A stretch of 64,000 nt of DNA. It comes from Amphiscolops sp. MND2022 (Eukaryota). The DNA is taken from NCBI GenBank assembly GCA_964187785.1, contig OZ076410.1, positions 80,848,001-80,912,000 on the forward strand, given 5' to 3'. Both the position numbers and the translations under genes were made by a program. The notes beneath the pieces are model-generated. The model did not search any database, had not been told where the DNA came from, and saw nothing but the letters and a program-made list of their open reading frames with translations. Below are positions 1 through 64,000 of the stretch, in pieces. Every line of letters begins with the position of its first letter. Within the stretch, counting starts at the first letter, position 1.

Positions 1-520
1 GCCAACAAGCAATCGTAGAGTCATCTATCAGTGCTATAGTTCACGAAGGAGGGCTGTCATAAATCACAATATTACATTGTCCTAATTTATAAATTATCCT
101 CCACTTACCGAGGTTTCCCAAATTCATTTTACGAGACCGTTATTGACACTGTAAGGAGGCTCTGCAGCTTTGAGCCTACTGACACCCAAACTGTTCTCTG
201 ACACGCCCTCCATGTAATAATCTCTCTACACCAAGTCCCGGTTTCAGTACGCGCGGTCCTTATTGTTTATATGTCGAAGAATTATATCAGAACTATCAAT
301 TTCATCATTCAGTTTATTTGCAATGAATAAAAAACTAGTCAAAATGCATTTGCAATGCGTCAAAAGGGTTTAACTATGATGGGTGAAAACTTTTCAATGG
401 TTCAATAGTTAAATTTTTTCAACGAAATAACGCTGGCCATTCTAATGTTGCGGTGTTTCTCGACAAAAGCGTAAAGAAACAGGAAATTGTGGAGTTGGCC
501 TATCTTGTGTCTCCTTTCAG

Positions 521-680
521 GATATGAGCAACGATGCTTACATCCCTGTAGAGGCCGAGGGAAGGGTGAAAAGTGTGAATGATGCCATTCTGGAGCAAGA
601 AACGGTGATTGAAGTCAAAGGGCCTTTTGTGAAGGCTCCTCCGGCACCGAAATTCTCCAAACGGGTCAAAGCTGAAGCAG
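521..680 (+). CDS. Internal (penultimate) coding exon of a host gene whose 5' part lies outside the window
   Basis: Acceptor ctcctttcAG at 519-520 and donor GTGAGT at 681. Reads DMSNDAYIPVEAEGRVKSVNDAILEQETVIEVKGPFVKAPPAPKFSKRVKAEA. Its 160 nt length (phase 1) joins in frame to the exon at 1435. Confidence 0.8.
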
Positions 681-1434
681 GTGAGTTGATTGATACATGC
701 ATTGGAGACTCTTCGGAAGTAAAAAGATGTATTCACTGTCTAACTTTCTTTCATGGAATTAATTTGTATATCCGCCTCACGTCGGTGTTCGCATATTGAA
801 TTGTCCGATCGTCTGAAATTCAGTATTTTTTTCTCCCGGGCATTACTCCCTTCAAACATCCTTATCCAAAAGTACTACAAATGCTGACGAATAATACTCA
901 TCTTGTGAGAGGGATTTTAAAACAGGGGTTTGACATCGCTAATTTTTCCCCTAATTTCGCAGAAAAACTTTCCTCAAACTTTTAAACGATTGGCTTTAAG
1001 TATGTTTTGAAATTGAATGATTGCTCAATTCAGTTTTTTCCAAGAAAAAAAACTAGAATGTTTCATACGGTGTGGGTTTTACAAGGGTAAAGGATGGAAT
1101 TTTTCGAAATTCATTTTTTTGTAACTCCGTGTATACTCGGAGGGAATTATGAGTTTGGACAAGCTATCAGTTGCTGCTAATTTGAATTGCTAATGAAGTC
1201 GCCGAAAAATTTCGGCGTGGCCACTGAATTGCTAATTAGCGGTGTCAAAATTGTTTCAAAATCAGAAAAAAGACCCGAAGTTATAGGTGATGAAGCAATG
1301 ACTCCAACTTTCTTTATATCAGAACCCAGTTTCGAGGAAACCTCTGTTTTCGAAAAAGTAAAGCGCGCTTCAATCTGTACTGTTGCATCGTTCTTCATTC
1401 TTTCCAAATTTTGATAGAATAATTTTCTATCCAG

Positions 1435-1775
1435 CAAAAAGCATGGAAGTTGATGGCGCTGAAGACAATGGCGAAGCGAACGAAAACAGTGATGAAGATT
1501 TTGATGACGCTGATGATGATGAATACAGTGACGCTGACGAAGACGGCGAAGTTCAGTTCAAGAAAGTTGAATTTTCTGAAAAACAGATGTTGACCTACAA
1601 CAAAAACATGAAACTTCACCTGAAGCGTCTGAAAAAGAAGAAGATAAAGACAGCTCGCTTGGATTCAGATCTGGCCCAGAAGATGAAGGGCGCGATGGAC
1701 ATCGATATGAAAGATGTGGGAAACCAGATGCCACAGAAATACAGTTTCAGAGAACATTTTGGCATTTCGAACTGA
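1435..1775 (+). CDS. Terminal coding exon: acidic tract then basic KRLKKKKIK motif; possibly the C-terminus of a nucleolar GTPase (GNL3/nucleostemin-like)
   Basis: Acceptor ttttctatccAG at 1433-1434; G+CA gives GCA in frame with the 1383-1775 ORF. D/E-rich tract, NLS-like basic tract, ends KYSFREHFGISN*. The family guess rests only on recalled resemblance of the C-terminal layout (about 0.3); the exon itself is well supported. Confidence 0.75.
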
Positions 1776-1955
1776 GTAATCTCTCATCGGTCGATTCTGG
1801 AATGATATGAAAGCTGTGTTATTAAATGACCTCCTATATCTCTAATGTGATCTTTTTCTTTGTTTTTGATTGGCTAATTGAGCTCTTCAAAATTTCAATG
1901 TTTTTCAGAATAATTGCGTCATTTGTATACGAGAGAACAAGACGAGAACGTCTAA

Positions 1956-2846
1956 AGTCGGCGCTATATCTAAGGCTCAAAAAGCGCAAAATAATTTTTG
2001 GAAAAACTTGAAATTTTTGATTTTTTTTTCGAGAAATGTCGCATAGTGCCGAAAAATGGGGGACCCTTTTGGATTTATTAACATACATTCTGTTGCAAAA
2101 TATCAAAAAACTCGAAGGGGAGACCCTTTGGAGACATTAAAAAACTTTCGAAAAAAAAGTCGCACAGTGCTGAAAAAAATTGAAAGGGGGGACTCTTTAG
2201 CCCCGTCCGATTTTGTAGGTAACGCTTAAAAAGTAAAAAACCACAGGGGGGACCCTTTGGAATAACTTAGATGCGTTTCCGGGGTATTCGTCTGTCTTAA
2301 AAGAAAAAAAATCTGTAATAGTCGGGCTCTTTTTATTATTTCTGCTCTAGCGTAAGAATTAAATTTCTCAAGCTGCCGACGACAATTCAATTCTCGTGCG
2401 ATGAAACGAGCGAGTGGTAATTATGCATTCGTAAGCTGACGTCATTGAGATGAAGCGAGCGAATGTTCGTCATTGTGCTTTCGTTGCGCCGAGTTATTGA
2501 GATGAAGCGAATGAGTGTTAATTATACTTTCGCGGAGACCTTCGCCTGCATTCAAATATATATTTGCTTTAGTCCGAGATTTACTACTATTACTCCTAAA
2601 AGACTGAATTGATTCTAGTCAGAAATTGATTCTAGAAAGAAATACTTGATGATATTTACATGTACAGATTTTTTAACAAACAGATTTAAAGGCGGTATAA
2701 AATGGTACAGTGATTACTTGTGCGGTAAATAATGATTAAACAGGAGTGTATTGGTATTCCAGATATGATTCTGTTATTAATGAAAGATTAAAGCAGAATA
2801 GTTGTGTGCCCCGGAGGGGCCTATTTTATTAATAAAAGCGCCGACT
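1956..2846. mobile_element. Non-autonomous TIR element (MITE-like), AGTCGGCGC family
   Basis: AGTCGGCGC at 1956-1964 and its reverse complement GCGCCGACT at 2838-2846. Internal ggggaccctttg sub-repeats are shared with 3120-4166. Confidence 0.55.
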
Positions 2847-3118
2847 AGAAAGAGCTATAAAGTTGAGAAAACGCACAGCCATGTGGAAATGAATGACACC
2901 TAAAATTCATTAAGTCGTGGTCAAAATCTTTCAAAATTTTCCGCAATCTCAGCCCCATAGCATCGGGCAACTGTAATTGTTGCTGTAAAGAAAAGCTCAG
3001 TAGATGTATCAATCAGCTTTTGTGAATGTCATGTGGACAGGAAAGGCTCGATTTTAAATTCATCTTGCGCTTATGGTTTCGCAATGGCTCTGGAAGTTAA
3101 ACAAGTCGGGACCGGCCC

Positions 3119-4168
3119 AAGTCGGCGCCATATCTAAGGCTCAAAAATAGCAGAAGGACTTCAAAATGTCAAAGTATTGGTGAATTGGGGACCCTTTTAT
3201 GAAAAAATTGAAAAGTCTCACAATGCCGAAAAAGACTGAAAGGGGAACCCTTTGGAATTTTTTAGCAGTCTGAAAAAAATTTCGACTACTTATGCAATCG
3301 TGTTGTTTTTTTTGTTTTTTTTTCTCCCGACCTTTCAATGAAAATTTCAAAATTCTCAAACTGTCCATACGATTTTCATAAAAATTTGCACAGTCATTCT
3401 ACACACAAAGGGGCCCCTGCCTGCGCAATGGCATCAAAATCGTATGACTGGGATGTCAGAAACTTGACCAAAATCAGCCCAAAAGTGGCTAAAAAACAGC
3501 CATTTTTCGACTTTTTTCAGTTTTCTCAAAAACTGTCCATACGATTCGAACGAAATTTTCTGCAGTCATTCTACACCATATGAGAGTCCTCTATGTGCAA
3601 TGGCATCAAAATCGTATGACTGGGATGTGAAAAACATAGCCAAAATTAACCCAAAAATGGTCAAAAAACAGCCATTTTTCGAATTTTTCCGTTTTTCTCA
3701 AAAACTGTCCATACGATTCGAACGAAATTTTCTACTGTCATTCTACACCATATTATGGTCCAATATGTGCAATTTCATCAATTTCTAATGACTAGGATTC
3801 GAGCTAGTCAGAAGGAAAAAGACCTAAGCCGACTCCTTTACCGCACATGCGGCTCTAGTTCAACATCCATTCTGTCGGAAAATATTAAAAAATTGAAGGG
3901 GGGACCCTTTGGTGAACAATTTATTCGAAAAAGTCTCACAGAGCCGAAAATACTCGAAGGTAGTACCCTTTGGCCCCGTTGAGTTTCTTCGACGATGTAA
4001 AAATAGTTTGCAAGCATTTGGAAAAGTAAAAGTACTTCGCAAGCAAGAATTCATGACTCATGAAAATTGTAAGAAAAGTGGACCATTCAGAGTGAGATTG
4101 TAGGCTGAAAAAAGCTACCCACTGTAATAGTCGGGCTTTTTTTCTTCCAGGGAAAAGGCGCCGACTTG
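3119..4168. mobile_element. MITE-like element, AGTCGGCGC family, carrying a 172 bp tandem array
   Basis: CAAGTCGGCGCC...GGCGCCGACTTG 12 bp inverted termini. The left end (tatctaaggctcaaaaatagcagaaggacttcaaa) matches 1960-1990 and, inverted, 55570-55621. Confidence 0.6.
3340..3790. repeat. ~172 bp tandem repeat, about 2.5 units
   Basis: Motif ctgtccatacgatt recurs at 3361, 3533 and 3705; ggcatcaaaatcgtatgactgggatgt is also repeated. Confidence 0.85.
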
Positions 4169-4249
4169 TGTAAAACATTTAGCACAAACGATGACGACAA
4201 TGGTTTCTGAACCTTGTGTCTTATAGTAGTAGGAGAAGGGCAGGGGGGT

Positions 4250-4480
4250 TTAGAGCCACTTTTGGATCCCTGATCCTAATACATGCAATTCTCATCGAAA
4301 CTTCGGTACTACTGTAGAACCACTTTTGGATCCTTGATCTTAATACATGCAATTCTCATCGAAACTTCGGTACTACTGTAGAACCACTTTTGGATCCCTG
4401 ATCTTAATACATACAATTCTCATCGAAGCCTTTGTACTACTGTAGAACCACTTTTGGATCCCTAATCTTAATACATTGAC
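4250..4480. repeat. 61 bp minisatellite, about 3.5 units
   Basis: Unit tagaaccacttttggatccctgatcttaatacatgcaattctcatcgaaacttcggtactactg is repeated head-to-tail with no spacers. Confidence 0.92.
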
Positions 4481-4699
4481 AATTGAATGTTTGATGTTTT
4501 GGCTGCTCAAACCTCCAATGACAGCTGTTCAAACATGATAAAATCTTTGTTTTACCAACTTTCAGCTTCATTTCTTCTGATAATAAAATTGAACTTCGAA
4601 TATTATTCAACGATCGAACTAAATTGATCCAATTTTAGGAGTCGGGGAAAAATTTTTGATTACTTATGCAATCGTGACGTTTTTTTCTCCCGACCTTTC

Positions 4700-5400
4700 A
4701 GAGAAAATTTCAAATTTCTCGAAAACTGTTCATATGATTTTTATAAAATTTAGCACAGTCATTCTACGCCCAAAGGTGCTACCGCGTGCACGATGGCATC
4801 AAAATCGTATGTCTGGGATCTGCGAAACATAGCCAAAATTAGTTCAAAAATGACCAAAAAACGACCATTTTTGGACTTTTTCGATTTTCTCAAAAACTGT
4901 CCATACGATTGGAACGCAATTTTTACAGTCAGTCTATGCCATATAAGGGTCCTTCTACAAGTGCAATAGCATCAAAATTGCATGTCTGGGATCAGAGAAA
5001 CATAGCTAAAATTGGTTCGAAAATGACCAAAAAACAACCTTTTTTGGATTTTTTCGATTTTCTCAAAAATTCTCCATAAGATTGGAACGCAATTTTTTAC
5101 AGTCAGTCTACGCTATATTAGGGTCCTTCTACATGTGCTATAGCATCAAAATCGCATGGCTGAGATCAGACAAACCTAGCCAAAATTAGTACAGAAATGA
5201 CCAAAAAACAGCCATTTGTGGCTTCTTTTTTTCGATTCTCTGCAAAACTCTCTACACGATTCGAACGAGATTTCAACTGTCTTTCTTCACCATGTTAGGG
5301 TCCTATAAGTGCAATGGCGTCAGAATCGTATGGCTGATATCTGAGAAACATAGCCAAAAGTATTTCAAAAATGCCCAACAGTGTGTAATTTGTTTTGAAT
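4700..5400. repeat. ~172 bp tandem repeat, about 4 units
   Basis: Same family as 3340-3790; unit anchors near 4725, 4897, 5069 and 5245. Confidence 0.85.
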
Positions 5401-7699
5401 AAATCCGTTCCTGACTTCTTTACCGCACATGCTGAATGGACTTCTGAAAATGTCAAAAAATTCCTACTAATTTCGAAAATCACCATTTTTTCACCCACCG
5501 AGAAAATACAGTGAAAATTGTAGGGCACTAGGTGTATGTGAACATAGCTGACTACGTTATAATAATACGATCGACAGAATATGCCACTCGTTTTCAACTT
5601 AGTGACTTGAAGCGAAATGACTTTGAGCCAAGCGACAATTATACGAGACATTTAGCTTTGAAAAATTACGCCAAGTGACCAAATGCATAAAGACAAGTGA
5701 CCAATTACCCGAAATATAACGCCGAAATATAATATATGGACAGAAGTCATCGTATCCTTAACATATAGAATTCGATGTTCAATGCACATCTGAGAAAAAT
5801 TTGCAATATTGACATTTTTCAATCAAAATAGAACAACGTTCGAAGAACAAGGTCTAAAGATCATGAAATTCAGCTTTCTGCTTTCAAATAATCTCGACTG
5901 GGGACTTTTAATAGTGCAATGAGAATCTTCTAATAGATTCGACCAAAAAGTTTTTAACAGGCGCATACTTTTGCAATAGAATATGAAGAAACCTTACCTT
6001 TGGTTGCAGAAACCACAACCTAGCTTGAGTAAATGTTTAAGAAGACACTGAAAAAAGTACAATGAAGCCATCAATTGTATGAGAAACCAGAAAAAAGAAG
6101 TGAAAGTATCTTTTATACTTGATGATTACTGAGATTTTGAAAAATCTAAGTCTCAATGAGATATGTACATCATTCTTGTTTAATACATGGATGAAGCCTG
6201 TTAATCATGTACCAAAATTGAGATGCAATTGTCTTGTAATTATTCAAAATGTTGCAAGACCTAATTAATAGTCCAGTCAAAGTGTAACATATCAGGTCAA
6301 AAGGTATTTTAAAAAATGGATAGAGCAACAAATGTAGTATTCCACTGAAGAAGAAGCAAGTATGGTGACAATAGGCTATTCCGTAGTCCAAACGAGCCAC
6401 GAGGGGATCTTTCCTCCGACGATGGGTCAAAAGAGTAAATGACATAACGAATTTTAGGCAAAATACGTACTAATGTTTTTCATTCTCCAATGACCAATGC
6501 CGGTTCCATTCATGGTTGGTTCAGCCAGCTTTCTGAGCCTAATCATCCGCCAATTGAAAGTTGTCTTAGACGTCCTAACCTATGAGACGTTCGGAATTTT
6601 GTAGTTTCCCTCGAAAATTAAGACTCTGTCAAGTTTCCATTAGAGCGGGGCCTCGGTGTTTTCATCAATCAAACAAAACTAGCTCTTCAACGTTTATACC
6701 AGCTTCGTTGTGGACTTACCATTCCAGGATTCTCAAATCACCTTTAAGGCTATCAAACCGAAAACATCTCATATATGGAAAAATAGAAAACTGTTCTTCT
6801 TGCAAATCTAAGTTTTACATACATTATCGTAATGAAATTAAAATAGGAAATTCAAGAGGCAGAAAAAACATCTGGAAATCCACCGTTAAAATTTCTGTAG
6901 CAATAGCATCCAAACTGAATGTGAGAGCAGTAATAACCTAACTCATGGAGCAATATGGAGTAACTTCCAAAATTTCAGAAGCCATCTGAAATTAATATGC
7001 GCAATGAGAAGACTTGTAAAAGAAATCGATGATCAATTTCACAAAAATCCTGAATACTAAATCGCATTTGCATTTTTTCATCGTGGTTCATATTGACACC
7101 GCATTTGAAAAGTATTGAACAATTCAAAAATGATCGCACTGAAAAACTTCATTCATCTTCTCACCGAAAACAAAGTTTAAACAAACATAACCTAACTGAC
7201 AAAAACAATTATTTCCAGACTCAACAAGTTTTCATGGGAGAACCCTATGGGTGACATTGATTATTTAGCTTATTGAAATACGAAGCAAGTTGTGAATCAA
7301 CCTACCACGTTGATATATGAAGTGTTCTAGGTTTTGTAGTCAAAGTGAAGAATTTTGGAAAGATTGAAACATTCCAAGTTTATCGGTTTTGATCCCGAAA
7401 GTGCAGCAGTTCAACACTTAAACAGAATCTAGCGCCTACAAAGACGCACGAACATGAACAAGTTTAAATTTTTCCGATTTTTGAAATTTGAGAACGAACA
7501 GTGAAACTTTTTCATCCTTCCATATTTCTGACTGAAAGTAAAAATATTATGAAAGAAAAGCAGGAAGTAGTAGATACGCCATTTTGAATGTCCGAACTGG
7601 AGAAAGCCTGTGATAAACCCTGTTTGCGATATCCAACGAGTATGATACCTCAGCTGCGCATACGATAAAAAACCCACAAAGAGTGAGAGACAACAGTTA

Positions 7700-9017
7700 C
7701 TGGTGAACTAGAAACAAAAGCTAAGAATCACAATTATCAAGTGGTTACTGGGTTGTTGCCGCAATTAGTAAATAGGACTTTTGGACACGAACTTCTACCG
7801 TTGGATGTTTGTATATTGTAAGTATATTTACGTACCAAGTCCTCCGCCTAGTGCTTATTCTACTTTCAATGATCTTTGAGGAAATCTGTGTACTTCCAGG
7901 TTGAGTATAATCCGTCGATCAAAGCTGACTGTTTTGTTCCTTAGCCAATGGCATCGGGAATTGAACTTCTCTTCCATTCTTCTGGCAACAAAACTCCAAT
8001 AAACTGAACATCTTAGAAACCAATTATATTTTTTCGATCTGGAAAGAAAAGCTTCAATTGATAAACTGTCGTAAAATGAAAAACCGGACTGTCACAAAAA
8101 CGTTGTCATGCCGTAATTATTGTTTGAACTCTGCCCTGGTTCAATTCCGCGGATTGCATCAGGAATTGTTGAAGCATTGAACTCGCTTTTGGAATGGCAA
8201 CATTTCCCAAGGGTGAATGTTTTTGCAATTGGTCTCGCTTTTTGATTTCTATTCAAAAATTGGGTATCCAGTTCCCCAACTTTTCAGAAACCTAAGCGAG
8301 GTTATCTAAAGATGTAAAAAATCTGCAGGCGAAGGTATAAATTTCAACGCCAAATCCCTTGAAAAATCTTACGTAGAACGCTGCGAGTCTCGTGACTTGG
8401 TCAAGCAGGTGGAGGCCAAGAGCGCAGACCGGATCCGAAGTCTTGCAAAAATCTCAGCTCCTAACTCAGAACTTTCGTGAAGGTGACAATTTTTTCCGAG
8501 TCGTTTGACTCCTGGTCTGTTGCTTAGGAAGCTCTTTTTCATGAAGATGTCGCTTTCAATGAAGAGATAAATGGTTGGGGAAACAATTCGTCATTGGAGA
8601 ATTGAATCAAGCCCAAAACATTCACTCGGAGACTTCATAAACTGATCAACTTGTCTTCGATTGTCGTGTCAAAAGAAGAAAAGTAGTGTGACCCCAGTGG
8701 TTTGATCGCTCGATACAATTCAGACGAGTATGGTATCTAGCTCCAGGACTAATCACTCAGGCCACACTGCCTGCTTGCTCCGAAGTATTCGTTCCAACGT
8801 TATCGAACTCAAATTCTACACAATAAGCAAAGGATAATAACGGGAAAAGTGCGATAAATTGTGGTGTATAATTTTGGTCAAATGGAAGCTCTTTTATAGT
8901 AGGAGATGGGAAAACAGTTGTTTGTAATGTAGCGTTCAAGAATACACGTTTATGAAGACTTCTAGACATTGTTTTGAAAATATGTTTCAACACTGACGAC
9001 CTCAACCAAAATATCAT
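7700..9017 (-). pseudogene. Heavily degraded ORF resembling a Maverick/Polinton capsid (F54H12.2-like) protein
   Basis: Minus-strand fragments in expected order: KELPFDQNYTPQFIALFPLLSF..VEFEFDNVG; HWGH/YFSSFDTTIEDKLIS; LTKSRDSQ; NQKARPIAKTFTLG; HDNVFV. These recall the ELDLF..PIEF, LFSQIDVSLND, LTRSKD and AKYPI..KTF motifs. Many stops and frameshifts; family call from recalled motifs only. Confidence 0.4.
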
Positions 9018-12000
9018 TGTTTGAAAAAACTTAGCTAAACGAATTTTCCGCCAGGTTTAACCAAACTCATCTCGCTGTTCCACAGAAAACTGCCATCTAG
9101 CTAGACACTTTCACGGGCAACGTGTTCAAATATTTATTACCTCTTTGTTTCAGTGGACCTCCATAGCCCGGATTGAGCTGCTGTGAGAGAAAAATGATGT
9201 GAGTCGGTCTTCTCCTCTTCGTCTTCAATCTATCATTCAAACAACAACAGCAGCAACAACTCAAGGTCTTCTGAACAGCACTCCTAGTTTAACTTCTCTA
9301 TTGGTATATAGTGCGATGTCTTTATACAAGTCAATGAATGTCTTATTTAGCTGCAAAAGCTTCCACGTAAACCACTGTGCCTATTTGTTTTCAAGTTTTC
9401 GTTTTAGGCTTTTAAACTGATTTCTGACCTAGTGATTCACAACGCTACATATTTCGACGCAGTATAACATCACTGAAATATTTGGTTGCCGCTAAAAACA
9501 ATCAGTCTTGACCAAGTCACGAGACTCGCAGACTCTGTAAGATTTTTCAAAGGATTTGGCGTTGAAGTTTAAACCTTCGCCTGCAGATTTTTTACATCTT
9601 TAGATCACCTCGCTTAGGTTTCTGAAAAGTTGGGGAACTGGATACCCATTTTTTGAATAGAAATCAAAAGGCGAGACCAATTGCAAAAACATTCACCCTT
9701 GGGAAATGTTGCCATTCCAAAAGCGAGTTCAATGTTTTAACCATTCCCGATGCAATCCGCGGAATTGAACCAGGGCAGATTTCAAACGATAATCACGGCA
9801 TGACAACGTTCTTGTGACAGTCCGGTGTTTTATATTACGACAGTTTATTAATTGAAGCTTTTCTTTCCAGATCGAAAAAGCATATTTGGCTTCTAAGATG
9901 TTCAGTTCATTGAAGTTTTGTTGCCAGAAGAATGGAAGAGAAGTTCAATTCTTGAAGCCATTGGCTAAGGAACAAAACATTCAGCTTTGATCGACGGATT
10001 ATACTCAACCTGGAAGTACACAGATTTCCTCAAAGATCATTGAAAGTGGAATAAACTCTTGGCGGAGGACTTGGTACGCAAATATACCTACAGTATACAA
10101 ACACCCAACGGTAGAAGTTCGTGTCCAAAAGTCCTATTTACTAATTGCGGCAACAACCCAGTAACCACTTGATAATTGTGATTCTTAGCTTTTGTTTCTA
10201 GTTCACCAGTAACTGTTGTCTCTCACTCTTTGTGGGTTTTTTTATGGTATGCGCAGCTGAGGTATCATACTCGTTGGATATCGGAAACAAGGTTTTATCA
10301 CATGCTTTCTCCAGTTCGGACATTCAAAATGGCGTATCTACTACTTTCTGCTTTTCTTTCATAATATTTTTACTTCCACTCAGAAATATGGAAGGATGAA
10401 AAAGTTTCACTGTTCGTTCTCAAATTTCAAAAATCGGAAAAGTTTAAACTTGTTCACGTTCGTGCGTCTTTGTAGGCGCTAGTTTCTGTTTAATTGTTGA
10501 ACTGCTTCACTTTCGGGATCAAAACCGATTAACTTGGAATATTTCAATCTTTCCAAAATTCTTCACTTTGACCACAAAACCTAGAACACTTCATATATCA
10601 ACGTGGTAGGTTTCGTATTTCAATAAGCTAAATATTCAATGTCACCCATAGGGTTCCCCCATGAAAATTTGTTGAGTCTAGAAATAATAATTGTTTTTGT
10701 CAGTTAAATTATGTTTGTTCAAACTTTGTTTTCGGTGAGAAGATAAATGAAGTTTTTCAGTGCGGTCATTTTTGAATCGTTTTAATACTTTTCAAATGCG
10801 GTCTCAATATGAACCACGATGAAAGAATGCAAATGCGACTTAGTATTCAGGATTTTTGTGAAATTGATCATCAATTTCTTTTACAAGTCTTCTCATTGCG
10901 CGTATTAATTTCAGATGGCTTCTGAAATTTTGGAAGTTACTCCATATTGCTCCATGAGTTAGGTTATTACTGTTCTTACATTCAGCTTGGATGCTATTGC
11001 TACAGAAATTTTAACAGTAGATTTTCAGATGTTTTTTCTGCCTCTTGAATTTCCTATTTTAATTTGATTACGATAATGTAAGTAAAACTTAGATTTGCAA
11101 GAAGAACAGTTTTCTATTTTTCCATATATGAGACGTTTTCGGTTTGATAGCCTTAAAGGTGATTTATTTGAGAATCCTGGAAACGTAAGTCCACAACGAA
11201 GCTGGCATAAACGTTGAAGAGCTAGTTTTGTTTGATTGATGAAAACACCGAGGCCCCGCTCTAATGGAAACTTGACAGACTAATTTTCGAGGGAAACTAC
11301 GAAATTCCGAACGTCTCATAGGTTAGGACGTCTAAGACAACTTCAATTGACGGATGATTAGGCTCAGAAAGCTACCGCTGGCTGAACCAACCATGAATGG
11401 AACCGGCATTGGTCATTGGAGAATGAAAAACATTAGTATGTATTTTGCTAACAATTCTTTATGTCATTTACTCTTTCGACCTATCGTCGGAGGAAAAATC
11501 CCCTCATGGCTTGTTTGGACTACGGAAAAGCCTATTGTCTCCATACTTGCTTCTTCCTCAGTGGATTACAACATTTGTTGCTCTATCCATTTTTTAAATA
11601 CATTTTGACCTGAAATGTTACACTTTGACTGAACTATTAATTACCTCTTGCAACATTTTGAATAATTACAAGACAATTGCATCTCAATTTTGGTACATGA
11701 TTAACAGGCTACATTCATGTTTTAAACAAGAATGATGTACATATCTCATTGAGACTTAGATTTTTCAAACTTTCAGTAATAGTCAAAATTAAAAAAGATA
11801 CTTTCACTCCTAGTTTCTGGTTTCTCAGACAATTGATGGCTTCATTCTACTTTCTTCAGTTTCTTCTTAAACATTTACTCAAGCTAGGTTGTGATTTCTG
11901 CACACAAAGGTAAGGTTTCTTCATATTCTATTGCAGAAGGTATGCGCCTGTTAAAAACTCTTTGGTCGAATTTATTAGAAGATTCTCATTGCACTATTAA

Positions 12001-12529
12001 AAGTCTCCAGTCGAGATTATTTGAAAGCAGAAAACTGAATTTCATGATCTTCAGACCTTGTTCTTCGAACGTTGTTCTATTTTGATTGAAAAATGTCAAT
12101 GTTGCAAATTTTTCTCAGATGTGCATTGAACATCGAATTCTATATGTTAAGGATACGATGACTACTATCTATATATTATATTTCGGCGTTATATTTTGGG
12201 TTATTGGTCGCTTGTCTTTATGCATTTGGTCACTTGGCGTAATTTTTTAAAAATAAATGTCTCGTTTAATGGTCGCTTGGCTCAAAGTCATTTCGCTTCA
12301 AGTCACTAAGTTGAAAACGAGTGGCATGTTCTGTCGATATTATTATTATAACGTAGTCAGCTATGTTCACATACACCTAGTGCTCTATAATTTTCACTGT
12401 ATTTTCTCGGTGGGTGAAAAAATGGTGATTTTCGAAATTAGTTGGGATTTTTTGACATTTTCAGAAGTCCATTCAGCATGTGCGGTAAAGAAGTCTGGAA
12501 CGGATCTATTCAAAACAAATTACACACTT

Positions 12530-13060
12530 TTGGGCATTTTTGAAATAATTTTGGTTATGTTTCTCAGATACCAGCCATACGATTCTGACGCCATTGCACT
12601 TATAGGACCCTAATATGGTGAAGGAAGACAGTAGAAAATTCGTTCGAATCGTGTAGAGAGTTTTGCAGAGAATCGAAAAAAAAGAAACCAAAAATGGCTG
12701 TTTTTTGGTCATTTTTGGACTAATTTTGGCTATGTTTGTCTGATCTCAGCCATGCGATTTTGATGCTATAGCACATGTAGACGGACCCTAATATAGCGTA
12801 GACTGACTGTAAAAAATTGCGTTCCAATCGTATGGACAGTTTTTGAGAAAATCGAAAAAGTCCAAAAATGGTCGTTTTTTGGTCATTTTTGAACTAATTT
12901 TGGCTATGTTTCTCAGATCCCAGACATACGATTTTGATGCCATCGTGCACGCGGTAGCACCTTTGGGCGTAGAATGACTGTGCTAAATTTTATAAAAATC
13001 ATATGAACAGTTTTCAAGAAATTTGAAATTTTCTCTGAAAGGTCGGGAGAAAAAAAACGT
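12530..13060. repeat. ~172 bp tandem repeat, inverted copy, about 3 units
   Basis: Reverse complement of 4700-5400 with one fewer unit. Confidence 0.8.
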
Positions 13061-13259
13061 CACGATTGCATAAGTAATCAAAAATTTTTCCCGACCCCTA
13101 AAAATGGATCAATTTAGTTCGATCGTTGAATAATATTCGAAGTTCAATTTTATTATCAGAAGATATGAAGCTGAAAGTTGGTAAAACAAAGATTTTATCA
13201 TGTTTGAACAGCTGTCATTGGAGGTTTGAGCAGCCAAAACATCAAACATTCAATTGTCA

Positions 13260-13485
13260 ATGTATTAAGATTAGGGGTCCAAAAGTGGTTTTACAGTAGT
13301 ACAAAGGCTTCGATGAGAATTGCATGTATTAAGATCAGGGATCCAAAAGTTGTTCTACAGTAGTACCGAAGTTTCGATGAGAATTGCATGTATTAATATC
13401 AGGAATCCAAAAGTAGTTCTACAGTAGTACCGAAGTTTCGATGAGAATTGCATGTATTAAGATCAGGGATCCAAAAGTGGCTCTA
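13260..13485. repeat. 61 bp minisatellite, inverted copy
   Basis: Unit gatccaaaagtggttctacagtagtaccgaagtttcgatgagaattgcatgtattaagatcagg repeated about 3.5 times. Confidence 0.9.
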
Positions 13486-14587
13486 AACCCCCCTTCCCTT
13501 ACTACTTCTTATTTCACCCCCGCGGCTGCTCGGGATGGAATTAAGACACATAGTCCTTATTTTCTACTGAAGTGTCCATAGCCATCATGGATTTTAGCCC
13601 TCCCAAAGTTTGGAAAATAATTTTTACACCACTGGTTGGAACTGGGTTCCCGTTTTTCTCCCAAAAATCATTTGAAAATCTATCGTTTGCGGACGGGAAA
13701 CTAAGAGAAAACGAAACACTTGTCAGAAAGTGTTAGATTTTTCAACAACTACTAGTTCTGTTTTATTTTCTTTCGTCGCAAATTTTAGGCAGTCCATCAA
13801 AGGCATCCTATTTTCCGAGAATTCCAGAAGCAAGAGATCAGTGTTTCGAATATTATTTATAACCGAGACAACTGAAGTCCAATTGAGTTCGACTGATCAT
13901 AACGGTGCTAAATTGAATATTGCCAGTTTCATGTCTCGAACCCTTCCGATTTTGATGTTATACTAGGCCCAAGCAAAAACGAGATTGATCTAAAAACCCT
14001 TCTTCCCTGTAGGTTGAATCAGCTTTTTCGTGGAATGCCTGGTTCACTAGGAATGGTAAGTGGACGTAAGCAATGCTGAAGAATCAGACGGTCGTCTGAA
14101 GAATTACGAATTCAATTTGGTTCCGCTATAAAATTATTCTGCAATAATACAACTTACCACCAATCACGACATGCCAAACAAGCACGAGCATTAAATTGAT
14201 GATACCGTTACGATGGTCGAGCATAGTGTACATTAGTGGAAACACTCTATTGAGCACGTTCAGTTTCTTTAATGAAATTTCTGTCGAAAAATTGCATCCG
14301 ATTTGCAATGTGCAACAAACGATACAAAACGACGCCTAACCTGAACGATCATCACCTCAATCACTTTGAAGGTTATCTTGAGAAACTAGGAAAACCAATT
14401 TCGCGGAACTTACAGTGAAGGCCATCGTGAAAAAAACTTCAAAACGTCATTAGTGGCGTTTCGTGACCAAAACGAAACTTCATGACGTGTGGTCCTATTC
14501 GCTCAGACGTGTAGACTGTCAAACGTATGGGAAAATAGTGAAAAACTTGAAATCAGAAAACGAAAAGTGTTGTTTAAGCGCGACAGC

Positions 14588-15524
14588 CAGAGATGACCAT
14601 ATTGTAGAATTATATTAAGTTTATAATAGGAATACTATAATTAAATACTATCATGGATGGTCAGCTATTATTTAATAAATATTACTATTATGGAATGCTA
14701 TATGAACATTTTATGCAATTGGATACCCAAAAGTACACGAAGAATCAAAGAAAAAAAATCATCGAATAGATATATCCAATTAGGACGCAAAATGAGTATT
14801 TCTACAATTCTGAGTTTGCGCCCTTGAGAACCAAACATGTGCCTTACTTAATTTCATTCTAAAAAAATTAAATAGATCTTTGTTATCAACTATATATATA
14901 ACTTTGTCAATGTCATGATATAGTTCTTGACAGTTATTGCCGGCAGATCTTTCAGATTCATAGGAATGAGTTTCAGTTTTATTAACCAGTTATGTGCTAT
15001 GCGTAGCGAATTTGTCAGAGATTAACGCTTTAAAGTAGTTCTTCAGTAAGTAGATGGTAGTAGTTGTTTTCTTCTGAACCTAGTTGTGTGTATATTTTCA
15101 GGTATATTTCCAAGATCCAAGAGCTGTGACGGTGATTCCAATCTAATTTGCTTAAACAGTTCTTTTATCAATTAATTATAGAAAAATATGGGCGGAAAAT
15201 AATTATTTGTATTGACTTCAACCAGGCAAATTGAAACCAGTGGCCTTTACTGTCGAGTATTGGCATTTTTGTCACAGAAAGAGCCTTCTCAAAGGCTTTT
15301 TTATCGTCGACAAGAACAAGAAGAACGAGAATTTTGCCGCAAATCTTGAGAACTCGATTAATTGTTGAGTGTGTTGAAATATAATTAAAATTTCACAATT
15401 TTTTTTAAGTTTTATTCTACGAAAAATTTTTGACGAAAATTTCTATAATAGAATGCTATATTGAGACTCATTACAGCAAATTCTATAATAAATGCTATAT
15501 TAAGTGATTATAGGGTCATCTCTG
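14588..15524. mobile_element. hAT-type MITE (~940 bp)
   Basis: TIR CAGAGATGACC(a/c)TAT at 14588 and GGTCATCTCTG ending 15524. Flanking 8-mers GCGACAGC (14580-14587) and GCGCCAGC (15525-15532) match 7/8, consistent with the 8 bp TSD of hAT. AT-rich, non-coding interior. Confidence 0.75.
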
Positions 15525-15773
15525 GCGCCAGCTGAAATGGATGATTGTATTTTGAAAAAGTGAATGGTATGAACCCCGATTTTAAAAATCAATGAAATTT
15601 AACAAGCCAAATGAAGACTGACAAAATTAATTCTGCAGCTTGTACGGTGCTGTTTTTTTCTTTGTCGCATTCCAAGAAGAATCCGCCCTGATCCGGCTAC
15701 AGTGTAGAAAAGTTTAAGGACATTTGCACTGAATATTTCTTTGGAGATCGATCATAAGTGAATTGAGCCAGTA

Positions 15774-17050
15774 CCCTAGTTTTTCAGAATCACAAATTTT
15801 GCAAAATTCGTCCTAATTTCTTACAAATTATGCATTTCTTACAAGAATCTTACGAGTTTGTACGAAAAACGCAAATTTTGCAAATTTGTTACAGTGTTGA
15901 ACATTTCTTACAAGAATCTGATAACATTTTTGCAAAATTTGCATCTATTTGTAAGAAATTCTTACAAAAAATGCGATGTGTTACTTCGACCAAAAATTCG
16001 TTCAAGATTTTCTGGACCCATTTTGTGTCTTTTTTGAATAACACCTGAATAAGAAGTCTGTATCTATATGTGTTATGCATATACACTTCAGAAGCCCTCC
16101 TAATTTGCTATGATTTCGATTGCTGAGCGAAGAGTCAAAAAACGTTGTTTTTTCTGTTGGAAAAACCTTGTTTTCCGTTGGACCTCAAGTTTGATCCGAC
16201 TTTAATATTGGTGTTTCTTTCGGTTCTCATGTTTCTTGGAGCGATTTTTACTGCAATTATTCGTTTATAGCGCAACTAGAGTGTACTGTTTCCTTTATTG
16301 ACTAGCGCAGACTAAGAAATGGGTTTTTTGAGCTCTTGATTACATTTTTGGTGTATCGGAAAAATTGTTCCTTTTTCGTTATAACATTTTTTCAAGTTTT
16401 ATCCATCTCACGGTTCTTTTTTCACTGCAAATACCTTTCAGGAAGCCGTATGTAGCCCTGTCAGAGTTGACAACTTCTCAATTGGCCAGCGACGACTGAA
16501 GAATGGGACTTTATTACATAACTTTATTTGATATTTTCAGTGTTTTTTTTACATAATTTCAAGTGGTATTTTTAATTTTAATTTTCCTTTTTTGCAGCCG
16601 TTTTAGAGAAAAGGTTTGAGTGAGAAACAGTTTGAGGTTTGAGAAACAAAAATTATTCGATAGAATAGCGTCTAAAATCACCGTATTTTGGTAGAATAAG
16701 ATCTAAAAACACTATTGCACTAGAGTAACGTCTAAAATAACTTTTTTGAGAGAGATGGGATCATTTTGTTGCGAAAGGCTTAGGCTGAGAGTATGGAAAT
16801 GGTATCATTCATCGCTCGAATGAATTTTTCTGATTAATAGGTTAGGAGCGACTTTTTTTCCAGAATTTCCTTTGGTGGAACAATGCAAATTTTGTAAGAG
16901 TTTTGTAAGATTTATGCATTTTTTGTACCATTTTCAGCTGAAAATCGCAAATTTTGCAAGAATCTTGTAAGAGTTAGTGTCAAATAATGCATTTTCTTAC
17001 AAGAGTTTTTGTAAGAATTTTGCAAAAGATGTGAATTTTTTCAACTAGGG
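15774..17050. mobile_element. TA-flanked MITE/foldback element (Tc1/mariner-type target site)
   Basis: TA|CCCTAGTT...AACTAGGG|TA. Long imperfect inverted subterminal regions built from ttcttacaagaatct / ttttgcaaaa motifs (15780-15970 vs 16880-17045). Confidence 0.8.
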
Positions 17051-18419
17051 TAGAATGTTTCGTCCGTATTTTCATCAGTTTTGTTTTTTTTTGTAAAATT
17101 CCTATTTAATGAGGGAATTAGTTCAGAGCCCGGAAATTTAGGGAAACCGCTTTTTGGCCTGCGAACGGATGAGACAACCAATCGCAACTGCTCGTTTCAA
17201 TTAATTTACGACAGCTAGTATCAATCAAAACACCCTAATATGAAACCGAGCACAGGCCACTAAAATGGAAAAGGCTTCCGAGAATTCCCCCAAAAAACTG
17301 ACAAATTCAAAGAAAATACACCCTGAAAAACAACCAGGCAGCGTAAAACCTCAAAAAATGAACACGTAGTGCATCGGGAAAACGTGCCAACCGTCAGACG
17401 TCAAAAGTGTTGAGCCAGAAGAAAAAGAGCCAGGAAACATGGAAGCGTTCGCAGCAGGCAAAGAAAGAAGGAAACGTTAATGAACAGAAATATGGATTTA
17501 CAAAATGCAGATGTCGCTGCGAAGAAGCATTCACCATCTTGTAGCCGGAGATCAAAATAGAACAGCGCGATAACATTCGGAAAAGAACTGGAACATTCAT
17601 CAGATAGCGAACAAGATGGCAGAATCGAAGTAAAAAATGGGTTAATATAAAACAGTTTTAAATCAGTCTATCAAAAATTTTCACTGAATTTGCAGTACGA
17701 TGACGAATATATCATGACAAGGGTAAAAGCTTTGTTTTCAAAATGGTGAAATTGCCAGTCTTTCATTCAAAGTCATTTTATCAGAACTTGATGAAATGCT
17801 TTTTTTTCAAAAACCAGAAAGACAACTCTGTGCATTTTTTTCATCGATCGAACAGAAGAAGTTCACTTATTTCTGGGCAATTGTTTAAAGCTATCTATCT
17901 ACTGCATCAGTCTCCGGTTTTGGTCATCAATTATAGAGTTGTTTCGAGCAATATTATTGGCTTTTCACTGCAGTTTGAACTTAAAGTCTTGCTATTTTCG
18001 AAACCTGATCGATAGAAATAACAATTTTATCTTCAAAATGGTCCAATTTGTGTTTGTCTGAAAAAAACTGTTTGAGAACTGATTTTTGAAAAAAAAACAA
18101 ATCCTTGTAAAACTTTTATCATTCAAATTAAAAAACGAGCCATATAAAAAGTTTCGGACTACAAATTGAGTTTCGACTTCAAGCAAAGGTAAAAATACCG
18201 ACTATTAAAATCGAAAATGTTTACTCATTGATGAGTATCAAACAGTTTAAAAAAGAATTAGAAAGTTTTTCATGAAAAGATTCTATCAAAAGGAAGCAAA
18301 CCATCTGTAGTCAAGTAATTTAAAATGCAAGATTGAACAAATGGGCGCAAAAGACAGAACGATATTTCCGAGTTTTTCAGAGGCTATAGACGTTCTTCTG
18401 TAATCTTTAACGAAGTTTG

Positions 18420-18795
18420 ATGACAGCCTCTTCATCATTGTATTATATGTCCTTAGGTTCTCTCCTCATGGCTTCACTTGCACACGCTAGAAAATCTATC
18501 ACAGCATTTCAGTATACCCCTTTCGAATACCATGCCAATAAGCACCGTTTGGATTACCAGGATCGAATTTTGGCAACTCACTTCTACGGGAAAAGGCTTT
18601 TATGTGCTAAAAGTTGCAGCAGGAATGTTCAATGTCGATCCTTCAACTTCTGTGGAGGCAGAATTTGTCAGTTGCTGGCAACTGACGTCTTCTCAACTAT
18701 TTTGGGAACATCCGTGCTTCAGGAGGATGAAAATTGCGACCACTTTGGAATGCCGCGGAACTTCGAAACAGTCTGCAATGATATTCACAATAACG
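18420..18795 (+). CDS. Exon 1 of a secreted PAN/apple + C-type lectin protein (signal peptide + PAN domain)
   Basis: Hydrophobic leader (YYMSLGSLLMASLAHA) and PAN cysteine pattern LLCAKSCSRNVQCRSFNFCGGRICQL. Donor ACG|GTTGGT at 18796, phase 1. Confidence 0.8.
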
Positions 18796-19085
18796 GTTGG
18801 TCATTAACTATACAAACTTTTCAAAATGGAATCGAGCATTTCTCACTCTTTAAAAATGGGATTTTCAATTTGGTGACTTTCATAACTATGCTGAACAAGA
18901 GTAAAATTGAGATTTTTGGTTATTTTACTTTTGTTGTCGAAGACCAATTCAAATTTTTGTTTTGCGGAAACTTTGAGCTAAAAATGTTGAATTGAAGTTT
19001 CCACGATTGCTGAAATGTCAAAAAGTATGAGACTGCAACAGAATGGAGTACAGAAATTTACTTGAAATCTACTTATGGCGTTTAG

Positions 19086-19328
19086 ATGAAAAGCAATGCA
19101 CTAATCCCTCAACTTCATGCATGTGCAACGATGAAACTTTGGAAACATTCGTTTATAACGAAACAACAGAATCATTTGAATGGAAAATAGTTTCAAAGAA
19201 CGACGCAAGTTCAGCAGAAGAGCACTCAGGAGAAATGACAGAAGTTACAGCAACTACAGAACTGTGGATCAAGCTAGTCCAAAAACGCCTAACATGGACG
19301 CAGGCTAGAGAGAACTGTGCCGACCTAG
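19086..19328 (+). CDS. Exon 2 of the PAN-CTL gene (linker and start of the C-type lectin domain)
   Basis: Acceptor gcgtttAG at 19084-19085 restores the frame (NN-D-EKQC). Ends WIKLVQKRLTWTQARENCADL-G at donor CTAG|GTCAGG (19329), phase 1. Confidence 0.75.
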
Positions 19329-21479
19329 GTCAGGATTGCAAAGTTTTTTCTACAATACTACTCCGAAGATTGGGACCGAAGATTTGTAGTTTTTCCATTC
19401 AGAGTAAAATCTAAAATGGAGAAGCTTAGTGCCATGAACAGTGGAGAAAAATTGGAAAACATAAAAGTTGGGATATGAGTCAACGTTTGGACTGTTGCAA
19501 ATATCTAGACTTAGTCAAAGCTTGGCACTGCCAAAACGTCGTTGAAATCAAATGATACTGAAGCAAACGCCAGTACGCAGCGCAAAGAAAATAGGAAAAT
19601 GTACAGTATGACTAATTTTCCTATCATATCAAAGTAGTATACGAAATCTAGACCAGGCTCACAGCAATAGACCACCGACTATTCAAATCTTATTTATTTT
19701 AAAAGCAAAATTGCACCAAAAATCACGTGTTGTTGAACAAACAGTTCGTTTCTTCAAGGTTCTGAAAATCAGTGACTGAAACATAACACTGAAAATTTCC
19801 GAACTTGTCTGTCTATTCGTCGTTGAAATTAAATTTACTCACATGTTCAAAAATGAAAGAATGTCTTTGAACAAACAGTTCATTCCTCCAACTTTTAATG
19901 AGTTTCTACTAAACCGAACAAGCCTGCAACCGCCCAATTTGGCGCCCGCTCAAGTTACAACAAACCAAGTTTCTTGAAAATGCAAGGAATACTTTTGATG
20001 AAATTTTATTTTTACAGTGCCGAAAAATACCCGCCGAAAGTAGCACAATTTATTTTGGATATAACGTCAAGATTTTGGATATAGCGAGCCGGGACAAATG
20101 GGAGCGCTTTTTAGAAACCTTGGCCTGCTCCTTAGTTAAAGGCAATATAGTTCCAACATAACGTCAACAAATACGACACAGCTCAAATTTTCAAACCTGT
20201 ACCTCCTGTTTAGTGAAACTCAACCTACTTAGGATATACCGTCCAAAATTCGGATATCGCGTGTTGAGCCAATGCCGCCTGAGGAACGTCTGGTGGGGAT
20301 TCTACAAAAAGTGGACCATTCAATTTGAGTTTGTCATCCGAGAAAAAACTTTTCACTGAAGAGTTCGCATTTTCTGATTTTTTCAAACCAATTCAGCAAT
20401 GGTAACGTTACATCAAACAAAAGGAAGACACTGGATTTTGTTTCTAAATTAGTTAAATTCTGAATCACATGGATGGTTATTTTGGACAGTTCAGGTGTAT
20501 CAAAAAAACTGACGAAAAGCCATGATTATAGTCGCTCTTTTCTGAAGAAAAGTGCCGACTGAAAAGTGAAAAACAACTTATACAAAATGTTGAAGATCAA
20601 AGTCTTTCATAGTTTCTGATCAAACAATGAAAGCAAAAGGACTTTTCAAACACCCAGGTAACGCTGCTAAGAAACTACTCAACGAGCCAGGAAGAGTATC
20701 AAATACTGCCGTAATTTCTGGAACAGCAACGAATTCGAAAAATGAACGGTTGGTAGCTGCTTCAGGAAAGGTTTTCATCGAGGAATGACGTTTTATTTTC
20801 GAAAGCTTTCTTTAAAAATTTTTGTTCCATTAGGTGTATTTTGAAAAGTTTTAAAGCAAAACAGTTTTCACTTTTTGTAATCGTGGTGATTTGGAAAAAT
20901 TGAAAAATTGTAACAAAACTACTCATTTGAAAAAAGCGGAAAAATTTGAAGAGAAGTTTGGAAAGCACAATAAAAATGACATAGAAGAAGCATTTACACT
21001 ATCAACTGGAAATCAAAATACTTCGCAAACACTTTTGAAACTGTCTTAGAAAAACAAATGGAGGAATCTCGAAAACAGAAAAGGAATAGAAGAGGCAAGT
21101 ATAAACTACAGAGTAACCTTCGAACGTCCTTTGAAGATGTGACAAACTCAAAACATGAAGTATTCAATTTCTCAATGATTTTGTTCAAAGTAATGTTGAC
21201 TCTATGGTTGTTGTCCCAATCTTGTACACTGGCTTGGGAATCTACTGAAATCTCCCGGTTTAAACCTACATGACGGCTGAATTTGGAGTCTAACTTGCTG
21301 TGGTCCTGCTGGTCCTGTTGACCAAACCGTCCTAATGAGTTCCTGTCTAGTCTCGTGGACTTGTGGTCTGTCTGGTCAAGACAACCTCTGGGGCGTTTGT
21401 CTAACCTCCTCCACCTGTGGTCCACTTGACTAAATTGACCTCCAGGGTTCTAGTCTTGTCCACAGGACCGATGGTCCAT

Positions 21480-22064
21480 TTAGCCAGAGTAATCTCTGGG
21501 GCCCTCGTTTAGTCCCCTTGACCGGTGGTCCACTTGACCAGAGTGGTCTCTGGGGCCCTCATCTAGTCCCCCTGACCGGCGGTCCATATGGCTAGAATGG
21601 TCTTCAGGGCTCCTGTCTAGTCTACTGGACTGATGGTCCCTCGTGGTATTTAATCCCGATTTTTGAACTCCTAGCTCATTCTGAATACTGGAAAGCCCCT
21701 TTTCAGCAATTGCTGAATTTATAACTTCCAAAATAAGAGCATTCAAGTCTTCTCTACAATCGTCAAGTTTTCTAGTAACTTGGGTAGTGATTTCGTTGTG
21801 AATCATCCTCGCAGTCTCTATGGTAATTTTACTGTTTTCTCTACTGTTTGAATTAATCAGAAACCTAAAGTCCTCGCTTGTGGGATTAGCCGTTTGAAGT
21901 CCGTTGGACTCAAGGCCTCCTTCAATTTCTCTTTCACCTGACTGACAGTCTAGGTCATTTCTAGAGTAATTTCCCAACATTTCATCCATGTTTTCTAAGT
22001 CGGGCATCACGTCCGATTGTCTAGACCTTTTCTTCTTAGCCTTCTGTTTTTTTGTTGAGGGCAT
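21480..22064 (-). pseudogene. gag: Truncated gag N-terminal ORF with 18-aa repeats
   Basis: Collinear with ORF 42516-43040, which continues into capsid-like and then pol sequence in the long element. Confidence 0.75.
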
Positions 22065-22210
22065 TTGAAAAGTTTACTGCTCAAGAAAGATTGCATTTGA
22101 GCTTTTATTCGTGAACTAAATTTGAACTGAGAGAAAAAAGCAAAACAGAATGAGAACTTAGTAAATATATTGTGTCTACTGGTTTGTAGCGTCGTATTCA
22201 AAGTTGTGTC

Positions 22211-22229
22211 CTCCGGAATACGGGGACCA
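22211..22229 (-). promoter_or_regulatory. Putative primer-binding site (TGGTCCCCGTATTCCGGAG)
   Basis: TGG-initiated motif ~145 bp upstream of the gag ATG, conserved in four copies (also 26896-26914, 29328-29346, 43188-43206). Primer tRNA not identified. Confidence 0.6.
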
Positions 22230-23043
22230 GCTATTTATAACAATTGGTGCACTACTAGCAAAATTATGTTGATCATGTTTTTAAAAATAGTAACTAATTT
22301 GGGCTGACGCAACTTTACATCACTATTAGGTCATGTCTAAAAATAGCATCGGTTGGGCCCTGAAACTATAAATCGAATGAGGAGACTGGAAGGCGGTCTG
22401 CCTGTCAAGCTATATAGAAAACAATTTGAATGACAAGCACTTGTTTACTTAATACTCTATGTAAGAGTAATACAGCATGGCGGACTGGTAGTCATCTTGG
22501 CTAATAAATGTTAGCAAACACAGCATATTGGACTGGTGGTCCAAGAGGCTAGAGGACTCTAGCACGTGATTGGTCAATAATCATCAGGGACAGCGCGTCG
22601 AGTTGACTGGAGTAATTTTCACTTCGACCGCGTTTCTCTTATTGCATACTTGTTTAGATAGTTTTTGTTTAGAATATTAAACTGTAAGGCAACAACAATT
22701 CATTTCTTGATTACATTAACACTAATATGGACTACATGTCTAACAACAATAATCTAAAACAACATACATATAGAATAACAATTCAAGTCTAGGAAATTTA
22801 AGATAAATGGACCGACGGTCCCGCGTTTACAATGGTAGGACTCCGAATATGAAGGGCAAATTGCTGTCGTTAGGGGCTACTTGGTATCGATTACCGTCAC
22901 AGGCGGCAACCTGCGACACTCCCCAGGGGACGAGAATAATTGAGCACACCAGCATTCCTGCTTGGAAGGCATTTCTTCTTCGCGGTCGTGTGTGATAGGA
23001 CTCAGCGTCAATATAATGAGTGCTCCAAAAACTGAGTGTAATT

Positions 23044-26000
23044 ACACGTAGTGCATCGGGAAAACGTGCCAACCGTCAGACGTCAAAAGTGTTGAGCAAG
23101 AAGAAACATAGCCAGGAAACATGGAAGCGTTCGCAGCACGGAAAGAAAGAAGGAAACATGTTAATGAACAGAAATATGGATTTACAAAATGCAGATGTCG
23201 CTGCGAAGAAGCATTTACCATCTTGTAGCCGGAGATGAAAATAGAACAGCGCGATAACATTCAGAAAAAAACTGGAACATTCATCAGATAGCGAACAAGA
23301 TGGCAGAATCGAAGTAAAAAAATGGGTTAATATAAAACAGTTTTAAATCAGTCTATCAAAAATTTTCAATGAATTTGCAGTACGATGACGAATATATCAT
23401 GACAAGGGTAAAAGCTTTGTTTTCAAAATGGTGAAATTGCCAGTCTTTCATTCAAAGTCATTTTATCAGAACTTGATGAAATGCTTTTTTTTCAAAAACC
23501 AGAAAGACAACTCTGTGCATTTTTTTCATCGATCGAACAGAAGAAGTTCACTTATTTCTGGGCAATTGTTTAAAGCTATCTATCTACTGCATCAGTCTCC
23601 GGTTTTGGTCATCAATTATAGAGTTGTTTCGAGCAATATTATTGGCTTTTCACTGCAGTTTGAACTTAAAGTTTTGCTATTTTCGAAACCTGATCGATAG
23701 AAATAACAATTTTGTCTCCAAAATGTTCCATTTTGTGTTTGTCTGAAAAAACTGTTTGAGCACTGATTTTTGGGAAAGAACAATTCCTTGTAAAACTTTT
23801 ATCATTCAAAATAAAAAACCAGCCATATAAAAAGTTTCAGACTACAAATTGAGTTTCGACTTCAAGCAAAGGAAAAAATACCGACTATCACAATCGAAAA
23901 TGTTTACTCATTGATGAGTATCAAACAGTTAAAAAAATTAGAAAGCTTTTCATGAAAAGATTCTATCAGAAGGAAGCAAACCATCTGTAGTCAATTAATT
24001 TAAAATGCAAGATTGAACAAACGGGCGCAAAAGACAGAACGATATTTCCGAGTTTTTCAGAGGCTATAGACGTTCTTCTGTAATCTTTAACGAAGTTTGA
24101 AGATGAATTCAGCCTCTTTCTCATTGTATTATATGTCCTTAGGTTCTCTCCTCATGGTTTCACTTGCACACGCTAGAAAATCTATCACAGCAGTTCAGTA
24201 TACCCTTTTCGAATACCATGCCAATAAGCAGCGTTTGGATTACCAGGATTGAATTTTGGCATTTCACTCTACGGGAAAGGCTTTTATGTGCTAAAAGTTG
24301 CAGCAGGAATGTTCAATGTCAATCCTTCAACTTTTGTGGAGGCAGAATTTGTCAGTTGCTGGCAATTGACGTTTTCTCAACTATTTTGGGAACATCTGTG
24401 CTTCAGGAGGATAAAAATTGCGACCACTTTGGAATGCCGCGGAACTTCGAAAAAGTCTGCAATGATATTCACAATAACGGTTGGTCATTAACTATACAAA
24501 CTTTTCAAAATGGAATCGAGCATTTCTCACTCTTTAAAACATGGGATTTTTAATTTGGTGACTTTCTTAACTCTGCTGAACCAGAGTAAAATTGAGATTT
24601 TTGGTTATTTTATATTTGTTGTCGAAGACCAATTCAAATTTTTGTTTTGCGGAAACTTTGAGCAAAAATTGTTGAATTGATGTTTCCACGATTGCTCAAA
24701 TGTCAACAAGTATGAGACTGCAACAGAATGGAGTACAGAAATTTTGAAATCTACCTATGGCGTTTAGATGAAAAGCAATGCACTAATCCCTCAACTTCGT
24801 GCATGTGCAACGATGAAACTTTGGAAACATTCGTTTATAACGAAACAACAGAATCATTTGACTGGAATATAGTTTCAAAGAACGACGCTAGTTCAGCAGA
24901 AGAGCACTCAGGAGAAATGACAGAAGTTACAGCAACTGTGGATCAAGCTAGTCCAAAAACGCCTAACATGGACGCAGGCTAGAGAGAACTGTGCCGATCT
25001 AGGTCAGGATTGCAACGTTTTTTCTACAAAACAACTCTTTGGGACCGAAGATTTGTAGTTTTTCCATTCAGAGTAAAACCTAAAAGGGCGAAGCTTAGTG
25101 CCATGAACAGTGGAGAAAAGTTGGAAAACTTGAAGGTTGGGATATGAGTCAACGTTTGGACTGTTGCAAATATCTAGACTTAGTCAAAGCTTGCGATTGC
25201 CAAAACTTCGTTGAAATCAAATGATTTTGAAGCAAACGCCAGTACGCAGCGCAAAGAAAATAGTAAAAGGTACAGTATGACTAATTTTCCTATCATATCA
25301 AAGTAGTATACGAAATCTACACCAGGCTCACAGCAATAGACCACTGACTATTCAAATCTTATTTATTTTAAAAGCAAATTGCACCAAAAATTACGTGCTG
25401 TTGAACAAACACTTCGTTTCTTCAAGGTTCAGAAAATCAGTGACTGAAACATAACACTGAAAAATTCCCGAACTTGTCTGTCTATTCGTCGTTGAAATTA
25501 AAATTAATCACTTGTTCAAAAGAGAAAGAATGTCTTTGAACAAACAGTTCATTCCTCCAACTTTTAATGAATTTCTACTAAACTTAACTTGAACAAGCCT
25601 GCAATGGCCCATTTTGGCGCCCGCTCAAGTTACAACAAATCAAGTTTCTTGAAAATGCAAGGAATACTTTTGATGAAATTTTATTTTTACAGTGCCGAAA
25701 AATACCCGAAGGTAACACAATTTATTTTGGATATAACGTCAAGATTTTGGATATAGCGAGCCGAGACAAATGGCAGCGCTTTTAGAAACCTTGGCTTGCT
25801 CCTTAGTTAAAGGCAATATAGTTCCAATATAACGTCAACAAATACGACACAGCTCAAATTTTCAAACCTGTACCTCCTGTTTAGTGAAACTCAACCTACT
25901 TAGGATATACCGTCCAAAATTCGGATATCGCGTGTCGAGCCAATGCCGCCTGAGGAACGTCTGCTGGGGATTCTACAAAAAGTGGACCATTCAATTTGAG

Positions 26001-27730
26001 TTTGTCATCCGAGAAAAAACTTTTCAATCAAAGCAAAAGGACTTTTCAAACACCCAAGTAACGCTGCTAAGAAACTACTCAACGAGCCAGCAAGAGTATC
26101 AAATACTGCCGTAATTTGTGGAACAGCAACGAATTCGAAAAATGAACGGTTGGTAGCTGCTTCAGGAAAGGTTTTCATCGAGGAATGACGTTTTATTTTC
26201 GAAAGCTTTCGTTAAAAAAATTTATTCCATTAGGTGTATTTTGAAAAGTTTCAAAGCAAAACAGTTTTCACTTTTTGTAATCGTGGTGATTTGGAAAAAT
26301 TGAAAAATTGTAACAAAACTACTCATTTGAAAAAAGCGGGAAAATTTGAAGAGAAGTTTGGAAAGCACAATAAAAATGACATAGAAGAAGCATTTACACT
26401 ATCATCTGGAAATCAAAATACGAGCATTCAAGTCTTCTCTACTTTCGTCAAGTTTTCTAGTAACTTGGGTAGTGATTTCGTTGTGAATCATCCTCGCAGT
26501 CTCTATGGTAATTTTACTGTTTTCTCTACTGTTTGTATTAATCAGAAACCTAAAGTCCTCGCTTGTAGGATTAGACGTTTGAAGTCCGTTGAACTCAAGG
26601 CCTCCTTCAATTTCTCTTTCACCTGACTGACAGTCTAGGTCATTTCTAGAGTAATTTCCCAACATTTCATCCATATTTTCTAAGTCGGCCATCACGTCCG
26701 ATTGTCTAGACTACTTCTCCTTAGCCTTCCGATTTTTTGTTGAGGGCATTTGAAAAGTTCACTGCTCAAGAAAGATTATATTCGAGCTTTTATTCGTGAA
26801 CTAAGTTTGAACTGAGAGAAAAAAGCAAAACAGAATGAGAACTTAGTAAACAAATTGTGTCTACTGGTTTGTAGCGTCGTATTCAAAGTTGTGTCCTCCG
26901 GAATACGGGGACCAGCTATTTATAACAATTGGTGCACTACTAGCAAAATTATGTTGATCATGTTTTTAAAAATAGTAACTAATTTGGGCTGACGCAACTT
27001 TACATCACTATTAGGTCATGTCTAAAAATAGCATCGGTTGGGCCCTGAATCTATAAATCGAATGAGGCGACTGGAAGGCGGTCTTCCTGTCAAGCTATAT
27101 AGAAAACAATTTGAATGACAAGCACTTGTTTACTTAATACTTTATGTAAGAGTAATACAGCATGGCGGACTGGTAGTCCGCTTGACTAATAAATGTTAGC
27201 AAACACAGCATATTGGACTGGTGGTCCAAGCGGCTACAGGACTCTAGCACGTGATTAGACAATAATCATCAGGGACAGCGCGTCGAGTTGACTGGGGTAA
27301 TTTTCACTTCGACCGCGTTTCTTTTATTGCATACTTGTTCAGTTAGTTTTTGTTTAGAATATTAAACTGTAAGGCAACAACAGTTCGTTTCTTGATTACA
27401 TTAACACTAAAATGGACTACATGTCTAACAACAATAATCTAAAACAACATACATATAGAATAATAATTCAAGTCTAGGAAGTTTAAGATAAAAAGACCGA
27501 CGGTCCTGCGTTTACAATCGTAGGACTCCGGATATGAAGGGTAGAGTGCTGTCGTTAGAGGCTACTTGGTATCGTTTACCGTCACAAGCGGCAGCCTGAG
27601 ACACTCCCCAGGGGACGAGAATAATTAAGCACACCAGCATTCCTGCTTGGAAGGCATTTCTTCTTCGCAGTCGTGTGTGGTAGGACTCAGCGTCAATAAA
27701 ATGTCTGCTCCAAAACACTGAGTGGAATTA
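23044..27730. repeat. Tandem segmental duplication, copy 2, with two internal deletions
   Basis: About 95% identical by eye to 17365-23043. Lacks ~270 bp (equivalent to ~20355-20625) and ~715 bp (equivalent to 21021-21735). Confidence 0.92.
24103..25002 (+). pseudogene. Pseudogenised duplicate of PAN-CTL exons 1-2
   Basis: CGA>TGA stop at 24250-24252 and a frameshift right after it. An 8 nt deletion (acagaact) near 24935 shifts exon 2. Splice sites are retained (acceptor 24766-24767, donor 25003). Confidence 0.85.
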
Positions 27731-28662
27731 TTTTATCGTATTGAATGACCTTCCACACACATAGCAATCCCCATGTTCTACTAGATTTGGTTCGCCACAT
27801 GTGTTGCTGGTCCTCACAGCTACTCCCGTTATGTGGGCATTGTCAGGCCAATAGGGGAACTGGTCATCTGACCATGGGTTGTTGATTTACTGATATTTGG
27901 GCCTTGTTAACCTGTTTCATGTATAGGTGGTGACTGGGGCCTATCGGAAATAGGTTCCAATTGGCTGCATTGGGCAATTGGTTGTTGACTAAGCGGCATA
28001 AAGTTTAAAGCGAGGGGCCCTGACCTGAGACTAGATCAATCAAATTACTAGGCAGATAATTTCCTTCTGAGGACCAAGGGCCATACAGGACTTCAGGGAT
28101 GGACAAATCAAACATCCTTATGGTTCGGTTGTCATGAATAACTCAACTACTGTTTGTGGCTCAAAAAGCTGTGTCTTCCTGTAACAATCCAGTACCTCTA
28201 TGTCCTGTCCCGGTCACCTTCGTCCCCAGATGTTTGGGATGGGTCATCAACAGCCATCCTTTCATTCGACGATAGGTAACTTAGACTAACAATTGGTTGA
28301 ATGAAATCATCAACAGTGAACTGGAGAGCCATTTCCAATTTGTATTTTTCCAGAGGCAGTTTTTTGGCAATTGTTGAAAGTATTCGTGATTAACTGATTT
28401 GTAATTCGAAACGAGAGTTAATGAAAGTTTCAGTCAAAAAGGCTTCAGGTCGAAATTCATAAATTTCGCAGGAGATCCCGGTGGGAGTTTTACCCGCGAA
28501 TTCTTCCGACTTCCCTTTGTCTTTCCCATTTAGGCAAGTTTCCTTCTTGCCACGCATTTTGATGGAGCGTCGCTTCTCTAGTTGATAAATCCTTGAGGAC
28601 GCTTCAAGTATTCACCTTCATTGCTAGAGAGATGTTGATAACCAGGCAGAGTGTTTATCATC
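26420..28662 (-). mobile_element. Ty3/Gypsy 5' fragment, copy B, with ~1.1 kb of upstream accessory ORF
   Basis: Gag start 26402-26750, PBS 26896-26914, LTR-like region to ~27480, decayed ORF 27500-28560. Confidence 0.85.
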
Positions 28663-30959
28663 GTCTCTGGGACCCTCATCTAGTCCCCCGGACCGGTGGT
28701 CCAAATGGCTAGAATGGTCTTCAGGGCTCCTGTCTAGTCTACTGGACTGATGGTCCCTCGTGGTATTTAATCCCGATTTTTGAACTCCTAGCACATTCTG
28801 AATACTGGAATGCCCCTTTTCAGCAATTGCTGAATTTATAACATCCAAAATAAGAGCATTCAAGTCTTCCCTAGTTTCGTCAACTTTTCTAGTAACTTGG
28901 GTAGTGATTTCGTTGTTAATCATCCTTGCAGTCTCCATGGTAATTTTACTGTTTTCTCTACTATTTGTATTATTCAGAAACCTAAAGTCCTAGCTTGTGG
29001 GATTACCCGTTTGTAGTTCGTTGGACTCAAGGCATCCTTCAGTTTCTCCTTCACCTGACTGACAGTCTAGGTCATTTCTAGAGTAACTTCCTAACATTTT
29101 ATACATATTTTCTAAAATGGACATCACGTTCGATTGTCTAGATTACTTCTCCTTAGCCTTCCGTTTTTTTGTTGAAGGCATTTGAAAAGTTCACTGCTCA
29201 AGAAAGATTATATTCGAGCTTTTATTTGTGAACTAAGTTTGAACTGAGAGAAAAAAGCAAAACAGGATAAGAACTTAGGAAACAAATTGTGTCTACTGGT
29301 TTGTAGCGTCGTATTCAAAGTTGTGTCCTCCGGAATGCGGGGACCAGCTATTTATAACAATTGGTGCACTACTAGCAAAATTATGTTGATCATGTTTTTA
29401 AAAATAGTAACTAATTTGGGCTGACGCAACTTTACATCACTATTAGGTCATGTCTAAAAATATCGGTTGGGCCCTGAATCTACAAATCGAATGAGGAGAC
29501 TGGAAGGCGGTCTGCCTGTCAAGCTATATAGAAAACAATTTGAATGACAAGCACTTGTTTACCTAATACTTTTTGTAAGAGTAATACAGCATCCCGGACT
29601 GGTAGTCCGCTTGACTAATAAATGTTAGCAAACACAGCATATTGGACTGGTGGTCCAAGCGGCTAGAGGACTCTAGCACGTGATTGGTCAAAAATCATCA
29701 GGGACAGCGCGTCGAGTTGACTGGAGTAATTTTCACTTCGACCGCGTTTCTTTAATTGCATACTTGTTTAGTTAGTTTTTGTTTAGAATATCAAACTGTA
29801 AGGCAACAACAATTCATTTATTGATTACATTAACACTAATATGGACTACATGGGGCTACTTGGTATCGTTTACCGTCACAGGCGGCAGCCTCTGACACAC
29901 CCCAGGGGACGAGAATAATTGAGCACATCAACATTCTTGCATGAAAGGCATTTCTTCTTCGCAGTCGTGTGTGATAGGACTCAGCGTCAATATAATGTGT
30001 GCTCCAAAAAACTGAGTGTAATTATTTCATCGTATTGAATGACCTTAAACACACATAGCAATCCCCATGTTCTACTAGATTTGGTTCGCCACATGTCCTG
30101 CTGGTGCTCACAGCTACTCCCGTTATGTGGGCATTGTCGGGCCAATAGGCGAACTGGTCGTCTGACCATGGGTTGTTGATGTTACTGATATTTGGGCATT
30201 GTTCACTTGGTTCATGTATAGGTGGTGACTGGGGCGTATCGGAAATGGGTTCCAATTGGCTGCATTGGGCAATTGGTTGTTGACTAAGCGGTATGAAGTT
30301 TCAAGCGAGGGGCCCTGACCTGAGACTAGATCAACCAAATCACTAGGCGGATAATTTCCTTCTGAGGACCAAGAGCCAGGACTTCAGGGATGGACAAATC
30401 ATCAAGACATCCTGATGGTTCGGTTGTCATGAATTTCTCAGCAACAGATTGTGGCTCAAAAAAACTGTGTCTCCCTATAACAATCCAGTACCTCTATGTC
30501 GTTGTCGCGGTCACCTTCGTCCCCAGAGGTTTGGGATGGGTCATCAACAGCCATCCTTTCATTCGACGATAGGTAACTTAGACTAACAATTGGTTGAATT
30601 AAATCATCAACAGTGAACTAGAGAGCCATTTCCAAGTTGTATCTTTCCAAAGGCAGTTTTTTGGCAATTGTTGAAAGTATTCGTAAGTAACTGATTTGTA
30701 ATTCGAAACGAGAGTCAATGAAAGTTTCAGTCAAGAAAGATTCAGGTCGAAATTTATAAAATTCGCAGGAGAGCCCGGCGGGGGTTTTACCCGCGAATTC
30801 TTCCGACTTTCCTTTGTCTTTCCCATTTAGGCAATTTTCCTTCTTGCCACGCATTTTTATGGAGCGTCGCTTCTCTAAATGATAAATCCTTGAGGACGCT
30901 TCAAGTATTCACCTTTAATGCTAGAGAGATGTTGATAGCCAGGCACAGTGTTTATCATC
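28663..30959 (-). mobile_element. Ty3/Gypsy 5' fragment, copy C, head-to-tail with copy B
   Basis: Shares the right boundary gtgtttatcatc with copy B (28651-28662 vs 30948-30959). Gag ORF 28624-28938, PBS 29328-29346, ~135 bp deletion at ~29852. Confidence 0.85.
29870..30860 (-). pseudogene. Decayed accessory ORF of the Gypsy family, function unknown
   Basis: Fragments 30618-30854, 30123-30338 and 29987-30169. Cys/His/aromatic C-terminal part (DMWRTKSSRTWG..FKVIQYD..LTLSPITHDCEEEMPF..LFSSPGVCQRLPPVTVNDTK). Homologs at 27500-28560, 22810-23040, 43810-43910 and 63800-64000. Confidence 0.55.
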
Positions 30960-31959
30960 ATTAGTTCTTGGTCAACAAAAATCTTCACAGACTGGCGGTA
31001 CGCGTGGCTACTACTGACCAGCCAATCAGGTTTTGCCTAAGTATGGAGAAGATAATTCTGAATGAAATAGTGAAAGATGAAGGAAATTTGTGAAATTTTG
31101 AAAATTTGGGTCGCTATTGAGTGAAATAGCGCAATAACACGACAGGGAAAATCAATTAGGCTGTGTACTTCACTTCCTGTTTCGGTAACACAAAATAAGT
31201 GTGATAATTGTTTAATAAAATTCATTGTAAAAAAGTAATACATGAAAACTTGTTATTGATGCGGATTAAGCAACGACATCCATTGGGACTTAAGTAAATG
31301 TGCGTCTCAGAGATGAAATGCAATCTGTGTGTAGTACAGTCTACTGTACCAGTGGTCTAATTACACTTAACTTAACCTACCATCGATTGAGTTTGAGTCA
31401 ACTGTAACTGAGTAGAAAGTTATGTAAACCAGTGATCAGCAGTCGTTTGAATCGCACTTGTATTCCTATCAACTTTTGAATTGATTTGTGATCACATTAC
31501 TGGACATTTAGTTCTTCCTGTTTAATAATTTCCTGCCATCAAAGTGTTAACCCTACCCTCTTTTTGACTAAACAATTCTTGCTAGATGCGAAATAACTAT
31601 TGCACCGGACAGCACCCTACTGTGCAGCAAGTGCACTTTTCTTTTCGTCCTCACAAGCTGCCGTCCTTCAACGCGGTTATAAATCTAGCAATCAATTGAA
31701 ATTGGCAGTTCATTAGCAGTTTCCCGGGGTATCAATTCTGGTCTTACGTCATAGAGATCCCATCAGTGTGGTTCTTTAAGTTGTTAAAAGTAAGCTTGAT
31801 CAGGGCTCTCTATTATCGAAGTACTTCCTCCATCGTGAAATGAAAACACGTCGCAGGAACGTGTTGCATATAACTTACTTCCGGAAGCTTTCTGGAGCGG
31901 CGAGATGGATCAATTTGCAGGAAGTGAACAACGATTATTCAAATCTTTTCGTTTAGATA

Positions 31960-34900
31960 ATGCTAATTTTTTCTCGTTTATATAATCTCGTTAGCTCTGG
32001 TTGCCTCAGTTCGTCTACTAGCAGCCTGAGTGAGAGCAGCGGACTACAAGTCTTACCAACCGAAACGGTAAGCAGTGTACCAGCAGCTATTCCGACTGCT
32101 GAAGACCCACCGGCCATTACTCAGCTGAGCGAGGATTTGCAGGGAGCAGCTCAGTTTGATCAAATTGGACTCCCAACTACACACAGGGCAGTAGAGGCGA
32201 CCGTCCTAGGCGTCGTACAGTATGCTAGCAGCAATAGTTCTGAGTAAAGCTGCGGTGCCTACTTTGACAGGCAAGTTGCGCTGATTGAAGGAGTTCTACC
32301 TCCGGGACTACTGTTGAGGCCAACGAAACTGAGTCCCAAGAAAGCGTGAGTGAGCAAATGGTCATCAACACAGCTTCTCCGTTAAGTCCCCCTCATCAAA
32401 CCATAGCAGCAGAGACAGGGGTGTCCCCGATGGACCAAGAAACCTCTGAGCCTGCTGGGCCAAAAAACCAAGCTCTGCCTCAAATTTCCAGCCTTAGTCC
32501 CACTATACAAGCCCTAGAATCTCTAGTCACTTTACCCCATTGTTCAATAGACCACAGAGGTTCCAAACCTAAAAGTCAAAATGCCAGAAGTACCATTGCG
32601 GACACAGTTCCTCAAGACGATTTGCAGGACCATCAGCGGCATATGCCTTCAACCAGCACAGCTCTGACTTCGTCGCCGCTGACGTCTAATAGCCCTGAAC
32701 GAGTTACTCATTTGCCACCGCCCACTTCCTTTAGTGATGTCGATGAGGTGCGTGAAACTGAATTCGAGTCCGATGTTTACGTTCGATCGACCATGGAAGA
32801 CGCTTTAGTTTCCCCTAGGAAGTTTCCATCACAACCACTTGGTGAGATTTCTAGTGACATTTCATGCAATACGTCTCCAGTTAGGGAGTTTGGACCAGAG
32901 CCTCTGTTTAGCAGTAACCGTGCACTGATCAGGCAGTTCTTTACTGAATTTACAACCATCTGCCTCCCACAGGGATATCCGACCATAGCACTTACTGAAG
33001 GCCAAATTTGCAGCAACCTCGAAGCAGTTGCAAATGAAAGAGCTCGGGTCTCATTCAAAATGCTTACTAGTGTGGTTGAGAAACCTAGTTTGGTAGTAGA
33101 CTAAACCTTGGTAAAAGTTCTCACTGTCGGAATCCCTGTCCAAGATCAGCTGAGGTCAATCCACTGTTGCCACTGACTCCGAACCCAAATAGCCCACAAA
33201 AAGAGTCTTCCACATCTCGGGCGGACTTCACGAGTGACATGTCCCAGAGTGATGGCGGCGCTAGTTCAAGCACTCGGACACCGGGGTATCCACCAAGTCT
33301 AGCGTCAGTAACTCACATTCCTCTTCGCCCCCTGGTAATGGGTATAGTCAGGAGGACTCCCGCTCTCACACTCCACTAACTGCCTGTGGCAGCCGTGGAG
33401 GCCAAACTCTAGCAGCAGTCAAACACGAGGCCATTAGGGATAAACATGAATCCCTACACACCAAACGTCGAGCAACAAGATCCAAAATCCCTCGCAGGAA
33501 AAAAATCTCACAGTGGAAAAATTATGCGCGAAGAATACTTTGAAGGGATAGAGAAGAGTCTTCGTGTCCGAACCTCTGGTCCCAGTGCATAATTCTTATG
33601 AGTTTTACTGCCTAATCTGTAAGTATAACGTATCCATCTACACAAAGGGGCCCAGGGAAGTTCTCAGACACTATTCCTCCGAGAGACACATGAGAAAAGA
33701 TCAGCGTCGGAGGTATGAGTACTTGTCAGTCACTGATACCGTCACTGCGACAGTCAAACATCGAGTTCGGGGCAAAGATTGGACACCATATCAATTAGAA
33801 CTGGAATTGCCAAAGTTCAATAATGCCGTCCTTGTTGACATAGGTGACAAGATGCCTTGCTACGGAAACTACATGGCTGGGCAGCAAAATGTCGTCACTT
33901 CCCCCGATAGCAGGGTCGAGTCCAATTATCTGTGCTTGGTTCTTTGCTCCCAGTCTTTGGTAACAAATCCGTTTTCCGTGGACTCTGGAGCAATTTTATA
34001 ATTGTCATGGGACATGAGGCCTCCTTCTTTGGATTCAATTTGGGAAAATAACGTCTTTCGGTGAGTGTTCTAGCTTCGTCTGGGAGACCTCTAAACCATA
34101 ATATACTAAATCAGCACTATATTCCTAAAACGTCTCAATTTTAAATGACTCGCGGTAATCACTTTCGGATTGTTTCAGGTGATGTTTCACCACTTGTTCC
34201 AACAGCTAGTAGAAGACATCGGGACCCAAGTTGTAGCCAGTGGGCTTTATTCCGTAGACTTTGAGCAGCTAGGAAATCTAGTCTACCTACACGTGACGTT
34301 TTGGAAAGGACTCTAATTGTGCAGAGTGTCTCTGTTACGAACTGGACGAAGCACCGGCCAAACTTCCCTAGAGATTCGCCTCCTTTCCGTGTTATTGTCT
34401 CAATCTCCTGTAAGGCCCAACTGGTCTGCTGTCCCGGATGTCCTTCCTCAAACTCATTGATGTCTTCCTTCTGTTCAAGCACGGAGTTCAATGCATCAAC
34501 CAGTTCGACTATCTTTCAGTCGCTAAACCTATGCACAAACAAAGTTACAGCGTGTTTGGCCGCATGGATTTTTTTCCGTGATGCAACACATTGCATCGCG
34601 TACGAGTGGACTCTGATGGCTCCTGAATTGACCAAGGTATGCACCCTTTTGTAATTTCTAGGTCTAGAACCTCACGGGTCCTAATTCTCTTCCTGCTTCC
34701 TAATTCCGAAGCTTGCAATTTCGACGTGGTCAATCTCCCTACCATCAGTCATGGGTTACTCAGCACCTGGACAGAGTTAATCAACTACTTGTCAAACTTT
34801 GCGACGTCTTAAGAGACGCAATACATGAAGAAGATGGTTAGTAACTCGTTTACGTCCTCCCAGGTCCGTAATCCTTACAAATGAACAAGATATCCCTTCT

Positions 34901-36290
34901 ATTCCAGCCACCGCATCTGGAATGGGCAATAGTCTTTAACGAGTTCCTTCCTACCCGAAATTGGAGCTTGTCTCAAAGCTAGTCCGCGATTGTTACTAAT
35001 CCTTCTGTGTTGCCTGCTTCTGAACTGTAGTCAGCTTAAGTGCATGAGTAATTGTTTGGTTCTAGATACTTCCAGCTTCAGCGTCAATCTCTTTAGTCGC
35101 TGGGACCGGGGAATCTGTCTCTACAAGGAGTCTTGCCAGTATTTAATGAAGCTTGCCCGGAGGTCCGTCAGTTCAACGAGTCTACCAAGAGAGAACCAAT
35201 TGCCATTAGTCCTTCCCTTCGAGTCCAAGAAAGCTATTGCCCTTCCAGTATATGATTTCTTGGCAACATTGAAACTGGTACAAAACATAATCAGGCCTGC
35301 AAAGTTAAAGTTGAGCGAGAATTGAAAGGAAAAAAGAATGAGGGCTTAAGCCTGGAACTCCTCACCAACCGAAGCAAGGAAGAATTTGGACGACTTGCCA
35401 GGAGTTACATCATCCATATATTCAGTGAGTCGCAGGGACATCTCAGTCTCACGAGTGAAATTGTCCACGGGCTGGGCTCTTTCGACCTGGAGCCGCCGTT
35501 GTCAGGACATCTCGTGTATTCGCTTTGTTGTTTCAAACAGTTGTACTCTCCTGTGACGTAAGTATTTCACCCAAGAACAGGAGTCCCAGTGCCTTGAGGA
35601 GTACAGATTGTTTGTGGAGGAGCTGCGGCAGGTTTATTCTGATATGGCACAGCCTACTTTGTTGATTGCGGACACCGTCAGCTTCTTGATGGAGCAGCCA
35701 AGTCTCCAGGCCTGGAAGTTGCCGTACCGGTTGATTACTTTATCTTGTCTGTGTCTTGATGAGCCTTTCCAAACTTTGCCAGTCGTGAAATTTAATTCCA
35801 ATTGAACAGATGATCCTTCCAGTCGATTAGCCGACATAATTAACCTGTGCAGTTTTACTTCAAGAAATTTCCCCTTGGAATTGATACTCTGTAAAGCCAT
35901 TCTTCTATCACTAAATTCCTGTCTCTTGAAGCCACTTTTGGAGATGAAGCGCTTCGAGACACCTATGACCCATGGCTTTGACCCAGGGATTGTTTCATTC
36001 GGGCAAGCTGGTATTTAGGCACAACTTGATACTGATGAGCCTGGTGCTAGTGCACAAGAGAAAACAACCGTGTCTGAGGCCCCCAGTGCCAGTAGTCAGC
36101 AAAGGAATTTAATTGTTACACAAGTGACGAAACGCTCATCCAACCTGCTGTCAGCAACAGAGCTCACGCATTCTGCAGCAAATTTTCGTGCTTGTGCTAG
36201 TTGTAAACTTCAATTGTACCATATGTACAACTGTCGTTTAGTTTATATTCTGGTTTATATAGAATTGTTTGTAATATTTATTTGTCTGTT
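31960..36290 (+). pseudogene. Long decayed gene: low-complexity N-terminus, C2H2/BED-like zinc finger, helical C-terminus; probably DNA-transposon (hAT-like) derived
   Basis: Collinear + strand fragments 31960-32247, 32346-33104, 33167-33379, 33564-34001, 34301-34654, 34990-35325, 35322-35561 and 35608-35805. Zinc finger FYCLICKYNVSIYTKGPREVLRHYSSERH; donor-like GTGAGT at ~34061. The transposase link is inference. Confidence 0.5.
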
Positions 36291-36399
36291 TTGAGTCTTG
36301 AGTATTGTTGGACTTTCAGCCCTGTCATCAGAATAGTCCTGTTATATTATCTAGTCGTATTTGCCATGAGGTACTAGGTTTACGTATTTGTTTAGTCTC

Positions 36400-39300
36400 C
36401 GTATTAGTCAGTGGAGTTGGGTGTGGGGTTAAGTCTAAGGTTAAATTTTCCTCCTCTAGTACTTCCTTTATCTAGAACAATTTCATCATTTTCACTGTCT
36501 GATACATCTGGCACGATATTTTGCTCCCCCAGACGATTTTTGATCATCTAGGCAATCGTACCCGTAGTGTTAAGAAGATCTTCCAGTAGGGCCGTTGTCG
36601 TCTATTGGGTTTGGGCTAGCGGACCGAGGGTCCGTAATAGTTGTGTCTCGGTCTGGCTGCCCGTTAGCAGCATCAGTGTTTTGCTCAAGTCGGGTGGACC
36701 TGACGTCCACATCAGTAAGAAATTAATCCCACTGACCAAGTTGGTTATGATCACGTTCAACAGAGTTTGTTTATCGAAACTAGGAGTCGGAAAGTACCAA
36801 ATTCTGTTTCCCAAGTGATAACTTATAGGTTGTCTTGAGGGAAAACAATTTCCTCGTCAGGTTGTAAATTTCCTTCTGGGCGCTCGTCCTTTAGAACGAA
36901 CTTTGGCTCGTATTTGCTTAGCCTCATTCGATGTAAAAATTGCGGCTCATTGGAGTTTAGTTTTCTGACCACTTGATTTTCATTCGGTAGGACTTTTTCA
37001 AAGATGTATGGAATTTCCACCTAATTTCACCGAATTTCTTGAGAGTGAGTTTTGGAGCCCTGGTGGTCCGCAATAGGTTGTAGTATGAAGCAATAGTCAT
37101 TTAGTTGTAAAGATGCTGCTTTTGCGTTCTAGTTTTCCAATGATTTGTGGTCGTTTTGTTGTGGGACATTTAATTTGATTACTCAAAGTTTGGACAATTT
37201 CGGCCACCAAATTTGACGCAAAGACTGTTCCTTTGTCAGTGAATAGAGTTGTCGGTAAAAAAGCGTATTTGATCATTATGTCATTGAGGATTTCTGCAGT
37301 CTTTGAGGCTGTTGCGTCTGTAACTGTGTACCCAAAAAGCTATCTTGAAGAAAGACCTCCATAGCAGTATTAATGTTTTCCGCTAATAGCTAGATTTGGT
37401 AACAAGTTGATCTGCATAGCGTCCTCAGGACCCAGGTCCCATTCTGGTAGGTTAACCAGTTCGGGGGTAATGGAGGAATTCGCAATTCTTTTATCCTTAA
37501 TGCATATTTCGCATCCTTGAACCCTTTTTTCGACAAGTTTTGCTATGCCGGGGTAATTATATTTTTGTCTAATTTCAATTAGTTTTTTGAAATTTTTTTA
37601 GAGTTGTTTGCTTTTCAATGAAGCTATTCGAGTAATTCATTTACTCGGTGTATTGGTACTAATATCTGATTGTGCTTCACAGAGCCTGTTTCATTTCAAT
37701 ATTGTCCAGTGAGAATGTCATCGTTAAAGGACAGGCGGTCTATTTGTCTTGCCATAGAAAGGGCTCGGCGTATTCTTCTTTTAGTGTTTTAAATTTTACT
37801 TGTTTCAGTATAAAATCGTTGTTTTGTTCAATGGCTCAATATTGGTTTTGTTTTAACTGTTATTAAGGGTGGTAAATTTTGAAAATGAAATGTCTGGCAT
37901 TTGGTTCGTGGGAGTGTTTTTTGCTTCCTTTTGCTGTATCCATATCTGTTCTTTAGTTTTTTCGTCATCTTTAGTGTGAGAAATCTGTTCCTCCTCTGAG
38001 ACTCCAGCCGATTGGACGTTGAGTTCGATGGGTTCTGTTTGATAACTTCACGGATTCGGAGAATTAATTTTTCTTTCAGAGAGATTCCCATTCCAGACAG
38101 GTAGTCAGCAGCTGTATTGTTTTTGTCAGGAAATTGTGCAATTGTAAAGCTGAATTGAATTACGTAGTCAAACGCATTCGAGAGTGTAGGGGAGTGATTT
38201 TTGTTCGAAAAAATCGTTTGACTGATTTGTTGTCTGTTAAAATGATTACCGGTATTGGGGTACCCCAGAAAATGTGTCCAAAGTCTTTGAAAGCAAAGAA
38301 AATTGCTAAGAATTCCTTCGCATGAGCATTTTCAGTTGGGCGTGTTTGAAGGTCTGGGATCCGAAAGCCACTGGTGCAAAGGCTTTCCTCGTAGATGTAT
38401 TTTTCTCGAGTGAATCATCCTGGATGAGAACTGCATAACCTGCTGTCGTAAAGTTAGCCTCAGTCATGATGGCTATCTGCTTGTCGGGCAGAGGTTGGTT
38501 TAGTGCTAGTTCGCAACATCGGTCAAGAGCATTGTTGATCTCGGTGAAATTTTCCAACAGGTCCGGTGTTACCAGGACGTTTTCTACTTTTGGTAATAGT
38601 TTGAAAAACGGGGTGAGCTTTTCAGAGAACCTTGAACTGTATTTTCGGTAGTAATTGAGGGAACCTATGTATCGTTGAAGTGCTTCTCTGCATTTCGGGA
38701 AATTCGTGTTTTCCAGGACACTTCGGACCCGCGGTCTCTGAGGCTTCACTCCTGCGGGAGTGATGGTACGTCCCAGGAAGTCGATTTGCATCGCACCAAA
38801 GTGGCACTTATGCATGGTCAATTTTAAGCCAGCTTTCTGAATACATTGGAATATGGCCCCAAGGTTTTGGATGTTCAGTTGTTCAGCGTCCTTGGCAGCT
38901 ATACCAAAATCATCAACGTATTGAGCGCATTTGTCAGCTTTTATGACTTTGTCCAAATACTCGCGCATAAATCAAGAAAATTCTGAGAGGGCACGACTAA
39001 GGCCTTGTAGTAATCTGCGATAGGCAAATCATCTGCTAGCAAAATTGAAGGCAAGCATCTCTATGGACGTCTCGTCTGCCATTTGTAGGCAGTGGTAGGC
39101 CTGAGAGCAGTCAAACTTGCAAAAGAGTATCTTTCCAGTCATGTGTGAGCTGCGTTGGTAAGGGTACTGACGGTGTGGGTATTGTTGATAACATTGTCAA
39201 AAATCAAATTGTTGATTTTGCTGAAGTCGACCAAGCGCCTCAGTTTACCATTGGGTTTTTTCGGGGCAACAATTGGGTTTGCATATTGGGTTTGCAACGG

Positions 39301-40640
39301 GAATGTTGTTATTATCCCATAGCGGTGTAGGAGTGCCACTTCAATACGGTTATTCCCCTTGAGGTTTATTGATCGGGAGTTATCTTTTCGCGTCAATTTG
39401 ACTTTGAATTCCTCATTCATGCCTTTGTCAAAGCAATGTCTTGCTAATATATCGTGGAACTTGACCAGTAGAACCTCAAAACGGGCGATTTCGCTTGGCT
39501 GTAACTTGGAGTCCGTCCAGTGAAAAAAAGTCAAGAATTGCTTCCTTGACTCTGGGTTATCCCGCTGATTGAGTTTTTCCAGTTCTCGGAGGTTAAGTAT
39601 TTTTTTCAGGATGCCTTTCTTGATTGGCGTGTGCTGCTGAGTGTCTCCGGGGTCCTTTGGTGTGGGTAACCAGTGGTTTTGCTTGAAGTTCTCAGGTTAG
39701 CTAGACTTGATTAAAGTACTTGCATTGAAAGCAGCCATTTCCGGGTTGTCCTGCAAAGGATGCCATGTGGTCTCCGTGTCTAGATGTTTACCATACTTCA
39801 TCCGTTCTGGAGTCAGGAAAGAGAAATTGACGATGCAAGTGTAAGGATGATCAGTAAAGTTGTTCATGTGCATCGTAGCTTGCCCAATGGTCAATGTGAC
39901 CAGAGCTGCGCAGTATGGAATATCACTGTCTTCAGAGAGTGCAAAACTAGGTTGAAGTATCTCAGTGACTGCTGTATCAACATACAGTCGTGGATGGATT
40001 TTAAATATATGCCAATCGTTTGAGGGAAATGTGATGACCTCCCGGGTACAATTATGTTCTGTTACATTGTTGTGTTTGTGATCTGTTGTTTTCAACTGCA
40101 TTGAAAAAAGGAAGTTTGAGACTCCCTGTCGCATGTCCAAAATAGTAACATTCCGTTGGAGGAAACAAAGACCAATCAACGGACTTGTTAGTTTCTCCAT
40201 GGCTATGAAAATTTCATGGAATTCAATATCGCCGACCACAAATTTCAGTTTGACTGTGCTCTTTGGATTCTCCAGCTGCCCACTGGCAACCAATTATTTG
40301 GAAAATGAGTGCTGGGCCTTCTTTGGTACTAGAATGAGAGGCTACTCACAGGATTTTACGTAGATCAGCTTTGGGATTGTGCTAGATAGTCCTCTATAGT
40401 CTACAACGCCAACTCGAGTTAGTTCGCAGAAATCCATTGGAAAATAGAGCATAGGTTTTTTGTATTTGAGTCCAACATTGGTTGTCAGCGGGACGTAGTC
40501 AGGTTGTGCTGTCATCATGACCAATGTGTTGACAAAGCGGGCTTCCACTTCTGTAGTCAAGGGGACCTGTGGGGCATCATGGTGAACGTCATCCTGGGGT
40601 TCATCTAGAGCTAGCAGATTAACGGGCGATCTGTTCACTT
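36400..40640 (-). pseudogene. pol: pol: protease, reverse transcriptase, RNase H, integrase; disrupted
   Basis: Protease region 40342-40638 and 39697-40293 (MLYFPMDF..; LTSPLIGLCFLQRN). RT 39139-39534 and 38306-38968 (KKPNGKLRRLVDFSKIN; SQAYHCLQMAD; AQYVDD; CHFGAMQIDFLGRTIT). RNase H (IMTEANFTTAGYAVL; APVAFGS). Integrase zinc finger CEICIKDK and LFTDKGTVF at ~37200-37550. Confidence 0.92.
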
Positions 40641-41099
40641 GCCATGGGTCTACCGAAGCATTGGATAATGCACCTTTAAACCTTCATCATTGTCATGGGA
40701 ATCAGGTTCTATTTCGTTGTTGTGTTTGTCCAATCTTTTGTGGAAACATAACGTGTGTTGGTTGTAGATATGGATGTCCCAGTAGGGATCAAAGCCATAG
40801 TCTGGGTTCGGGTAATAGTGATTATAGTTGTCTATAGTGGAAAGAGGTCGACCAACAAAGGTCTTGTAGTGTAGTTTATCGGGCTCAGGGTCCAAGTTCG
40901 TGAGAGTAGGAGTAATACTCATCTGCTGCTGCCAGTCAGCTGATGGAGTACTTGGAGTATTTTTAAGTGAAGAACAATATTCAGTGTAGAAAATATTTGC
41001 AGGGTCAGATATAATGTACTGTCTAACGCGTAGTTTTTCATTTATATGGAGTCGTGGGGAATCTTGTTTTTTAAGTTTTTCAAAACGGAAGTCGTTGAT

Positions 41100-43040
41100 T
41101 TAATATTCTGGTCACCTTAACTGGTAGACGTTTCTTTCGTGTTCGTGTCCTCTAATTTCATGTTTTTTGTTTGAGGCGGACTCCTGCTCCTTTCCAACAC
41201 CGTGCCGCCGTGTGGTTTGTTTAGTCACAAGTCAGGCTTTTTGGGTACTCTTTTTTTGGTGGACTGGCCGTCGTAAGGTTTAAGTTGGTCTTTCCTTTTC
41301 AGTTTTCGACATTCGTTTTTTTTTTGCATTAATTGCAAGGAGTACCCGGATCAATACCGGAGGAAAGAAGGCCGTTACCCGGACGTTCTGCCGTTGGCTC
41401 TGTGGACATTGTTGGGACTGGAATGTCGTCATAATCCTCAAGTCCATTTAACTCAAGTTCTCGTTTTAAGTTTGTAACGATTTTTTTGTGGCCTTTTCAA
41501 GTCTGGCCATATTGACTGAGCGTTTTAGTTCTTGTGGCATTTTGGCATAGAAGAGGATATCGATCATTGCCTGAGCAGTCTCGCCAAACGCTTTCTCATA
41601 TCTGATTTGGTTCCTCAAGTAAACCTGGCAATTTCATAGTGTTTGGGTCAAAAACTAGAAGGTGCCATTTGTGCTTGGCGGTCGCCTCGGACTCTGGCTT
41701 AACATATTTTGTTCGAAAAACGGCTAAGATATCCTCTAGTGTCTGTCAGTTTGTCGAGTTGATGTTTCGGAATGTTTGCAGCGCATTTAAGCGTAAAAGT
41801 GAATGTAAATGATTGATTTTCCTTGCTTCAGTCATTTCAGGCTGCATTTTTATTATTTGCGGAAGAGATCTGCAAAAAGTTTGAATTTCTCTGATTTCCG
41901 ATCAAACGTTAGTGTGGTCGAACTGACTGGGCAGACTGTAAGAGATTATGTCGAGGGTTGGTTGTTGATACCCAGTAGTATGTCCGCGATTCTTTTGATG
42001 GGGTCAGTAGTGGTGTTTGAAAGTAAAGTTCCTGGGACCTTTTGGGTGGAGTCCTGGGGTCCACTATGTTTTGGTTCTGGGTTTTGCATTGGTTCTTGGG
42101 ATTGCACGAGACAACCTGTAAGGAATTCAGGAACCGTACGAGGTAGGGTTGGCTCCTGCCACCATGTCGCAATCTTGGGCACTGGCTTGGGAGTCTACTG
42201 AGATCTCCCTGTTTAAACATACATGACTGCTAAATTTGGAATTTAACTAGCTGCGGTCCTGTTGGTCTTGTTGACCAAAATGTCCTGATGGGTTCCTGTC
42301 TAGTCTCGTGGACCTGTGGTCTGTCTGGTCAAGATAACCTCTGGGGCGTTTGTCGAGTCTCCTCGACCTGTAGTCCACTTGACTAAACTGACCTCCAGGA
42401 TTTTCGTCTCGTCCACTGGACCTGTGGTCCATTTGGTCAGAAAAATCTCTGGGGCCATCGTTTAGTCCCCTTGACAGGTGGTCCATATGACCAGTGTGAT
42501 CTCTGGGGCCCTCATCTAGTCCCACGGACCGGTGGTCCATATGGCTAGAATAATCTGGTCTTCAGGGCTCCTGTCTAGTCTACCAGACTGATGGACCCTC
42601 GAGGTATTTAATCCCGATTTCTGAACTCCTAGCACGTTCTTAGTACTAGAAAGCCTTTTTTCAGCAATTGCTGAATTGATAACTTCCAAAATCTGAGTAT
42701 TCAAGTCCTCTCTGACTTCGTCAAGTTTTCTAGTAACTTGGGTAGTGATTTCGTTGTTGATCATCCTTGCAGTCTCTATGGTAATTTCACTGTTTTCTCT
42801 ACAATTTGAAATATTCAGAGACCTAAAGCACTCGCGTTTGGGATTAGACGTTTGTAGATTGTTGGAATCAAGTTCTCCTTCAGTTTTTCTCTCACCTAAC
42901 TGACATTCGAGGTCATTTCTAGAGTAATTTCCTAACAATATACCCTTATTTTCTAAGTCGGACATAACGTCCGATTGTCTAGACCTTTTCTCCTTAGGCT
43001 TCTGTTTTGTTTTCTTGTTGAGAACGTTTGAAAAGTTCAA
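41100..43040 (-). pseudogene. gag: gag, frameshifted, with an N-terminal 18-aa repeat array
   Basis: ORF pieces 42516-43040, 42247-42540 and 41946-42182, then capsid-like TTLTFDRKSEKFKLF..; ..AQAMIDILFYAKMPQELKRSVNMARLE... Confidence 0.85.
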
Positions 43041-43187
43041 TGCTCAAGAAGGATTATATTTGACCTTTTATTCGTGAACTAAATTTGAACTGAGGGAACA
43101 CAAAACAGAAAGAGAATTTAGTAAAAATTAACAAACGGGCAACAAATTGTGTCTTTTGGTTTGTTGCGTCGTATTCAAAGTTGTGTC

Positions 43188-43206
43188 CTCGGTACTACGG
43201 GGACCA
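43188..43206 (-). promoter_or_regulatory. Putative primer-binding site of the long Gypsy element
   Basis: TGGTCCCCGTAGTACCGAG, at the same position as in copies A-C. Confidence 0.55.
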
Positions 43207-46200
43207 GCTATTTAAATCAAATGGTGCAAGATTAGCAAAATTATGATGATCATGCTTTTAAAAATAGTAACTAATTTGGGTTAATTAGCTCTTTGGGCTG
43301 ACGCCAATATTTCATTACTATTAGGTCAAGTCTAAAAATAGCATCGATTGGGCCCTGAATCTACAAATAGAATGGGGGGACTGGAAAGTGATCTGTCTTT
43401 CAAGCTATATAGCAAATGGTTTGAATGACAAGCATTTGTTTACCTAATACTCTATATAAGAGTAATACAGCAAGGCGAACTGGTAGTACGCTTGACTAAA
43501 TATTGTTAACAATTACAGCATATTGGACTGGTGGTCCAAGCGGCGAGAGGATACTAGCACGTGATTAGTAAATATTCATCAGGTACTGCGCGTCGAATTG
43601 ACTGGAGTAATTTTCACTTCGAACGCGTTCCCTTTTTTGCATACAGTTATTTTACAGTACTTTTTTCGATCTTTGAACTAAAAGGCAACAACAATTGTTT
43701 TCTGGTTTACTCTAACACTAATAAGGACTATTTGTCTATTAACAATAATCTAGAACAATTTACATACAAAAGAAAAATTCAAGTCTAAGAAGTTAAAGAT
43801 AAGTGGACCGACGGTCACGCGTTTACAATGGTAGTATTCCGGGTATGAAAGGCAGATTGCTGTCGTAAGGGACTACTTGGTATCGACTACCGTCACAGGC
43901 GGCAGCCTGCGAAGTTGTTAAACAGTCACCAACGTATCAGAGTATAAAATTAACATCAATTCAGCTGGGAAGTTAGTCACTCACCCAATTTTCCCCCATG
44001 AATCCACCAAAGTCAGAACATGTAATGATAAGAGGTTCGGAAATGATTCTTCAATATTGTATCATGTATTTTAGTATAATCTTTATATATTTTTTTTAGT
44101 TTGAAAGAAACTCTACTTTAGATATGAAAGAAATCAATTCAACGGAAACAAGTTTCAATTTTTCGAAATGTTTCAAAAACCACCGTTACTATGGGGACAA
44201 AAATCCCACGAGTTTAATATATTTAAAACTATTTCTAGATTGATCCAACTTTCTTCCTGATGGACTTGTAGAACTTGTACAACGAAACTTTTATATTTGA
44301 AGATCATAGGAGGAAACAACGGTTTTGAGATGAACGAAAAAACAGTTATTAATGATAATTTGTTTGAATATGAAAGTATAACAAAAAATATTTTCTTCAA
44401 TTTAAGAGTTGAATTTTATGATTTTCACACCTCACTATAGGCTATACAGTTAACACAAATTAAAAACCTCACTATTCACACTAAGACCAAACAAATATAT
44501 ACATAAATATATATATCAAGAATTAACTACTCCAGCCGCCTTGCATAATGGTATGCAATGAAGTAGACGAGTCTTTTTTTGACGTCCGGGAAGCGTCTTG
44601 AAAGTTACTGAATTTTTCCGGAAAGGAAACACTTAGGGGCCTCCTTTTTTCTCAGCCTCTTGCTCTGGTCCTGTAAATTCAGGACTACCAACCCCATTCT
44701 CCGAGGAAGGGGGATTAGCCTCGCTTCCTTGAGGGTCAGCACCGAAGGTTGCAGAAGCAAACTTCTCGGGCGGGATCAGGATAAGAGGAAGTGGAACACA
44801 AGACAGAAAACACAGGCGGTAGACTCACAACTTGGGGAGATGGAACAGCACACGAAATTGGGACGGGACTAAGAGTAGAAACCGCAGGTTGAGTCACTGA
44901 AAAAAAGGATCCGGTTCAAACGCGTCAGTTAAACGGGTAAGACTAAAAGACTGATCACCAAACAATAGTCCAATTACCCATCACTAACGGAAAGTGTTTA
45001 CCAACCTCGGGTATTGTGCCCAACTTCGACGTGTGAGGGGAAAACATAGTTCTCTGTCCAGGCGTTAACGGTCTCAGTTCCACTGATGAGACCAGTGGCC
45101 GCCGAACGAGGTTCAGATTCGTCTCCCATTGAAGTGACGAAGAAACCATCAATTTAAAAAGGAAAGGATTCTTTTTAAAAAACCATCATAGTCACTCAAC
45201 CCAAATGGAAAGAATTGATGACGTCAGAACGACGCAACTTAACGAAAAAGAAGAAAATCAACATTTCCCTTGAGCCAATCACAGCAAAAACGGAAATAAA
45301 ATGCTTCTAAATGGAAATAAAGAAACCTAAGAAGAAATAAACCATAAGCGAGAAACATAAAATCTACGGAAAAGTAGGACTTCAGATTCACCTACTGCAG
45401 TAGAAAGTCAACTAAAACTACAACAAAACTTCATCCTTTCTAAAAGGCTTACCTTGGTAGATCGATTGTGAACATCTCGTCGTAAGAGAGAGAAGAAAAC
45501 TTGCAAATCACTCCCATAAAGTCTCTACCCATCAATATGGTTGAAAGTATGTAATCTAAGGAAATATTCACAACACAATTAAAGCGTCTTACAGCAAAAT
45601 TAGCACTCCAAATTGCTAGCATAACGAAACAAAAACGTCGCAGCTAGGATGGCATATTTGCAACAAGAATGATCTTTTTCACATCACTAGACTAAAAGAA
45701 TTGAAATGATATCTAAGCTTGCCGTAATCCCTCCGCCAGCCCTTGGTCAGCTACAGCTAACCTTAATTTACCGTTGAAACTACGTTGCGTTTGTCGGTTG
45801 GCTATGGTGATGAGCTGCCTTTCTCTGATCGAACGAAAGTTTTTATAAGAAATAGTGTAGTTCTTGGAATATATAAAAAGGTTCATAGTCAACTTATGAA
45901 GGCGGTGTTGTGAGGTGAAACGAAACATTACTCTATTCTTAATCTTTTAAAATGATTCATCCAGAGTGCAATGTACCTTTTGATTACTAGCTAAATTGCA
46001 ATGCAGTTTAAAGAATTACGTTAACAATAAGTCATAGTAGAGTTTCCGCTAATTTTTATATAAAAGTTTTGCATTGAATGTCCATTTTCCTACTTTTACA
46101 TGATATAAAAGTGTGATGAAGGTTAACGTTAACAACGTTAACTCCAGTTAGACAGGTGGCTCACATGATTTTTCCTCTTGTTATACATTATATTGATGTC

Positions 46201-46228
46201 TCTAGTAGAACAATGAAATTCGATATTA

Positions 46229-47893
46229 AGTGTGGAATTTTTAATCCTTTGGCGTTTTAGAAAAATCCCATCATTTTTGCGCGAAGCACAGATTATATAT
46301 CCAACTAAATTTCAGACACTCCACATTGCGTACGTCGGTAAAAACAGCTGAAAAGGCGAATTTAGCGTATTTCGTTAAAGATTTTGTCAAACGGAATATA
46401 GAAAGAGTAAATTTGATTGTTTGAGTAAGATAGAATTGACGTCAATAACGAAATTGTCCAAATTAGCTAAGTTAGAATCGACCGCTTCGAGCAAATTTTG
46501 CTGAGTTTTTACTTTGGACGGAAACAGAGATCTGAGGGAAAAAACACCACCCCCCTTTTTTTTGTCCGAAGGACTTGTCCGATCGAGCTGAAATTTGGCA
46601 TGCATGAACTAGAGGTGTTAACTCAACTTTCGACTCGGAGTACTCGACCTCGTACCCCCCCAGTCCCGGGCAACTGAAATGAAATGCTTCTAAATGGAAA
46701 TAAAGAAACCTAAGAAGAAATAACCGGAAGTGACCTAGGTCGACCCCCTACGAACTCGCCGGCTAAGCACGGAATAGATCGTATTATATATGGAATTGAT
46801 AGCCCACATGATCTTAAGCCGTTTGCGCACATTTTCGGAAATCCACGACGCGTGTAGGAGGAGTACGGACCCTAAGTAAATAAACCTCGAATGTTATGTA
46901 AATAGCCAACGGACGACCCGAAGATCATGAAACTTACCCAAGACATTCACCTAGCGACCCTAAGTAATATACATGACAGATACATTGACCGACCCTCCAC
47001 GCGCGGAGTAATGTTTGTTTAAGACCCGCGGGACCGGACGCACGGGCCCGACCGATAAAAAACATTTGACCTTGGCTTTTAATACCTCAAACGAACCGGA
47101 ATGATGAATGTAGCAGATTTTCAACGTGAAGGAAACCGTATTTGTAACCCATTCGGGGGTGACCGCCTTAAGTAAACAAACGATACGCACATCATGTAAC
47201 TCGGGAACTGTTGACCCTAGAATGATATATCTTGGCATATAGCAACTTTGGCTGACGAAAATTATCTTCAAGGTCATGGAAGGACCTCAAGGTCATTTAG
47301 GATGCAACCCCGGTACATATAGGAAAACGTACAAAAAAACTTGTAAACCAGCGTCTTTAGCGATATTTTTTGCGTTTCAGTCAGGCGGAACGATTCGCAA
47401 CGTATTGCACCTAGGATGGATGATAGAAAAGTACCCCTTGAACGTAGAGAACATGTAAACCATGTAGTTGAAGGTCATTGAGCAATTTCTTCGATATTAA
47501 AAATATCTCGGGTGACTTGAATTATTATTGAAATGTGGACTTCGGACAAGACCTGAATTACTTGTTGTTGGAGGCAAGGAATGTTTAGACGAAGAATAAC
47601 CAGTGGCATTCGTCTTGATATAAAAGGAAATTGTAAACATGAAGGTAAACTCATGCAAATTTAAGACGCCGACGCCCTGTATGTAACGAAAATGTCAAGT
47701 ATGATAGAAAGTGAAGATGAAACCACCCAGAACACGCGCGATGAACAAATATAATTGAGGCGGATTGGAGTATAATCGAATAGACACCACCGAGTTAGAG
47801 AGCGACAAGCAAGTTGAGCCTCGAGACGGGGGCAAGAAACTTGGCTTCGCTGTAAGAACTGGTTTGTCGTTAGCTCTAGAGATCGAACTCGAA
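46229..47893. repeat. ~1.65 kb direct repeat, copy 1 (flank plus first ~210 bp of an LTR)
   Basis: Collinear with 51555-53169 from agtgtggaattttt to gatcgaactcgaa, roughly 93-95% identical by eye. Confidence 0.92.
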
Positions 47894-48184
47894 CAAGTCC
47901 GGGACTTGTGTTTTGCACTGCTACGCAGTTGGCTGAATCGTGAAAACTTGTTGTTTAGTGATTATTGTTAAAGAATCGATCTGACTTTCTTTATAAAAAG
48001 TAATTCGACGAATACTTCAGTTTTCTTAGTCAATTCAAGAGAGCCGAGAAACTTGAGCACGTAGAGACTTTTTGAAGAGAATTGCACGCTTATAGAACGA
48101 AACTTACTCACCAAAATTAAACCTTTCTGTTAAGAGTTGAGCCTTGGGTTTTCTCTCCGACCCCAGTAGCAAAAATTTCTTACA
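47682..48184 (+). mobile_element. 5' LTR (503 bp) of a gag-only Gypsy-like element
   Basis: TGTAA...TTACA termini, followed after 1 nt by a PBS and then gag. Confidence 0.8.
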
Positions 48185-48185
48185 G

Positions 48186-48203
48186 TGGCGCTCCTGGGTG
48201 GGC
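48186..48203 (+). promoter_or_regulatory. Primer-binding site complementary to a tRNA-Asn(GUU) 3' end
   Basis: TGGCGCTCCTGGGTGGGC; metazoan tRNA-Asn ends ...GCCCACCCAGG(G/A)(A/G)CG-CCA. Confidence 0.8.
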
Positions 48204-48262
48204 AATTTTCGTAATTTGTTATCGTGTTACATCTTCTTGTTACTTGGAGCTTACTGTGACTT

Positions 48263-49203
48263 GTGGATTGGGAGATGAATCCAAATAAGAAACGAGACTT
48301 GTTAGAAGTGACATTGCAGGCCATTGGACAAGTGCTGGACGATCAGCAGAACCGCATGTTGAGCAACGGCGCTGCTAGACCGGACCGATTTCCATCTGAT
48401 GCCTTCCCAAACTGGGTTCAAAGGAAATTGTATTTCGCAGCGGTGGCAGAAGCGAACAGGTGGACGGATATTCAAGCCATCAACGCTCTTCCAGTTTGTT
48501 TGAATGGGCATGCGCTAGATGAGTTCGTTGCCACACCGACTCAGTTGAAACAGCCTGTCAACGGAGAACCAGAACCCACGTTGCGGTCACTCTTCGAACA
48601 TCTAGATAGAGTGTTGGGGGTTCTGCGAAACGACCGTTTCGGAAGAGGTGAATTCGAAGCACTGGCGCAGAAACAAGGCGAAAGTCTCCGAGAAATTGCA
48701 CGCAGAGTCCGAGGTACCGGAACGTTAGTGCACGCCAACATGGAAGCAGACCAACAAGATGAACAGTTTACGGAACGTTTCATTGAAAGGTTAGCTGACC
48801 CTGACTTACTGAAGGTTCTACTTCGGGAGCACACCGGGACCTTCACGGAAATTGTGAATAGAGCGATCGACCTGGAGACGATATAAAATCCAACCGGAAA
48901 CGATCTAGCAAGCGTGTAGATACAATCAGAGTGACTCACGATGCGGCTACAGTGAACAGCAATCCTGAAATGGACGAGATGAAAACGCAATTGAATGGAA
49001 TGAAAGTTGCCATGAACAGTCTAACGGAGATGATGACCCAATTCATCAGCGCGATGGTCCCAGGGAGTTCAACTGATGTTCAGAGACTAAGAGAGCCACC
49101 TCGATGTTACGCGTGCGGGATAGAAGGACACCCGGGAAAAGTTTGTCAACAGAGAGGGAATACTTTAAACTTGCGAGGGCCGGGAGACCGTCACAGAAGT
49201 TAG
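48263..49203 (+). pseudogene. gag: gag (capsid + CCHC zinc knuckle) with one 1 nt frameshift at ~48884
   Basis: Capsid-like YFAAVAEANRW..LPVCLNGHALDEF..LAQKQGESLREIARRVR..ERFIERL. Knuckle CYACGIEGHPGKVC fits CX2CX4HX4C. Confidence 0.88.
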
Positions 49204-49214
49204 ATCTTCCGGTC
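49164..49214 (+). promoter_or_regulatory. -1 programmed ribosomal frameshift signal (T TTA AAC plus stem-loop)
   Basis: Heptamer 49164-49170 is in gag phase (TTA AAC = L N). 7 nt spacer, then a 10 bp stem 49178-49187/49205-49214 with two G-U pairs. The -1 frame stays open to 50069. Confidence 0.8.
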
Positions 49215-50069
49215 GAATCACACGGCACCCTCTCACAGCAGCAAGCCGAAGGAACGGCTGCGGCGCGACGATTGAAGAACAAATCTCTGACTGCTGAGGT
49301 CGAAATAGCAGGCCGCCACGGAAATGCCAACGACCAGTATCGTGACGAACAGATGAACGTGGAAAGAGTAGGGGTTGCGCGTGAAACGTCGTCACCGAGA
49401 AGCAGCTTTACTCGGCAACCTGGCACACTTACGTCGCAAGTGGATCAATTCTGCACGATAGGAGAGGTGATAACGACACGAAGTCATGACTTCGACCCTG
49501 AGTTGGAGGCTGTATTGCTCCCGGACAACTTCTCTCGCAAGATAACGACTACTGCCAGTACAAGAGACACCCGAGCACCAGCGGGACCTGATGCCTCAGC
49601 CGTGGGAGTCAATGCAGAAGGGAAGTATGCGGCCCAGTTTGCTGTGATGACGGGTACTCTATTGACGAACGACTTTGAAGAGCTTGTTCGGAGTCGAGAG
49701 AGCATTGTTGAAGAAACAAACTGGGAACAAGAGCAGGTGACAGAAGTGATGGTCGTCGAAAACCAACGCCAGAGACTGATGGAGGAGCGTTGGATTCCAG
49801 CAACTGTCGCAGTGAAAGACGTAGACGGTGCAATGCTAGATGAGATTTTGAGAGACATCGAAGAGTTTGATGAATCATATAAACTGTCCGACGAAGACGA
49901 AACAATCATTGACGCTCTATTGGACGAACTGGAACTTGAAAACGCAGGCCAAGATGGAGGCGAACGGTCTGAAATTCTCGACGTGGAAGGAGTCCCTGTA
50001 CCCTGCACTGGCGTGTATAAAGTGTCAGTTAAATGTACTTGTGATGTCACCAAGGTAACTGTCAGATGA
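49165..50069 (+). CDS. -1 frame ORF (~300 aa), acidic and low complexity, no recognisable PR/RT/RH/IN motifs
   Basis: Part of ORF 49104-50069, with a D/E-rich C-terminal half (DEILRDIEEFDESYKLSDEDETIIDALLDELELE). No D(T/S)G or YxDD. Confidence 0.5.
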
Positions 50070-51554
50070 GACGGACATCGAAGCAGAAGGGAAGTGCTCC
50101 TTCCAGAGTACCGAAGTGGATTGCAGTCATGAGCGACACTACTGCCAGATCCCAGAGGAAGCTACCCCCCAACGCCCAACTCCCACCCAAAGAAGGCGAT
50201 TCTGGGTACCCCACAGGAAGCATTGTAGGCGCTAAACAGAAAATCATCAGATGGGCTTGCGTGGGCTGTGCTGGCCGACCCACCGAAAGCATGCCAGCCA
50301 GGTGGAAACCCGACAAAATGGTGATGCCCCGCTGCCAATGCAACCGAGACCGGATGGGACCCGACGCTGGAGCAGCCGAAGGAAGAGATCAAGGTGGAAG
50401 TCTGTAAATCGATGCAGTGTCCGACGAGGCGATACGATGCTGCCATGTATGTGAAACTCCACTTACCAAACACTTAAGTATCAATTTCGCAAAAACTGAT
50501 TTTTAATCATTAAGTTTTTAAATTATTTATTTTCGTGAAGTCAGTATACTTCTTGTTGTCCAGGCAAATTAAGGTTCCGCCGACCGCAGTTTTTTTGCAA
50601 GGCGATGAAATTGAATGTAGTTTTTTTATGAGTACCATTTTAGAGGCAGAACTTCGAGGAGTCAAATTTTTGTGTTTATATTCTTTTCAATGTAAAAAAA
50701 CCGAACCCAGACCCCCTATCTCGCAACCCCTACCCTAGTGCTACTCTCCTAGTTGTTTTGTTAGACGCGATAACTAGCCTCAATGAATCCAAACTTATCC
50801 TCGAACATATAAATAAGGACCCGTAGGACTACCCACTTGCGCATTGTCAAAAAGAAAGTTGGTATAAATTATTTTTACTGGGTTAAAAAGGGATGAAACA
50901 ATAAATGATTAAATTTGGATGAAAACGATCGTTTTTGTCCAAGTGAATTCAGAATAATATGTCCGGGGGCGACGTCTTTTTGAAGGCTCTTTGAAGCGTT
51001 CGTCGGGCCAATCGGAGTCGAAACGTCTGACCCTTGACCCTGTCCCCCGGAATAGGAAGACTCAGCAGAAAAAGGGTAAATGCGACTCAGCCAGGCGACA
51101 TATATTCTAGAAAGAGCTTCTCCCCTCCTTCCAATAATATTCTTATGTAGTAACCTCCGTCGACACTCATGTTCATTCGAACCCCCCTGGTGCATCAATG
51201 AACGGAAATTAGCTCGAGAAAAAAAATGTTTTTTTTTCGAGGACGAGTTGTTCAATATGATTCACTTAGTTTCTTTCTCTGATAGTCTCTGTTTATATGG
51301 TATTTGAAGCTTGACACCCCTTCATAACTAATGGCGCAATAAACTTTAACGATGTTCGATATTTTTTTATTTATTATCTTTGAAGTCATTCTCTATACTA
51401 GTTTTTCTTTATTGTAGATAAATATCCTGCGGAGCTATGGTTTCTTTGACCAACCGTCCTCCTCCCCATTATATATGTGTAACCTAGATCCCACAATTCA
51501 GCCAACGACAATACCGCTAAGTTTATTCGGGAGAATAAAAGTCCAAAAGGGAAG

Positions 51555-53169
51555 AGTGTGGAATTTTTGAACCTTTGGCGTTTTAGAAAATTCCCATCAT
51601 TTTTGCGCGAAGCACAGATTATATATCCAACTAAATTTCAGACACTCCACATTGCGTAAGTCGGTAAAAACAGCTGAAAAGGCGAATTTAGCGTATTTCG
51701 TTAAAGATTCTGGCAAACGGAATATAGAAAGAGTAAATTTGATTGTTTGAGTAAGATAGAATTGACGTCAATAACGAAATTGTCCAAATTAGCTAAGTTA
51801 GAATCGACCGCTTCGAGCAAATTTTGCTGAGTTTTTACTTTGGACGGAAACAGAGATCTGAGGGAAAAAACACCACCCCCCTTTTTTTGCGAAGGACTTG
51901 TCCGATCGAGCTGAAATTTGGCATGCATAAACTAAAAGTGTTAACTCAACTTTCGACTCGGAGTACCCGACCTCGTACCTCCCCCCAGACCCGGGCAATT
52001 AGCATCGGAAGTGACCTAGGTTGACCCCCCTACGAACTCGCCGGCTAAGCACGGAACAAGTCGTATTATATATGGAATTGATAGCCCACATGATCTTAAG
52101 CCGTTTGCGCACATTTTCGGAAATCCACGACGCGTGTAGGAGGAGTACGGACCCTAAGTAAATAAACCTCGAATGTTATGTAAATAGCCAACGGACGACC
52201 CGAAGATCATGAAACTTACCCAAAATGTTCACCTAGCGACCCTAAGTAATATACATGACAGATACATTGACCGACCCTCCACGCGCGGAGTAATGTTCGT
52301 TTAAGACCCGCGGGACCGGACGCACGGGCCCGACCGATAAAAAACATTTGACCTTGGCTTGTAATACCTCAAACGAACCGGAATGATGAATGTAGCAGAT
52401 TTTCAACGTGAAGGAAACCGTATTTGTAACCCATTCGGGGGTGACGGCCTTAAGTAAACAAACGATACGCACATCATGTACCTCGGGAACTGTTGACCCT
52501 AGAGTGATAAAACTTGGCATATAGCAACTTTGGATGACGACAATTATCTTCAAGGTCATGGAAGGACCTCAAGGTCATTTAGGATGCAACCCCGGTACAT
52601 ATAGGAAAACGTACAATAAAACTTGTAAATCAGCGTCTTTAGCGACTTTTTTTGCGTTTCAGTCAGGCGGAACGATTCGCAACGTATTGCACCTAGGATG
52701 GATGATAGAAAAGTACCCCTTACACGTAGAGAACATGTAAACCATGTAGTTGAAGGTCATTGTGCAATTTCTGCGATATTAAAAATATCTCGGGTGACTT
52801 GAATTATTGTTGAAATGTGGACTTCGGACAAGACGTGAATAACTTGTCGTTGGCGGCAAGGAATGTTTAGACGAAGAATAACCAGTGGCGTTCGCCTTGC
52901 CATAAAAGGAATAGTAAACATGAAGGTAAACTCATGCAAATTTAAGACGCCGACGCCCTGTATGTAACGAATATGTCAAGTATGATAGAAAGTGAAGGTA
53001 TAAACCACCCAGAACACGCGCGATGAACAAATATAATTGAGGCGGATTGGAATATAATCGAATAGACACAACCGAGTTAGAGAGCGACAAGCAAGTTGAG
53101 CCTCGAGACGGGGGCAAGAAACTTGGCTTCGCTGTAAGAACTGGTTTGTCTCTAGAGATCGAACTCGAA
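51555..53169. repeat. ~1.6 kb direct repeat, copy 2, ending in a truncated LTR (52963-53169)
   Basis: See copy 1. TGTAACGAA at 52963 follows the same flank (gacgccctgta) as at 47682. Confidence 0.9.
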
Positions 53170-53339
53170 TTCTTAGGAAACTGTTTTTTGGCCGTAAAGC
53201 CTCTGTTACAGCTATTTTTGAATGGCTCTGAGTCAAACGTGTGATCTGCTATGTTGCAATAAGTGTTTGGATATGTTGGAACCACGTTAATTCGAGTGTA
53301 TTTGTAACAACCTAGAGGTAATTAGTCAGAATGATGATC

Positions 53340-54760
53340 TACTAGCATTTTTGTTTCCTCTCTAGTGTCACTTTGGTGGTTTCCTTTTTGAACAATTTTC
53401 CTTCCGTTTCAGTTGCGTCTCTAATTTTGCTTGTTATTTCTTTTTTCCAAGTTTCTGATTCTCCTTTGTCGGGTATTGAGTAAGTGTTCACGTCCAGCGT
53501 ACTTTCATAGTCAAAAACTCGAATGGTCTCTACTTTCACTGCTGTTTCTGAAAGGAATGAAAATGATTTCAACAACGGTGACGCATGGTTCACGCAACTA
53601 TGAATTTCGAAACCTGAATTTTAGACGCTGGACTGAATTGATATGAATCAGTAGGATTTTTGATTTAACAAATCCGGATTTATTGATTCTTAGGAATGTT
53701 TAGGTAAGGAACAAATGATCATAGAAAGGTTTAACATGTTGGTTCTATAAATATAATCAGTTACTAATAGGAATTGCTACACTGTTTACACCGTTGTTAA
53801 AACGATTTTCTATTGAAAATTCAAGTTCCTTCAACTTCCTCGTGTCAACTTAGAAACGAAAACTAGAAATGAGAAGTCGAAAAGTTGTAGAAAAACTTGT
53901 CTCTGGGGAATTGGAGACATATGTAACTGAGAATATAACTACGGAATTTCCAATTGCTGGCACTAGCAAATCTCTGAATCTTCAACCAAGAAACTTAGAC
54001 GAACTTAGAACTTCACTTAGACAGGAAATCATGTCCGAGCTAACAATAACACACTAGCTGAGAACCAGAAAAAGATGCTGAAACCTATAGCTCCAAATGC
54101 AAAGAAAACACCAGACCCTCAGAACTTAGAAGATTCTGTTTCCGAAGCTGAAATTTCCTTCATTGCCCCAACATTAACCCTATTAGATCTAAAACGCATA
54201 CTCAAAATAACACTGCGCTAGTAATTCGTAACAGATAGAACTGAGCTAGCGATGAAGGATTTGCTTATGGACTGACATTGGTGAGTTGAGAGTGATTCGA
54301 ACCTGATACCGCCCCAGTACAGGCCGAACGATCTAACCACTAGGCCATGCTCCCCTTTAGTTTCATCGAATCGTCCAGAGTAATTGTTTCTTATATCTAT
54401 TTCTTCGACTGATAAATTAACTGTTTCAATGTTAACTGCCAAATCATTCAAGTAACCAAAATTAAACAAAATTGTTTTGTCTCTTCAAATCTTCCGGTAA
54501 TCAAGACTCTAGATCAATCAAGCCTGCATGCAATCAATACCTGTTTCTTGATTAACTGCTTCTCGCAGAACACGATTCCTGTTTATTTACCAAAATCGTT
54601 TTGCTGTGGCTGAAAAAACGCAAAAAGTTAAAATATGTTGAATGCACCAATGACCAAAACCCGTGAATACTCCGAAAAGTTCTGAAAGAATTGTTTACTG
54701 CAATTATTGTCGAAAATGTTAAATCTTTCCTTTGGAGCATACCGCAAAAATGCAACTCTC
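53340..54760 (-). pseudogene. Probable decayed PAN-domain paralog interrupted by a gag-like fragment
   Basis: Minus frame NRVLREAVNQETGIDCMQA*LI*SLDYRKI*RDKTILFNF, with TGA codons where PAN cysteines are expected. A linker-like piece is at 53342-53593. Confidence 0.35.
53869..54230 (+). pseudogene. N-terminal gag-like coiled-coil fragment of another LTR family
   Basis: NLDELRTSLRQEIMSELT..(L)AENQKKMLKPIAP helical motif, frameshifted. Assignment from recalled similarity only. Confidence 0.3.
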
Positions 54761-55290
54761 CACATGTCTGACGTTCGTGTCTGTCTAAGAAAAAATAAAA
54801 TTATTGACTAGTAGTCTTGCGACTTTAGTTCACAAAAAGCGCCGACTAAAATCTAAACGCTAAATACTTTTTGTAGATTTAGGTCGAAAACTTTGGGAAA
54901 GCTTGTCTAATGGTTCATAAACTCGGAAAGATGAAAGAAAATATTCTGCTGCTTAGATGGAATTATCTGTTTAATACACTCATAATTGTTACTATTTTTG
55001 CGCTTATACAACTCGTAGAAAGTAAGTTTTATTAACCGTTTTGTAGAAGTGAAATGCTGCCAACTTTAACTCACCAATCACAAACACTTTCCAAGAAACT
55101 AGTAATTATAAAGAACCTTGTCATCTATTACCCAAGGTACATCTTGTTGCGAATTCAGCCCCCAACACGAAAACACATTTTTTCTTGAATAAAAATGTTT
55201 CACTAATAAGAGAATATTAAATGAATGTAAACAATTAAAGGGTTGTCTCTACAACTGTTTTGACACTTCAGGCATAAAAAATGCCTAATT

Positions 55291-55621
55291 AGTCGGCGCT
55301 TTTCGTAGAAAACGCAGACTGTAGTAGTGACTTTTCTTTTTTTAAGACCAACGAAGTGACCGATTTTACAAGCTTTATAAGCTGACTTGAACTAACACTA
55401 AATGCCACACTACTTCTACTGGCACTTGAGATAGAGGTTAATTAGGCTTTTTTGAGGTTCCCTTTTACATTTTTCGGCACTATGCGACTTCCCGGGGACC
55501 AAAAAAAACTTTTAAAAATCGATTTTTTTTCAATTTTTTCTTTATGCGGGTACTGTAGAAGAGAATACTTGACACTTTGAAGTCCTTTTGCTATTTTTGA
55601 GCCTTAGCTATGGCGCCGACT
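55291..55621. mobile_element. Short (~330 bp) MITE of the AGTCGGCGC family
   Basis: AGTCGGCGC at 55291 and GGCGCCGACT ending 55621. The right end is the reverse complement of 3105-3175. Confidence 0.6.
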
Positions 55622-55956
55622 TGAGCCGTTCCCGGCTTGTTTTTTAATATTATTGTCCAAAATAGCAGAAATCCACGTTTTGAACAAGCTAAAATCGTAT
55701 AAACTGGCCTTTATTTCAACGCAAATTTTCTCCGTGATAAAATCTAATGAGCAACTTTTTACTGACAGTCAATGTAATGGATAGGATTATGTCGACATCA
55801 ATTGTTTTATTGGACAAAATTCTAACGCAAACGATGTCGACATAATGGTATTTGAACCTTGTGTCTTATCCCCCCCGCCGCCGCAGTTTGGGGGGATAAA
55901 TGACATGGTCCATTATAAACATTAGCACAATTCCCATTAACGTAATCCTGACACAG

Positions 55957-56267
55957 GCGGTGAATTGTTTGCCAAAACAATGGATGGAACTCAGCAACAG
56001 CTTGAAAAGTTCCTAAACAAGATGGGAGATCGAAGTCATTGGACTGGGGTTAACACAGAAGACCACGTAGATTGGAGAGCCCCAGATGGTGAAATTCTTC
56101 ATGGTACCTCTTTTTTCTGGGCACCATATCAACCCGATAACTATGGAGGTGTTCAGTTATGCGTAGCTCTTAATGACCATGGGAGATTTCTGAATGACAA
56201 AGTTTGTGGCATCAAATCTCCATCTATTTGCGATATGATGCCAGCACTATCAATGCTCGAAGAATGA
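55957..56267 (+). CDS. Terminal exon encoding most of a C-type lectin domain (QPD type); predicted exon 3 of the PAN-CTL gene
   Basis: Acceptor cctgacacAG at 55955-55956, phase 1. GGELF..HWTG..WAPYQPDNYGGVQLCV..LNDKVC..SICD supplies the three cysteines missing from exon 2. Confidence 0.82.
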
Positions 56268-57284
56268 ACATCAAAGGAAAGACTATGTGGTCGAAAGGCA
56301 TGTCAATTTGAAGTGCAGGATTTTCATTTGAATTTTAAAAATCGATGACTGCCATTCATAAACAGTATTGCAAACAAATTTGAGTGCAATCATTCAGTAA
56401 ACACTATCAGTGATCTCAAATAAAACTCATCTCGAATAAAACTCGGTTGTTTGTTAGAACGTCGTCAAAAATCAGGATACCATGACTTTGACTTTTTCAG
56501 AACAGTACAGTCCTATATTGAACCGAACCTCAAAACTCCGCATTTTCCAATTGTGATGCAAGTTTCAGCACTACTCAGGAAGGACTCAAATTGGTACCAC
56601 ACTCAATTTTGAGTGGTGTGTAGTTACAATCGCGGCAACTCCCTTTTCACTAGCAAAAATATTGTAGGGATGAAGAACAGATCAATATTTTCGATTTTTG
56701 CTATTAAAGAGTCCGCATTCTTCCAAAACCCAATCAAGAATTCTTTCAATCTGATTTCTGAGAGTTAATCAAAAAATTGAAACCAGCCTTTCTTTTCCAT
56801 TTTGACCTCTGGTGAGTTTTTAGCTAAGGATCCATCCACTTCAACCAATTCTACGCATTACGAAAAAATTTTTGGAGCGATTTCTTTTTCGCCAAGTTCT
56901 GCTGTAAACTGAACAAGAAGACTGGTGTGGTTCTTATGGGTGTAGTGGATTGTATCGACAAAGTTTTCAAACGACTTTACGGGGGTCTGAGTGCGGATAT
57001 ACCTAATATATATATTCAGTCTAAAAAAGGTAGCAATGCTGACATTAGTAATTTTATAACTCTAAGTTAATATAAATCTTTGCATGGTAGCTACACTTCA
57101 TGTTCTCAATAGTTCTCGTAATTGCGTAGTGGACTTTACGTCCAATTGACTGCATCAATAACTAAAGCACAGTTAACTTTAAGCGCATTCTGATTGGGTG
57201 GTTACAAAAATGTCAACGGGTCTACCGCTCCAAAGCTCTAAATCAGTTGAACGCGTTTCCTAATCAATTTACACCAGTTATCAT

Positions 57285-58030
57285 TGTAACGTCCGGCAGT
57301 CGGCGAACAGAACGAACTTTGAAAATTTCGTTCAAGATGTCAAAATGTGCAATATCGAAGAATGCACAAGATGGCCGACCTGACAGGTACTGGAAATTGA
57401 AAAAGAGGACAAAAGAGAGCAAAGAGACCCCACCCCACCACCCAGGAACGAGAATGTCCGAGATGTCATCACCCAGAAGGCGTGAGAATCAGGAATTCCG
57501 CCATGCCATCTGACAGCAAAAAGACAGGGTTTTGGCAGAAAAGTGCCAGATGAGACCATTGTGCCCCGAAGATGAGGAATGATGCCAGAGGCAGGAAGCC
57601 GATGATCGCCACCGAAATGTAACTGTATACTTTATTGGGGCCTATCCCCACCTGTTTTGACTGTTTATAGCGTATTTGGATAATGTTTGACCTACTAGGT
57701 CCTCATTTTAGTCCTTATTCACTCATATAATGTATTTCAGTTAGACACCTTTTTGGACCTCGGAGGTATGTAGGAGATAGCAGGAACGCATTAGGAACCT
57801 AGGATACGTTTTTACAGGCTTGTGGGGCGTGTCCGGACTTTGAGAGTGCCGGGACGTCGCTTCGGAGCTCTAACCAGAGAAGCCTCCTTAGACGTTAGAA
57901 AAGTCCCCCTTGGAGACCATTTTGGGACCAAAAACTAGTGTCTAGGTATGTAGTAAGACAACGGTCTCCTGTTTAAGCATCCTAGGCATTGTCCCTCTTC
58001 CTAGATGTGCGCCGCTAGCCGGACGTTACA
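57285..58030 (+). repeat. 5' LTR, 746 bp
   Basis: Only three substitutions versus the 3' LTR were found by eye. Confidence 0.95.
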
Positions 58031-58046
58031 TCTGGAATAGTTTTTA

Positions 58047-58063
58047 TGGCGACCACAGAGGGA
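58047..58063 (+). promoter_or_regulatory. PBS-like motif TGGCGACCACAGAGGGA (tRNA-Arg(UCG)-like)
   Basis: Resembles the complement of tRNA-Arg(UCG) ends (...GUGGUCG-CCA), but lies 16 nt from the LTR. Confidence 0.5.
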
Positions 58064-61000
58064 TATTTTTCATATTGCGTACAGGTAGGAGCAACTTCTG
58101 CTTTCCGGCCCCGAAGGGTCCAGATCTAGGAAAACATTTTGGAGAGTCCTAGATTATTTTTATTGCCTTAATCAAGCCTTTTAGGCTTTCTTCTAGCTGA
58201 ATTCCTGCGTTTCCTGCATGTTTCCGGAATCTGGAAAGAGAAATAACTGATTTACGGCAAAGTACCGTTTTGACACCGTTTCTGCTTACCGAGATTAACC
58301 ATCCGGCTTAACCGGATTCTGTTTTAAAGGGTTTTGTAGTCTCATTTCAGCTTAGTTGTAATGTATTGGGACTGCAGGGACGTGGTGTGAGCGCCTTCAC
58401 TAGCTGTGACGACGGAGTGACGTCCTTCACGACAACACTCTCTTGACCCACTGGTGGACCACTACGAATCGGCAGGGTTACAATCTTCTTTTTTGTTTTT
58501 GTGGCTTTAAAAGCCTATTCCCAAACGTACTCCCATTAGTAAGAACTGAGAAAAATACCCACTGGGTATTCCGATTGTTTTCTGAAAAAATATAGCGAGC
58601 TAGCCATAACACCCTATATAGCTCTAATTTCGATTTGGTTACTTTTAAAAGTCGAAACTTTTCAGAAGATAGTACGACCAATGGGAATACAATAAAAACG
58701 TTCCATTAGACCTATCAGGTAAGGAACAGAAAAATTTGTTTAGCTAAATTGTGAAAAACACCGAAAATTTTAGCGATTTTTGTTTGAAAACGTCAACTTT
58801 GGACTTTGAGACGAAAAATGGTGAGGGCGGAGCCCTGTTCGTTTTTCTCAGAGCAAGGCGAGCCACCTAAAATTCTTTTTCCCGAGCCAGATATCAGAAA
58901 ACGTTATCGTCAAGCAGTTTTTTGAGGCCCTCCAACGAAATATTGAATAAGTTACCAGCCAATTTTCATTTTAATACAATAGCCATTTATCGGTCATCAT
59001 TAGTTACAAAAACCAAAATTTTTCAGAAGAGGGTACGGCCAGTGGCAATACAATAAAAATGTTCCACTAGACCTATCAGGCTACGAACAAAACTTTTTAA
59101 CCCGCTAATTTACTTGAAAACAAAAAAAATAAGCGATTTTTATTTGTGAAGACCCAAACTTGGCCTAACAGACCAAATGTGGTGAGGGCGAAGCCTTGAG
59201 CGTTTGTTCCAAATCTTTCAGAGCTGCTCAAAAACATTGTTCCCGAGCTTGGTGGTACAAAATACTACTGCCAAAACATTTTTTACCCTTCCCCAATATA
59301 AATTGATAGTTTAACCCTTGACTTTCTATTGTTATACATAGACCTGAGTAGAGGACCCCATAGACCTGAGAGTTATAACATCAAAACTAATAATTGAAAC
59401 AATCCCAGTCCCGTGAATAAAGTTATTACACCTTATTACGTTACGTTTAGAACTATCCCGAACATCTGGGAACCGAGAAATGAAAAGTTGCTAGGGAAAA
59501 TACGTATTTTTCACACTGTTCCCAGAATGTAAAAGGTGTAACTTGAGAATTTTTTGAGAGACCTTAATTGGAACCTACCAGGTTTCGCTTGCCTATTTTC
59601 TGTTATTATAGAGTGCAACGTCACAAACGCAGAAAACCGCGAGTGATTCCAACCAGTGGTTGTTGAGAAATAGCTGAAAACGCGTTATTTTTGCGACATT
59701 TTGGGAACCATGTAGTAGTGCTTCCAGCATAGGTCGAAATCTCTCCTAGTAGGAGCAGCCTCAAACGGATTGCACCAGCGTGTAGACCATAAAAAGTTAC
59801 GTTAGTGGTGTAATTTTCGTAGCGCTAGCATTACTAGTGATTGAGAAATCTTAGCCGCAGTTTTGCTCAAAAATCGTGTGAAAATGTCGAAAAATTGGAA
59901 TTTTAGTTAAGCATAGTGCAATACCTCGCAGGTATCCCAACACTAAAATTCTTGCATTTTCGTGCGCACGGCACTAGATCACGACGATTTGTGCAATTTG
60001 AGCAGCCGGCTACTAGCCAAAGCTGAGAAATTGACATTTTTATGATTTTTGACCCGAAAAAGTGGTACCTCTGGTACATCAAGGTTTTGTCACTTCATAT
60101 CGCCAGATAATGATCAAGGCACTTCATCGCTCTGTTTTTCTCTTACGTGGGCAAAAGTTACGCTCGCATGCAAAATTTCAGGTGGCTGGGACGCCTCAAA
60201 GGCGAGTTTGACCACTTTTTGTGAATTCCACGACATAGTCAATTTTTCAGTGAACATTGTTAAGTGGCCGTGACACCCACAGGGTCAATTTTGACGCAAT
60301 CGGAGGTTCATTCCCCACGATTCAACCAGTGTATTAGACGGTGTGAAATTGTCAGGTCGCTAGCAGCGCTAGAAGTGATTTTCACCTTCCCCGGAGGTGC
60401 ATGTTGACGAAAAAATTGTTGATTTTGGGCATTTTTGCAAAAAAATCACAGTTTTTCTCAGTGTACGTGCCAGTGAGGGCCAAGACGACCTATTTAGCAT
60501 ACCAAGATCCCTCAGGACGTCCTCTTGAATCACTTTGATTAGTGCTAAGCTGACCCTAAGATGTCGGGTCTCTGAGAAAACCGGTCTGCGAGACAGAGGT
60601 GAAAAACCGAAAATGGAATTTCGCTTCCTGACTGCTATCAAAGTCACCCAAGTGCAATCTATCCATTGTGAACATGCATGCTCGATGTTTTGTGTACCCA
60701 GTGGGTGCAAGAGCACGTTTATAGGCACTTTTAGAGGTTCAGACTTTGAACGCAGTGCGTCTCAAAACAGAACAACAAGTACACTGGTGACTGCAATAGT
60801 GGAAAAAGAACGCTTTTTCTGACCGGACTACGATCGTAAGGCAAGAAACTACTTCAAACTCAGTGTCTCTCCTCCTACTCACCCCAAGGTCTACCCGTAG
60901 TCCCTATTTACATTTTGGCCATCACTTGTGCTCTCCAGAAACATTGCAACATGAGTGACAAGCGGACATTTCAGACAATCTAACATCTGTAGCCAAGCAG

Positions 61001-61985
61001 ACTTCTCAAAAAATCAGTGTTCGCTGCTCAATTCATGCCTAAGGTGTACCTTGGTGCTCGGTACCACAGTTGCGTGAACCATGTCGATGTGAAAACACCG
61101 GACAAGAGATTGGCCCGGGGAGTACCCATACTCTCCCGAGAGAAGTCAACACCAAGCATGATGAAACACCTAGAGCTTCGAAGCTCTGAGAACTGCTTGG
61201 CCAGCGGCCGTGCTTTTAGAACCCGAATGATTGCTCTGGAACTTGTTTTTATTGCCGAAGACTGTTTTCATGTATCATGCCTGATTTTTGACTTTTATTG
61301 GTTCTGCTCTATCATCGTTAGTGACATTGTCCCCTCTTGAGAAGTAGTTTGTTTCCATCTCTTGCATATACGCTGGTGCTTGTACTACCTAGACAATAAC
61401 TTTAACTGAGCGTACACTGCTGACACAATAGATTGAATAGTTCCTCATTTTTAGTGATATTTTTGATTTTTTGAGGTCTGTTTCACCATTAGTGCTAGTT
61501 ATTGTGCAGTTTCTGTTGGCCATGAACTACGACACTTTTGCAAGACCACAGCTGTTACTTTCATTTTTCGCTTTTCAAGTGCTATCGTGCATTTTGTAAA
61601 ACCTAACCTATCAGGTGGGCCCCTGGCCAGTGCCAAACCTGTTGTGATGAGTGCTTTTTATGCAGATGCAATAAGGTGCTAAAAATATTGAAATTTTGGT
61701 GCGAAATTAAAAGTTTGAAATTGTTTTGAATATAAAACTAAGTGTCTAAAGTTGCTATTATTTTTCCAGTGCAAGAACCCGTTGTTGGTGTGGAATCGAA
61801 GGAAGCCTGCTAGGCTGACAAAAACTCATGTTTTTGGGCAATAACGTGTTTTTGGGCAACGACTTCCATTTAGATTCCTGAAGTACCATGTTGCAACAGT
61901 ATCACTGGATCACTGGATGGTAGCAACCAAGATGTGAACGTCCTCTCTCGTTTGTCGAGGACGACAAACTACGGCCCGGGGAGGA

Positions 61986-62731
61986 TGTAACGTCCGGCAG
62001 TCGGCGAACAGAACGAACTTTGAAAATTTCGTTCAAGATGTCAAAATGTGCGATATCGAAGAATGCACAAGATGGCCGACCTGACAGGTACTGGAAATTG
62101 AAAAAGAGGACAAAAGAGAGCAAAGAGACCCCACCCCACCACCCAGGAACGAGAATGTCCGAGATGTCATCACCCAGAAGGCGTGAGAATCAGGAATTCC
62201 GCCATGCCATCTGACAGCAAAAAGACAGGGTTTTGGCAGAAAAGTGCCAGATGAGACCATTGTGCCCCGAAGATGAGGAATGATGCCAGAGGCAGGAAGC
62301 CGATGATCGCCACCGAAATGTAACTGTATACTTTATTGGGGCCTATCCCCACCTGTTTTGACTGTTTATAGCGTATTTGGATAATGTTTGACCTACTAGG
62401 TCCTCATTTTAGTCCTTATTCACTCATATAATGTATTTCAGTTAGACACCTTTTTGGACCTCGGAGGTATGTAGGAGATAGCAGGAACGCATTAGGAACC
62501 TAGGATACGTTTTTACAGGCTTGTGGGGCGTGTCCGGACTTTGAGAGTGCCGGGACGTCGCTTCGGAGCTCTAACCAGAGAAGCCTCCTTAGACGTTAGA
62601 AAAGTCCCCCTTGGAGACCATTTTGGGATCAAAAACTAGTGTCTAGGTATGTAGTAAGACAATGGTCTCCTGTTTAAGCATCCTAGGCATTGTCCCTCTT
62701 CCTAGATGTGCGCCGCTAGCCGGACGTTACA
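61986..62731 (+). repeat. 3' LTR, 746 bp
   Basis: Preceded by a purine tract; TG...CA termini. Confidence 0.95.
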
Positions 62732-62792
62732 CATTTACATGCTACAATAAGTTTACAATGACCATTCATCATTCAATTATATTGAGTGAGTA

Positions 62793-63562
62793 CCAGGGGA
62801 GGCGGAAATTTCGTCGCCAGAAAATTTGTCGTCAGAAATTTCGTCGTAAGAAATTTCGTCGTATTAACAAATCCAGAAATTTCGTCGTCAGAAAATTCGT
62901 CGTCGGAAATTTCGTCGTATTGATTAGAATAACAGCGTTCATCAAAAGATATCATTTGAATTATACAATTATTACTCAATTATTAAAATGAGATCTTAAG
63001 AACAAGTTTCATTTTAACGCCAAAATTCAGCCAAAAAGTTAATTGCATTCAATCAACTCATCAAGGCGCTTATTAAGCAATGGTATATTTTCAGTCCTAC
63101 CGGTGGAACTACTTACCGGGGCTTTACAATACAATTCAAGCTTGCTCCAGGGGGAATTTTTGCTTTTGTTGTCAGAAAAATATCAAAAAATCTTTTGGTA
63201 ATGGAAATTTTTGTTTTAAGTGTCGAAACAACTTCGTTTTGGGGGGATAAGAAACAAGGTGTATATGGGGAGTTATAAGGTCCGAAACTTTTTCTCTCAA
63301 AACCATAACAAAAAGTAGCCAATGATAGTAAGAATTGCACAATTATCGATAACTATTAAGACTCAATAATAAAACGATTCCTAATAGATTAAAGAAAATG
63401 CGACGTTTCATAGAACGTAATCACCGACGACGAAATTTTTGATGACGAAATTTCTGACGACGAAATTTCCGATGGCGAAATTTCTGACGACGAAATTTCC
63501 GACGACGAAATTTCTTGCGACGAAATTTCTGACGACGAAATTTCCGACGAAGAAATTTCTGG
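62793..63562. mobile_element. Foldback-type MITE with inverted arrays of 15 bp subrepeats
   Basis: TA|CCAG...CTGG|TA. (gaaatttcgtcgtca)n at 62805-62920 and (gacgacgaaatttct)n at 63420-63560. Confidence 0.8.
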
Positions 63563-63799
63563 TAATCAGTACCAGCTCACAATTGTGTTTGTATACAACC
63601 ATGAAAGTAACATTGAAGAATTGCGCAAATTAAAGTGGTATTTATAGTTAGATGCAGTCATATTGACCTCAAGGCAAACGAAATAACAAAATGGTAAAAT
63701 CCTGGTTAAAGAAGCATAATTTAGCATCGATGCGAATCAAAACAAGCCAAACGATTATGATAAAAGTAACGTAAGAGTTTTAGATTCCTTTTACTGTCG

Positions 63800-64000
63800 T
63801 AGTACACCAGGGGCTGATTTAGAGTGGTCACCCTATGGGGATATCTAGAAAATAACTTCATCGCATGCGATAGCCTGCGATACTCCCCTGGGTACGAGAA
63901 CAAAAGAGTCTGCTTCCATTCCAGCCTGGAAAGCATTGCACCATGCCATTCTTTCCCTGTGTGTTCCGCCGTCGACATGTATGCATTCCGTATATCCTAT
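63800..64000 (-). pseudogene. Diverged relative of the Gypsy accessory ORF; runs off the window end
   Basis: cctgcgatactcccctgggtacgagaa..ccattccagcctggaaagcatt aligns with cctgcgacactccccaggggacgagaa..gcattcctgcttggaaggcatt (22911-22972). Peptides LFSYPGEYRRL vs LFSSPGVCQRL. Confidence 0.6.

What the first reader, a model, noticed from the sequence alone, without database searches (positions are those of the whole stretch)
18420..56267. A PAN/apple + C-type lectin gene appears split by a 36.6 kb transposon-filled intron
The ORF track shows three unrelated pieces. Joining 18420-18795, 19086-19328 and 55957-56267 at GT-AG sites (both introns phase 1) gives exactly 930 nt: a 309 aa signal peptide-PAN-linker-CTL protein. 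The junction reads WTQARENCADL-G-GELFAKTMDG, which supplies the first CTL cysteine that the distal exon lacks and completes a four-Cys QPD-type lectin. QPD is the established galactose-type motif. The predicted intron 19329-55956 holds almost all of the retroelement and duplication structure in the window. The splice model is inference from frame and motif fit.
Basis: partly seen in the sequence, partly recalled or inferred. Interest (0 to 1): 0.8.

Follow-up and report, generated by a model that had tools for sequence, protein, structure and literature searches.

The report
Lectin gene with one very long intron
Three separated coding pieces are the exons of one secreted PAN/apple + C-type lectin gene whose second intron has swollen to 36.6 kb with mobile elements and a broken copy of the gene's own first two exons; the gene model holds, but a long repeat-rich intron is ordinary in a 1 Gb animal genome.

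Summary
The arithmetic is right. Pieces 18420-18795, 19086-19328 and 55957-56267 join at GT-AG sites, both phase 1, into 930 nt and 309 aa without a stop.

The join is well supported as a structure:
- This 1.07 Gb genome holds more than 130 paralogs. Many are single-exon signal peptide-PAN-linker-CTLD genes of about 305-330 aa.
- A profile built from ten of them aligns the joined protein as one domain (217.5 bits, E 1e-68) across both junctions.
- No other C-terminal lectin half lies in the window, and there is no close copy elsewhere in the genome.
- Two paralogs have an intron at exactly the same codon and phase, but only 0.3 and 1.5 kb long.
- A second haplotype from an ENA assembly is collinear. 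It keeps all three exons and splice sites, with a 32.7 kb intron.

Any transcript that includes it ends early.

No RNA data exist here, so splicing is inferred, not shown. dN/dS between the haplotypes is about 0.8, so current constraint is unproven.

Verdict: a correct gene model, a new member of a known kind, and low interest.

The parts
18420..18795 (+). Exon 1: start codon, signal peptide (predicted cleavage after AHA, residue 23) and the PAN/apple domain
   Evidence: Pfam PAN_1 at 23.3 bits. Paralog profile positions 35-134. There is a stop five codons upstream of the ATG.
18796..19085 (+). Intron 1: 290 nt, GT-AG, phase 1
   Evidence: It is unique in the genome apart from copy B, so it is not a repeated 'introner'. 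Paralog L034 has a phase-1 intron three codons away.
19086..19328 (+). Exon 2: Cys-rich linker and the first ~25 residues of the C-type lectin domain, including its first Cys (C203)
   Evidence: Paralog profile positions 166-226. Family similarity stops exactly at the GT donor.
19329..55956 (+). Intron 2: 36,628 nt, GT-AG, phase 1, at a position shared with paralogs
   Evidence: The same site and phase occur in L034 (309 nt) and L017 (1,489 nt). The intron is 32,692 nt in the second haplotype.
55957..56267 (+). Exon 3: the rest of the lectin domain (HWTGV, QPD at 56130-56138, ND, C275/C290/C298) and the stop codon
   Evidence: Pfam Lectin_C profile positions 24-106/107 at 29.6 bits. Closest solved domain is the aggrecan CTLD. 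Residue positions.
56419..56440 (+). Two AATAAA polyadenylation signals about 150-170 nt after the stop
   Evidence: Motif match only.
23044..27730 (+). Tandem duplicate (copy B) of 17362-23044, about 95% identical, lying inside intron 2
   Evidence: Self-BLAST. It is absent from the second haplotype.
24103..24479 (+). Pseudo-exon 1B: 6-nt insertion after the start, CGA>TGA nonsense at codon 50, 2-nt deletion; the GT donor is intact
   Evidence: Alignment. Translation.
24768..25002 (+). Pseudo-exon 2B: 8-nt deletion (235 nt instead of 243), with AG acceptor and GT donor intact. It is a possible decoy or poison exon
   Evidence: Every isoform that includes it stops early.
36797..41980 (-). Dispersed retroelement of about 5 kb, with a reverse-transcriptase fragment at 38306-38965
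   Evidence: Over 10,000 first-look candidates, with copies on all chromosomes at 71-73% identity. Pfam RVT_1.
46229..53169 (+). LTR-type element with ~1.6 kb direct terminal repeats (46229-47893 and 51555-53169, 96%)
55289..55644 (.). 355-nt high-copy short element (SINE- or MITE-like), 310 nt upstream of the exon 3 acceptor
   Evidence: Over 10,000 first-look candidates at 91-95% identity.
28663..43912 (.). Probable large old element bounded by ~1.2-1.7 kb direct repeats (28663-29852 and 42165-43912, 82%). It carries the repeated ORF at 32346-33101. Further copies of the repeat unit lie at 21212-22916 and 26414-27598
   Evidence: Both ORF families occur in thousands of copies, and the terminal one occurs in pairs about 14.5 kb apart elsewhere. 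The outline is inferred.

Best explanation
The three pieces are the exons of one gene. It encodes a 309-aa secreted protein: signal peptide, PAN/apple domain, Cys-rich linker, then a canonical four-cysteine C-type lectin domain with a QPD (galactose-type) motif.

The gene is a divergent member of a very large family specific to this lineage, with more than 130 copies in this genome. The animal is probably a mollusc. Most family members are intronless, but a few carry an intron at the same codon inside the lectin domain.

In this gene that old intron grew from a few hundred or thousand bases to 36.6 kb. The growth came from nested retroelement, LTR and short-element insertions, plus a 5.7 kb tandem duplication that copied the promoter and exons 1-2 into the intron. 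The copy has since decayed.

The only transcript with a full reading frame is exon 1 - exon 2 - exon 3. It would give a soluble lectin that most likely acts as a calcium-dependent galactose- or GalNAc-type recognition protein, as in other invertebrate lectin expansions.

Shown: exon boundaries, collinearity with paralogs, the shared intron position, and conservation in a second haplotype.
Inferred: that the long intron is actually spliced today (my odds are about 0.65), the sugar specificity, and the immune role.
For: - The join arithmetic and splice sites hold.
- Pfam finds PAN_1 on exon 1 and a Lectin_C match on exon 3 that starts at profile position 24.
- Intronless paralogs are collinear with the joined protein along its whole length.
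- The paralog profile hits the joined protein as one domain: 217.5 bits, E 1e-68, profile positions 36-322.
- In paralog L004, Pfam Lectin_C spans the position equivalent to the junction.
- Only exons 1A, 2A, 1B, 2B and 3 are family pieces in the window. The genome holds no close second copy of exon 3.
- The best-scoring canonical join is 19328|55957, and L017 and L034 share that site and phase (sequences).
- ENA contig ctg177662 is collinear over window 17222-56671. Its three exons and all four splice sites are intact, and its intron 2 is 32,692 nt.
- Copy A has no disabling change, while copy B has three.
- The closest solved domains are the aggrecan, mannose-receptor and SP-D CTLDs.
Against: - There is no RNA evidence at all. 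No RNA run holds the exons, and the runs that do hold them are DNA.
- No transcript-derived full-length protein is in the protein database.
- dN/dS between the two haplotypes is 0.79, from 16 differences. Exon and flanking non-coding substitution rates are alike. Purifying selection is therefore not demonstrated, though the power is low.
- The exon 2B acceptor is intact and lies 5.4 kb from the exon 2A donor, far nearer than exon 3. It could capture splicing and yield a truncated frame.
- The polypyrimidine tract before 55957 is weak.
Confidence: 0.75

Rival explanations
1. The locus is a dying gene. The exons are still open, but intron bloat and the decoy copy of exons 1-2 mean that little or no productive mRNA is made, so it is effectively a young pseudogene.
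For: - dN/dS is about 0.8, and exon and non-coding rates are equal.
- The intact exon 2B acceptor and donor sit inside the intron, and every isoform containing a B exon ends early.
- The other haplotype carries a 5.86 kb Ty3-type LTR retrotransposon in intron 1.
- The gene sits on a long branch within the family.
Against: - Both haplotypes keep 930 nt open and all splice sites intact, while copy B collected a nonsense codon and two frameshifts over a comparable period.
- High dN/dS is usual for recognition lectins.
- Introns of 30-40 kb are spliced routinely in animals (general knowledge).
Confidence: 0.2
2. Exon 2 is the last coding exon. The transcript reads through the donor to the stop at 19414 and gives a PAN-only protein. 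Exon 3 is an orphan relic.
For: ORF 19043-19414 is open past the donor.
Against: - Family similarity ends exactly at the GT at 19329 and resumes exactly at 55957.
- The read-through tail matches nothing.
- Exon 3 stays open and keeps its acceptor in both haplotypes.
- Paralogs split at the same codon.
Confidence: 0.04
3. The tandem copy B is an assembly artefact: two haplotypes placed one behind the other. If so, the true intron is about 31 kb and B is simply a null allele.
For: - The second haplotype contig has a single copy.
- A and B differ by about 5%, within the 2-9% range seen between haplotypes here.
Against: - The window has no N or gap, and the junction at 23044 is clean.
- In the three-way comparison A and the ENA haplotype are sisters and B is the outgroup, so B is not simply that other allele.
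- The depth data here cannot decide.
Confidence: 0.1

Closest known systems
Mollusc 'Lectin C-type/PAN domain-containing' proteins (automatically named ESM Atlas clusters; Pfam PF00024 + PF00059)
   Same: Same two-domain order and similar size. The nearest Atlas clusters to paralog L004 are of this kind and are mostly from Mollusca. In paralogs of this genome Pfam finds PAN_1 and Lectin_C together.
   Different: The Atlas scores are 0.89, a lead rather than a proof. The window gene is a divergent member, at most 48% identical to any paralog over exon 3. It keeps all four lectin cysteines and QPD, whereas the ten intronless paralogs aligned lack the inner cysteine pair and mostly carry QPN in place of QPD.
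Vertebrate lectican (aggrecan) and mannose-receptor-family C-type lectin domains
   Same: Best solved-structure match for exon 3 is aggrecan CTLD 1tdq_B (E 2e-4), aligning through QPDN, the C-V strand, ND and the final Cys.
   Different: The similarity is at domain level only, about 30% identity. The surrounding architecture differs: there is no EGF, Sushi or fibronectin module, and a PAN domain stands in front instead.
Expanded bivalve C-type lectin repertoires (PMC10140915)
   Same: A large lineage-specific expansion of secreted lectins, some with extra domains in architectures unique to the group. Most are uncharacterised and are presumed to act in immune recognition.
   Different: A term search of that paper's main text (the supplements were not searched) found no mention of a PAN or apple domain. 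The organism here is unnamed and its phylum is only a lead.

Membership tests
C-type lectin-like domain (Pfam PF00059) | Match to the Lectin_C profile above the gathering score | tested here: met
   Exon 3 alone scores 29.6 bits against a cut-off of 22.6, at profile positions 24-106/107. The missing N-terminal positions are supplied by the tail of exon 2, as shown by collinearity with paralogs in which Lectin_C is continuous. The joined sequence itself could not be sent to Pfam, because no reference exists for a spliced product.
C-type lectin-like domain (Pfam PF00059) | Four conserved cysteines (C1-C4 and C2-C3 disulfides) and a WIGL-type core motif | tested here: met
   C203, C275, C290 and C298 are present. 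HWTGV stands in place of WIGL. The disulfide pairing is inferred from the canonical fold.
Calcium-dependent galactose-type C-type lectins | QPD tripeptide plus the downstream Glu and WND residues of calcium site 2 | tested here: inconclusive
   QPD is at 265-267 and N-D-x-x-C at 286-290. However, Leu replaces the Trp of WND, and Gln stands where the Glu before C2 normally is. Binding was not tested.
PAN/apple domain (Pfam PF00024) | Match to PAN_1 above the gathering score, with the conserved cysteine core | tested here: met
   23.3 bits against a cut-off of 21.4, at residues 61-109. The match is marginal but agrees with the paralogs. Cysteines lie at 62, 66, 72, 78, 83, 106 and 119.
This genome's PAN-CTLD paralog family | Full-length collinear match to a profile of the family | tested here: met
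   One domain, 217.5 bits, E 1e-68, profile positions 36-322.
Spliceosomal intron (for 19329-55956) | Canonical GT-AG ends that restore the frame | tested here: met
   This is the best of all canonical joins.
Spliceosomal intron (for 19329-55956) | Position and phase shared with homologous genes | tested here: met
   L034 reads ATAG|gt...cacag|GT (309 nt). L017 reads CCTAG|gc...ttag|GT (1,489 nt, GC donor). Both are phase 1 at the same Gly codon.
Spliceosomal intron (for 19329-55956) | Removal seen in RNA | not testable with these tools
   No RNA run was found. The runs that were laid are genomic DNA.

The most novel reading that the evidence does not exclude
The decayed tandem copy of exons 1-2 inside the intron keeps an intact acceptor and donor. 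It might act as a poison exon or decoy promoter that throttles output of this lectin. Because the copy is missing from another haplotype of the same species, this would be a structural polymorphism that tunes or silences an immune-type gene. Separately, the family shows introns at many different positions beside many intronless members, which could record recent intron gain or loss.
Probability: 0.1. Interest if true: 0.45.

Novelty: new member of a known kind. Interest (0 to 1): 0.2.

Why it matters
For annotation, a gene caller that caps intron length, or that reads the ORF track alone, would miss this gene or report fragments. The joined model recovers a complete lectin. The locus also shows how one conserved intron can range from 0.3 kb to 36.6 kb among paralogs, and how repeat insertions and segmental duplication differ between haplotypes of one species. 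Beyond that it is an ordinary animal gene. Nothing in it challenges current knowledge.

Tried and rejected
- **RNA evidence.** Two run searches found only DNA runs of one study. Laying four of them showed contigs running straight through intron 1. No conclusion on expression is possible.
- **Annotated or transcript-derived full-length protein.** A search using exon 1 inside a 191-aa frame found only a 136-aa genomic call from the ENA assembly.
- **'Introner' origin of intron 1.** Rejected: its 290 nt are unique in the genome apart from copy B.
- **Tree of exon-3-equivalent segments.** I built it to see whether the three genes sharing the intron form a clade. It was unresolved: the window gene sits on a long branch in a polytomy.
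- **Selection test.** dN/dS is 0.79 from 16 differences, and the three-way branch counts show exon and non-coding rates alike. The test is too weak to decide.
- **Paralog L022.** It looked as if it shared the intron site, but no canonical donor fits there and the match contains stop codons. I dropped it as evidence.
- **Pfam on ten large ORFs in the intron.** Only one RVT_1 fragment was found. The repeat nature of the others was shown by copy number instead.
- **The joined protein** was not sent to Pfam, structure prediction or the large databases, because a spliced product has no reference and I did not type long sequences.
Full report
**The observation.** The window was read at the stated coordinates, and the three segments were joined by script.
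- Segment lengths are 376 + 243 + 311 = 930 nt.
- The donors are GT at 18796 and 19329. The acceptors are AG ending at 19085 and 55956. Both introns are phase 1.
- The product is 309 aa followed by a stop. An in-frame stop lies five codons upstream of the ATG at 18420, and the N-terminus looks like a signal peptide.
- Pfam finds PAN_1 on exon 1 and nothing on exon 2.
- Pfam finds Lectin_C on exon 3, but only from profile position 24 onward. Exon 3 is therefore a lectin domain without its first ~23 positions.
- The tail of exon 2 has the form expected of those positions, including the first conserved cysteine (C203). C275, C290 and C298 and the QPD motif (residues 265-267) lie in exon 3.

**Do the pieces belong together?** A search of the window's own genome (1.07 Gb; the window is C2:80848001-80912000) with exon 3 gave 132 matches. 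All are at most 48% identical apart from the exon itself, so there is no second close copy of exon 3.

Many matches lie in open frames of 300-350 aa. Translating ten of them showed single-exon genes with the same layout: signal peptide, PAN domain, Cys-containing linker, lectin domain. The joined protein aligns with them from end to end, and both junctions fall where the paralogs are continuous.

Further tests agree:
- A profile built from the ten paralogs hits the joined protein as one domain of 217.5 bits (E 1e-68, profile positions 36-322).
- In paralog L004, Pfam Lectin_C covers residues 194-283, which spans the position equivalent to the junction.
- A six-frame scan of the whole window with that profile finds only five family pieces: exon 1, exon 2, their duplicates, and exon 3. 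The profile coordinates fit together: 35-134, 166-226 and 224-322.
- Enumerating all GT/GC-AG joins near the two homology ends, 19328|55957 scores best, at 132.4 bits against 123.4 for the runner-up.

**Is it an intron or a disruption?** Some family members do have introns. Two of them are split at exactly the same Gly codon and in the same phase:
- L034 (C6, about 19.09 Mb) reads ...ATAG|gt...cacag|GT..., with an intron of 309 nt.
- L017 (C5, about 27.34 Mb) reads ...CCTAG|gc...ttag|GT..., with an intron of 1,489 nt and a GC donor.

L034 has the same three-exon plan, and its first intron lies three codons from the window's intron 1, in the same phase. The gap at 19329-55956 therefore sits at an old, shared intron position, not at a random break. 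A tree of the C-terminal segments could not resolve whether these three genes form a clade. Intron 1 is unique sequence and not a repeated element.

**What the intron contains.**
- Self-comparison shows that 17362-23044 is repeated in tandem at 23044-27730 at about 95% identity. This places a second copy of the promoter region and of exons 1-2 inside intron 2.
- That copy has a 6-nt insertion after the start, a CGA>TGA nonsense codon at codon 50, a 2-nt deletion in exon 1B (24103-24479) and an 8-nt deletion in exon 2B (24768-25002). Its splice sites are intact.
- Every isoform that contains a B exon stops early. Only exon 1A-2A-3 is open.
- The rest of the intron holds:
  - a ~5 kb dispersed retroelement at 36797-41980 with a reverse-transcriptase fragment;
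  - an LTR-type element at 46229-53169 with 1.6 kb terminal repeats;
  - a 355-nt element in thousands of copies at 55289-55644;
  - ORFs belonging to families with thousands of copies.

'Transposon-filled' is fair. 'Almost all of the window's repeat structure' is not, because an inverted duplication at 5-13 kb and an LTR element at 57.3-62.7 kb lie outside the intron.

**A second haplotype.** The protein search with exon 1 found one ENA genomic call at 98% identity. I walked its 57.5 kb contig (ERZ25074608, ctg177662) for 45.5 kb.
- It is collinear with window 17222-56671 at 91-98% identity.
- It lacks copy B.
- It carries a 5.86 kb Ty3-type LTR retrotransposon in intron 1.
- Its intron 2 is 32,692 nt.
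- All three exons are open and the four splice sites are identical.

Diagnostic variants of this haplotype appear in DNA run X2, from a second sample with the same organism label, and another paralog is 100% identical in that assembly. It is therefore the same species. The long intron predates the split of these haplotypes.

**Constraint.**
- The two haplotypes differ at 16 coding sites, 12 of them non-synonymous, giving dN/dS of 0.79.
- In a three-way comparison, copy A has 5 and the ENA haplotype 4 private substitutions in 622 exon columns. These rates are close to those in the flanking non-coding DNA.
- Copy B has 21 substitutions plus two frameshifting deletions.
- Copy A is clearly better preserved than copy B, but purifying selection on A is not demonstrated.

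**Expression.** No RNA run holds either exon set. The four runs that were laid are genomic, since their contigs run through intron 1. Splicing is therefore inferred from structure alone. The intact exon 2B acceptor, 5.4 kb downstream of the exon 2A donor, is a plausible competitor for splicing. This is an inference, not an observation.

**Comparison with what is known.**
- The nearest ESM Atlas clusters to a paralog are mollusc proteins named for Lectin_C plus PAN (a lead only).
- The closest solved domains to exon 3 are the aggrecan, mannose-receptor-family and surfactant protein D lectin domains.
- Large lectin expansions with lineage-specific domain combinations are described for bivalves (PMC10140915).
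- QPD as a galactose-type motif is established knowledge. Here Leu replaces the Trp of WND, and Gln stands at the usual Glu before C2, so the specificity remains a prediction.

**Verdict.** The finding is a new member of a known kind, and a long repeat-rich intron is ordinary in an animal genome of this size. The small points of interest are the 100-fold range in size of one conserved intron among paralogs, the decayed exon copies nested in the intron, and the structural differences between haplotypes.

Noticed in passing
G000 C1:9.9-10.4 Mb, C7:7.40-7.57 Mb, C11:25.3-25.8 Mb, C5:17.7-18.0 Mb and others (loci L002-L011): There is a very large family (at least 132 matches) of PAN + C-type lectin genes, often in tandem clusters. 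Many are single-exon ORFs of 305-330 aa. The ten aligned lack the inner cysteine pair, and most carry QPN rather than QPD.
   Followed up: partly
Loci L017-L036: Family members that do have introns carry them at many different positions (profile positions about 134, 153, 190-216, 224 and 232-240) and in different phases. This could reflect intron gain or loss, or pseudogenes. The models are rough.
   Followed up: partly
L016:1569-7425 (ENA contig ctg177662): The second haplotype has a 5.86 kb Ty3-type LTR retrotransposon in intron 1, on the minus strand, with long ORFs for RT, RNase H and integrase. It is absent from the window, so it is an insertion polymorphism.
   Followed up: partly
L017 (C5:27340000-27349999, minus strand), donor at oriented position 7311: The paralog that shares the intron site has GC instead of GT at the donor. 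It is either a GC-AG intron or a mutated donor.
   Followed up: no
window 4969-8405 and 9507-12940: An inverted duplication of 3.4 kb at 93.7% identity lies upstream of the gene, with tandem sub-repeats around 3.3-5.4 kb and 12.5-13.5 kb.
   Followed up: no
window 57285-58030 and 61986-62731: Direct repeats of 746 nt at 99.6% identity bound a 5.4 kb element just downstream of the gene. Collinearity with the second haplotype ends at 56671, so the element may be absent there.
   Followed up: no
window 21480-22061 (-) and homologues, e.g. C11:40807925 / 40822489: This ORF family occurs genome-wide in pairs about 14.5 kb apart that flank homologues of the ORF at 32346-33101. This suggests a large element with long terminal repeats. 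Neither ORF has a Pfam match.
   Followed up: partly
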